A program made the position numbers and the translations under genes. Below the pieces are notes generated by a model, which did no database searches, was not told the origin of the DNA, and was given only the letters and a program-made list of their open reading frames with translations. Below are positions 1 through 64,000 of a stretch of 64,000 bases of DNA, in pieces (position 1 is the stretch's first letter; every line of letters begins with the position of its first letter). The DNA comes from Euglena gracilis (Eukaryota): contig CP154954.1 in NCBI GenBank assembly GCA_039621445.1, forward strand, positions 31,582,012 through 31,646,011. Direction: 5' to 3'.

Positions 1-66
1 CCAAAGGAAATTTGACCAAAAACATGAAAAAAAAAGCCCCAAAAATCCGGCGCCTTCGGCGCCAGG

Positions 67-967
67 CAGGGATCCTCACACATCCGTGCTGGCCGAGGCC
101 AAAATATATCCGTGATTTTCCGTGATTTTCCGTGATGTTCCGTGATGTTCCGTGAATTTCCTGTTTCCGGAAAAGGTTAACAGAGACATTCCATTCTGCA
201 CCGGAGCCATATTTGGGCAGTTGTGGCAGCAGATTATATTATGGTCCTGGAGATCCTCCGGCGCCTCGGCAACAGCTGAAGCCAATTCCGAGTGCTCAAC
301 CCCCAAGTTAAGCCCTTTGCAATCCAACTGAACGCATGCTACAACGCAGATCTTCCCTTGCATACCCAACAAAATGTTTATGGTTGCATGCCCAGTCCTG
401 TCAGTCCATTCATCAATTCCTATCCACACCTGAATGTGAAATAAAAAAACGTACAGGAGGGAAAAAACAACCTTTTTGACCTTGAATTTTTTTGATTGCC
501 CCTAAATGGGTTGCCAAAACCCTGTCAGCGAACCGATATAGCGATTGACCCTTCTGGATGCAGCCTGAGCGGAAAGGTGGAAGGTCACTTTCTGAAGAAG
601 CAAAAACCCACACGTCCTCAATTTGTGTGTATTTCTGGAGAACACCTCTGTTGCTCTTGTGGTCCAATTTTGTGACCGGGAGACCAGAATGGAGGAAAGC
701 GGCCACAAAATCATCTGTGATTGTCTGAATGAGGTTTTGCTTGATTGTCTGTTTGGAAAGGCAGATAATTTGCAAAACATCCCATCAAAATGCATCTGCA
801 CAAACAAAGCACATTCAAAAAAAGACCCAAAATTTTTTGTGAACCCTCCACCTTATCTGTGAATTTCCATAAATTTCCGTGATTTCCGTGAGAATGGCCT
901 TCCGCCCATTTCCGTGATCCTCCGTGAATTTCCGTGAATTTCCTTTTCAGGACGGTGAGGATCCCTG
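67..967. mobile_element. hAT-type internally deleted transposon (TIR CAGGGATCCTCAC, 7-bp TSD)
   Basis: 13-bp perfect TIRs at 67 and 955-967. Flanks CGCCAGG at 60-66 and 968-974. TTCCGTGA repeats lie at both ends. Confidence 0.9.
250..790 (-). pseudogene. hAT transposase fragment, CGGBP1/hAT19-like, with a short intron
   Basis: Peptides DDFVAAFLHSGLPVTKLDHKSNRGVLQKYT and VWIGIDEWTDRTGHATINILL (first catalytic Asp region). A 42-nt GT..AG intron at 430-471 separates them. Confidence 0.7.
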
Positions 968-1312
968 CGCCAGGTCACTTTAGTGGTTTTTTGCCCTCCC
1001 CCCCCGGGGGGGTCCGGGCCAAATACCAGTCAGTCACTCCGAAAAAACCAGTCACCCACCCCCGGGGGTGGGGGGGGGGGGGGTCAGCCAGTGCTTAAGC
1101 AATTGACTGACCCGAGGGGGACTCTCCTACCATAGCATTTTTAAGGATTTTCAGGCCAGCAACCATTCCCACTGGAAAAGGGAAGGCGCATCCTGCACCC
1201 CACCTGACCTCACTGGCAGCCCTGCCGTATTGGAAGGACGGTTTTCTAAATGTCGTTTGGTTCTTCCCTGGGGAAGGATCCCCAATCATCATGTCATTGG
1301 TCCAGTGCTCTG

Positions 1313-1808
1313 CAGGCTTTTGCTTAACGACCCGGGGGGAGGGGGGGGGGGGGGGTACTGGCTAGCCAATCGGCTAGACACTGGAAAAAAAATGGACTAG
1401 CTAGACCCCCCTCCCCCCGGGGGGGTCCGGTCCGGTCCGGGGGTCCCCCCAATTGGAAAAAAAATTTCCTCCAGCGCTGTGCGCCGAGGTGGAAATGAGG
1501 TTTTTAATATGTTTTTGGCTGATCTTGTTCCAAAAATTCCCAAAAATGGCCAAAAACGGGCAATTTTGGCCATTTTGGGGGGTCCGAAAAAAAATTTCCG
1601 GCGCTTTGCGCCGGTCACTGGAAAAAAAAATTCCACTAGCTAGCCCTGCTAGCAGACCCCCCCCCCGGGTCTGCTAGAAATCCCACTAGCCAAATTTAGA
1701 CTAGCTGCAGTCCAGCCCCCCCCGGGGGGGGGGGGGGGGGGGCTAGCTGCAGCCCCGCCCCCCCCTGGGGGGGGGGGGGGGTACTGCAATCCCTTAAGCA
1801 AAAGCCTG
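1313..1808. mobile_element. MITE with TIR CAGGCTTTTGCTTAA
   Basis: 15-bp TIRs, CTAGC repeats, poly-G/C tracts and a central hairpin at 1598-1614. No clean TSD (CTCTG vs GTCTG). Confidence 0.8.
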
Positions 1809-2790
1809 GTCTGGCCATTTGCTCACCAACAACAATAAGAGCCTTGCACAAAACCTTGCTGGCCACCTTTTTCACCTTTGGCACGTGACCGTTCAGCCAT
1901 CATCCGTCCATCCCTCCAACGTTTTGTAAGTTTGCTGTGTCTATGCGGTGCACCCAGCTGAATCTGCAAGCAAATCTGCAGCCATCACTTTGGCCAGGGA
2001 CAGCAAAGTCAAAGGGAAAATAATGTGAATGGAATCTGTGCGATGCCTTCACCAAACTTTTAGCAAAAAAAAATTGACAAACAAAAAAACCTGCCCGCTT
2101 TGATTGACATACACACACAAGTAGAGCGGGCACACTGACCTTCACAAGCACATCTGTTACCATGCACAAGCCCTGTACACACCGGCATCGTACCCTCTGA
2201 CTTGGCAAGGATAAAATCGGCGGCCCAATGCAAGAACGTTGTGAATCCCATCGCCAGTGGGAACCACTCCTTTGTGCACCGGTTGGTTGCCACCACAGCC
2301 CCAAAGGATGGAGAAGATGCATTGCAGTTCAGCCTGAGAGAGTTTGAGTGAATGTGAATGCCCTCAAGTGACATAGCCTGAGATTCCACTCCAGAGGGAA
2401 GGTTTGCCCAAGAGAAAATCCAGTGTCAAGCCCTGGACGTGCAGCCTCAGCCAGTTCTTAAAAACCGCAAACAGAATTTTACAAGTACAAAGGTTTTGCA
2501 AAAAATTTAAGGTCATTGGTGCTGATCAACTTTCAAAGTTCTTTTTAGCATTGACTGCACATCAGCAAAAACAACTCAACAAACAACTCTCTTTCGAATT
2601 TTGCAAAAGATTCCAAGAGAATATCAAGACTGGTTTTATTCTAAAGCCTTTTCCAGAATAGTTTTGTCTAATTTTCTTCAATTTGCACCACAATAGATAT
2701 CAACGCTAGAAACTTCAGTCAGAAGGTCACCAGCAAATCGACTCCATCGCGAGTCCCTTGACCGATTTCCCAAGCACTTTTGGCCACTTT

Positions 2791-5700
2791 CTTAGACAGC
2801 TGGGAATGCACTTTTCTTGTTGAGTCACAAAATTCTGGCAGTTTTAGTGAAAATGCGCATCCGCGCATTCTGGAAGCGGAGTGCGCAGGTGCGCATTCTG
2901 GATGATGGCTTCTTCCAGACTGGGGGCAAACACCACAAAAAATGAGCTGTTTGGATATTACACGACCACAGGGACTACCCCCTTGTTTTCTGGTTCAACT
3001 ACGTATCATGCTGTTTACAGCTGTTTCACGACGACTGTGGCACGGTGCGTGGCTGGACAGACACTCGGTGCACTCCACACGACATGCAAAACACGGGCGA
3101 CGCAGTACAACCTGGACCTGGGTGTTCCACCTTGTGTTTACCGATGAGTGCTAATGGCTTCTGGGGGCAGGGCCTGGCGATCCCGGGATGAGAATGGGAA
3201 GGAACTCCTTGCAGCCATGGAGACACAGCCCTCCCAACAGGCTTCTTTTTAAGACCCCTGGGGGGGGGGTCCCCCCCACCCACCCAGGGTGGCGCGCGAC
3301 CCCCCCCCGGGGAGGGGGGGGGGCGGGGACCCCCCCCCAAAAATCGGGCCCGTTAAAGGCAATTTTCAAAATTTTTCGGCGCTTCGCGCCGAAAAGGTAT
3401 ACCCAGCGCCTCCGGCGCGGGACCCCCCTCCCCCCCGGGGGGTTCGACACGGACCCACCCACCCACCCCCCTCCCCCCTGGAGGGGGGGGGGGGGTCAGG
3501 TGACTTAAAAAGAAGCCTGCCTCCCAAGGTCAAAAGAATAGGGTGCCACTGAGTGTCAAGGCCGAAGAATGCGCACCTGCACATTTTTCGGAACCCAAAA
3601 GAATGCACAGGTGCGCATTTTTTTGGAATGGACACAGGCTGTGGGAAGGGGGAATGCGCACACGCGCATTTTTTTGATGTTGAGGGCACACTGGGTATGG
3701 CCTGTTGTTTGCCTGTCTTGAATCCGAGCTGTGCATCACTATGATGTGGTTTCAGGCTTTTAGAACATGGTTGTGTGAAGGGGGGAGATGAACCAAAAGA
3801 ATCACCCTTGGCACCAATGTCGCTGTACCAGACCACACCCTGAAACACGACACCTGCAGCGGCGTGGAAAACCCTGGGCTCGGCGACGGCAGGTCTCAAG
3901 GCACGAATTCATGTCCTTCAGTGACAGGGGAACTGCCCCCTTGCAGCGCAAGTCACCAAACAAAACAGAATGCGCACCTGCGCATTCGACTTCACCCGCT
4001 GCATCCAGTGCCCAGTCCAGCCTATGCTGCTCTCATGAACCGGTGGAGCACGCCACAGTGCACGTGCAACCGTCCCCCACCCGGCGGAGGTGATGGTCCG
4101 GTTGCTGCCAGCGCTGTCCGACCCACGCCCCAGAGCGTGCATGGCAGCACACAGCCAATAGGCGCCCTGAACAACCTTATGCTGGGCTGTAGTGCACGGT
4201 GCAAGGAGCACTGTGCCGCACAATCAGGGTGAACGCAGGGGATTGTGTCTGGTTCCACACACACACACGCGCGGTGGTCACTTGGTTGGCACCTCCAGAG
4301 CGAAACACGCCTGTTGCCACCTTTGGCATCTTTCCCAAAAACGGTCTGTAAACACAGAATTAATTCACAATCCAAATGTATTCAAAGAAGCAAACACCAT
4401 TGGTCAGTCCTTGTCCCAATATTTATACAGGCCCTTGAAACCGTGAATCAGGTGCAAGCACATCACAAAAAAAAAACTTGCTTGTTTGCTGGAAACTTGT
4501 TTTCCAATAAACCCAGGATTTTTTCCGTTCTGCTTTTTTGTGTATTCCACTGTGACGCTCCATTGGAAAACATATGAGAAAGGAACTTCAGTGCCCGAGG
4601 AAATTCCTCAGTGACGGGCACCCTGATTCCCAACTGCGGTCAGCAGACTTCATACCATGAGTAAAAAGACGGTGAATGCGCACATGCGCAAAAAAAGCGT
4701 CCTGCACCTTTCTTTATACATTTCCACAATTTTATACAACACACACCGCCGAATATTTGCACACCCTACACCTTTCTTTAAATTAGGGCCACGCCACCAA
4801 ACATTTGCACTCCCAGGTGGGCATGCCACCACCCACGCCAACTCCCCCCACCTGGCCTGGGTTTGGGGCCGCGCAGCTGAAGTATAGACATCCCTGTGAG
4901 GATCGAATGGTGTCCGAGGACGAGGCAGCCCTGGAGCAAAACACGGCAGAGGAGGACCACCACCTGTGACCTTGTTGGCAACAAACGTCACCCACCACAT
5001 AGAACGCTTATTGTATCATGTACTCAGAGTCGACGCTCCAGCACTGCAAACTACACAACCCCTGGCCGCTGTGAAGACCAAGGAAAGCACATATGCGTAC
5101 ACCTTCACCACACACCTCATCACCGATGGCTGCAGTCAAACATGGCACATCAGGGTGAATGCGCACATGCGCATTCCCTTCTTGTGTCTCCCCTTGAAGC
5201 ACCCTGGTAGGAGGTTGCAACAAAGGGCGATGCCCAACAACTCAGCACACAAGGTGGAGGCACAGCCTGGGAGACATACACCCTACTCTGGCATCATCCA
5301 CCTGTGCAATGAGATAGATGCATGTGAAATAGCTAACAAAAAGGCCAGCAGTGCACCATGGGGGTTGCCCTGCCGCAATGCTGTGCTGACACTGGGTTTA
5401 GGAGTGCCAGACATAACTCCCCACAACACAGAGAATGCGCACCTGCGCACTCCCCCTCACGGAATGCGCAGGCGCGCACTCTTGTGGATGCCCAGCGCTG
5501 CTCCCCTCCTGTCCTCCTGCAGATAAAATAACAGCCAGCCAGCGAAGGAATGGCCTCAAGAGTGCGCACGTGCGCATTCTTGTGCCTCATGCAACCTCGG
5601 AGAGGAGCCATTTTATATCGTTTGTGAGGGCTGTTCTGGAGGGTGTAGTCTGTGGCAGAAAGGGTTGAAGTGGGGCTCCGCTCCGAAGCTTTCAAAACCA

Positions 5701-6544
5701 GTGACACACAGGAAAGGCGTGCAAGCCAGCCCCCTCTTCCATACCCAGCACCCCATCCCAAACGGCAGACCTGAACACAGGTGGTCGCACATGGTGATGT
5801 GCCGTGGTGCCTATGAGAAGGCACATGCAGAGCGGACGGCGTGCGCAACTGGAGGGATGCTGTGCCTGCATGTGTCGCGGAGGGGTGCAGTGCACCGTGT
5901 GGAATGGCAAACAGCAGGCAGCCTGAGGAGGGTAACGAGCCCTCCCTTTCCGACATGTGGTGTGGATTTATTTAAACACCCCCCACCACTCTCTGAATGC
6001 AGACGACACGCACACACCAAACATTCGCTAGCGCCCCCTCGTGTCCAGCTTCCAACACAGGGCACAGAACCTCCCCTCCACTCTAACCGTAGAGACCACA
6101 GTGCCCACTTCCCACAACCACCCCCGGGAGCCACAATAACCGTCCAAAACTTCAGGAAAAGGCCGGGACGGAGAGGGGGGTGAATGTGCACCTGCGCATT
6201 CACTGGCACCACAAGACAGGGGGGACAGCGACAGGTACAATAGCTTCACCTGACGAGGGTTCGTCCCCGTGAAACAACGTTTTGCGTCGCACCTACTTTG
6301 GCAGACGGGGTTTTTCCCCCGGTCAGTGGACGTGTCACACCGTCATTTTCAAAACGAAAAAAAAGTGGGTTTACCCAAGAAAAAAACACGGGGTCGAAGG
6401 TGGTGTTGCACATTTTGGCACCAGGGGTTTCAGCTGACGGGTGCGCCGCCCCGTTAAGTGATGGCAACACGGTTGGTGAAAAAAGAATGCGCAGGTGCGC
6501 AAAAAAAACACCAAAAATGAAAAATGCATTCCCGGCCGCCTAAG
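2791..6544. mobile_element. 3.75-kb TIR element with CTTAGG-type ends and 5-bp TSD, superfamily unassigned
   Basis: Left end CTTAGACAGCTGGGAATGCA vs right-end reverse complement CTTAGGCGGCCGGGAATGCA. TSD ACTTT at 2786-2790 and 6545-6549. GAATGCGCAnnTGCGCATTC palindromes are dispersed inside. Confidence 0.85.
3238..3519. mobile_element. hAT MITE (TIR CAGGCTTCTTTTTAAG), nested in 2791-6544
   Basis: 16-bp TIRs; perfect 8-bp TSD CCTCCCAA; second copy at 29964-30222. Confidence 0.95.
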
Positions 6545-8311
6545 ACTTTTGGGTTCTGGGGGTGGCTGCTCAGGCAGCCCCCCCCCCCCCCGGGGGGAGG
6601 GTTGTAAATTCATTTAGCTCCCGGATCAAAAGACCTCTGCCAAACACAAGCCATTGAGGACCTTGACAAAAATACCATGCCAGCTGCGCCTGACGTCAAG
6701 ATGGAAACTTTTCTCCGCCTGACCAAACTCATTGTTCCATGCAAAGCCCTCACCGCACACAAGACAAACGGTGGTGTGCTCGCATGGCGTACAGACACAC
6801 CACAGGGTGGACAGCCCGTACTCCTCGCCAATGGGCAGCCAGCACTCTGGGGCGCGGCGCTGGTGGGGCGCGAGGCCCCTGCGGTGATGGGTGTGGAGAT
6901 GGGGGGAGCATTGGAGGCAGAGGAGGCAGGTGGGAGACAATGGTCGGCTGTTAGGCCGAACTGAGGCTGCCTTCCTGAGTTGAGGTCACTGGTTAAATCC
7001 TGGCGCCAAACCTCCAGAGAAAATGAAACCCCGGGCAAATTTGGGTCTTAGCTTAGTAGGGAAGCCGAACCCTCCCATGTTGATTTACCAGGTCCGGGAA
7101 GTAAGGAAAGGTTGACTTTAAGACAGGCCTTTCAACTCAGGTGGTTGCAAGGTGGTGCTCAAATTAGGGGGGTTACCCCTTGATTTTGGATCTTTGAAGG
7201 AGGGGAGAGGGGAGGGGGGAGGGGGGATGTCGACAAATGGCAGCATTCTATAACTCATCGCATTTCTGAAGCAAATTTTTTTGTTTTTGCATTTTCCACC
7301 CCTCTGGAACTTTTCATGAACGTTTTATCATTTCTTGATCAGCATTTTTCTTTTAAATCTTTACAAAATCAAATCAACACTTTCAACCTACAAATTCGAG
7401 TATTGAATGTTTCCGAAAAAAATGGACCCATACATTACTTATGGTATTTCAACAGGTCCCCCAGGCCCTTTTGATTCTTAGAACTTTTTTGTGCAATTTA
7501 TGATTTTTTAGATGTTTGTTCGGCAGGGTTCTATTAACACCCCCCAGCAGGGGGCTCTTTCTTCGCTTGCTTCCCCTGCAAATGTACAAAGCTGCTGTGG
7601 CTTTGCTGAACAAACTGCTGTGGTTTTTTTGCCTCCCAATCGGGTGCCCAGTTGGTGTTATTGCAAGGAACATGGAGAAAAATATGGCCTAAATTTGCGC
7701 TGAAAGTTAAGTCTAATTTTAAGCCAAAATTTCGTCCAGCTGAGGTCTATACCCTAAATCCGGCACCAAATTCCGAGGGCAAAACTTAAGCAATCTATCA
7801 CCATCATGCATACCAACCATTGTGCGGAGGGGCTCCGAGGAGGTGAAATCCCTGTCCTGAAGTGTTTTGCCTAGTCGGGCTGGGTCGATTTACAAGAAAC
7901 CGCAAGGAAACCCCTTCGCCACAATGCCGAGGGAGGGTGAATACCAAGTCAGGAGGGGTGAATACATGCGCATCATCAAATGTAAGAATGTGCTGCATTT
8001 TTGCTAACAGCCATCTGCCTGCAGCATGCCAAGAAAGGCGACAACACCTACGGGGGGCCACACACCAGCCGTCGCGGCGGGCCACGGCCGCCGGCAGCTC
8101 ATCCAGGGGGAACAAGCGCAGGGCGGTGAGGATCGGCCAGTGGGCACTGGCGGCGGCGGTTGAAGGGGGCAAGGAATGCGTTGCGGGGTGGTGCTTCGGG
8201 TTTGGGGGGCCGTCCCGGAACAAAGTTTGGCGGGATGGGCCAGCAGGTCAATGGGGGTGGGGGTGAATGAGCGGAGGGCTGGCGTGTCCTCCCCCGCATC
8301 TGTGCGACGAG

Positions 8312-9295
8312 CAGGCAAGGACAGTCATCCCCGGTTTTTGGTCTCCGGTGGGGTCCGGTGGGATCCGGTGGGATCCGGTGGGATCCGGTGGGGTTCCGGT
8401 GGGTTGCCTTGGGGGGGGGACCGGGAAAAAACACAAGCTCAGGCTCTTGGCCTCCTTTTTTTTGTCCCATATGAGTCACCTTTTGGCACTGTTTAATGGG
8501 CCCAGCCAGGTGCTCGGGACCTTTTGCCCCGTGGATCCATATGGGATCACCACATGATGTGATGTACTCGTTGCTCACCCTGGGGTCGTCGGTTTCATCC
8601 ACCCCAATGGCTACCAAATATTTGACATCGCGAATCATGTCCTGCAACTTTCTTTGACCTTTGCCACCAGATCTTACCAAAACTGCACCAATGGTCACCG
8701 AATCTGTGCAAGTGGCCACAAAATGGCCAAAAGTGGTCAAAAGGGGGCAAAAAGTGGATAAAAGCAATCAGAAGTGGCCTAAAATGGCCACAAATGTGGA
8801 AAAAATCCAGAAGCATAAAATAGCCAGAAGCAGCCAAAAATTGATGTAAATGAAGCAAAGAAAAAAAATGCATTCAAACAAAAGATTTAGACCAAAAGCA
8901 ACAGACATTTTTGACCAAAAGTGGTCTAAAATGTCAAATACAGCCCAAAGTGGCCAAAAGTGGCCAGAAGTGGTCCAAACAGGCCACAAAAAAATGGCCA
9001 AAAGGGCCAAAAGCTGCTGATTTGCAGGAAACCAGACAAAAAAGAATGTAAGTTACAGTTACAGATGGGGCACTGGTGGAAATTTGTGAAAATTGCACAT
9101 TCGGAAATGATTCTCCTCACGCGGGCCATGAATCCAAGAAGAAAAATCCGTGCATGGAAAAAAAATCTCCGGTGGGATCCGGTGGGATCCGGTGGGAAAC
9201 CACTAGTCAAATGGTCAAAAAAACCCCGGTGGGATCCGGTGGGATCCGGTGGGATCCGGTGGGATCCGGTGGGATCCGGTGGCTGTCCTTGCCTG
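8312..9295. mobile_element. hAT deletion derivative (TIR CAGGCAAGGACAG)
   Basis: 13-bp TIRs; perfect 8-bp TSD GCGACGAG; GGATCCGGTG 10-mer arrays at both ends. Confidence 0.95.
8480..8641 (-). pseudogene. Exon of a hAT-like transposase
   Basis: 162-nt exon between an AG acceptor and a GT donor. It encodes DMIRDVKYLVAIGVDETDDPR..., which resembles the hAT DETTD-type motif. Confidence 0.6.
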
Positions 9296-9476
9296 GCGAC
9301 GAGTGCCCCCCCAAAAAATAAAAAAAAGAACACCTCGGGGGTTCTTGAAGTTTTGGGTCTGCTTGGTCAAATTCTGCCGTTTTTCTCTTGTTTTCGCATT
9401 TGGGCAGCCGAAATCATTCAGGGGGAACTACTCCAGGACGCGCATCCACTCCAGTACAGCCCAATGTTGAGCCAAA

Positions 9477-12207
9477 CTTAGGCGCACTTAAGGGTTTTTT
9501 CTTTGAAATGGGCGCATTTGCGCAAATTTACAATTTTTGCGAAATTTCTGGGACCCTGTACCCTGACACCAGAAGACAACTTATGAACTATTACACCCCT
9601 CTATTAGAGGGGATTAACTCCAGGTAATTTGGTGCACATACTGCTTACCGGGTGACGCGAATAGGGCCAAGGGTGGGATTGGTGCTCTCGTACATCAACA
9701 GGAGGGAAACACACACCCGCTGTTACGACACTTGGAACTGGTTCTGAATCATTGGCTGAAGTGGCCTGGATACTGCAGCCGCCCATAAGAACACATGGAG
9801 CGGTATTACATCACACACCACAGAATACGTCAGCGAGACATCACACAACTGATGTGTGGTTGTGGGCACAAATGCGCGCACAAACAGATGATTATGAGCG
9901 CATTTGCTCCCACAAACACACAAAACTTTGAAGTTAAAATACATATTTGTGGGCACAAACGCGCCCACAAACAGATTTGTTTGTGCGCGCAAATGCGCGC
10001 ACCAACATCTTGGGGAAACTGGTATAGGGATGGTTTGTGCAATGGGAGACAACGAACAACATGTCTGTGTTAAGTCACACTGATGATTACAATCGACCTA
10101 CGAGGTTTTTGAACATGATAGGCGTGTTGGTGCGCGCATTTGCGCAAATAAACACAATTATGTTTGTGCGCGCATTTGCGCAAATGCGCACACAAACATT
10201 TAAACAATCGCTTCAAATGGTGTGTTTGAGCGAGCCTTAGCGCACACAAACAAAGTTTGTTTGTGTGCACAAATGCGCAAATCAACATACATCAGTTGTG
10301 CGACACCATCTCCTCGTCCGTGACAGCTGGCAAATGCAATTCCACATGCCAACCATTGGTTTGCACCACGAGGATTGCATGGTGATGAAATTTGTGGTGA
10401 GAGGTAGTGTGTAATGTTCACTTGAACGTGGCATCTGACTGGCCAAAATTTGCCTGCCGTACGTGTGTACATTTGAACTGCTGTTCTCCGGCCCGAACAG
10501 CCGGTTGTTTTGGCCTCATCTGTTTGGCAGTTAAGTGTAATGAATTGATGACGTGCAAACGACCTGTGACTGTTTGACACCTTTTCTGCAACAGCGCTGC
10601 ATTACAAGAAGTCGAAATTTGGCACCTGAAATGCCCGGGGATGTGTCGGGCCGGAGTCCGTTTTCTGGCTATTCTCCACCATTTTTCCCTTGAAAAACGT
10701 AAAACACAGCAGTTTTTGTGCATAATTTGTGGGGGGTGAGTCCCACAGCTTTGATGAAACCAATCGAATGGCAAAGGTTCAACAATTCCTTGCAACCAAA
10801 GTAACGGGTGTTTGAGGGCTATCTCTCTCTGGCTGTTGGTTGCCATGCACTGGCACCACGTCGTCCCCCCCAGTCTCACGGCCCGATTGCGGGTTATAAC
10901 GTTGCCGCTGCGCTGGGTGTTGTTGCACCGGGGAGGTCGATGCCAGCCTGGTGGGTGCTGAAGCATCAGCAGCTGATGTGGCTGCAGCAGCTAAGCCCAA
11001 GCCGCGGGCCAATGGCAGGGCCCTTGGGACCCTAAAATTGGCGCCGGCGAACGTGCACTGTTATCAGGTAGGTGCGCACCCACCTTCAGGAGATCCTCTG
11101 TTTCCATTTTTTAGGGGACCTGCCAATGAACCAGAAACAGCACCCCAATACCATGTGCCGGAGGAGACGGTGTAGTCATTTGGGTTGAACCCGTTCAGAA
11201 GCCACTAAAGGTAGCTGCCGGAGGTCCAAATGAAGCCGCTTTTTACTCCTCCATTGGTGGTTCATTTGCGCATTTGCGCTCATCACGTTGTTTGTAGGCG
11301 CAAATGCACAAAACAACCAGATGTAAATTGCGCGATTTCTTTCATGTTGTTCGTTTGCGCATTTGCGCCCAGAAACAACATGCGCGCAAATGCGCAAATG
11401 AACCACATCTGCTGCTGGCGTTTAACGGTGGTGTTTCCGTCACACCCTTCTTTGTGTTTATGTGCGCATTTGCGCCCACCAACACAAGCTGTGTTGATGG
11501 GCGCAAATGCGCGCATAAACACAATTTTTGTTTGTGCGCGCATTTTCGCAAATAAACACAATTTTGTCCTTCAAGGGTTGGGCTTCCTTCCGCTGGGTTC
11601 TTTGCCACAAAACTGGTTTGCGGATCCCGGGCATAACTTGGGTGGAAGACACCCGTCCCCTTCATTCCCTGTGGACCCTATTTCTTCCCCTCTGCGCTTC
11701 CCCCGCACTTACCTTCCTTGCCCTGCGTCCTTCCTCCTGGCTTGGTCACACCACACCCACACACCCTGGCACCTCCTCCCCAAACTTTAACAAACAACTA
11801 AAACAACACCACGACAAGGCACTGCAAGCAACACAGTCCGGCAAACACCCAGGAGGCACTCCGCCGGCAGCTCAGGTTCACCCGGGGAAGCAGCCGAAAA
11901 GAACAACAAGGGCAGTAAAGGTCCCGTTCCTGTACCGCTTTTTTACGTTTTTTTCACTCCCGGGGAGGAAGGTTCCGGGGGTTTCGATGTGCGAAGTCCG
12001 TTTCCGGCCCCCCAAAAAAACACCATTTTTTGCCAAAATCCCAGGGGTCACACCGCCAAAAACAGATTTTTGCTCATTTTTAGCACTCTCTTGTCACCGT
12101 GTTTTCAAACCACCCGGAGATACACAGCCGAAGTCAAAAATTTTGCAAATTTGCGCAAATGCGCAAATCAACATATAAAAAATTAAGTGCGAATTCGGCC
12201 GCCTAAG
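9477..12207. mobile_element. 2.7-kb element with CTTAGGCG ends and 5-bp TSD
   Basis: Ends CTTAGGCG..CGCCTAAG; TSD CCAAA at 9472-9476 and 12208-12212; clustered GCGCATTTGCGCAAAT motifs. Confidence 0.8.
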
Positions 12208-12449
12208 CCAAATTAGCTTAATATTGAACCAAATCGGTCCAGAATAGAACAAACTGACAAAAAATAATCAAATTGGCCAAAACTGGCCAAACTGGGCAAA
12301 ATGGGCAAAAAAAAATTAGAGAGAGCATCGCCCAGCATTGCCCCCAGGATCATTTGACGTGATTGGCTGTTCGGGCTGCACCTCATGATGGGACAGGGGG
12401 TACTGATGGGAAGAAACTGGGGGGGGGGGGGGCGGGGGCTCGGTCCCCC

Positions 12450-12900
12450 CAGCATTATTTCTTTAAAGGCGCCTGCAGAAACCTGCAAAAACTTAAAAAA
12501 AAAAAGCCTGAAAAGGTTTTTGGCCAAAATGCCTTAAAAACCTCAAATAACCTCAAAAAATGCACCCTGGAAAATTTCCGAATTTCAAGCAAAAAAAATA
12601 ATAATAATAATAAATCGCAAAATCTCGGTAAAAACAGGCGAATTCCAGGGGGAAAAAATGATTTCTGGCATCGCAGGAACATTTATCTATCCACCCAAAA
12701 CTCAAAAAAATGGTTTGATTTTCAACCTGGACCGATGTTGGTACGATGCCCAGATGGCTCTTTGACCGCCAATGGGAAATGAACGCCTTAAAAATTCTTT
12801 TAAACCTCAAACCGTCTTAAAAAAAAAACGTTAAAAAAAACACCTTAAAAAAACCTTAAAAACCATTTCAGAATTTTTGCCGTATAAAAATAAATGCCTG
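12450..12900. mobile_element. Degenerate hAT-type MITE
   Basis: Ends CAGCATTATTT..AAATAAATGCCTG; flanks GGTCCCCC and GGCCCCCC; CCTTAAAA repeats. Confidence 0.6.
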
Positions 12901-13380
12901 GGCCCCCCTCTCTGGATAGATGTGGGGCTCAGAGAGAATAGTCGGATAGCCGTTTTCCGAAGATGTAGATTCCATTTATTGTTGGAACAACCCTGAGTTT
13001 GCTTGGGTGACAATCGCAAAAAAAATTACTCAAAACAAAAAGCCTTTGGAAGACAAACAAGCGAAGACCAAAGGAAGAGGTGGTGGGTTGTTGACTCCGA
13101 GGGGGAAGACTGATCGAAACAAAAAAAATTGGAGAAGCAACACCAAAAGAGGTCACCGTGGGGATCAAATCTGCTCCAATCCGGATGAGAAGGCGACATG
13201 GGGCATGGGGCATGGGGAGACACGCGCAGTGGCCACAGCGGGTACTCCATCGCCCCAGACAGGCAGGCGCTCCGCCGCGTGAAATTCCCCGCCTGGCAGA
13301 GGAGCCAGTGGGACATGGGAGGGGGGGGGGGCAGTTGCACACCCGTCCAGTCCAGGGATTTTTTTAAAAGAAATCCCACT

Positions 13381-14645
13381 CCCTTTATCTACAATGCAAT
13401 GAGGCAAAGAGGCCGAAAATTTTTCTTCCCACAATTGACCTCCCCCAAAAGTGGGTCCCCCAGACCTACCGCCCCCCCCCCAAAACCCCCACCCACTCAG
13501 CCCAACCCCTTGGGGGGGGGGGGGGTATGGTGGATCCACCAACCCTCCCCCCATTTTCCCATGGCCCAACCTAAAAAAAAATATATAATTCCCTCCTCCA
13601 GCCACATATTCAGCCGCGAATTGGTCCAAACTGGGTAAGATTGGCCCCCAGTTTCGACTCTGCCATTTTGCCGGGGTAAAATTTTTGTTCAAAAAAAATA
13701 GATTTTTCGAAAATATTTCGAGAAAACGAACATCATTCCCGGAAGTGTCTGACTGACCATATGTACCCCTGGAGGCCCTCTATCACCCCCCTTGTCGGCG
13801 GCCATTTTGGCCGCCGACACGCCTGGTCCGTGTTCCGGAGCGCTTTTGTGGCCCAAAACGGCCATTTCGAGGTGTTTTTGGGCCATTTTCTTTGGGTCAA
13901 AAAAATCGATTTTTCCAAATATCTCGACAATGAAGCAAAATCAAAGAAAATGTCCGGAGAAAAAACAAAAAAGCCTTGGAATGCCCTATCCAACCGTGCT
14001 TTCCTTTTCCCCCAACTCTTCGTGTAGCCCAAGTAACGGCCATTTTTCGGCCAATTTTGGCCCATTTCTGAGGCACCTTGGGCTGTTTTCAAGGTCAAAA
14101 AAAAACCATGTTTCCAAAATGTTTCGGAAATGAAGCAAAATCAAGCGAAATGTCCGGAGACCTAAATTGAAGCCCTTGGAACGCCCTATCTAACACTAAT
14201 CTGATTTCCCCGCAACTCCCCGCCCAGCCCAAGTTACAGCCATATTTCGGCCAATTCTGGCCATTTTGTACATGCACAGTTTTGGCCCGTTTTCGGCCAT
14301 TTCGGGTCAACAAAAGTCGAAAAAATTGAGAAAAAAATGACATGAAACCATGTTGTTTGGCCTCCCGGAAAACTGTTCACGGGCCGAAAATGAGCGTTTT
14401 TTTGTCCCCGGCCCTGTTTTTGGACCGAAACCCACAGATTTTAGGTCATTTCTGGGTCAAAAAAGTTCCGGGCTGGGCCTGCCAAGCTGTGCCGGTACGC
14501 CAAGCCGCCGGCCGGGCCCGGGCCGGGACGTGCCGGGCCGCCGGGCTGGGCCAAGCCACCCTGGCTGCCACACGCCCCAACCACCTGCTGCTGCATGGCA
14601 CCATCGCATATGTAAAGAGCTCAGCACTACACAAAACCTGGTTAA
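13381..14645. repeat. Interspersed ~1.2-kb repeat family, copy 1
   Basis: Aligns with 16200-17850. Has internal subrepeats (AATGAAGCAAAATCAA..GCCCTATC) and ends near AGAGCTCAGCACTACACAAAACCTGGTTA. Confidence 0.85.
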
Positions 14646-16199
14646 ATGTAGGAAGGTCAACCAAGAAGTGCAGTTATGGTCATGAAGCCCAAAAATTTCC
14701 CCATTTTAGGTCATTTTAGGCCATTTTAGGCCATTTTAGGCCATTTCAGGCCATCTTGAGGTGGGCTTCTGAAAATAATAATTTTGCGTCATTTTTGTCC
14801 CGAAAACTGTACCATAACGTGTGCAAACCTTCTCTTATTCAATAATAAGAAATGCTAACCCAAAAAAAGCATGCAAAATTCATGAACACTGGATCAAAAC
14901 CATGGGAAGCTCAACAAATCTTAATTTCTACCCATAGAGGAATTCTGAACAGTAAGAGTGTACGGCAGTGAAATTTTTCAGGAAAAAAGGTTGGACAAAT
15001 ACTAAAAAATTTTATTTGCGCCCAAAGAAAGTGCCTGGTCTTTTTGTGTTTTGTGAAATCTACACCATTTTGCGGGATTTCGCAAAAAAAAACATTTTTT
15101 TCTGAAAGATGAAGCTGTTGCCGGGTGAAATTCAATGTGATTTTGGTATTGGTTTAGCCATTTAGTTTCGGCATAAATGAGAGAGGATGGCAGAGATCAA
15201 AGGGCAAAGCTGAGAGCAATTCCTCTTCTCCGTGATTGTTTTTCCCCTTTGGGGAAACTTAATACTAAAAAGAAAGCCCTCTGAACACGTTCATAAAAAG
15301 GAGAGAATCTCATTCATAAGTTGTTTGTGATTGTTTTTGGGTCATTTGATCATTCGGCGTGTTTTATTTGTGGTTTTGGAAAAACCCCAAAATTTAGCTG
15401 GTTTGTGATTTGAAGGAATCCCCGGCACCTGACGAATAAGCATGCACATCTTTCAATTAAGGTTTTTCCAACATCTTTCATCTTTTTCCCCCCTCTTTTT
15501 ACCCATGCTTCCAAATTTGCACTGTTTCATTATTTGTGAAACAGACATGAATATCACACCAAAAAAAGATGGGAGCAAGAAGAAATACAGCTGTCCAACC
15601 CTTCAAAATTCAGTTACCAAAAGCAGGTTGGGCACCGTGGATTTGGGGACTGATACTATTATGAGTTGGGATTAAAAAAAGGGCCTTGTGGGGCTGTGCT
15701 CCTTCACCAAATCCACTGTTTGCCGTCCACATTAACAAAGGACACCGAAATTCATTACCTGAATAGCTTCAGTTGTTCACAAAAAAATTATTGTGCAACA
15801 GAATGTTTCCCATTAGGCCATTTTAGGCCATTTTAGGCCATTTTAGGCGATTTTAGGGACCCCACCTATAGGGGGTCAAGTGAAAAAAATGACCCTTTTG
15901 GGGGGGTCCCGGGAACCCCCCGGTCGGTCCGGACCCCCCTGGCAGGTGGGGGGGGTGGTCCGGACCCCCCCCCTGCGGGCCAGGAGGAGGGGGGGGGGGG
16001 GGGGGGGGGGCACCCCCCCACCTAAACCATGTACGCCCTCCTTATGTCAAACCCTGCCCCTCCCCCCCCTGGGTAGGTGATAAAAACCACAGATTATCAC
16101 CATCATCCTGGCCCGGTTCCCAGAATTTTTTTTAGTCGCAGCGACTGGATCCCGAGTTTCCGAATGTTTGACCCCCAACTCCCCGCCAGGCCCGAGTTG

Positions 16200-16719
16200 T
16201 TCACCCTCGAATGGGTCCAAGCTGGGTGGGATTCGCTAACACCCCCCACAGTTTCAACTCTGTTAAAAGTTTCAACTCTACCATTTCGCCAGGGTGAGAT
16301 TTTCGGTCAAAAAAATAGATTTTTCGAAAATATCTCGAGAAAACACACATTATTTCCGGAAGTGTTGGTCTGGCCAAATGTACCCCCTGGAGGCCCTCTG
16401 TCATCCCCGGTTTGCCGTTTTGGGGGAGGTCAATTTTGGGAAGAAAAGTTTTCGGCCTCTCTGCCTCTTTGCACTAAAAATAAGGGAAACCCCCACCCAC
16501 TCAGCCCAACCCCTTGGGGGGGGGGGGGGGTATGGCGGACCCACCAACCCTCCCCCCATTTTCCCGTGGCCCAACCTGAAAAAATTATATATTATATTAT
16601 TATATATATATATAATGAGAATTATAAGAAAAATATTATCTATATTTATTAAGAATTAATATAGAATAAATAAAGAATAGAATTATTTTATTTATTATTT
16701 ATTAGAAATTAATAAGAAT

Positions 16720-16755
<36 letters not shown>

Positions 16756-17850
16756 ATTCCCTCCTCCAGCCACATATTCAGCCGCGAATGGGTCCAAACT
16801 GGGTAAGATTGGCCCCCAGTTTCGACTCTGCCATTTCTCCAGGGTAAAATTTTCGTTCAAAAAAATAGATTTTTCGAAAATATTTCGAGAAAACGAACAT
16901 CATTCCTGGAAATGTATGACTAACCAAATGTACCCCTGGAGGCCCTCTATCGCACCCCGTGTCGGCGGCCATTTTGGCCGCCGACACGCCGGAGTGCTTT
17001 TGTGGCCCAAAACGGCCATTTGGAGGTGTTTTTGGGCCATTTTCTTTGGGTTAAAAAATCGATTTTTCCAAAATATCTCGACAATGAAGCAAAATCAAAG
17101 AAAATGTCCGGAGAAAAAAAAAGAAGCCTTGGAATGCCCTATCCAACCGTGCTTTACTTTTCCCCAAACTCTTCGTGTAGCTCAAGTAACGGCCATTTTT
17201 CGGCAAATGTTGGCCCATTTAAGGGGTCATCTTGGGTTGTTTTCGGGGTCAAAACCCTGATTTTTTCAAAATATCTCGGAAATGAAGCAAAGAAAAATCA
17301 AAGGAAATGTCCGGAAATGTCTGAAATTGAAGCCCTTGGAACGCCCTATCTAACGGTGTTTTGATTTCCCCGTAACTCCCCGCCAGGCCCGAGATATGGC
17401 CGATTTACAGCCTAAAGCATCGTGGCAGGCTTCCGACTGTGCCATTTTCGGCCATGTCGAGGTCAAAAAGTCGAAAAAAAAAATGCCTGAAACCATGTTG
17501 TTTGGCCTCCCGGACCAGGAAAAACTGTTTTTGAGCCGAAAAATGAGCGTTTTTCGACCCCGGCCCCCCATTTTTGGCCAAAAAGCCATGCATTTTGTCC
17601 GGGCCGTGCACGCGTGTGCCAGGCTGCTGGGCTGCTGGCCAGGCCAGGCTGGGCCAGGCTGGGCCAGGCCGTGCTGTGCCATGCCGGGCCGCTGGGCCAG
17701 GCCGGGCCGTGTTGGGCCGCTGGGCCAGGCCAGCCCGCCGGGCCAGGCCGGGCTGCCGGGCCGCCGGGCCACCGACCCTCACCTCAAACATCTGCTGCAG
17801 CATGGCACCATCATACACGTAAAGAGCTCAGCACTACACAAAACCTGGTT
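16200..17850. repeat. Same family, copy 2, with AT microsatellite expansion (16585-16755)
   Basis: Direct homology to 13483-14645. Diverged partial copies occur near 23100-23460, 29440-29850, 32330-32700 and 37840-38030. Confidence 0.85.
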
Positions 17851-18837
17851 ATATTACATGACAAAATAAATGTGGTAATAACATAAATACAGAAATAACA
17901 CGTGTGTATTGTTTTCAGTGTGTGTTGTGGGTAGGAAGCAGGTGCGATCTTCCTTGATTTAAATCAGACCCCAACACCCTCAGATTGCCTTGAAACCCAG
18001 ACTGATCCCCACCCCTGTGTTATTTTCTTGCTGTGAGAAGGAAGAACTCTGACAATTCACAGTTCACACGTCCACATCACCACAAAAAAATTTGATGTCC
18101 GCAAGCAAACCTCAAAATTTTTTGGGAAATGCACATCAACTGCAAAATGGCCGCTACGGTGTGCATCACAAAAAAAAATTAATAAATATAAAGTCCAAAC
18201 CATTCACAAAATAGCCCAATGCTGTGGCATTATAAAATAACCCGCCCAAAAATAATATACACCCCCAAATAACATACACCCCAAATGAGATACTCCCCCC
18301 TGGCCGGGGACTTCGGCTGAGCAAATAAATTGAGTAAAGCAGAAAACGCAGTAAACGCAGAAAAGCAGAAAACACAGAATTTCTGTACAAAAGTAACACA
18401 CTTTGCCAAAAATGACTGGTACCAAAAAGCAACAGTTATGGTAACACCAACCTAAACATAGTGTCGAAAGGCAGCTTCCAACCATGCAACCCGCTGGTCG
18501 TCCAGTCGGATTGGGGGGGGGGGGTTGTATGGTGGGACCTGCTTTCAACTTTTCGGTCCCGCAGCACTGGGGAACCACGCGGTTTCTGGGCCACCGTCGG
18601 CGGATTTGGGGAGGGTTTCTACTTAATTTTAGGAATATGGTTAAGGTCAGGATCGAGGGACAAAGTTAAGCCAGAGGTTAGGTCCCTGTTTTGTAAGATT
18701 TTGAAACCTTATTTTGCCTTAAAAAAAAAATGCGCAAATTCGGCCGAAATACGGCCTAAATTCGTCCGAAAGGCGGCCTGACTTCTCCTTAACTTCCCAA
18801 AAATTGGAGCCCCCTGGCCTGCTGTCCTAACCCTAAC

Positions 18838-19125
18838 AAAGGATGGACATTGGATATCGGCCCATTTTGGGTTTATCGAAAACCTTGAATTTATCGGGTC
18901 CCAAAAAAATATCGTGAAATATCGACTTTATTGGGGGGGGGGGGGTGACGTACTTTTTTGTTGTATTTTGGGGCGATTCTGGGATTCTCCAAATCACAAA
19001 GTGAGGATATCGGGCAACAAAATGATCATATCGGTTTTATCGACTTTCATTGAGATATCAGGGTGTCAATTTATCCAAATTTATCAGGGCCCCTCCCCTA
19101 AAACCAATATCAATATACATCCTTG
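18838..19125. mobile_element. MITE with CAAGGATG-type TIR inserted in a CCCTAA tract
   Basis: AAAGGATGGACATTGGATAT vs reverse complement CAAGGATGTATATTGATAT; CCCTAAC on both flanks; related end at 53681. Confidence 0.6.
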
Positions 19126-22100
19126 CCCTAACCCTATCCCAATCAATATCCCCAAAACTTCCCGAAGGTCGGACCCGGGTCCCGCCATACGACCCTCCCC
19201 CATCCAATTGGATGACCTGTCGTATAGTTGTATAGTTGGGTCGTATAGTTGGGAGCTGCCAGTCAAAAATATGCAAATGCAGAAACCATGTGGGTATGCG
19301 CCTTTTGGGCGGGTCTGTTTGAGTTTGAAGGATTTGCCCAAATAATATGCCCCCCAAATAATATCCCCCTCCAGACCCCGACTTCGGCTACCAAAATAAT
19401 ATATCCCCCGGGTGTATCATTTGGGAGGGGGTTATGTTTAAACACCAGTGATGGCCAGGGGGGGAAATATGCGTAAAACCAGATACCAAAGTTTGCACAA
19501 AAATATGCACCAAAAAAAATGCGAAATATGCTCGAAGACATATGTGGGAAACAAAACAATTTTCTGGAACTGTGCCATTTTTGGCCATGTTCATGACCCC
19601 ACTTGGCAAACCATTTTGGGCCCATTTCCACTCATTATCCGCACAATCAGCCATTTACGGGCAATTTTCGACCAATTTCGAGCCATTCAAGGGTCATTAA
19701 ACGCCAACTTTGACAACCACTTGGCCATTTTTAGCCATTTTTAACCACCAAAAAAAAAAGCAAAAGTGGCCAATGGTGGTCAGAGATGGCTCAAAAATGG
19801 CCCATAGTGGCCAAAAGGGCCAAAATCGCCAAAAAAAAATGGCCGAAAATGGTCCCAGCGTGCAACAAATTGAGGCTGAAACCCCAGAAACGTGTGGTCA
19901 AAATATGCAAGAATGGGCAAATATGCAGGATTATCCTGAAAAATCTCAAACTTGCACTATATATGCACAAAATATATATAAAATGTGTGCTTTTTGGCCA
20001 AAATACGCACATGTAAATATCCGATTTGGGCAAAAAAAAAATCAAAATGACAGACAGTTTCTTTAAACAGGTCCAGAAACATTTGGGCTTTTTCACCACC
20101 CAAAATTTCCCTGACGTGTGCCCATCTCCCCTCCCCCCATAGGAAGGAATTTTACTGTTTGGATTTGCGAAAGTGCAAAGCAAATCTACAGACCCAAATG
20201 TGTGCGATGTGGTTGGCCCCTCGCACAGGAGAGATTGGAGGGCATGTTTTGCACATACTTCGCATATTTCGTGCGATTGAATGCCATTAATTGTTGATTC
20301 ACAGAGAGGTGCCAAAATTTTTCGTGCTGAAATATCATAACTTGTGATTTCATAACTGCCCAAATATTTCCAGGCCATTTCAAAAAATTTGGCCGAATTA
20401 TTTCCCAACAGCTTTGTCAACCGCATTTTTTTATGTGCCCAACCCTCCCAAATATGTTGGTGAGAATGTTGAAAAGCAAAAGGGCACATGCAATGCAAAC
20501 CTGATATAGGCCAGTTGATAGGCCTTTATAGGCAACCAAGAAATAGGTGTAGTCCGAGGGGATGGCAAAAGTTTGGCCCACAGCAGATGCGCATCCTCCG
20601 AGCCTGTAGCAATGCCGCAAGAGGGAATTTCATCAACCAAATGTCACCAAAAACGAAATTTCTGACAATTTTGGGAAAATTCATGTTGTAGGGAGTGTGC
20701 TGGGTAGCCTTGGGGCGTTGGGAATTCTTTGACCTGACAACCCCTCCCACAGCCGACCAAGCAAACCAGATCCTGCTGGCACGTGGTTTTTCACAAGTGG
20801 GTGGGGGTCACCAGCCACCAAAAGTTCCTTCTGAAAATGCAACAACACAAAGTTGCACCTCCTCAATTGGCACTAAGGTTACTAGTTTGCCGGGGAAAAG
20901 GAGACAGGCACATGGGGACTTGTGGTTAGTTAATTGACAGAAAGAACAAGGACAGAGTGCCTTCAACCTAAGTGTTGGACGATGCTGTTGTGGGCCCCAC
21001 CTTCCCCGGTATAGTCCCTGGTCGTGACACAAAGCATCGACCTGTCAACAGCTCGCGATGCGACCAGGGTTTTTTAAAGACCGGGGGAGGGGGGTCCCAC
21101 CCACCCACCCCTTGGGGGCCCCCCGAGGGGGGGTCCTGGGGACCCACTCACTTTTCCCCGCCAATGGCCAAAAAATAACAAAAAATGCCAAAAATAACAC
21201 ACACCTTTTTCAAAAAAATTTCGGCGCCGAAAAACATATCCCACTCCCCCCTGGGGGGACCCCCCCCCCAGGGGAGGGGGGGCTCGGCCGGACCCACCCA
21301 CCCCAGGAGGTCAGACTTGGTTTCCACAAGCAGCACATCATATGGTGGTGTTCACCGCCATCGGTTACAAAGCTTCCACCGGTGTGGCTGCTTCTGTGAC
21401 AACAAGATTGAACCACAAAGCTGTGTAGCTGCACACTGTTTTCTAAACCACAACCCAAATAACACACAAACCACAAGCCTCCAAGTTTTTGTGAGTGTTT
21501 GTTGAAGTTTTCCAGAAACGTTGCCAACTGCCCAGAAACTGGCTTTGTGTTGCTGTCAAAAACTCACGTGTACGTGATAAAAAACCATGGCGACTCGACA
21601 CCTCTATTTAAGAAGTTTTACCAGAGCTGGAGGGCTAACTCCACACCACGCCACACCATACCACACCTCCTCTCCAAATCATCCTCAGCAAGAAGAATGA
21701 TAGGTGTACATGAGGCAACACATTCCAAACTGTTCAGTGCCAGCTTCAAATTTACAAACAGGATGCGGCTGAGAACATATTGCACCATCGATCGGATGCA
21801 ACCTGCAGCAAGGGAGTGACAAAAAAAGGAAAGCAGAAACAACTTCAACGTTATGAATACATAACTTTCCGAAGATCTGACGAAAAAAAATGGGAAAGTT
21901 CTGACATGTGCTGATTATAATTATGATTATAATTAGTGTATATAATTACCATCACCATGATTGGTGAGTGTGGCCTCTATAAATGTCCATAAACAGGTAT
22001 AGGAAAAATTGGTTGACCTTGCAATCTTGGAGCCAAGTTTTGGCAAAAAAAACCAAATTTTCAGGGGCCAAATTGTAGGGTACAGAGGGGGAGCAAACTC

Positions 22101-24385
22101 CCTAAGTTGGCAACGTCCCGAGGGAGTAGGTATACCACACATATGGTTAGCAAAATTTCCCCAGTCAGGGCGTTCAGCAGCATGGCACCACAGCCAAATG
22201 CGGTGCTGTGGGAGGGGTGACACCAGGCCAAGCCACCCCATTTACGACCAACGCTGCAAATCTCTGCCCCCAGAAATCTCGAGGAACAGCAGCAAGAGTA
22301 CAGTGGAAGGCGCGGCATGTGCTCCGGAAGGCCAACAAGTCGGGCAGCGGGCAGCGGCAAGCATCTCCCCACCTCACCCCCATCCACGTCTGGTTTCCCC
22401 CTCCCCACTCCCAGCGTGTGTGGTTGTGTGGCACATCAACCAGGGGCCCTGGAGGAAATGCCTGGCCAGAACCGCAACACATGTGCCAAAGCGTCGTGGC
22501 TCAGGGGCAAAGGACTGTGCGGGGCCCCCTCAAAATCATCTGCGCCCACCTGCATGTGGGGGAGTACAAAGGACTTCAACGAAGTGAAAGGTTGCAAAAA
22601 AACCCACTTTTTCAATGACGGGTGTTATCCACTATTTGATTTGCTGGAAAATTTTGAGGCTCGTTCAAATTAGGGGAGGGGCATTATCAGAGGGAGGGTC
22701 GCTGAGCCCTGATTCCTCAAGAGAAAAGCAGATCATCACCACCAGAGATAACTGCAGATCATCAGCACAACCTTGGCCCCCTTTCCGGATTTTTTTTTCA
22801 ATCACAAACAACTGGATCTAAGCTCTCTGAAACCCTTCCATTTGATCACCACTCGCCACCAGGCCCGATTTATCCAGCCAACAAGGGGTCCAAAATGGGT
22901 AGGATTAGCCAACCCCACCCCTCCCCCATCAGTTGTAACTTCTGTATGTTGCCGAGGTAAGCTTTTGGTAAATAAAAAAATGATTTCCCCAAAACTTGGC
23001 CAGAACAAATGTATCTCTTGACACTCTATTCCCATTTTTGTGTGCTCCATTTTGACGTGGGCTGCCCACGCACCTGGTCCACATTGTGGCTCGTTTTTGT
23101 GAACCAAAATGTCTATCTTCTACTTCGGGTGTCCTTGGGCCGTTTTTTTTTGGATCATAAAATTGATTCTTTCAAAACATTGCGAAAGTGAAACATATCA
23201 AATGCAATGTCCGTAAAATCTAAAAAGTAGCCCTTGGAACGCCCTATTCAACCGGACCTTGCTTTTCCAAAAACTCCACGTGCAGCCCGAAGAATGACCA
23301 TTTTAGGGGGTATTTCGGGTCAAAATTTGATGCTTCCAAAATACCTCAGAAATGAAACAAAAAACAAAGGAAATGACTGGAGACTTAAAACGAAGCCCTG
23401 GGAACACCCTATCAAAAAGTATTTTGATATTCCTTTAACTCCAGCCAGAGTTATGGCCATTTAATATTTGAATGGCACCATGTATGTGCTTTATTTTGTT
23501 TTGATTTTCTATGTTTGAAATTTTAATTTTTATTGCTTGGTATTGCTTGTTTTCATTTTTTCTGTTTTATTTTTCACTGAAATATTGTCTCTTTTTTTCA
23601 TTTTCATTTTAATTAAATTTTTCATTCATATTATTTCACATATACATATATATGTATCATGTTATTATTTATTCTGATTTCCATTATCTTGTTATTTTTG
23701 CTCTTGTTCTATTCTTGTCAGTTTTCCATCTTCTTGTTCTTGCTGTTTTAAATTATTTTTAGTATGTTTTATTCTTTTGATGGTTTTTTTTAATTTTTAG
23801 ACTTTGGATTTTTGTATTCACTTTTCCACTTTTGCAACCTTCAAATTTTTGTATCGTCTTTATTTTCCTTTTTTACGTCATTTCAGGATTTGAATGGTGG
23901 TTGTACGTTAGACAGGTATCATTTGTCTGTCAATGATTTGACTGTTGCCCACCAGCGCAACCACCTTGTGTTGTGTTGTGTTGTGTTGCCTTCCATCATC
24001 AACCCAGATTGTTATTTGCATAAAAGGCTCAGCACTTATCGAAATCTTTTTGTTGTCAACAGGTCGGCGCTCCTTTATGGTGCTTTTTTCAAAACCATCA
24101 TCACCAAAAAAAAACACACATAAAAACCGACATAAAACAGATAACATAAAAAAAAGTCAATGGGGATGTGCAAGAGGTTGCCTCTGGGTCTGTCTACTTG
24201 TGCATCAAAAATAATAAATTGAATCCAGCAATCTAACAAACTCTCCCTGTTTGCCATTATCACAACCTCCCCACCAAGGGCCAGAGCCATAAATCCAAAC
24301 CAAACCAAACCAGAATCGGATTTTGAGAATTGCAGTGACAAAGTTGACTGTGTGACCAGAACCTTGGTTTCGGTGTATCCCCTTG

Positions 24386-25079
24386 CCGGGGGGGGGGATC
24401 TGACTGGGAACAATTGCCGACGGGAAAAATTCTGCCGGGAAAAAAATTGGACGAATCCTTAAAATGCCGGGAAAAATCCTGAACGCTCGCTTAAACCAGG
24501 TGGGAAAAAATATTGGACAGCTGAAAAAACCACAAAGGTTTTGCGCCGACCAGCAGTTGAACGAGAAAACATGGCTGCACCTGGTGAAATCAAACAGAAA
24601 GCGTACATTCCGCTGGGGTGATAAGACTGCCGTGTTGACAGACACGAAGCGGTTTCTGGCACACAACTTATGCACAGGGTCTCTTTGGGGTGGAGTGCAC
24701 GCTGTGGGCTAACGCACGCTTCAAAAGGGTTTGGGGCGGTTGGGAAGGACAGCTTCCTGGCAGGGTTGTTTTTTTTCTGTCCCTTGGGTTTTGATTGCAA
24801 GCAGACATAAAAAAACATGCAATTTACAAAATAAATTTGAAGAGCAGAGGCAGGAGGTACAACACCGATTCCAGGAAGAAGAATTCCTGCTGCAAATCGG
24901 CGCGCAGCGCCGAAGATTTTCTTTGGGGGAAAATCATTCACTGGAGGAAATTGGACTTTCCTTAAATCTGCCGGGAAAAATCCTGGACGGATCCTTAAAA
25001 AGGCGGGGAAAATCCTGGACAAAATTTCGTCCAGAACTTTTCCCACAACATTTTTCCCATACAAGTTCCCCCCCCCCGG
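24386..25079. mobile_element. ~700-bp element with CCG(G)n..(C)nCGG ends, copy 1 (TA-target type)
   Basis: Highly similar along its whole length to 30926-31630; right flank is TA. Confidence 0.85.
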
Positions 25080-25105
25080 TATTCCTGCACAGAGTTCTGG
25101 CACCT

Positions 25106-25575
25106 TGAGGAGAACATTGACTGCTTGGAACAGCGCCAAACAGAGCTCACGTGTGTGCACAGCAAAGCAATACAGGGGTGCAGTCTGTGTGGTGGCGCAC
25201 ACAGAACATCCAGGAACGTCCTCCGCCACTGCCAACCCATCGCCTGAAATAGGGGTCCAGCAAGGAAGAAAGCAACTTATTTTTCAAAATTTTCAGGAGT
25301 GATGACTTTTTGAACCAGCTTGAGTGATGACTTTTTGAACTGAGAAATATACGTGGCAGGCGGGTAGCAGGAGCCCCCTGGGGGGGGGGGGGGCTGCTAC
25401 CCACGACCATGCATCCTCCACATGCAGGGTCACATCTTCATGGATGACCCTTTCAGGTTGCTGCGGAAAAAAAAAGAGGGTCCTCCAGACACACACCGTG
25501 GGGATGACTTCCCAGAGTGCCCCCTCTGGCTGAACATCAAGGGGCACGTTCAGTGAGGGGCTTCATCTCAGCAGC
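25106..25575 (-). CDS. Candidate short exons of an unidentified gene
   Basis: Unique GC-balanced segments bounded by AG/GT sites, e.g. intron GTGTGTG..TTTTTCCGCAG. Peptides PLDVQPEGALWEVIPT, QPERVIHEDVTLHVEDA and DGLAVAEDVPGCSVC... One stop lies upstream in frame. Confidence 0.3.
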
Positions 25576-27478
25576 TGGTGCGGATAAAAAAAACCCAAAC
25601 GAACCAAATTCAAATACAAGCAAGCAAGCAAGCTTGTAAACAAACGAGATTGACAGCCAGACTGACCCACCCGGGGTTCCCCACGTGGGGCTGAGCTTGG
25701 GATGGGGTCCCGTCCAAGGTCAAAACTGGAAAAATGCCAAATAATCATCAATTTTCGCAAAACAAAAATTTTAATGCGAAGGTTTGAGCTGAGGAGTGCA
25801 TTCGATGTCCGATGTGGTCAGGTCTTTTTTGCTTTTCCCTTTTTGAAGCAAAGAAAATATGTTGTCATTTATACGACCTTTGGGAAGCTGGACAGGAATG
25901 AGTTCAGTGGAAAGGGGGTCCAGAGGGTAACAGGGGGTGGGGATAACGCAGGAGAATTTTTTCCAAATCATGCAAGATTATGCGGTAATTTATTATGCTG
26001 GATTGTGCGGAAAAAATCGGAGTAAAAATGAAAAAAATGGGTGTTATTTGCATTCATGCAAAGTCAAAGCCTGCAACTTTGGCCTGAAATGATGCCCAAA
26101 TACGTCCGACGTTGGCCCAGAAGAGCCCAAAAACAGCCCGATTCATCCAACGCTCATCATTATTCTTTCAGCAACATCCAACACTGAAATTAGCCCAAAA
26201 TGACACAAAATGGCTCCAAAATGAACCAGATTAACAAAAATTAGCCTAAAAAGGTGCTGAACCCCCAAAGAGATGTGACCTGTGCCTTATTATCGGATCT
26301 GTTGATGGAAATCTCCAAGGGTTAGGGGCTTATTTGGGGGGGTCCTGTTTTGGGATTTTTCTTTGACCGACCTTCTTCAGGTTCCCAAATACATACAAAT
26401 TTTTACAGCACTTTGCGCCATGTGAAACTGCTCTCTTATTGAGACTTCAAATGATTTTTGAGTCTAAAAGTGCCAAAAGTTTCAGCGATCACATCATTTT
26501 TGCACCAAAAAAGGGGTTGTCAGATATTTTCGCGGTTTCGGGTCGGGGGTGTCATTTTCGGATTTTTGGTTTGGTTGGCTCAGGGGGGTCATACTTTGGG
26601 GGTTTCATGGGGGAAGCATGTGCAAAAAAAACTAGAAAATAATATTGGACCATATATGGCACTCTCCTGGGCTTCAGGATCTCATGGTTTCCTCCCTTCC
26701 AGAATGACAAAGTGTTGTAGTAAACCCCCCAAAAACAAAAATAACAATAATAATATGATCATAAAGTAAAACACCCACAGGGATATATGGAAGCTAGGGA
26801 TTAAAAAAACTTCGGGGGGTAAACCTCCAACTCTAAACTGATGAGGGCTGAAAAAAATTCAAAGGGTGAAAAATTGCAGACAATGACATTTGAACTGTGG
26901 AAAATGCAAAAATAATGAGCAAACCTGAAAAATTTGAGTGGAAAAACAACATCTCCAAGGCAAGTGCCAGCGTGATTTTTGGCTTTCTTGAAGGAGGGGT
27001 GGGTACATCAGACCCCCCCCAAATCTGACATCTGGGAATGGTCTGCAGCAACCACATTGACCCTCTAGGAGGGGGGATTGAAACCCCTCCCCACAATCAC
27101 CTTCCTCAAAGAAAGGGCTTCCCAAACATCCTCCTGAGGACCAACTTTTGACTGCCCTAATAGTTCCTCCGCACCAAATGGGCCAAAGAAAACGAAAAAG
27201 AGTGTACAACAAATTGGAGAAAATAAAGAAAACCATGAAATAATAAAGGAAACAAAAGGAGCATTCATTGTGCAAGGGAGGGCCTTTTCTTTATTGAATT
27301 TTCCCAAAAAAAAACAAATTATGCGGGATTATGCGGTCCCCTGCTTGCAAGAAAGGTTGCCAGCTGGAAAAACGTTGCAAGCTGGCTGTACCCCATCCAC
27401 ACCCCCCTTCCGCAGGTGGTTCCCTTTGGTTTCAGTGGCCCTGGTGGGAACGAAAGGGAACGAAAAAAAAACCGGAAC

Positions 27479-27679
27479 CCAAAGCACTCGAAGCTCATCA
27501 CTGCCATGCACTGTGCTCTCAGCGAAGACCTCCACCCCTTTGCCCTCGCACAGAACGAGGCCAGGCAGTTGGGCGTGCACTTCTACCACGTCGCGGCCGG
27601 TGAACAGCAAGCAACTCTCATCCTGCACACTGAGCCAGCCAACTGGGGAGGTGAGGTACTCCAGGTTAGCGCAGCACTC
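27479..27679 (-). CDS. Candidate exon of an unidentified gene
   Basis: 201 nt open frame with acceptor TTTGCAG and high G1/GC3 codon bias (ECCANLEYLTSPVGW...ELRVLW). A 38-nt pyrimidine-rich GT..AG segment follows, but the downstream phase is unresolved. Confidence 0.4.
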
Positions 27680-28039
27680 CTGCAAAGGCAATGAGGCTGT
27701 TGTTCAATATTGTTGCTTCAATATTTTGGTGCTAACTGCCCCCAGCATAAATTTTGTTAATATCCTTCTTTATGAGGATTTCTCCTTTGATTGGATCTTT
27801 TCTTGATCGACCCAAAGTGTTAGACCGATGGTTTATGAGATACGGGGAAGGGGGATTGGTTAATGCGAACTCAATGCCATCAGGAAATAATTTGGCAAAT
27901 AGACAAATTCTGCATTAAAAAAAATGGAACATAAAGACGATTGCTGTGGGAGTGTAAAATCAATGCACGATAGCAGGAAGGTGATACGTTGCGTGAGAAG
28001 GGGAGCTAAACCATGCAAACCCTTTTAGACCCTTTTAAA

Positions 28040-28660
28040 CCCTTCTATTTAGAACCCTTTCAAAATAGGGTAAGGGATTGAGTTGGGGGTTTGGGTTAGA
28101 GTCAGGGGGTTAGGGGTTAAGTTTAAGTGGTTAAGGTGGGGGGGGGGGTTTGTAGGGTTAGAGTTGGGCAGTCCAGTTTGTCTCAGAAAGACCCCAGCGA
28201 CCCTCCAGTGTGCAGATGATCCAATTAACTGAGGGGGTGGGAACAGGAATCCCCTTCCGAGACAGTTCCTGACCCAAAAATGACCCCACCATTAAAACCA
28301 AAACTTCCAAATACAAAAAAAGCATCAACTAACTTGATGTTTTAGAATCCAACTGTCCAAAAAAAAATGCAAAAAGACCCACACAATCCACACTTCTGCA
28401 TTTCAAAAAACGTTCAATTAAAAGTGCATTTTAAAAAAAAATGTAAAAAATTTGCCTAGGTCAGGCAATCCAGTTCGGCCACCGAAACACCCTCAGAAGT
28501 GGTCGATCCGGGTCAAAACAATTGGATGATTTAATTCTCCAGGGGGCCTGAACCCCCCCCCATTGCCTATCTCCTGGGATCAGAGTAATGGGTTGAGGGT
28601 TATGGTTAGGGTTAGGGTTAGGGGATGGGGCAGAGTTAGGGTTAGGATTAGGATTGGGGT
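28040..28660 (+). repeat. Degenerate interstitial TTAGGG-like tracts
   Basis: GGGTTA variants at about 28045-28165 and 28590-28660; also at 34515-34645. Confidence 0.7.
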
Positions 28661-29963
28661 CGCTGAGCTTTTATCTCTCTGGAGTAAGAGTGAAGCTCAC
28701 CAGTTTGGACCTCTTGTCAGTTGAATAACTTGGGCCTGGCAGGGAGTGGAGGGGGAGGGGGTCAAACGGAGGTGAGTCAAAAAGCCGGGATGCAGTCGCT
28801 TGCAATTGAAGAAAATTCTTTGAACAGGGCCGTGGTCATGGTGATAATCTGCAGTTCCCATTACTGGGGGGGGAGGAGGGTTCAACCCTTCCCTTTTTCC
28901 CCGGTGGGATTAGCCACCCCCCCCCCCAGATTTGACTCTGCCATTCCACTGGGTTGAGATTTTGGTTCAAACAGATTTTTCAAAAATATCGCAAAAAATA
29001 AACTCCTCAAATATAAAACCTGGGGGTTTCATAATTAGGGGGGGGGTTATTCTTTCTTGAGATATTTTTATCAAGAGATTCGAGAAATATATAACCCCCA
29101 GGCTTTATATTTGGGCATAAATTTCAAGACCCTCAAGGGGGGTTTGGGGGGGTTTGGGGGGGGGGGTTGTATTTGGGTGGGAAAATCAAATTTCCAAAGC
29201 GCATATACAATTTTGCCCAAATTGCACCATTTTTTGGCAAATTTCCAGTTGATGACCATTTTTGGAGAGGAAAAAAATGTCAAAATCATCCCCTGAAAGT
29301 GTAAGGAAATGCTGGAATTGTCGGGATTTTTCCCTTCTGCTGTTTCCCAGAGGGGGTGGTTATATTTGGCGAAATTTCAAAACCCAAAGGGGGGGGGTTA
29401 TCAGGGGGGGGGGGTTACATTACTTCCGAAAGCATCTGCCAGACCAAATGTACCCTGGAGACCCTCTATCACCCCCAACACACCATTTTGGCTGCCACCT
29501 GGCCGTGTTCTGGCTCGTTTTTGTGGCCCCCAAAACGGCCATTTTTTGGGGGGGGGGTGTTTTAGGCCGTTTTTCGGGTCAAGGATCGATTTTTTCAAAA
29601 TATCTTGGAAGTGAAATAAAAACAGAAGGAATGTCCAGCGACCAAAAAAATGAAGCTCTTGAATTGCCCTATCAAACCATATTTTAACTTTTTTGCCGAT
29701 TCTTTTGTTTAGCTCAAGTTATGGCCATTTTTCAGTCATTTCTGGGGCCATCTTTGGGTTGTATTGGGGTCAAAAAAAATCAGTCTTTCTGAAATACCTC
29801 AGAAAGGAAGCAAAATCAAAGGAAATGTCCAGCAACCTAAAAGAAAGCCCTTTGAAATCTAATGGTAATATCATCTAATGGTAATTTGATTCCCCATATT
29901 TTCACGGACAGCTCAAATTTTGCCACTTATGGTCGTTTCGCTCCAAATTCTGTAAATTTGGCC

Positions 29964-30222
29964 CAGGCTTCTTTTTAAGACCCCCGGGGGGGGAGGGGGG
30001 GTCCCCCCACCCACCCAGGGTGGCGCGGGGCCCCCGGGGGGGGGGGGGGGGCGGGGACCCCCCAACATCGGGCCCATTAAAGGCAATTTTCAAAAATTTT
30101 CTGCGCTTTGCGCCGAAAAGGTATACCCGGCGCCTCCGGCGCGGGACCCCCCCCCCCCCGGACCCGGACCCCAGACCCACCCACCCCCCCCCGGGGGGTC
30201 TTCTGACTTTAAAAGAAGCCTG
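29964..30222. mobile_element. hAT MITE, second copy of the 3238-3519 family
   Basis: TIR CAGGCTTCTTTT; perfect 8-bp TSD ATTTGGCC. Confidence 0.95.
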
Positions 30223-30343
30223 ATTTGGCCTGTTTTGAATTGGCCAATTTGGGCCATTTTGGGGTCAAAACATCAACATTTTCAAATATCTCCAAAATGT
30301 GGCCAGTCGAAGCAAATGACCCTCAGGACCTTGCATCACCAAG

Positions 30344-30767
30344 TAAACCCCCCCTGAATAGAAGCCCCCCCCCCGAATAGAAGCCCCCCCCTCAGTTTTC
30401 AACCAAAATTCCGAATAGTCCCCCCCCCCGAATGGTAGGCCCCTGCCCGTGGATCTGTCAATTGGGTTGGGACAGATGGCAATTTGGTTTCTTCAGGCAT
30501 TGGTTAAATGAGGGTTGGGTGATTTTATGTTTCATGATCCAATGCATCCACAAGAGTAACATTTGCAGCAAATTTGACATGGTTTGGAAAGGTAGGACAT
30601 GTGGACCACACAAATAATTTTCTTCGATAATTCTCGGACCCCCTGGTTTTCGACCATTTTTCCGAATAGTGCCCCCCCCCCCCCCGAATAGAAGCCCCCC
30701 CCCTCGGTTTTCGACCAACGTTCAAATAGAAGCCCCCGGCGGCTTCTATTCAGGAGGGGGGGTTATA
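30344..30767. mobile_element. MITE with GAATAGAAGCCCC repeats (TA-flanked)
   Basis: Left AACCCCCCCTGAATAGAAGCC is inverted against right GGCTTCTATTCAGGAGGGGGGGTT. Confidence 0.7.
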
Positions 30768-30925
30768 GCCTCCTGGACCAGCTGCACGGCTGGCCCCAAT
30801 ACAATACAGCCCATTTCAGTCTTTTTTGGGCCCCAAAAAATCAAAAGCTTCAAAATGATAGCCAATCCCTTAAAAGCCCTGGCTGATGTTATTTTGATTC
30901 CCCGCAACTGAATGCCAGGCCGATA

Positions 30926-31630
30926 CCGGGGGGGGGGGGGAAATCTGACCGGGAACAATTGCCGACGGGAAAAATTCTGCCGGGAAAAATATTGGACGAA
31001 TCCTTAAAATGCCGGGAAAAATCCTGGACGCTCGCTTAAACCAGGTGGGAAAAAATATTGGACAGCTGGAGAAAAAAAAACCGCGAAGATTTTGCGCCGA
31101 CCAGCAGTTGAACAAGAAAGCATGGCTGCACCTGGTGAAATCAAACAGAAAGCGTACATTCCGCTAGGGTGATAAGACTGCCGTGTTGACAGACACAAAG
31201 CGGTTTCTGGCACACAACTTATGCACAGGGTCTCTTTGGGGTGGAGTGCACGCTGTGGGCTAACGCACACTTCAAAGGGGTTTGGGGCGGTTGGGAAGGA
31301 CAGCTTCCTGGCAGGGTTTTTTTTCTGTCCCTTGGGTTTTGATTGCAAGCAGATAGAAAAAAACATGAAACTTACAAAATAATTTTGAAGAGCAGAAGCA
31401 GGAGGTTCAACACCGATTCCTGAGAGGAAGAAGAATTCCTGCTGCAAATCGGCGTGCAGCGCCGAAGATTTTTTTGGGGGATCATTCACTGGAGGAAATT
31501 GGACTTTCCTTAAATCTTCCGGGAAAAATCCTGGACGGATCCTTAAAAAGGTGGGAAAAATCCTGGACAAAATTTCGTCCAGAATTTTTCCCACAACATT
31601 TTTTCCCATACAAGTTTTTCCCCCCCCCGG
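30926..31630. mobile_element. ~700-bp element, copy 2, TA TSD
   Basis: TA|CCGGGG..CCCCGG|TA; homologous to 24386-25079. Confidence 0.9.
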
Positions 31631-31665
31631 TAGGTGCCCCACCTGGCCGGGCACCAGACTGCCAG

Positions 31666-32267
31666 CAGGGGGGAGAAATTGCACATCGGGAGGTCGAAAA
31701 TTGCAGTGCAAAAAAAATTGCACAAAATTGCACAAAATTGCACAAAATTGCACAAAATTGCACAAAATTGCACATACCAGAAAAGCCATACCAGAAACCA
31801 GAAAAGCTGCATATTCTGCAAACTTACCTGGTCGGTTCACCCAAAAAGTTGCAACCCAACCAGCCGTGGCAATATGCGATGGCACTACTTACGCCATTCA
31901 TCCTGAATTTGTTCATCATCCAGCGGAAAGACACAACAATTCATACTGAGAAACTACCAAAGCATCTAATACGAACCTGTTTGTAGAACGCCTATTGCTC
32001 CTTTGCGAATTGGCCGATTGGGTTTGAAAACTGAGTAAACCAACAATGAACAGCCTTTGAACGGACATTTTCACTACACATCAGTTTCCCAGCAAAAAAA
32101 AAAACGGTGAGTTCTCAATTACATCAAAAACTGACATTTTCCAAAACAAAATGTCCCGGGACATGTGCAATTAATTGCACAAAATTGCAAAAAATTGCAC
32201 ATTTCGGGAAAATCGAAAATTGCACAAAATTGCAAAAATTGCACGGTGCAATTTCCCCCCCCCCCTG
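31666..32267. mobile_element. hAT-type deletion derivative, 7-bp TSD
   Basis: Ends CAGGGGGGAGAAATTGCAC..GTGCAATTTCCCCCCCCCCTG; TSD CTGCCAG; AAATTGCAC arrays. An internal minus-strand exon-like remnant reads LDDEQIQDEWRK..FW. Confidence 0.9.
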
Positions 32268-35200
32268 CTGCCAGCCAGGCCGCGCCAGGCTGGCCTGACC
32301 CGCCAGGCCGGGCCGGGCCGGGCCGAAGGCCGCCGGCAACCATACATCTGCTCAAACATCAAAATTTTACTGCCCAGGGCTGCCGAGTCATCAAAAGCGC
32401 ACAATAAGAAATTACAAGCCTGTGCAATGCCCTATCTGATGGTACCTGGCTTTCACACGGCCAGCTAGAGTTACAGCCCGTGTTCCACGTAAATTTTTGA
32501 CCAGGCTTTTGGCCTTTGTTGGTCCGTTTTGGGCCAAAACTTGACAAAAAACCCAATTCTCAAAATATCTCAAAAATGAAGCAAAACCAAACAAAACGTC
32601 CGGAGACCTGCTAAATTGAAACCCTTAAAACGCCCTATCTCATGGTATTTTGATTTTCTTGCAACTCCCCGCCTAGCCCGAGATATGGCCAATTTTCGCC
32701 TAAACAGGCTTCTTTTTACCAACCCTGGGGGAGGAGGGGTGCCTTGTGCTGTGGGGTGCCTGTCCACAGCAGGAACCCCCCAGGGAGTCAGTTTTGGACC
32801 CTGGTGCCTGCTGACCAAGCCAAATTTCCTTTGAAAACAGCCATTTTGGGGCGCCGGAGCATTTGGAGCCGGGGGGTGTGCTATAGCACTACCCACCCCA
32901 AAACCCAACCACAAATTTTGTCAAGCTTTTGAGACAAGAAAAAGAGGTGCTAAAACCTTCTGTAGATCCCCCCCACACAGCCAAAAACCGGGGGGGGGGG
33001 GATAATCGGCCGGTCCCCCACCAGGCTCCTCCGGCTGAGGAAGGGGCGGTGCTTTCCAAAAAACCACAAATCACAGCGTAGTGGTTGTTTTGGGCCCCAG
33101 CTGGGTCCGATGCAGGCAAATTGCAATGTTGCAAAAAAATGTTTGCACCCCAGCGCCGTTGGCGCCGGAGATGTGATGTGGCACCACCCACCCCAAAACC
33201 CAACTCCCCCCATTTGGGGGGGATGTGATCAGACGTGTCTAACTTTTCCATCCCTAACCAAAAATGGGGGGATTTCGACTGGGGGAAATCTACAGAACCG
33301 GAAAAAAAAAAACATGCCAGGTGCCAGCAATTGTCACCTTTTCCAGTTATTTTGGAATTTGGAGGTTCGCCCTCTGGAAATACACATATGTACACCACAT
33401 TTTGGTGGTAATCCTGAGATTCCTGGACCCCTGGGTCGTTTTGCCGAGAAAAATGAGGTTCATTAGTGCAGCTCTGTAAGGCCAAAGCCTTGGCTCAAGG
33501 ACACTGCACCCTTCTTGTGCCTTTTTTAATGACTTGTTTCATTTGCAACTGTCCCCGCCTGTCGGTTCCATTTATTCCTTCTCCAACTGTGGGGCTACAA
33601 GAACACCCCCTATAGCAATTTTTACTGTCACAGGAAGAATCAATGGTCCGAGCAAAGTGGGGGAGACAGAGAGGGAAACACCATTATTGCAGCGGCAACA
33701 CTTGCGGCAAGTATGCTGCTCGCAGTCACACTCATCTCAAAAGCGCCGTCAGGCGGAGGTGGTTCTTCATTCAGCGGCACATCCATTTTTTGTTTCTGTG
33801 TTTTCCATTGCACCAAACACAGCCGAGAAGGCTCACATTGTGAATGCTCCTTCTGGTGGAAGTCAGAGGTTCGGTGCCACACCCGAAGAACACTGCTTAA
33901 GGGACAGTGCAGTAAGGAATTACAACACACCAACTGGCTGTGCATCGTTGCACCATTGTCTTTCAAAAAATCAAGGCACCAACGCAATGGGATATCACCA
34001 GGCTCCCGTTCAGCTTGCTGCATGCCATTCAGCTGTGGAAGTTGAAAGTTTTGGGACGCAGCTTTCACATACCCACACATTATCTCGTTGTTTTCATGAA
34101 ACTCTTGAAACGGAAGTTTTTAGTTTTATAATGTTTACATAGACATGCATGCACAAACAAACAGCAACAAAGGGCATTTTGAAACCAGGTCTGCTGCCCC
34201 CATGAGTGCCTGGGCCTGGACTTCAGGCTTGGTATATAACCGAGCCTGAAATGTGCCGAGGACGGGCCCCAATGCCCCACTTTGTTCTCCCCATCCCTTT
34301 CTACTAGACACTCAAACGCATGCACAAAAATCAATCGGTGCCAGTTCTTTCCGGCCCTCACCCCCGCCCAGTCCAAGCTCCCCAACCACCAACATCACCG
34401 TCGACCACCCGACACACACGTACCTACACACACGCACCTACGCGGCCCTCTCAATACGTGAGTGTGTGGTCCCTTGTCAGCGTACAAGAGGAGTGAGCGT
34501 ACAGCAGTTGATGGCAAGGGTTAAAGTGGAGTTAGGGTCAGGGTAAAGGATAAGATTAGAGATGGAGTTTAGGTTAGGGATAGGGCTAGGGATTCAGAAT
34601 TAGCGTTAGGGATAGGGCCAGGGTTAGGGCCAGGGTCAGGTTTAAGAGTACGGCGAGGATTAGGCCCTTTGTTCTCCCAAAGGTTCCAAACAGTAGAGCT
34701 TCGGCCAGTCACCTTCTTGTTGGGAAACAGGCCCCCAACCTCCCAATCAGTTTCCCAGGCTGGGCCACTGACCGGGGTAAGGAACCATCAGCAACATGTG
34801 CATGGACAGGTGGACGAATGCATGGGTGCGACCTTGTTTGAAAGACGATGCTTTTCACACAGGACAGAAGATTGACAAGACAATGTGAAGTGCAAAAAAA
34901 AAAAGCGAACAACTTCGTGAAAGTGGTCGGCAAAAAAAACACAGATTTTTGCGAACTATTCTTTGTGCATTTCTGGCTGGCTTACCTTCAGAAGGTTCAA
35001 TATTAGGAAAACCTTGTTTTCATAGCTTCGTGGAGAGATTCAGATTATTTGGAACTGATGAAGCTGTGATTTCCAGTGTTTTTTGATTCAGAAGGCAACA
35101 TAATTCGAAAAGATTGTGTGTTGTTGCTGGTCACACCTTTCCTCTGCAACTATTTTCTTCTCCCTCCTTCGCTGACAAAAAAATTCCCAATTCCGTTGTT

Positions 35201-35559
35201 TGTTTTCTGTGTGGACGCCGTCAATGCATCCCGATCTGCCAAAAAGGCCAGAAGACAGAAGGAAAAAGAAGAATGGTGAAATGTCATGGAGGTATTCCCC
35301 ATTGATGCCAAAAGAAAACTGAAGCTGTTGACCTTCTCAAAGCGCAACCATTGGGAGCAACAACGTCAAGTTTGCTCATTCGAATTGCTAGTTTCTTCGC
35401 ACTCCTTCTCACCCAGGGAAAAAAACCTTTGTGGGTATTGCTAAGGTGGTTGAAAAGGTTGTTGATAATTACCACTTGCCCATGTCAATATGCCGCTCTC
35501 ATTGTGCAATGAAGCTCCGTGCATGGTGTGTATGGCAGTAATGCCCCTGTTTGAACCCC

Positions 35560-36100
35560 TCCCAAAAACTTCTAGAGGAGCTGCCCGGGAGTCCCAAAAG
35601 GTTTGCGAGCTGCATGGGGCAACATTTGACAAACTGGACGGCTGGCTCTTGGCATTTGCACTTTTGGACGGTAAAGGTCACATGCCTTTTTGATCACGGT
35701 GACGAGAAGCAACAGGCAGCCCCCGCCCAACGCAAAGAAATTTGTGCTAATGCCAAGGTGCAGGATCCGTCCTGGTTCCCCTCTACGTTGGCCACGATGG
35801 TCAACGCTTTGGCTGCATTGTACAGGAAATCACCCTCCCATGTCGGCTCCTTTGTGCCTTCGGTGCAGTCACATTATCCACAATTTTGTACCTTTTTCGA
35901 CGCTGCTTCTCTTCGCGAGAAGAAGCAAAAAGTCGAGGAGCAGGAGGTGCCTGTAGTGTCCGAGGAAGAAATTTTGCGGCTCTTTGACCTGACAAACTGG
36001 AACCACTTTTTGGAGAGCCAGAGGATGAATTTATTGTTGATTGCCCACTTGGGCCAAAGGCCTGAGACATTTTTGGAGCTGACGGTGTTCACCCGAGCGG
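35560..36100 (+). pseudogene. Tyrosine recombinase-like remnant (core-binding region to first catalytic Arg)
   Basis: PSTLATMVNALAALY..VVSEEEILRLF..NLLLIAHLGQRPETFLEL fits the YR box I pattern (LL..xGxRxxE/T..L). It is followed by an element terminus ending at 36318. Confidence 0.6.
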
Positions 36101-36551
36101 GAGGGTGACCGAAGCTTTGCCCAGCACTGTTTCTTAAAACTTTTGTTTTTGGTCGTCTCGCACCTCTTTGCACCGAATTCCAAATGAATCTGGTTTTTTG
36201 TAATGTTGTCCTGTTGCTTCAGTCCAAGACACCGGTTCGGGCGGGAAATTTTACGCCCGAACCGGTGTCCAAGACACCAGTTCGGGCGTGAACCCAGAGC
36301 CTCCATGCACGGTTTCAACCCGTTTATGATCACCCCCAAAGAAAGAACCTCTTGACACACCTGTGGCACCCCCCAACCTGTGGCACGAAAGCTGGCCCCA
36401 AGATCTGGCCCAAGATGTGGACCAAACTGCGCCAAACTGTCCCAAAATGTCGCGTCACCTGGTCCCAAGCTTGCCCCAAAATGTTTTTCCAAACGGCCCA
36501 AGATGTGCCCAAAATCTGGCCCAAGATGTGGCACCAAACTGGTCCCAAGAT

Positions 36552-36958
36552 CAAGGTTGACGGCTTGCTTTTTGAAACAAAAAAAACACGTTTTTGAAGA
36601 AAAAAATATGTTTTTTTTAATAATAAAAAAACCTCATGGAGGGTTTGGGGGAAATTTTTTGAAATTTTTTAGAAAAAAGTTCATTTTTTATCTTTGCAGC
36701 TTCGTAGTCCGTAAAGGACGTTGGCTTTCACATGTGCGACCTTGCCAACCACATCATTTTAGGATGAAGGGTCTGGAAAAACAAAAAATGTCACTTTTTG
36801 ATGACCAAAAAAATGACTTTAAAACTTTTTCCTCAAAAAAATGGCCATTTCTCAAGGAAAATTGTCAATTTTTGGTTTTTCAAAAAAAGTTTTTTGGGGT
36901 TGTTTTTTTGAAGAACAACATGATTTTTTTTCAAAAAACAAAAAAAATGTCAACCCTG
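36552..36958. mobile_element. hAT MITE (TIR CARGGTTGAC)
   Basis: Perfect 8-bp TSD CCCAAGAT; inserted in a CCCAAGATGTGG array (36335-37150). Other copies at about 57000-57362 and 61813-62146. Confidence 0.9.
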
Positions 36959-38884
36959 CCCAAGATGTTGCCCCACCTGTGGGCAAATGATGTGGCACAA
37001 TTTCTGCCCCAAGATGTGGCACCGAACTGGCCCAAGATGTGGTTTCAAAGTGTTACGCCAAACTGGTGCCCCAAAATGTGCCCCCCCCCCTGTGGCCAAG
37101 ATGTGGCAGCAAACTGGCCCTAAAAGATGGCTGGAAAGCTGGCCCCATTTGTGCAGGCCCAGTCCAAAAAAAAATAAAAGATGCCAGCACAGATTTTGTG
37201 AGCTTCCATGAATAATAAGATGGGTTAAGTTGGACATTCTTAAAAAAAGCTTTCCTTCTCCAGGGTTCATTTGGGAAATCTCCTGAGCAGAAAATTTTCC
37301 AAAACTGGGCCACGGACTTTTCCGAAACATACTTCATGTAATCACCTGAAACTGCAGTAGTTGGGGGGGGGGCTGGTGACGTCGCACCGCACTGCCGGGG
37401 GGGGGGGCCGTGGCTTCGCACATTGGGGGGGGGGGGGCTGGTTGACTGCGGGGGGGGGGGAGGGGTGACTTCGCACCGCACTAGTAGCAGCTGTAAACTT
37501 AAATGTACTGGCACCTCAAAGTTATTGATTTGAACCCACAAGGGGCCTTCACTTCAAGGGGCCTTCACTTCTCATCCCGAACCAGTGCCAGTTCTTGATA
37601 TGAAAGACGATTGATTTCCCGACCCAAAGAATAAAAATTTGAAAAGATGTGCGGTGTGGAGTACCTTTGGAAACAGCAGCCCAACGATCAACGGTGAGTT
37701 AACCACATTCCAATTAGGAAAAGCTCGCTGTGATCCCAATCGCGATCATTTGTACCAAAGATGTGAACACTATTTTTGAGCACTGTGCCTGCTCGAACAG
37801 AGAAATATCGCAAAGAGAGTGGTTCGACTTTAGAATTTCTTGATCCCGGACCCGGAAAAGGTGTTTTTTTGAGCCAAAAATGAGCGTTTTTTGACCCGCC
37901 AGCGCCCCGTTTCGGGCACAAAACCCTTGCATTTCAGTCAAAAGACCTCATGGAGTGGGCCGGTTTATGTGGGGGGTCAATGAAGGGGTGGGTGCACGCT
38001 TATTAAGAGCTCAGCACTATTCAAAACCTGGTTCCTGTGATTGGAAAGAAAAATCTCAAAAAAAATCTTGCCCCTTCGCAACGTACCTTCAAAAAATGCC
38101 AACCCCCCCCCCCAACTATTCCCAAAGGCCGAGGGAATAGTTGGGGGGGCATCGTAATTCTACAACGTTGCGCTCCTTTGAATTTCGGTGAAATTCGACA
38201 TGGGAATGTGTCTCTGGCTGTGTCAATCGTTCAAGTAAACTTACCCCTCAATCCAAAGCTCTTGTCATCAGACGACTAATGATGACCAGCAAATTCAGCC
38301 ACGCTGCACAGTGGAGATCAGGCTGTGAACTTTGGGATTTTGGACCCTCTCCCCCCCCCCCCGGTGAAGTTCACCGTTTGAAAGTTTACCGGGGGGTCCC
38401 GGACCTTCCCCCTCCCAACGGTGAACTTCACTGGTGAAGTTTCACCACAAGAGCACTTTTTTGGCCAAAAATGGCCAAAAATGACATTTTGGGCAAGTTT
38501 TCGGAAATTTCGATAAAACTCCAAAGACCAAAATGACCATTTTGAGAGGAAAAGGACAGGGCTGCACATAGGTATAGGTTGGCAAAAAGACCTATACCTA
38601 TATGTGGACAACCTATACCAAAACCTATACGTATGTGTCGCCTATATGTCTGAGAAAAAAAATTAAACACTCACTCATTGCATAATCCATCGGGGGGGTG
38701 AAGGGGAGTTGTGAGGCCAGAATGCATCAAATACAAAGGCGGGAAGACACCCTTCATTGTGATAATGGCGGTTCACCCGCAAGAGTCTAGGTGTTTGTCA
38801 AGACCAAAACTTTGACACAACATCGTTGAAAAGGTCAGGATCGCCTTGGGATTCATTCCTCATGGTAGAAAAATTTCTTGGGCT

Positions 38885-39125
38885 CACGAAGGGATGTCGG
38901 GATGAGATTGTCAATTTCACGAAAAGTGCCGTTTCAACAACTTTTTCATGCAATGCATTCCGTAGCTGTCTCCAAAAATTTTTGCATTCCAGAGCCGTCT
39001 CCAAAAATTTTTGCACACTGAAAGTGCGCTCCACAGTTGCCTCTGTCACAGCTATGGTGTACAAAAATATGGCAAATTCGGCCAATTCTTGAGCCACGTG
39101 GAGTTTGCTTTGATTGAAAGGATTC
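38885..39125 (-). pseudogene. hAT transposase C-terminal dimerisation domain remnant
   Basis: ELAEFAIFLYTIAVTEATVERTFSVQKF..RNALHEKVVETALFVK is a classic hATC motif; it contains a short tandem duplication. Confidence 0.85.
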
Positions 39126-40686
39126 ATGCCCGGGGTGTGGTGTGAGGTGGAAATTGTTTCATTCCCCCCCCCCCCCCGCTCCTTTAAGACCCCCATTAGC
39201 CAATGGGGGGGGGCAATTATGGGCCGGTGAGGACCCAACCCCAACCCTTTTCTTTCCAACCAATTTCTTGCGTCTCACCAAAACTACTCAATTTTTTTCC
39301 AGCATGGTTGGATTCGTCGTGACTTCCAAATTGGCATCTCTTGTCCCGAGGTCAATTGGCCAATTGGGAGGGCAAATGGGGGGGACAAGGGTATCGGCAA
39401 GTCCATTATAATTTTCACCCCGATACAAATTCAGTTGGCTTTGCCTCAGACACACGCTCTGGGGGCCATGCGGAAACGTCTCGGCACCATGCATCGGTTG
39501 TGGACAAGGTTTGTCAGGAAAGCAAGGGCCTCTTAAGCCTCAGTTAGCCTCTCAACCCCTGCAACCCTCCCGCAACGCGACTCACCCTCGATCATAAGAA
39601 GTGTGGCTGGCCATTTGGTTGTTACCTTTGGTGTTTTGTTCATGGTGTGGGTGGATAAGGATCAATTTTTTAAAAAAGGATCAAAATTTGAAAAATGGGG
39701 GGGATCAAGAAAAGAGAGCTCTTGAGAGTCCAATCCAATCTTTTAGCAACCAAATGTCTCAAACTTGCGGTGCAAGAGGAAAGGGATGGTATGGTCAAAT
39801 AAATAGCAAACAAATTTCTGCCCCTCGTAATGCAGAATGCTCCCATTTCCGGGTGATTTGGGCCCGCCACAGACCATTTTTATGACCACCGACTAGCCAC
39901 AACTAGTTTGCATAGGATTTTATTCATGGGGGGGCTTAAAAGTCGGCGGTTTTGACCTGTTAGTACATTAGAGTGGGTATTTCGACGACTAGTCGGCTGA
40001 CTACCCAGTACCCCTCCCCCAGTCTACTGCCCTGCGCCATCCACGGCTGCAACTCTTAAGGATTCGGCACCACGTAAAACTGACAAAAAACCGTCCACTT
40101 GGGGGGGGGGCTCACTATAATGCACCCGTGAACGGTTCACATGCGCACTATAGTGTACCCGTGAACGGAATGGGCCGTTTATTTATAATTTTTATAATTT
40201 TGTGGCCCACAATGTAATGAAGCGCCTTGTCAATCTGATGGAAGCCCAGATGCCCCCACCTGTGAACGCCCCAAGCGCACCCATGAACGCCAAAAACGTG
40301 AGTTTCGTTAGGATACAGCCGCGATTAGGAACCACTAAGCTACTGTGAGGAAGCCCGTGAATTTGGGTAACAGGTTTTATAAGAAAGAATTGTGGGTGTA
40401 ACCCGTTATACGGCCCGTACACGGGTTACACCCACGATTTTATATATAACCGTGTATAACAGTGGACTCAGAGGCCCGGCGCCTGCCCTGTATATCGTGG
40501 ATTGGCTTCACGCATTGCGGGTGGTTTTGAGAGCGTTTTTTGGAAAAAATTCAGTCCACGTGCCGCCTGCACTGTAATTTGTGGACTTAGTCCACGAAAT
40601 ACAGCGCAGGCGTCGGGGGGGGGGGGGGTCGGCGCCTGCACTGTATTTCGTGAAACCCTGTGTCTCCTAGTCTCTTTTCTTTGCTA

Positions 40687-41535
40687 ATGGCAAAACGCGC
40701 GGCTATTATCATGGACAGGATGCTCCCTCATCCCCAGAAAACTTCTGAATTTTTGGCCGTGTTGGAGAAAGTCATCGACGACAAGAAGAAACCCACCTGT
40801 TGTCGATCCGGTTCACGGGACTTTGCTCCAACAAGCAACAGCAAAACAGCCACATGGATCAGAAAATCAGGAGGCTTGTGCCTTGGAATTCCATCAGCTG
40901 TGTCAAGACCTACAGGCAGTGTATGATAATCTGGATGACTTTTTTGTAGCCTGGGCCGGCTGGATGATTGATCCCAGTTTGTTGGTTGAGGGCGCTGCCC
41001 AGATCAGGCAACAATGGGATCAACGGTGGGCACAGGCCGGTCAAAGATTCAGAGCCAACGCATTGAAAGCATCCTCCTTCCGCGGCTACCTGAATGCCAT
41101 GGGGCGTGTGTGCTCTTCAGCGAAGCCAAAAACCCAAATGGTGCCTTCCTCCAACTCCCAGTTTCCAAAGTTCCAGCGGTTCTTTCAGTCTGCTTAAACG
41201 GCAAACGAGGCTGTGCACCCCCCAAGAAATTTTACAAGACGACAAGTTGCCACGGGTGTTGCAGGAAGTGGACTCTTTGAGGCCCAACGGTGTATGAGGA
41301 AACTGGCTTTTCCGATTTGCGAACTTGTTGGACAACTCCTGCAAAAGCTGCCGTCGGAGGAGACGTTTCGTGGAGTGGCAACCTGGGTGTCGGGAGTTGT
41401 CGGTCATCGTTTAACTTTCAAGAACGTTGCACGACGTGCGGCAATGACCCGCTTGGCAAATTCGCCGGACGTGTTGCTGGAAGATGTAGCCAAGTATTTC
41501 AAGGTGCACAGAAATACAGTGGCCGTTGTATTGAG
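40687..41535 (+). pseudogene. Tyrosine recombinase-like remnant (N-terminal domain plus box II)
   Basis: Frameshifted peptides LDDFFVAWAGWMID..LKASSFRGYLNAMGRV..FPKF, then FKNVARRAAMTRLANS..DVAKYFKVHRNTVA (HxxR-like motif and second His). The middle of the catalytic domain appears deleted. Confidence 0.6.
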
Positions 41536-41643
41536 CATGCTGCATCATATTGGTTTTATCGACTATGCCGGGGTGCCAATCTATCCAAATTTATCGAGAC
41601 TACCCCAAAAACCAGTACCAATATCTATCCTTGAGGTAACACC

Positions 41644-43797
41644 GGGGGCGCTACACCCGTGACCCCCCCCCCCGTGACTCCTCCCGTGACCCCCCCGTGA
41701 CCCGAGAATCGAGCCTTCAATTTTCAGACAATGCATCAACCTTCATCATTTCAGCCTTTCTTTTCATTCATTATTTCATCCTGCTTTTTGATGTAGGTGG
41801 CGGCTTTGGTCGCATCAATTTTCTGGTTGAAACCATCCAAAATTTGCCTTGACATGGTCAAAAATGGAAAGAAATGCCAAGATTTGAGGTGAAACAATTT
41901 TCGACCCAAGCAATGGCGCCTTTTTGGCGTAGTGGGTGTTCCCCCCGTGTCCCCCCGCGTCCCCCCCCCCGCGTCCCCCCCGCGTCCCCCCCCCCCCGCG
42001 TCCCCCCCGCGTCCCGGATTTTGGTCGGGCACATTTTTTGGTCGGCCAAAGGAAATTATCATAGAAATTTAGGTGACACAAAAGAAAACGTGCGGAGGTT
42101 GTTGGGCCAGAGTTCTCCCCCGCGTCCCCCCCCGCGTCCCGAACCACCCCCGTAGGAATTTGACCCAAATATGTCCCATTGGCAAAATGGGTGATTGCAT
42201 AAGTTGGAAAGAATGTCATGGCAAAAAGGGGGGGAGGGGAAACATGAAATTTTTGTGGAAGAAACCCCCCCCAAAACAGAAAAGAATGGTCCTCACCCCA
42301 CCTTCCATTTGGACAACCGAAACCCTTTTTGGCACCCAACGCCCAACGCACTTTCACACCCAAAAATGGCCCGAAATCTTGTCCCCCAAACGTTGGTGCA
42401 TTTCCACACCCAGAACAGACTTTTTTTCGCCATTTTTTCAAAAATGGCCATTTTGGGCCATTTTTTTCTTCAAAAATGGCTTTGGGCCATTTTTTAAGCC
42501 CAAAATGCTCCAAAAAATGCGACAGTCAAGAAAATCCTAACAAAATTCCCTTTCAAAAAATGGAAAACATGACCAATATCGGACATAACAATCATCAAAA
42601 AATGACCACTTTCGGACCAAAAAGCATTTTTTTGTTCAAAAAATCGTCCAAGAATGGCCAAAAATGACCGATTTTAGGATCCGTGCCGCCCTTCTCGTGA
42701 TAACGTCATGGATGCTGCCTCCGGACTACCTCCAAAGTGGCATATTTCCCCCGCCCCCCCCTCCCGTGACCCCCCCGTGACCCGCACCACCCCCTTCACG
42801 TAGCAACATTTTTGGGGGGCGCTACCCCCCCCCCCGTGACTCCCCCCGTGACCCCCCGTGACCCGAGAATCGATCCTTCGATTTTCAGACAATGCATCAA
42901 CCTTCATCACTTCAGCCTTTCTTTTCATTCATTATTTCAGCCTGCTTTTTGATGTAGGTGGCGGCTTTGGTCGTTTTTCATCAATTTTCTGGTTGAAACC
43001 ATCCAAAATTTGCCTTGACATGGTCAAAAATGGAAAGAAATGCCAAGATTTGAGGTGAAACAATTTTCGACCCAAGCAATGGCGCTTTTTTGGCGTATGA
43101 ATTTGACCCAAAATATGTCCCATTGGCAAAATGGGTAATTGCATAAGTGGGAAAGAATGTCATGGCAAAAGGGGGGGTGGGGAAACATGAAATTTTTGTG
43201 GAAGAAACCCCCCCAAAACAGAAAAGAACAGTCCTCACCCCACCTTCCATTTGGACAACCAAAACCCTTTTTGGCACCCAACGCCCAACGCACTTTCACA
43301 CCCAAAAATGGCCCAAAATCTTGTACCCCAAAAAGTGCCTAACGTTGGTGCATTTCCACACCCAGAACATACTTTTTTGGCTATTTTTCAAAAATGGCCA
43401 TTTTGGGCCATTTTTTTTCTTCAAAAAAAATGTCTTTGGGCCATTTTTTTTAAGCCCAAAATGCTCCAAAAAATGAGACAGTCAAGAAAAACCTGACAAA
43501 ATTCCCTTTCAAAAAATGGAAAAAAAATGACAATATCGGACATAACAATCATCAAAAAAACGACCACTTTCGGACCAAAAAGCATTTTTTTGTTCAAAAA
43601 ATGGTCCAAGAATGGCCAAAAATGACCACTTTTTGGACCAAAAATCACCGATTTTAGGATGCGTGCCGCCCTTCTCGTGATAGGATGCAACGTCATGGAT
43701 GCTGCCTCCCGACTACCTCCAAAGTGGCATACTTCCCCCGCGACCCCCCCCGTGACCCTACCCCCCCGTGACACCCCCCGTGACCCGCACCACCCCC
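41644..43797. repeat. Two tandem copies of a ~1-kb element with GGGGGCGCTAC..GCACCACCCCC ends
   Basis: 41644-42794 aligns with 42815-43797; CCCCCGTGAC subterminal repeats. Confidence 0.9.
41932..42151. mobile_element. Harbinger-like MITE, 3-bp TSD GTA
   Basis: Present in the first tandem copy and absent at the homologous site (~43097) of the second. G-rich TIRs. Confidence 0.85.
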
Positions 43798-44613
43798 ACC
43801 CTAATTTTGAATGTCCAATGCCGATTTTGGGCGATTTTGGTTTGTTTTGAATTGTTTACACAAAAATTCAACCACTTTCAACCATTAGGGTTCGTCTGGG
43901 CCATTTTTTGCCGCTTTACAATACAGCACACAGGACAGTGTTGCCATTGTTAGGTCGTTTAAAGCAGCATGATTTTTCAGGTGAAAATCCCTCAAGATGA
44001 CCATGAAATTGACCCGAACTAGACCAAATTGGTTGGAATTGGCCAAAATTGCCAAAATGTCCAAAAAAGTGCAAACAGTCCCAATTGCAACCCAAAACGT
44101 AACCTCCAACAACAATAAACATGACCTTGAAGGGAGGTAATTGAGATTCACCACCACAAGGATGTGGACCTCATTTTCCTGTGAGTCACATGGCTGGCCG
44201 TCGGTTGGCCGACGGCGTGCTCCACCAAAACTCATGGGCAATCTCAAATGACAAAGAGCTGAGAGGTGATGGAATCTTGGTGGGCGTCAAATGAATTTGC
44301 ATTTTGGGAACCTTGCAAAATCTTTTGTGTGCAATACTGAACTTGGGCATTTTACAGGGGCAGAGGCATTGAGAAACCGGTAGTTGTTCTTGAAGTATTG
44401 TTTTGAACTTTGTGGAAAAGTGTTTAATGACGAATGAATTAGAGTGAATAATATGTCCCAAGTTTTGATGTGATTTTGAATGCTTTTGGTAAAGAAATAA
44501 GGGGCTTTGCAAACATATTGCATTCCTCGTGTCGAGGACAATGTATTTTCCGAAGGGTCTCAGGGCAGTCTTTGGTCGACATCTGCTACAGTGCCTCAAT
44601 TTGGCTATTTTTT

Positions 44614-45420
44614 TTGCAACCGTGTTAAGTCCACGATGTACACTGGCCGTGAAAACCATGTTCAATCCACGTGTACAGCGGTGGTGTAGATGTGTTTGTA
44701 ACACGCTTTCCGTGCAATGTACACGTGTTACCAAAAAGAGTAACCATGCTTTCCGCACAATGTACACGTGTTACCAAAAGAGTAAACACACTTTCCTGCA
44801 ATGTACACGTGTTACCAAAAAGAGTAAACACGCTTTCCATACAATGTACACGTGTTACCGAAAGAGTAAACATGCTTTCCTGCAATGTACACGTGTTACC
44901 AAAAAGAGTAAACACGCTTTCCGTACAATGTACACGTGTTGCGAACACGGTAAATTTGCGTTGTACCGTGTTTTGAATGAAAAATATTGTACAGGGTGAC
45001 AGCATAACCAGAATGATTTCACCTTTTGGAGGGCTTCCACAAACTGCTTAACAGTGGGAGGGGCAGGCATGTGGGCCTCAGCGAGGTTAGCCAGGCTCAA
45101 AAAAAAAGAGTAAACACGCTTTCCTGCAATGTACACATGTTACCAAAAAGAGTAAACACGTGCAATGTACACGTGTTACGAACACGTTACATTTTCATTG
45201 TAGTGTTTGTAACCCGGTACAATTGCAATGAACCAAGGTACCCCGTTTTTGTATACGTGTTCACTATAATTGGCATTTTTTTGCGCGAATCACGTGGACT
45301 TGAACACGGTTTTCACTACCGGTGTACATTGTGGACTCTTAACACAGTTTCAACATTGTTTCGTGTTCTGATCCCGCTTTTTTTTACCAGGAAAACTGGG
45401 GGCGCCTTCGGCGCCCCCGG
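44614..45420 (-). mobile_element. Deleted copy of the 59384-61091 element
   Basis: Same ~60-bp inverted repeats, ~40-bp TGTACACGTGTTAC arrays and terminal GGGGGCGCC-TTC-GGCGCCCCC hairpin. Only ~80 bp of the ORF remain (45015-45097). Confidence 0.9.
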
Positions 45421-46642
45421 TCACAACGTCATTGGAAGGAATCCACATGTAACGGAAAGATATTAGGTATTGCCCCAATAAGTATCAGCTGCCAAAATAA
45501 CAAAAGGGGTAAACATGCAATTTTTTTTAATAAGAAGAATTAAAAAGAAATAACAAGAATGAATCTGGCAACAGTTTTTGCTTCACAGCAAAATTCAGCA
45601 TTCAAACCTCAAGAAGGACGGAATAAACGTGGTCTCAAAGGAATGAAAACTTGGAATACCCTACAAACACAGCCTTTGAAAGCACAGTATCAAATCCCAA
45701 TGGTGTACACAATTTTTTGTTTCCAAAAACAAGTGATTTGCGGTGCAAGTCGCCCAACGTACAGATTGCACACATTCCTCGGTTGCACAGCTGAAGACAA
45801 CGTTCATCACGTTTCTGTTCCATGTTCTCCACTTTCGAGGTCACAAAAGTTTTGGCATGTCCATTTGGGATTCCCTTTTTGGCCTCCTTCACGTCTTGAG
45901 TTATTGGATTGGCAGCATACCACTTCATTCATGATGGCAAGCTCTTTTTTCTGTTGCAGTGTCATCGTCAACCTGGATGCCTTAATTGTTGGAGAATTCT
46001 GACTGTCTAAAGGGCCAGCTTAAAGCCCCTTTGAAATTTTACTTCTTGCCCACGTGCGTGGGCAAGAATTAAAATTTTTTGCCATTCCTTTGTTCCATTG
46101 AAATTTTAGGCCGTGAAACCTGAGCCTATGCCGACATTTGCATGCAAATTTACTCTGAGGAAGTGACCTTTCTGTAAGAAAAATCGGGGTTGAATCACGG
46201 TTCGCCTTCGGCACCCCCCGTTTCCGCACCGGGAATTGTGATTGAACCCCGATTTTGGCTTAAAACGTTACCCAAATTCACGGTCTTCCCCACAGTAGCC
46301 TAGCGGTTCCTAACGAGATCCCTATCGGCCAAAAAATCTCGTTTTTAGCATTCACTAGTGAACTTTGGGCATTCACTAGTGCGCTATAGCGCACTAGTGA
46401 ATGGCCACTTTTGATCACTAGTCCCAAGTATGCACTAGTGAACATATCACCAGTGCGCACATGTTCACTAGTGATTAGAATCCGAATTTTTTTTATGTTT
46501 TTTTACCCTCCAATCTCGGACACTGATGTTGTTCCAGTCCCACCGTGCATTGCGGTGGGCAGAAGGCAATCGGCCAAGGGCAAGGAGCGCGTGAAGCGTC
46601 CTCGGACCCCGACGCCCCCGCCAGGCCTCCTCGCGCCGCCAT

Positions 46643-47100
46643 CAGGGGGGGGAAATTGATATCCGCAATTTTTCCGCAATTTCCACAATTTTTCCGCAAT
46701 TTTTCACCATTTTTTTGAATAATTTTTTCCCCACCACCAAAGATGGAAGATGCAATGAGTTCAAGCCATTCTTCAAATGGATCAACAGGTGTGCTATTGT
46801 GTTTTGTTGTTCCCCCCCCCAGTTTACCAATTTTTCTCACAGGTGCACCACTGGGTCACAGGATTGGGTGCGTCCCACCTGTGCAAAGAACATCAAGCAT
46901 GTTGATTTGTGCTCACCTGCATCGACGTGGGTGTTGCGGTGTTCTGAACCTCACAATTGAAAATTTTCTAAGTCCCCCCAAGCAGAAATGTGTATACCCA
47001 ATATCAATTTTTCCGCAATTTTTCCGCAATTTCCGCAATTTTTCCGCAATTTTTCTGCAATTTTTCCGAAGGCCTCCGATATCAATTTCCCCCCCCCCTG
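46643..47100. mobile_element. hAT-type MITE, 6-bp TSD
   Basis: TIRs CAG(G)nAAATTGATATC; TSD CGCCAT; TTTCCGCAAT arrays. Confidence 0.9.
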
Positions 47101-47179
47101 CGCCATCGTCCCCAAGGGTGGTGAAATCTCCTGACTGGTGTGTTTGTTCCCTTCATTTCAGTCAACTATGATTTGTCCT

Positions 47180-47655
47180 TCAGTCTGCGTCCAGCCATTC
47201 CGGCTATTGACGTGGATTCGGACGACAACGACTTGGACTTGTCCGAGGTGCTCACCCAGCCGTCTGAAAAGGACTGGATCACAGAGGAGCAGCGCCGAGC
47301 TGCGGAGGTACAGGTTCGTCGTTTCTGCAAAAAAACCGGCCACTGTGTTTCAACGTTCTCCCAGATCGCCAATCCGCCTCTCAAGCGGAAGCTGAAGTTG
47401 GAGGATATGGGGGCTGCCGACGACCTGAATTGGCACGCGGACCCTGCGCCGGAAGGCGCAGCTGTCAACCAAATTCTGTCCGCTGTCCCCTCCGTGTTCC
47501 CTCCCGCACCCCACTGGTGTGTGTGCTTTCAGTGCCACGAATGTGACCGAGGCCAAAAGTGCTCGGTGTTCAGTATGCGGGGAGGTGTATCATTTTGTGT
47601 GTGCCGATTTGCGTCGGGCGCCCAAAAAGGCGTGGGTTTGTTGAGGTTGCCGTTG
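47180..47655 (+). pseudogene. PHD-finger protein remnant
   Basis: LNWHADPAPEGAAVNQILSAVPSVFP, then after a frameshift AKSARCSVCGEVYHFVCADLRRAPKKAWVC*GC. Confidence 0.75.
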
Positions 47656-48770
47656 AGTTCTGCTGTTTGTTGTGTCCCATTAACCATGCCAAGAATGGCA
47701 TCGCGAGCATGTGTCTCGCGCTGAAATTTCCTTCGCCGTGCCAATTCAGCCATTTGCATTGCCTTTCTTGCTTATGACATGTTGAGGTCGGCCTCCTGTT
47801 CCAATTACATTGCCGAAATTTCAGATTTTTTTTGGTCCACGATTCCTCGGTGAGCACCCGTGAATGATTCACTAGTGCGCAGGTGTTCACTAGTGAACCA
47901 TTCACTACTGCCGCACTGTTCACTAGTGAATGGACCCCGATTCCTCACGTGGGGAAGCCCGTGAATGGTTAACGTTTTTAAGGGGGTGTTTCCCCCGTGA
48001 CCCCCCCCCCCGTGACCCCCCCCGTGACCCCCCCGGTGACCCGAACAAAGACCCTTTTCGGCCAAAATTTTTCGAAATTTTTTTGCCCAGTGATTCCCAA
48101 TTTGACAAAATATTTATGTAGGTTCCTAATTTTGAGACATAAATTTTGCAAATTTGGGGATGGTGCTTCCTGATTTGTTATTAAATTCCTAATTTTAGCT
48201 ATGGGGATTCCTAGCTTTTTTTTGATTTTCTCGATGCCACACACATAGTTGGCAACCTGTTTTTTTTTTTTGGACTTTGTTTTTTTTGTAATTCTAACAA
48301 TGTTTTTTTTAAAAAAAAACGGTCACAAGGTTTTGGGGGAAAATTTTTTGGGTGATAAAAAAAACATCCTTCTTTTCCATCTGGTTCCCATCACAGCACA
48401 TTTTATCAAAAGGTCAATGAAATGTTTCATCAAAAGGTCAATGAAATTTCCCTTTTGTTTTTTATGTTTTTTTTTGGCGTTCTGAATTTCGCTTTTTTCG
48501 ATGTTTTTGACCTTTTGGGTGCATTTTTGGGGGTCAAAAAAACTCATTAGGAATCAAAACAGGTTTCGGGCAGTTCCAACTGAAAATTTCCTATAAAATT
48601 TCCTTTGTGTTTTTTTTGTTTTTTTTGGTGTTTTTTTTCAAAAAAAAACTTTGTTTTTTATTATAAAAAAAAACAAAAAAAGCCAAGTATGGCCCCACAT
48701 AAGCCGATCCACACGGCGCTGCAAGCCAGTAATTTATGCCTGCCTGAGTCATAAGCAATAACTTGTAGTG

Positions 48771-48947
48771 AGTACCCCCCCCTTATTGTCCCACCGACCT
48801 GCCCCCGGGAAGCCCGATCGGGCATTAAGGGGGGGGGACAATAAGACCGTACCAAAGGAATTTCATTGGCCGTGCCAACCCCCCCCCCCGTCGGCCGGGG
48901 CCCAGGGACAATAAGGGGGGAGGGACAATAAGGGGGGGGGGGGTACT
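48771..48947. mobile_element. Short MITE (TIR AGTAC(C)nTTATTGTCCC)
   Basis: Clear inverted ends; internal GGGACAATAAG repeats. Confidence 0.75.
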
Positions 48948-48958
48948 GGCCTTTCGAA

Positions 48959-49842
48959 GGTGTTCAGATTGCGGTTACAATCGCGGTTACATCGTGGTTA
49001 CATCGGATCGTTTGAATCAATTCAATCACGTTCCGCATTTCCCGCACTACGTCACGTGCACAGTGGACAGTGTACCAATCCACACAGAGACCCTTCATGA
49101 TTGCACATTCAACCCCAAATATGCCGGTCCTGTTTGGAAAGTGAAACTTTTGACCTCCTTGCTTGGGGACATCATTTTTCCGCCAATCGGACCCCATTTG
49201 GGCACAATGAGTGATTCGCAAATTTGGGGGGAGTGTTGCCCATGGAAGCATATGGAACAAAGAGAGGTTTGCCTTTCGGATTGCGTATTCCGGAAGGTCT
49301 CACATTGTTGCGCCACTTTGGAAACCGCACGGGAGGACTATGCCAGGAAGGACAAAATTGCACAACGAAATGCATTCCTATTATCGAGGGCGGGGGGAGC
49401 ACGCATTTGCATTGGCATATCCTTTTGCAATCATGAGGCATGCTTGGAATGGCAAAGAAGCGGGTGGTCATGAAAGGCTCGCACATTGCGTAATGGCTTT
49501 GTTCGGTTTTTTGAGTTCCACCTCCACCGCCGCTTGCGTTATGAGCCGTTTGGACCCTGGTCACATTTCCCTCGGTCGAGTTCCTCATCAACAACTGCCC
49601 CCGTGCCCACACCCACTGTCCAGTATGCTTCCGCTCCTGAACACGAGGGGGCAGTTGTTGATGAGTGGGGCTCAGACCACGAGGGCCCGCAGTTCCTCTC
49701 TCAGCGGTTGACCCGCAGTTTGACCTCTTTCTGTGCCACACTCGGTGTGTCACCAGAGTGAGGTGCCCGATATGGGGGTCGCTTTGAGACTTTGTGCAAC
49801 GCCTTGTTCAGATCGCGGTTACATCGCGGTCACATGAACACC
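48959..49842 (+). mobile_element. PIF/Harbinger-like element with decayed DDE transposase
   Basis: Peptides VDSVPI..FNPKYAGPVWK..GPHLGTMSDSQIW..EVCLSD and HNEMHSYYRGRGEHAF resemble DDE_Tnp_4. Short TIR GGTGTTCA..TGAACACC; GCGGTTACA repeats at both ends. Confidence 0.75.
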
Positions 49843-49844
49843 TC

Positions 49845-50340
49845 CTTCTTTTGACATATGAAAGCGAATCGTCTGTCATTTTCACATACAGCGTTCCATT
49901 TTTTGTGTGTCGTTCCTCAGATTGGTGGAAGGTCCACCCTGATTATCGGCTGAGTGCCTGTGTCAAATGTATTTTCAGCAAGGCACAGCCGTTTTCCTCA
50001 GCGCTGTCCCTTCAATTTGGCAATACCTGGCAAACCCCTTGCACTTCCTCGTCGTTAAGAATCCAGCAAAACACCAGTGAAGTATTCATTTCGGCTGCAC
50101 ACCGCTTCAGATACCTACCCATGGCAACTTCGAAAATTGTTTTGGTCATCTCCTGTTTTCCAGGGTAAGGTGGCATGTGTGCTGTACCCACTCCGGATTT
50201 TTGCTCAGGGCTGCCTCTGTCGATGGGTGGCCATTTTCCCTCAGTAAGAAAAAATCTGCCCCTCGGAACGCTTTTTATATGTTTGTCAAGCCATTCTAGC
50301 TGTATGCAAAAGAGGTTGATGTTCTCTGTTCATCCAGGGG
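49845..50340 (-). pseudogene. Possible YR-like remnant downstream of the PHD ORF
   Basis: TSTSFAYS*NGLTNI and ILNDEEVQGVCQVLPN*RDSAEENGCALLKIHLTQALS parallel the 35.6-36.1 kb peptide, but the stretch is heavily decayed. Confidence 0.3.
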
Positions 50341-50669
50341 GATACAGGCAAAATTTCTCTCCCCCGATTTGCGCCTTGAGGGCCACGTTGCATTGACGTC
50401 AGGGCACAGTGCTGGAGCACTGCCTACCCGAGCTGTGATTCGGCTTGGACTTGGCAGCGTGCTGAACTCGGTTTGAACAAATGAAAGTGGCGCGTGGGCA
50501 AGCTTTTGGAAAGGGCGTCAGCGAGCCTGCAGAGGCAGTGAGTGGCGGTAGACCCCACAATTGAAAAACCGCAAGGGAGGTGGATCGTGAACTTCTTGGG
50601 GTCTGGGCATTTGCATTTATGTTGGGGTGTTCTCTCCCTGACCAGAAGGGAGAAAATGCCATCAGACCT

Positions 50670-51263
50670 GGGCGCCTAAGAAGGTGGTATACTTCACCAC
50701 ATAGAGTACAACGGAGGTTAGGCACAGCGGGGGGGGTTGAGGGTTGAGGGGGGGGGGGGCGAGCGGCCACGCGGGGGGGAGGGGGGAGAGGGGGGGGAGG
50801 GAGAGGGGCGCCGCGCGGCTGGCGCGCATCCAAAAATTGGTGATTTTTGGGTCCAAAAAGTGGTCATTTTTTGCCATTTTTGGGGGGGGGTGCAGGGGGG
50901 CGAGCGGCCACGCGGGCGGCCGCGCGGGGGCCGCGCAGGGGGGGGGGGGAGGGGAGGGTTCCCGACCCCCCCAAGCAGCGCGCCTAGCCTCCAACGAATA
51001 CTTTTAGCAGCCTGGACGGCAGTGTCACTGAAAGCACTGGCATGCATTCTTGCTGCGTTTTGAAAAGTTCACGCGCATGAATGCACCATCCTGCCCATCC
51101 CCCAAAAAACATAGTCCAAGGATCCAAAAACAACAGCACGCCGGGAGCAAATTTCAATGTACTCAAAAAACACTTCAAAGGGGCCTTTTTCTTAGGGCCT
51201 ATTGCATCATTTTCATCACTGCTGGGGAGGGAGCCCAAAAGGGCATCCTCAGCAGTGCCGAAC
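50670..51263 (-). pseudogene. N-terminal domain plus PHD-finger ORF remnant, split by a MITE
   Basis: EDALLGSLP..FFGGWAGWCIHARELF. Removing 50713-50992 restores AFSDTAVQAAKSIRCTLCGEVYH. Confidence 0.7.
50713..50992. mobile_element. Harbinger-like MITE, 3-bp TSD AAC
   Basis: TIR GGAGGYTAGGC; excision restores the reading frame of the host ORF. Confidence 0.85.
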
Positions 51264-52012
51264 GTTAGACTGGGGGGGGGTAGTGGGTAGTCGGCTGACC
51301 ACTCAACTGGTCGGCCGACTAGGCCTAGTCGGTAGCTAGTCGGCGAGACGGGGTGGGGGGGGGGGGTAGTGGGTAGTTGCGGCCGACTACCCACTCTAAT
51401 GTACTAACGGGTCAGTATCGCCGACTTTTAAGCCTGAAAAAAACTTTTGTCCAAATCACCTCAACACCAGTCAAAACCCACCCAAATGGCTCCAAAATCC
51501 CCCAATCGGGGGTGAATATGCAAAATCTTGGGGGGGAATGTCCACTTTGGACCACTATTGGCAAAAGAACACCTCTCCCCATTGGATTTTCAATATAATG
51601 TCAAAATTTCGCACAAAAAGGACTTAGCCCTCCAAGTATGTTGCCGACATAAAAAGACATTTTGTTATTTGAGGGGGGGGTGCGGGGCGGAGCCCCCCCC
51701 CCGCCTATGCCAAAGTGAGCCACAAAAACGACTTAGACCCCGAGCATGTTGCCAACATAGAAGGGATTTTGTTTTTGAGGCTCGGGTGGGGGTGGAGGGG
51801 GGAGTTTTCTGCATCCTCCTTATTATTGTGTGGCCTTTCCTTCGGGTCCAATAAAAATGCACACGATCTTTTTTCGGCTCATTTTTGTGATTTGGAGAAT
51901 TCCAAAATCGCCAAACAACAACAAGAGACAAGGCAGTACAGATGGCCATTCCCCCCCCTGTACAGGACAGAAAAAAGGGGGTCCAAACCCCCCCCCCCCA
52001 TTTCCTACCACT

Positions 52013-52994
52013 TTGAAACCGTGTATTGGGGCTCTGGCTTCACGCCCGAACCGGCGTTCTGGACGCCGGTTCGGCGCAGAAATTTCTGCGCCGAACCGGT
52101 GTCCAGAACGCCGGTTCGGGCGGGAAAACGGCGTCCTGGGGACCGAAAATGAAAAGTGCCAAAAAGTGTCCAAAATGGTTTGTAGACATGAGGCAATCAT
52201 ATCTGAGCACTTTTTGGGGGGTATTTGGCCAGAATTGGGGTATTTTGTGCAACAATTTCCATTTGGCCAAATCTGGGGATTTTCTGAAATAGAATACCAT
52301 GCAGCAGGGCTGAAATCTAAGGCCATCTAAAACCCTTGAGAAGGGTTATCGATCAAGGGGCAACATGGCAGGTGAACAGTGGATTTTGGAATTTGCGAAA
52401 AGGGTCCAAAAATCGTAATTCTGAAAAAACCCAAGGGGTCCAGCTAAAATTTCCTAAACATAATTCTGAAAAACCCAGGGGAGGGTCCAACCAATTTTGA
52501 AAACACCCAGGGGGGCCAAAATTTCCCAACTGTAATTAACATTTCCCAACAATTTTTGAAAAATTCCCGTGGGGGGGGTCCAGCCAAAATTTCCCAACCG
52601 TACTTCTGAAAAACCCTAGGGGGGGCTCCAGCCAATTTTTTTTTAACCGTGTTTGTGAAGAAACCCAGCCAAAATTTCTGAACCGGAATTCTGAAAAAAG
52701 GGGGCATCAAATCCCAACCATAATTCTGGAAAAAAAACCAGCGGGGTCCAACCGAAAATTCGGCATTGCAAATCTGAAAAAATCTGGGGGGGGTCCAGCC
52801 AAAATTTCCCAACCGTGATTCTGAAAAAACCTAGGGGTGGTCCAACGAAAAAAAATTTCCAAATCGTAATTCTGAAAAAAAAACCTTTTGATTGATGGGT
52901 AACCTGGCATGAGACGGATGAAAACATCAATCGGCCGATCGACATGGCCATGTTCAGAAACTGGGTATTCAGAGCCCCTAATCCACGGTTTCAA
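52013..52994. mobile_element. Non-coding element with TTGAAACCGTG inverted ends
   Basis: Left TTGAAACCGTGTATTGGGGCTCTG vs right CAGAGCCCCTAATCCACGGTTTCAA. The left end is the reverse complement of 36225-36318. A degenerate ~55-bp tandem array fills 52415-52880. Confidence 0.75.
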
Positions 52995-53025
52995 CAACTG
53001 TGTCCAGAACGCCGCGGCCGCGCAA

Positions 53026-53265
53026 AGGCCGCGGGGGGGGGGGGGGCCCGGACCCCCCCCCCCCCCCCGGGGCGCGCCTAGCCTCCTTCGGGTTGGAACC
53101 AAAATTTTGTTCTCGAGACAGCCAAATTTAGGAGGCTGATTCCTAAGGGCCGCGGGGGGGGGGGGGGTCCCGGACCCCCCCCCCCCGAGCAGCGCGCCTA
53201 GCCTCCTTTGGGTTGGAACCAAAATTTTGTTCTCGAGACAGCCAAATTTAGGAGGCTGATTCCTA
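53026..53265. repeat. ~120-bp tandem duplication
   Basis: GGCCGCG(G)n..GCGCGCCTAGCCTCC..GGCTGATTCCTAA occurs twice. Confidence 0.9.
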
Positions 53266-54394
53266 ATTCCAGGCAAAGTTGAGGTTGGTGATTCCTAATT
53301 TGGTGTGGGTTAGTCCTAATTTGTTGTGGTAAGATCCTAATTTGTCAAAGATTTTCTCGCAGCAGATTCCTGATTTCGCCGTCCCAAAAATGGTGTCTCC
53401 CCCATTTCACCCCCACCCCGCGTCCCAGACACCCCCATTGGGATGTGCCACTCAAAAAAAAGGACATGTGCCTCTCAAATGAGAGCAGAGCTGGCGCTTT
53501 TTTGGTTTTTTTAAAAAACGGTTTTTTTTTGAAAATGAAATTTGACATAAGCACTACCGTCTCTGTGGGTTCCAAAGTGGGACGCGGGGGGGACGCGGGG
53601 GGGACGCAGGGGGGGGCGCGGGGGGGACGCGGGGGAGACACCCCCAATGGTGTGCGAAGTCCTAATTTTTGAAAGGTAACCAAGGATGGATATTGGATGT
53701 CGGCCCACATCGGGTTTATCCAAAACCTTGGAGACAGGCCGTATAACGGGTCAAGGCGCCCTTGACCCGTTTTACGCCCTGTATACAGGTAACAGCTATT
53801 TTCAATGGCAACTGTCTCGGGGATAGGCAGTACAGTTGGCCATTTTCGGGACCCCCCCGGCCGCCCACGCGGCCGCTCGCCCCCCCCGGACCCCCCCTCC
53901 CCCCACTGTGCCTATCATAAGCAAGAAAAAGACATTTTTTTGAGCAAAAATGGTCCAAAAATGGCCAAAAATGACCACTTTTTGGACCTGAAAATTTCAA
54001 AAAAAGTTCAACCTCAATGTCAACGACCTCAACCTCAATGTTACCTCAATGCCCAAAATTCAAAAAAATGAACTCACAAAAAGCATGGATTGGGCCATCT
54101 CCTCTTCTAAACCCTTCCTCAAAGGCAAGTTTGACAGCTTTTATGTCAATTTACAACATATGTGGGTGGAAACAAGAAAAAATAGTGGGGTGCCGATTCA
54201 AAACTTGAAATAAGTGACCAATTGCCCAATGTTTGAAAAAATCTAGGTAAGGTTCGGCAAATTTTGAAATTCTGGGAATTTTTCATTTCAATTGAAAAAA
54301 AATCAAAAAATTCGAATTTTTCGAAATTTCAAAAATCGCGGAACGCGAATCTTGGTATTCCTAATTCATCAGAATTATTGGTGCTCGGCGGAAG

Positions 54395-54822
54395 AGACTT
54401 GCATTTTGTGGACTGTGCAAAGGAAATCAAAATTCTACTGGACACATGGGGAGGAGGACCCTCTTCCCCAAAATGCCACCAGCGAGTTACATTCAGACAG
54501 CAGCACCCACGCCTGGGGGATTAGACATCCATACAGGAGGCATTGTTCAGGAAGGTTGGATGTCAAAGAACTAAGTGCAGCAATAAGCACCGTAAAAAGC
54601 CTAACAAAACCTAGAGAAACAGTTTTACTTTCAGTGGACAATCAGATAATTTATTATCACTGAACAAAGGGGGAAGGCAAAAAAGACCCCTTCAACACAA
54701 TGCTCAGAACATTTTTCAAATGGTGCATGGAGCACAAAATAAACCTGCAAGTAAAGTGGGTTCCTTCAAAAGGATGTCTTTCGGACCCCATAAGCAGATG
54801 GGAAATGGACAGGGGAGATTAA
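54395..54822 (+). pseudogene. DIRS-type retrotransposon RNase H remnant
   Basis: Frameshifted peptides ELHSDSSTHAWG, DVKELSAAISTVKSL, VLLSVDNQIIYY and INLQVKWVPSKGCLSDPISRW. Confidence 0.8.
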
Positions 54823-56257
54823 TCACTGAACTTTTCTTCTTTTTTTTGAGTGCACGACATAACTTTTTGCATTGGGGGATTTCCTGTCCAAATGTGGAGT
54901 CTCGTGAAACATGGCTGTTTTTTGTTGTTGTTTTTATTCAAAGAAGCTTGTACGATGCAATTGTCTCCTGGTTTCCAGCATGATACTGGGGAATTGTTTC
55001 CACCTTGCACAGATAAACAGGAAATTTTTGGGGGGCTTTGTTCCACAATGTCTGCTTTGTTGCAAAATGGATAACATTTTTCACCAACAGGAATTCATTT
55101 GGGACGTCTTCATGTGTGGCAGCACGTCTACCCCACAATTTCAGGAATGTCCCAGATTTAGGTCCAGTGGCCATCATTTTTAGGTCCGGTGGACACTGTT
55201 TTTAGGTTCAGTGGACACTACTTTTAGGTTCTCTGGCCTGAATTTAGGTTCCGTGGCCCTCATTTTAAGCCCTGTGGCCACGATTCTCAGGTATGGTGGC
55301 CAACATCCCAGCAGTTAGCTGTAATTCAAGTTTTAGGTCGATGCTGATATTGGGGCAAAGTCCTAATTTTGGGTGGAAAATTTCTAATTTTTCGGTGCCA
55401 ACTCCTATTTTGGGAGGAAATGCCAGGTTTTTATATCGAGAACTGTGTCCCAGACACCGCCTGGGACACCGGTTCGGACGGTAGCCGAACCGGTGTCTGA
55501 GGCTTGTTTTGCAAAGTTTTTTTTCATTTCCATGCATACCAACCCCCCCCCCCATTTGGCCGCCCTCGGGGTGGCCCGGACCCCCCTTTTGGCCAAATAA
55601 GGGGGGGGACAAATGGGGGTCATGTCAGGTGGCAACTCGTTAAAAACAAAGTCAAGAAAGCGCGTTTTCTTTTTCATTTTTTTTTAAAAAAAACACATTC
55701 ATGGTCTTGGTTGGAAAATCTTTCTTTTAATTTCAGTCTCCCCCCGCTTGGGATCAGACATTGGAATGGTTTCAAGCAACAAAAGTAGGAATAATGGCAT
55801 AAAAATGGCCGATTTTGACTATTTTTGGGAAAACAACCAAAAAGACTGGTTTTTGTGACAATTTCGTTGATTTTAGGTTCATCCTTGTGATCAAGGAAGG
55901 GAAATTTGAAACCATCATCAAGGCTGGATCGAGGTTGAGGTATTGAGGTTGAGGTTGAGGTTGAGGTTGAGGTTTTCCAACCTCCATCTTTCCTCAATGT
56001 CACCTCAATGCCAAAATCCAAAGGAAAACGACTCAACAACAAAGTGAATTGAAAAAGAGTGTTACAAAGAGAGGCAAATTACCTGGATTCAAGGTTCGGC
56101 GTTTTTTCCGTTTCGAATAATTCGAATTTTTCAAAGTTGAATTATTCGAATTTTTTGTGAGGAAAATTTCCAAAAATTCCACAGGGTGAAGCACTGCAAG
56201 GGGGATCTGTTTTCCTTCCGCTGGCTACAGTCCTTCCCACGGTGACGGCATTTCCAA

Positions 56258-57863
56258 TAGGGTTGTGCCAATTAATCGTTTCGACCTGGCGAACGATTAA
56301 TCGCGATTAATCGGGGTGTCTCGGACGATAAACAATTAATTGGTCCCTTCCGATTTTTTGATGATGAAATCTGCCCGAGAATTTATCATTCAGACATAGA
56401 CCATTTCTTTGTGTGCCCGCTGACGAATTTTTGTTTCGTTGTTTGTTGACACGCAGAACGAAGCTTATTAGGAACTGCTGTATCTTAATCAGAATCGCGC
56501 GATGTTTCAGGGGCACGTTCGTTGACTCGTTGGCCACTTTTGGGGACAAGGCAATACAGTTGGTCAAACCTTGGGACCCCCCCTGTACAGTTCCAACCCC
56601 CCCTCCTGGGACCCCCCCCTCCCCCCCCACTTCCAACCCCCCCGAGACAGATGAAAAAAAATTATTGTTTTTCATCCATAACGTTGCATCGTGATAAAAT
56701 TGATCATTTTTTGAAAGGTAGGATTTCCTTGACCAACACGTTTTTGGGATGAAGTTTGGGCCATTTTTGACAAAATTCCGTTTTTGGTGTGGAAATGCAC
56801 CAGTTTTTTGGCACTTCTTTTAGGGGACAAGATTTTTGGCCATTTTTGGGTGTCAAGTGGGCGGACAAGGACACACAAAAGCTCATTTTTTTAAAAAAAA
56901 ATGCTTTTAAAAAAAAGAATGGCGAAGGATCGATTCTCAGGTCACGGTCACGGGGGTGTAACGGGGGGGGGGGGTAACGGGGGTAGCACCCCCTAAAAAA
57001 AAATACGTTTTTTAAAAAAAGAAAAAAAACCTCATGGAAGGTTTGGGGGATTTTTTTTGAAATGTTTTTTTTTAGAAAAAGGCCTTTTTTGATCTCTGCA
57101 GCTTCGAAGGCCGTAAAGGGTGCTGGCTTTCACACGTGCCATGAAAAGGATTTTCGGATGAAGGGTTTGGAAAAACTAAAAAAACGTCACTTTTTGATGA
57201 CCAAAAAAAATAACCTTAGAACTTTTTCCTCAAAAAATGGCCATTTCGCAAGGAAAAAGGTCAATTTTTACTTTTTCAAAAAGAAAACATGTTTTTTTTT
57301 GTTTTTTTCAAAAAAACATATTTTTTGTTCTTTTTTGAAAAAACAAAAAAACGTCAACCCTGGCTCAATTCCGCATGGTGTGCCAAGGGGGAGTGATTGA
57401 AGCGGCTTCCTGCCTTTCTGCTAAGTGTTTAAAGTGAAAACACCGGCTACCATTCTTTTTACAAGAGACAAATATTTCGTAAAATGCATCTGAATTCGCA
57501 AAATCCATCATTGCCAACCTCAATTGGACAAAAAATGTCGCAACTGTCTCGGGGGTAGGCAGTACAGTTGTGATTTTCTGGTGACCCCCCCTCCCCCCCC
57601 TTGTACAGCTTCCAACCCCCCCCCCTCGGACCCCCCCTCTCCCCCCCTGTGCCTTGTCTCCTTTAACAACCGTTTTCATGGTGTACCACCAAGTAGTGTG
57701 CTATCTGACTGACTACCCCACGAGTTTTTGTTAATTTCAACAAGTATTGTGCATATTGTGGTTTACATCCACAATGACCGATTAATCGCCATGGGCCGAA
57801 TGATTCAATTAATCGGCGATGAGGAACGATTAATCGATTAATCGATCAATCGAAACAGCCCTA
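56258..57863. mobile_element. hAT-type MITE (TAGGG..CCCTA) carrying a nested insertion
   Basis: Flanks TTTCCAA and TTTCGAA; CGATTAATCG repeats; inverted copy at 62904-63393. Confidence 0.9.
56542..57661. mobile_element. Harbinger-like element (TIR GGRGACAAGGCA, TSD TTT) containing further insertions
   Basis: The empty site CCACTTTTAAC is preserved in the 62904-63393 copy. Confidence 0.85.
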
Positions 57864-59383
57864 TTTCGAAGGTACTCACAGACAGAAAAAACATCTTCTC
57901 GAGAAGTACTTCAGGTAAATTTTGCCTGCCTTTTGCGGAAAATCCCGCTCGTGACTCCAACGGGGGGTTTTTTTTTGCCGGCCCCCCAAGCCATGGCCCC
58001 GCAGTTGCAGAAGTCCACCCCCACTCCGCAGAACCCTCCTGATAAAATGGACAAAAAACCAACCCCCTCCCCCAGACCACCCCACGCGCAGAAGCCCCCC
58101 CCCCCAAGCCACCCCACCCCGTACCGGGGGGGGGGGGAATTAAAGCTAGACAAAATTGGAAGCCGAAAAAATTGGTGCCAAACCTGAAAACAGCCCTGAA
58201 AAATTTGGCAGGTTTTGTTTGCAAGATGACTGGAAAAAGTGTGATTTTGAAATTTTTGAGGCAGGATTTTCAAAGCCGGAAAAATTTGGCAGTATTTCTG
58301 TACGCCAATATTTTCCCAATGAACTTTTTCGGCCTTCAAGTTTTTCCCCTAGTAGAAGCCAAAACCCCCTGCACCAAACCCTCTCTACATCTAGCCCAAA
58401 ACTAGCCAACATGTGGCCGAAAACTGGCCACCATCTGGTTCAGAACTGGCGTTCTTTGCCATTGAAAAGCAAACAGGAACAGCAACATGAACCAGAAAAC
58501 ACACACGTTGTTGGCCGTAATACAAACGGAGCAGTTTAGCAGGGACATGCTCAGGTCCAGATTACCAAACCTCCTTCCAATAAGTTCATTTCAAACTTCA
58601 GTAATTTCTTGCCCGTGAGATCTGAAACAGAGAAAAATGTACATTCACTAAAAGAATTGGCAAATTCACCATATGCTCCTGCATCCGGCTGGCATCTTAG
58701 AGTTGCCTGCATTGGCCTCTGAAAATTCAGAACTGGCACATCAAAATACCGCAGGCATTTGCTATACGAAATCAGCTTAACAACAGGACCCAGCTTCCGT
58801 CACGCCGTCGGCCAGCCGGGGTCATGGGGGGGGTCATTGGTGGGTCACAAGGGAACACCACATTCTTGGTGGCTAAATTGGGAATCACCGAACACGAATT
58901 TTTGGGGAAAATACTTAAATTAGGAATCCCCACCTAAAATTAGGATTTTGAAAAAATTAGGAATCACCATCCCAAAATTTGCGAAATTTATTCCTCAAAA
59001 TTAGGAATCCACCTGAAAATTTTGTCAAAGTGGGCATCATCGGCCGAATTTTTTCCGAAAAAAATTGGTCGAAAAGGGTCTTAGGTTGGGTCACGGGGCG
59101 GTCACGGGGGGGGGGGGTCACAGGTAACACCCCCTCTAAAGGCATTTTTTTGGGTCATGTGAAAGCATTTCCAAATCTGTGTTTTCTGGTGCAAAAAAGC
59201 ATGCTTTCAACATCCAAAAAAACAACAACAAAAAATGAATGAAGCTGCAGAGATAAAAAATTGAACTTTTTTTAAAAAAAAACTTTCAAAAAATATTCCC
59301 CCCAAACCCTCCATGACGTTTTTTTGTTTGTTTCCCGTTGTTTGTTGTTTGTTTGTTTGTTTGTTTGTTTGTTTGTTTGTTTG

Positions 59384-61091
59384 TTTGAAACCGTGTTAAG
59401 TCCACGATGTACACCGGCCGTGAAAACCGTGTTCAGTCCACGTGTACAGCGGTGGAAAACGTGTTTGTAACACGCTTTCCGTACAATGTACACGTGTTAC
59501 GAAAAAGTGTTAACACGCTTTCCGTACAATGTACACGTGTTACCAAAAAAGTAAACACGCTTTCCTGCGGTGTACACGTGTTACCAAAAGGAGTAAACAC
59601 GCTTTCCGTACAATGTACACGTGTTACGAAAAGAGTAAACACGCTTTCCTGCAATGTACACGTGTTACCAAAAAGAGTAAACACGCTTTCCATACACTGT
59701 ACACGTGTTACAAACACGATACATCTGCATTGTTCCGTGTTATAAATGAAAAATATTTTGTGGGGTTACAGCATAACTAGATTGCATGGACCGATGGACA
59801 TACTGCTCAACGGATGCAAGAAGCAACGCAGCGGCGGGAAGTTGGCGTATTGTGGGGGGGGAGGGTACGCAGACGCATGCTGCAAACACCTCGTGGCCTG
59901 TTGGCCAGGAACAATAGCACATCACGAAAGGCATCACAAACATCCCGGGCATTTCCAGGGACGTTTGGGAGCTCGGCGCAGGTCAGCACACACAAAATGG
60001 TAGGTGTCCGCACAACTCACACAGGAAACAGACCGAGCTACGTCGGAGGTGGTGGGGAAGCCAACTTTCACACCACAACGGGGACATAAGATGTCACCGT
60101 TGGGAGACGGAAACAGAGCCGGAACAGTTGCCAAAAGTTGGTTTACGGTGGAATGTTCTGGGGCGGGAGGAGCCTCCCAGTTTAGCTGCCGACTCCACGC
60201 CGCCACGTTGCGGGCGGCAGTTGCCGCACTGCTCCCCGCTTTGTCGACATGTTCGTCGAACGAACCCGAAAATCTGTTCCAGCTCTCTCCGTACGGGCAG
60301 CAACGCAGGCGAGTTGTTGCTCGGGTGTTGCATACAACACCCGAGCATCAATGCACCAGCGGGCCCACCCCAAAAAAACAGTCGTCCAACGTCGCGTGTT
60401 GTACCCCATGGGCTGCGCAAACCCCCATGTATTCTGTAAAACAATTCAGGGCAGCCATGCGGTCGCGACGGTAATCTTTTGCCGAGACCAGATCTGGGGG
60501 GGAAGTTCACCAAGTAAGGCATCAATTTCCTCAGATGGAGATTTCACCTTCTGGAGGGATTCCACAAACTGCTTAACAGTGGGAGGGGCAGGCATGCGGG
60601 CCTCAGCGAGGTTAGCCAGGCGCATCATGGCTGTGAAGGGTGTGAAGGCGTTTTAGAAACACGTTTTAGCATAATGCAAACGTGTCACAAAAAAGTGTTA
60701 ACACGCTTTCCGTACAATGTACACGTGTTACCAAAAAAGTAAACACGCTTTCCTGCAGTGTACACGTGTTACCAAAAGGAGTAAACACGCTTTCCGTACA
60801 ACGTACACGTGTTACAAACACGGTACATTTGCATTGTACCGTGTTTGTAACACGGTACAATTGCATTTACCAAGGTACCCCATTTTTGTACACGTGTTTA
60901 CTATAATCGGCATTTTTTGCGCGAATCACGTGGACTTGAACAGGTTTTCACTACCGGTGTACATCGTGGACTCTTAACACGGTTTCAAACATTGTTTCGT
61001 GTTCTGATCCCGCTTTTTTACCAGGAAAACCGGGGGCGCCTTCGGCGCCCCCGGTTTTCCTGGTAAAAAAGCGGGATCAGAACACGAAACA
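59384..61091 (-). mobile_element. Element with ~60-bp TTTGAAACCGTG inverted repeats, 40-bp arrays, PHD ORF and terminal fold-back
   Basis: Inverted repeats at 59384-59443 and 60927-60989; hairpin at 60993-61091; (GTTT)n on both flanks. Confidence 0.9.
59934..60628 (-). pseudogene. YR-N-terminal-like domain fused to a PHD finger
   Basis: MMRLANLAEARMPAPPTVKQFVESLQKV..FLGWARWCIDARVL..LNWEAPPAPE..CPRC..CVSCADTYHFVCADLRRAPKRPWKCPGC (C4HC3 pattern); several frameshifts. Confidence 0.8.
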
Positions 61092-61812
61092 TCTTATAGT
61101 TTGTTTGTTTGTTTGTTTCCCCCAAAAACGCGATTTTTCCGTGGTCAAAAAGGGACCCAGAATGGTCATTTTTGAAGAAAAAAAATGGCAAAAATTGGGC
61201 CGCGCCATGCGCGCGGCCGGAATCATCAAAATTTCAGGAAAAAATGACCCCAAAAGTGCTTTTTTTGGACTCAGCAATCGTTTCTAGGCCGCGCTCCGCG
61301 CGGCTGCCCCCCCCCCCCCCCCCCCGGGCGAGCACGCGGCTGCTCGTCCCCCCTTGCCCCCCCCCCGCTATGCTAATCTCCTATGCATGGGAGGGAGACG
61401 CAATACCCTTTTTGTTGTAAAGGGGGTGTTGGGGACGCGGGGGGGACGCGGGGGGGGGGACGCGGGGGGGGGGGGGACGCGGGGGCACCACCATTCCGGG
61501 TGCTATGCTGGCGTTTTTTTGATTTTTTTTAAAAAAAGTAAAAAAATTGTTTTTTTTAAAAAAAATTAAACTGGCAAAAAACGGGTTGTTTTTAAAATGC
61601 AGTTCTAAAAGGCATTGCCATCTACTTGCTCTGAAACGTTTCTTAAAAAAAAGCAGTTTTACAATGCATTACCATCTCCCTGTTCTGCCCAAAGCACCTT
61701 CACACCCATCCTGTTTCTTCTATTTCTATTTTTGGGGGAACTTGTTCGCTGTATGCATCCCCAAAACCACGACCCCCAAACGGCAGAGTCGAACCCTAAC
61801 CCTAACCCTAAT

Positions 61813-62146
61813 CAAGGTTGTCGGCTCGTTTTTTGAAACAAAAAAACATGTTTTTTTTTAAAAAAAACGCCATGGAGGGTTTTTTTTGTTTTTTGGGTGT
61901 AAAATGTGCTGCATCCTTCGTAGTCTGCAAAGGGAGCTGGCTTTCACAACTGCGACACCTTGTCAACCACATCTTTTGGGATGAAGGGTCTGGAAAAACA
62001 AAAAAAAACGACACTTTTTGACGACCAAAAAAAAAATGACTTTCGAACTTTTTCCTCAAAAATGGCCATTTCAAAGGAAAAGCTCGTTTTTTTTTAAAAC
62101 AAATCGGTTTTTTGTTTTTTTGAAGAAAAAAAAAACGTCAACCCTG
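61813..62146. mobile_element. hAT MITE (36552 family) inserted in a CCCTAA-like tract
   Basis: Ends CAAGGTTG..CAACCCTG; flanks ACCCTAAT and ACCTTAAC. Confidence 0.8.
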
Positions 62147-62903
62147 ACCTTAACCCAAACCCTAACCCTTACCCAAACCCGATTCCTTAAAGAACAAAAA
62201 TTGAGGGTTTGGGCTAGGGTTCGGGTTAGGGTAAGGGGCAGGTGGGGGTCGTAGGCGGGGAGCAAACAGATGTCGTTTTTTTGTTGGGAAAGAATAAAAT
62301 TTTGATTTCTCACTTGTTTTTGCAATGTTCTTTTTCTTTCTCCCCTCTTCATTTCATCACAGCAAGCATGCCGGGACATTGCAGAAACGCCTCTTCAAAA
62401 AAGGACACCAAGCCACTTGGTGGGGACGCGGGGGGACGCCGGGGGGGGACAACCCCCGAAATGTGTCTAGGACACGCTCGGGCATGAGGAGTGTGCCTAG
62501 GACAAGGACTTGGGCTGAGCCAGAACCCGGGGCAGGGGATGGCAACCGGTGGGGGCCTGGTGTGCCGCTCGGGGGGGGGGGGTTGGCCCCCCCCACCCCC
62601 GCCGCTCGCGCGCTTGCCCAAGAAAAAAAATCGTGAAAAAAATCACGGCCTTTTTGAGGCCTAAGAATGGCCAAAAATGACCATTTTCAGACATGAAATG
62701 GCAAATTTTGGGGGCGCGCACTCCATGCGGCCCTAGAAGCCCATGTTTTTTAAATCAAAAATGGCCCAAAAATGGCCAAAACAGACCACTTTTTGGAACC
62801 GAAACCACCAATTTTAGGACGCACGCCGCCCGCACGATCGCCCTCGGACCCCCCTCTCCCCCTGGCGCACCCGCCCGCGTGGCCGATCGCCCCCCCCCCT
62901 CAA

Positions 62904-63393
62904 TAGGGCTGTTTCGATTAATCGATTAATCGTTTAATCATTCGTCATCGCCGATTAATCGAATCGTTCGGCCCATGGCGATTAATCGTTCATTGTGGAT
63001 GTAAACCACAATAGGCACAATATTTGTTGAAATCAACAAAAATTCATGGGGTATGCAGGCAGATAGCACATCATTTGCTGGTACACCATGAAAACGGTTG
63101 TTAAAAGTGGCCAACGAGTCAGCGAACGTGCCCGTGAAACATCGCGCGATTCTGATTAAGGTACAGCAGTTCCTAATAAGCTTTCATTCTGCCATGTCAA
63201 CGGAGAATGAAACAATGATTCGTCAGCGGGCACACAAAGAAATGGTCTATGTTCGATATTAGAACTTCTTAGGCAGATTTCATTGTCAAAAAAAAAAACA
63301 GAAGGGACCAATTAATCGTTAATCGTCCGAGACACCCCGATTAATCGCGATTAATCGTTCGCCAGCCCGAAACGATTAATTGGCACAACCCTA
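62904..63393. mobile_element. hAT-type MITE (TAGGG..CCCTA), 7-bp TSD
   Basis: TSD CCCTCAA; uninterrupted inverted copy of 56258-57863. Confidence 0.9.
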
Positions 63394-64000
63394 CCCTCAA
63401 CCCCCCTCCCCCCCACTGTCCCTAGCCTCCAGTGGGCCTGGGACCCTTCCAAACAGAGCGACTTCGGACCCGAAAATAACCCAAACCCCAAAATCAAACA
63501 ACCTCCAATTTCTCAAATAACCTCACCCACCTGATCCGGAGTTCTGAGCCACGGGTTGACGCCCAAATCGGCGTTAGAGGAATCACGGCCAATTTTGCCC
63601 CAACCGTTTTGAGCTGCTGTGGCTGTGCTCTTGAATTTTTGGCCTCAAAAAGGCCTTATGTGGGTCATCCTTGGTGATTTTTCCTTGACCTGCCAAGGCG
63701 GATTTGCGGGGTCACGGTGGGGTCACGGGGTGAGTGGGTCATGGGGACCCATAAACCCCCTTCCAAACCCTTGGCAACACTCACTCGCTAAACTTGGGCT
63801 TGAAGCGATTCGTCAAGGCCGGGAAAAGGGAGCAATGGAAGCAAGAGAAAAAGAGGGAGGGATGGAAGAGGGACGGGGCGCGGCGCCAGGAGGGACCAGT
63901 CGTTCTTTTATTGGACGATTTTTTTTTAAGCCGAAGTTCGAGAGCTATTAACAAACCCTAACGTTGGGGAAGGGGGAAGGTGCCATTGGCGAGATGTCAA

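Follow-up and report, generated by a model that had tools for sequence, protein, structure and literature searches.

Tyrosine recombinases (YRs) act on the imperfect inverted-repeat ends of Tn916/Tn1549-type transposons, which form a circular intermediate and integrate without a target site duplication (TSD). [quoted passage not shown] Starships are YR-mobilised DNA transposons of fungi, some of which have TIRs according to the section on them in PMC13465315. As outlined in part of PMC3627910, Helitron2/Helentron elements have a terminal inverted repeat as one end, while at the opposite end a sub-terminal inverted repeat directly precedes a terminal hairpin; they usually lack a TSD.

The window, i.e. 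the whole stretch of 64,000 nucleotides analysed, contains seven copies of elements between 35.5 and 61.1 kb, all of them defective, which make up three related subfamilies. These seven copies, from one 26-kb stretch of a repeat-rich eukaryotic genome, form the sample. They probably represent a new group of tyrosine-recombinase DNA transposons, one that bears TIRs. The layout proposed initially (hairpin, inverted repeat, arrays, ORF, inverted repeat) indeed recurs in several copies as a palindrome, a TIR of 25-66 bp, subterminal motif arrays, ORF remnants, further arrays and a second TIR. In all three copies where a palindrome and ORF remnants occur together (B, C and D), the ORF is oriented away from the palindrome. 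On balance, the region appears to contain decayed compact DNA transposons whose sole gene encodes a Cre-like two-domain recombinase that continues into an acidic linker and ends in a PHD finger; an intact element would measure ~3 kb. This combination of inverted ends, a tip palindrome and an own Cre-like recombinase-PHD gene was not found described in the literature searched. Based on contig records from four runs, the element family is abundant, with 140,074-175,861 records mapping on 20 kb, mostly at 90-95% likeness.

Copy E consists of a recombinase ORF remnant (35568-36087, plus strand) joined to an F-type TIR. The remnant corresponds to ~aa 64-236 of the protein family (tblastn, 11 members, best E 7e-34) and takes in the core-binding-type domain at the N-terminus, extending as far as the arginine of box I (LGQRPETF). 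The 3' subterminal palindromes and TIR follow on the same strand at 36228-36318, with a palindrome at 36228-36269 and the tip ...CACGGTTTCAA at 36318. This end is 85% identical, in reverse orientation, to 52013-52103 of F and belongs to the family of F's left end. F itself (52012-52993, minus strand) is a non-coding, MITE-like unit of ~980 bp with TIRs TTGAAACCGTG.ATT.GGGGCTCTG and CCGGTTCGGGCG palindromes. A loose end at 52970, seen in 36 contigs of run X2, restores its full TIR, and the flank of its right tip is again homologous to F's own subterminal region (0/1000 shuffles).

C (59384-61097, minus strand) is flanked by (GTTT)n on both sides and bounded by TIRs at 59381-59444 and 60927-60992, the latter followed by a perfect palindrome at 60993-61091. 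Its interior holds a 42-bp array (59469-59711), the PHD-finger end of the ORF (60179-59940), an N-terminal remnant (aa 7-128, 60622-60266) and a second array (60673-60818). C2 (44613-45421, plus strand) is a ~810-bp internal-deletion derivative of C, as self-BLAST aligns 44609-45421 to C 59380-61055 in three collinear blocks of 89-96% identity. It keeps the TIRs, the arrays and the first ~80 nt of the ORF region, and its end follows an inner 12-bp hairpin. The earlier reading of the units at 44614 and 52013 as non-autonomous derivatives is borne out, C2 being a deletion copy of C and F sharing its TIR with the E end at 36318.

Only a 5' fragment is left of A (40085-40386, minus strand), with a TIR at 40325-40386 and a GTTCACGGGT motif array at 40124-40290; it is truncated on its inner side by another repeat. 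Its TIR matches that of B over 47 nt at 91%, and a separate alignment of the two has 55 columns. A palindrome at 40388-40439 (no strand assigned) lies between the tip of A on its left and that of D on its right, a few nt from each. D (40446-41660, plus strand) has the 5' tip TATATAACCGTGTATAAC, four occurrences of a 15-nt motif (40488-40655) and a start codon at 40687, 240 bp from the tip. Its ORF remnants, placed by tblastn, cover aa 14-179 (40723-41212) and aa 320-384 (41345-41527), one example being the match to aa 222-275 of P0052 (61% identity, E 3e-15). D is decayed by a frameshift, a stop and an internal deletion, and its 3' end is missing. B (46176-47983, plus strand) comprises a palindrome (46180-46256), a left TIR (46258-46293), palindromic motifs (46351-46475), a nested 464-bp insertion (46637-47100), an ORF remnant with the acidic linker and a decayed PHD finger (47125-47673), further motifs (47886-47930) and a right TIR (47949-47983). 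The joint 46636>47101, in which the nested insertion is skipped, occurs in one contig in each of the four runs.

The recombinase gene lies within TIR-bounded units in a fixed orientation, as the initial annotation had claimed for the peptides within the inverted ends. Between the intact 66-nt TIRs of C, both aa 7-128 (tblastn, E 2.7e-6) and the PHD end (E 4e-8 to P0052; Pfam E 0.0016 for the PHD finger, below the Pfam cutoff) are present. The gene is therefore part of the element, which has no space left for a reverse transcriptase (RT); only ~40 and ~200 bp lie outside the ORF ends. In homologous ORFs, the N-terminus, the catalytic domain and the PHD end are contiguous, and it is on this contiguity that the description of a YR without RT or other transposase is based, the window copies being deletion derivatives. 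No RT, DDE or Rep-helicase family was retrieved in 221 of the 235 window ORFs of at least 95 aa, and the neighbouring DDE elements mentioned earlier were not recovered there, since none of these ORFs matched a transposase family. RVT and RNase H families were likewise absent from these ORFs. A segment at 54268-54821 looks RNase H-like by eye; Pfam gave it no match, also when it was translated across its stop.

Proteins of about 400-500 aa that form an uncharacterised family are matched by the ORF remnants, and both HMMER and tblastn confirm the YR-like peptides noticed initially as real. With 35542-36108 as the query, HMMER returned 58 proteins at E<=1e-3 (25 at E<=1e-10), among which at least two are TPR-repeat false positives (P0046 and P0053); P0011, with a 28-stretch match, lay outside the scan for such false positives. 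Placements of the family by tblastn are at 35568-36087, 40723-41212, 41345-41527 and 60622-60266. The homologues stem from metagenome or transcript-type assemblies of four sources (ENA, Logan, JGI/IMG and NCBI), in which they stand alone on contigs of 1.4-3.5 kb, and P0052 combines the recombinase and a C-terminal PHD finger in one ORF. The fold was assessed on the homologue P0006, not on the decayed window copies. Its AlphaFold model (pLDDT 87.5, pTM 0.76) retrieved Cre chains as the top Foldseek matches (E 4.8e-8, TM 0.64-0.67), with 39 matches at E<=1e-3 that include XerA, XerH, lambda Int and IntI. VIA-align superimposed the model on Tre/Cre with a Z of 21.0 and an rmsd of 3.7 A over 293 residues in both domains, followed by XerH (17.1), the Tn1549 integrase (15.7), IntI (14.9), lambda Int (14.4) and poxvirus topoisomerase IB (12.4). 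The predicted structure supports the assignment of the window peptides to a protein family with a two-domain tyrosine-recombinase fold.

In nine members (36-46% identity), R225, K257, K344, D345, R348, R349 and Y378 (P0006 numbering) are invariant. According to hhalign, R225 corresponds to Cre R173 and K257 to Cre K201, at a score that is not significant (E 0.063). Beyond K257, the active site was mapped by comparing the sequence and its predicted helices with Cre by hand rather than by a scored alignment, which puts D345, beside K344, at the canonical HxxR His position and V370 at the second His/Trp position. By this mapping, the R-K-HxxR-H-Y signature named initially is only partly present: the R, K, R and Y are invariant, and the two canonical histidine positions appear not to be conserved, with K/D in place of the HxxR His and V in place of the second His/Trp. 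Sequence searches tie the family to no known YR: Pfam gave 0 YR families in 16 members, neither Phage_integrase (PF00589) nor Phage_int_SAM matched family members (10 at E<=1, 4 more at E<=0.01) or window peptides, DUF3504 (PF12012) and DUF3435 had no Pfam match in family members, and an HMM search against PDB sequences matched the family to no known YR.

The inverted ends are evident from long alignments, namely 59381-59444 against 60992-60927 in C (~66 nt, ~90% identity), 46258-46293 against 47983-47949 in B (36 columns), 52012-52036 against 52993-52969 in F (25 nt) and 44613-44673 against 45354-45291 in C2. The initial annotation, which gave the repeats as mostly AACCGTG, was right about the inverted ends but not about the motif in A and B, whose TIRs are of the CTTAAAACGTTACCC... 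type instead. By itself, the 8-mer AAACCGTG is weak evidence (8 matches vs 3.4 expected; 8 reached by 2/100 shuffles), and the case is carried by the longer TIR alignments. Inside the TIRs, the arrays of C comprise 5.7 and 3.4 copies of a 42-bp tandem unit and that of C2 comprises 5.7, TTCACTAGTGAA palindromes are found three times on the left and twice on the right in B, and CACCGGTTCGGGCG inverted pairs are present in E and F. With several boundary choices, no direct repeat of at least 4 bp flanks the old copies B, C2 or F, which is consistent with the earlier remark that no convincing TSD is visible; C is uninformative, being within a (GTTT)n run.

The hairpins reported at 40388, 45398, 46180 and 60993 are all present, the second being just the 12-bp inner hairpin of C2 at 45395-45421 (z -2.1, 5/200 shuffles as good). 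The palindrome of C has perfect 48-nt arms and a 3-nt loop (-66.3 kcal/mol, z -19), that of B has a fold z of -4.3, and the one at 40388-40439 reaches -22.3 kcal/mol (z -6.3); for each of the three, 0/200 shuffles were as good. The hairpin arm of C2 is 95% identical to C's, and the hairpin of F is not intact. Two points are new: the arms of the palindromes resemble the TIR of their own element, and one palindrome is placed tip-to-tip between two elements. The arms score best with their own TIR (17, 21 and 24, vs 11-16 in cross-comparisons), scores that were reached by 92, 28 and 8 of 2000 shuffles, respectively, a modest similarity with p about 0.05 to 0.004 per element. The palindrome at 40388-40439, whose arm resembles A's TIR (28/2000 shuffles as good), adjoins that TIR as well as the tip of D and is homologous to B's palindrome, not to that of D's relatives; D may have no palindrome of its own. 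The 'external hairpin' is not an unrelated structure, since its arms are like the element's own TIR, and one such hairpin can be common to two elements. The tip palindrome may move together with the element as a foldback, or it may mark a site at which insertion is favoured.

From these features, we infer that the elements are mobilised by their own recombinase. In the layout observed, the gene sits ~240 bp inside one TIR and reads away from it, short, partly palindromic motif arrays lie inside both TIRs, and a palindrome with arms that appear to be diverged TIR copies abuts the tip at the gene's upstream end. The recombinase would bind the TIR tips and subterminal motifs and synapse both ends, which could then be joined conservatively via a 3'-phosphotyrosine intermediate into a circle with a palindromic TIR-TIR joint. 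Such a circle might re-integrate without target duplication, like Tn916/Tn1549-type integrases and the Crypton model. The PHD finger would probably tether the enzyme to chromatin, and the tip palindrome might be a strong outer half-site at one end, either travelling with the element as one composite, the option preferred for C and C2, or serving as a landmark for the tip-to-tip insertion of related elements (favoured for A and D). Several points count against this reading. The two His/Trp positions are replaced in the manual mapping, sequence searches give no match to a known YR, the arm-TIR similarity is modest, the hairpin of F is not intact and D may lack one. When inverted sites recombine, the outcome is an inversion and not an excision, unless it is steered by asymmetric spacers. 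DDE cut-and-paste elements typically have long TIRs and subterminal repeats, and a TIR next to a terminal hairpin at one end corresponds to Helitron2. Tentatively, and with some doubt, we propose an unclassified superfamily with a Cre-like YR-PHD protein, long TIRs and a TIR-derived tip palindrome as recombination or targeting site; its elements would carry the foldback along, or home to such palindromes and to the tips of one another. If true, eukaryotes would have an equivalent of the YR systems directed by hairpins or palindromes, based on a compact Cre-like enzyme and on defined sites of ~40-60 bp in chromatin.

Somewhat unlikely, in our estimate, is that the palindromes are short foldback repeats independent of the elements, which would favour them as targets and insert a few nt from either base of the stem, with the gene-upstream tip towards it. 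The palindrome at 40388-40439 fits this explanation, being flanked tip-to-tip by A and D with both upstream tips facing and being related to B's palindrome rather than to those of D's relatives; its TIR-like arms could allow the recombinase to bind, and the tip of F also abuts F-like sequence. The C pair speaks for joint transfer, as the adjacent arm in C and C2 is 95% identical like the rest of the element and C plus its palindrome form one block within a single (GTTT)n run, and in the 64 kb none of these palindromes occurs as a solo copy. An RT-dependent origin, with recombinase pieces from DIRS-like YR retrotransposons and units that lost RT/RNase H, appears highly improbable. DIRS elements do pair inverted terminal repeats with a YR (in the part of PMC13465315 covering them), the nearest named Atlas cluster has ALOG plus Phage_integrase (a lead only), a pairing linked to DIRS1-type elements in the abstract of PMC3537659, and 54268-54821 has its RNase H-like appearance. 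Against this, the contiguous N-terminus/catalytic/PHD ORF takes up the interval from TIR to TIR in C and D, so that an RT would not fit, RVT and RNase H are absent from the 221 window ORFs with 54268-54821 lacking Pfam support, the homologues stand alone on 1.4-3.5 kb contigs, and no longer fused relatives were found, which is weak evidence.

Mobilisation in trans, by a Helitron2/Helentron-like Rep-helicase or a DDE transposase with the YR-PHD gene as an accessory or captured passenger, is unlikely. The TIR ... TIR-hairpin layout without a TSD parallels Helitron2, for which part of PMC3627910 reports a 3' ATIR immediately upstream of the 3' hairpin and some reversed RepHel genes. Subterminal arrays next to long TIRs are a hallmark of DDE elements, all window copies are non-autonomous, and a Crypton inside a TIR/TSD Mariner unit, MarCry-1_FO, is on record in the portion of PMC3212892 concerned. 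However, the same gene has the same place and orientation across three subfamilies with different TIRs, which argues against random capture, and C leaves only the ~40 and ~200 bp for another gene. The TIRs are 25-66 nt, vs 8-15 in Helitron2, with palindromes of 52-99 nt, and there is no sign of a T^T target, as the last base of the 5' flank is C rather than T in B and F. Among 221 ORFs of this one window, as distinct from the whole genome, none matched a Helitron_like_N, PIF1 or DDE family.

If true, a family that joins a Cre-like enzyme to long TIRs, binding-site arrays and a TIR-derived palindrome would widen the eukaryotic recombinase-only transposon class (Cryptons), which in the sources cited is defined by the absence of TIRs, and blur the rule 'TIRs = DDE transposase' used in automatic repeat annotation. 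Pfam has no model for the protein family, and with a profile many 'hypothetical' proteins would gain an annotation. As a tool, too, a Cre-like recombinase that is small and self-contained, includes a chromatin reader and has definable sites could be useful, and the tip-to-tip arrangement offers a testable model for the target choice of such elements.

Compared with the known systems, Starships are giant elements that transport cargo and have a DUF3435 'captain', whereas the units here are ~1-3 kb, ~1-1.8 kb in their present state, with no DUF3435 match. DIRS elements share inverted terminal repeats and a tyrosine recombinase, but their coding capacity includes RT/RNase H (and a methyltransferase), and an internal complementary region is part of their structure; RT/RNase H was not found among the 221 window ORFs. 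Helitron2/Helentron elements are alike in their TIR and hairpin arrangement without a TSD, but have ATIRs of 8-15 bp and RepHel as the enzyme, which was not seen among 221 ORFs of the window, in contrast to the TIRs of 25-66 nt, the palindromes of <=99 nt and the YR fold described here. Cryptons (CryptonF/S/A/I) are also eukaryotic DNA transposons with only a tyrosine recombinase, without RT or a classical TSD, for which a circle-and-integrate model has been proposed. The Crypton descriptions set apart the 25-66 nt TIRs, subterminal arrays and tip palindrome found here; their 4-6 bp terminal direct repeats were not seen in the three old copies judged (C being uninformative), and a PHD finger takes the place of GCR1_C or DUF3504, with no DUF3504/Phage_integrase Pfam match. 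With Cre of phage P1 and Xer/lambda-Int type enzymes, the family shares the two-domain fold over nearly full length and the Arg, Lys, Arg and Tyr positions. It differs from Cre in its 11-15% identity, undetectable at the sequence level, the apparent replacement of two catalytic His/Trp positions, an extra N-terminal segment, the C-terminal PHD finger and a gene located within a repeat element of a eukaryote. The P0006 model also matches structures of the Tn1549 integrase in complex with end and circle-junction DNA (Z 15-15.7). Tn916/Tn1549 elements are bacterial and large, with arm-binding domains and Xis, whereas the elements described here are eukaryotic repeats of small size that have a tip palindrome and encode a PHD finger.

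Seven defective transposon copies (A, B, C, C2, D, E and F), belonging to three related subfamilies, were identified by sequence reading combined with self-BLAST, an inverted-repeat search, a palindrome scan and end alignments. The clearest copy, C (59384-61097), has a pair of 66-nt terminal inverted repeats (TIRs) with approximately 90% identity; its ORF remnants read on the minus strand. Tandem arrays of a 42-bp unit lie inside both ends (x5.7 and x3.4, in the same orientation), a perfect palindrome with 48-nt arms is located directly beyond the right TIR (z -19), and both flanks consist of (GTTT)n. Copy B (46176-47983) carries a different TIR (CTTAAAACGTTACCC..., 36 columns) and TTCACTAGTGAA palindromes at either end. 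Only the 5' part of a B-type element is left in A (40085-40386, minus orientation), its TIR being 91% identical in the inverted-repeat search, and D (40446-41660) starts with a C-like tip a few nucleotides from the far side of A's palindrome. C2 (44613-45421) derives from C by deletion; it aligns with C in three collinear blocks (89-96% identity, self-BLAST) and ends just beyond the inner 12-bp hairpin. F (52012-52993), about 980 bp long, is a derivative without coding sequence, and its TIR recurs at 36318, at the end of E. According to a by-eye reading of the alignments, the outermost TIR bases are alike across the subfamilies, TT[A/G]AAAC(C)GT.

The initial annotation had described a shared layout of hairpin, inverted repeat, palindromic arrays, ORF and inverted repeat, which is clearest in C and recurs as the same order of parts in B. 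It had also taken 44614 (C2) and 52013 (F) as non-autonomous derivatives, in agreement with the deletion structure of C2 and the E-type TIR of the non-coding F, and had seen no convincing target-site duplication (TSD); indeed, no direct repeat of at least 4 bp was found flanking B, C2 or F. A TTGAAACCGTG site at 4439 was rejected as a further element, its element features being absent. Two metagenome-contig loci matching the F-type TIR DNA pattern were attributed to chance, as they resemble neither the window nor the protein family.

At least half of the sampled words of C are present in 14 DNA-type runs, all from one organism, and a very large number of contigs from four runs, most of them 90-95% alike, align to 41301-61300. 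The element families are therefore abundant in the organism of those runs. Within these 20 kb, the summed contig depth is by far the highest at 51306-53306 and 46637-47303; few sequences of the organism seem to be more abundant than the F-type element and the TTTTCCGCAA repeat. Among the best-supported contig matches of the four runs, no empty site was found for B, C, C2 or F. Nested in B, a 464-bp insertion (46637-47100) has inverted ...GGGAAATTGATATC... ends and an interior of TTTTCCGCAA-type 11-bp repeats. In each of the four runs it is skipped by a single contig that joins 46636 to 47101, with 7 letters fitting either side. This indicates that other copies are without the insertion and points to a small independent element that may have made a 7-bp duplication.

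The window is eukaryotic DNA rich in repeats, with 42-54% G+C, and the DNA-level analysis covered its 64 kb together with contigs of public runs. A tRNA scan and an Rfam scan were both empty, and no recognisable protein family was found in 221 of the 235 ORFs of at least 95 aa, aside from one weak PHD-finger match and some stray hits; the remaining 14 were left out of this search because of low complexity. Two likenesses seen by eye were dismissed as they had no Pfam support, namely 54268-54821 (+) as a retroelement RNase H end (..VDNQ..WVPSK..SDPISR.., one internal stop) and the ORF at 38798-39274 (-) as a hAT-type C-terminal dimerisation region. Since 40-48 contigs of each of the four runs depart from the window sequence before 54784, the former region is a high-copy repeat boundary. 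D is cut off on the right by a tandem-duplicated repeat, in which 41662-41931 pairs with 42824-43097 (96%) and 42151-42772 with 43094-43758 (88%, self-BLAST). A common repeat (..GGGTAGTCGGCCGACTA..CCCACTCTAATGTACTAAC..) at 39960-40085 and 51280-51420 adjoins the inner side of A (by-eye reading). An A/T-run-rich dispersed family (..AAACCTCATGGAGGGTTTGGGGG..) has at least four copies (36600-36958, 56997-57362, 59241-59325 and 61916-62081; self-BLAST), and a repeat with the palindrome GTCGGCGGCCATTTTGGCCGCCGAC occurs in two copies about 3.2 kb apart (13793-13819 and 16958-16988; 13992 and 17145). A 120-bp unit with G14-CCCGGA-C16 hairpins is present twice at 53027-53266, and features of this kind were noted at 50880-50980, 37388-37476 and 61439-61485 too. 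Elsewhere the window is dotted with GGGGACGCGGGG-type repeats and with long homopolymers of G or C, and three CCCTAA units at 61789-61812 form a short telomere-like stretch at an interstitial position.

The palindromes were compared with the TIRs. Each palindrome arm aligns best with the TIR of its own element, with diagonal scores of 17, 21 and 24 against 11-16 off the diagonal; these scores were reached by 92, 28 and 8 of 2000 shuffles, respectively. In C, this likeness is collinear over the entire arm. The distance from TIR tip to palindrome start is 0-3 nt, read by eye. The palindrome at 40388-40439 is homologous to that of B, yet it stands tip-to-tip between A and D. At the tip of F, the outside sequence is homologous to F's own subterminal region (0/1000 shuffles as good). 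By contrast, C and C2 have the adjacent palindrome arm in common (95% identity), and C lies together with its palindrome within a single microsatellite run. The palindrome is read as a TIR-derived foldback, either moving along with the element or serving as a landing site for related elements. Among the best-supported contig matches of the four runs there is no joint at the palindrome boundaries, which speaks neither for nor against its inclusion. A small hairpin with a 12-bp stem at 53737-53771 has no element beside it and is possibly a relative of the 40388 palindrome family; it has an identical 15-mer, GGCCGTATAACGGGT, in common with the loop region of the palindrome at 40388.

A full HMMER search with a 188-aa peptide that has no Pfam match (35542-36108) retrieved 58 proteins at E<=1e-3, including 25 at E<=1e-10. 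The false positives number at least two, the TPR-repeat proteins P0046 and P0053. An insect protein of 3836 aa, P0011, aligned over 28 short stretches and is probably another. Full-length relatives measure 397-494 aa, next to one longer partial relative of 507 aa (P0052), and sit on contigs of 1.4-3.5 kb from ENA, Logan, JGI and NCBI assemblies. Their annotation is uninformative ('hypothetical protein' at most), and none has a tyrosine recombinase (YR) Pfam match. Searches for longer homologues, with the 188-aa peptide and with family profile A2, gave none, the latter being weak evidence. With family alignment A3, none of 217 pattern matches in metagenome contigs and none of 23 in viral contigs proved to be relatives, and the family HMM found no recombinase among PDB sequences.

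The structure of the family member P0006, modelled with 29 aligned sequences as input, is confident (pLDDT 87.5, pTM 0.76) and resembles Cre in both domains, with a Foldseek E of 4.8e-8 and a VIA-align Z of 21.0 (rmsd 3.7 A, 293 residues). The next VIA-align matches are XerH (Z 17.1), Tn1549 integrase (15.7), IntI (14.9) and lambda Int (14.4), followed by topoisomerases of type IB (~12). Eukaryotic clusters with PF00589 among the language-model neighbours are a lead only. Nine members with 36-46% identity share invariant R225, K257, K344, D345, R348, R349 and Y378. A non-significant hhalign of the family with Cre pairs R225 with Cre R173 and K257 with Cre K201, and manual mapping equates R348 with R292 and Y378 with Y324, with K/D at the first His position and Val at the Trp/His position. 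Based on these residues and mappings, the R-K-R-Y core appears to be present and the two histidines of the textbook YR signature appear to be absent. The YR fold anticipated in the initial annotation is thus supported by the predicted structure, while of the R-K-HxxR-H-Y signature R225, K257, R348 and Y378 appear to be retained and both His positions to be replaced.

Using tblastn, family residues 64-236 were placed on E, 14-179 and 320-384 on D, and 7-128 on C; the start codon of D lies 240 bp inward from the tip. In P0052, a single ORF encodes the recombinase followed by an acidic linker and, at the C-terminus, a PHD finger. The C-terminal part of this protein has matches in C at 60179-59940 (E 4e-8) and, with a frameshift, in B. 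Between its two intact TIRs, C therefore still has the start and the end of a single gene. As the ORF ends lie only ~40 bp and ~200 bp from the arrays, C has no room for another enzyme gene, unless one was lost through a second deletion. In B, C and D, the three copies with both palindrome and ORF remnants, the ORF points away from the palindrome.

This gene arrangement bears on two other explanations. The elements might be moved in trans by a Helitron2-like Rep or a DDE enzyme, given that their layout resembles that of Helitron2 in the relevant passages of PMC3627910 and that a Mariner-Crypton composite is on record in those of PMC3212892. Alternatively, they might derive from DIRS-like elements and have lost the reverse transcriptase. 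However, the gene keeps a constant position across the subfamilies, and neither Rep or DDE enzymes nor a reverse transcriptase were found among the 221 ORFs covered in this one window. Both explanations are weakened by these observations.

For the reading of the elements as YR transposons, a three-step transposition scheme is proposed by analogy with Tn916/Tn1549-type integrases. The ends would synapse on the TIRs and motif arrays. Conservative joining would then give a circular form whose joint is a TIR-TIR palindrome, and this circle would integrate without a TSD. The circle-and-integrate model for Cryptons, as outlined in the corresponding part of PMC3212892, serves as the other analogy.

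Among the papers that full-text searches listed, none describes a YR-PHD fusion or small YR transposons that have both TIRs and a palindrome at the tip, though a description under another name may exist. TIRs are mentioned for some Starships in the passages of PMC13465315 concerned. According to the Crypton passages of PMC3212892 and PMC13465315, Cryptons have terminal direct repeats of 4-6 bp, whereas B, C2 and F have none of at least 4 bp; Cryptons are also described there as being without TIRs, whereas C carries its 66-nt pair.
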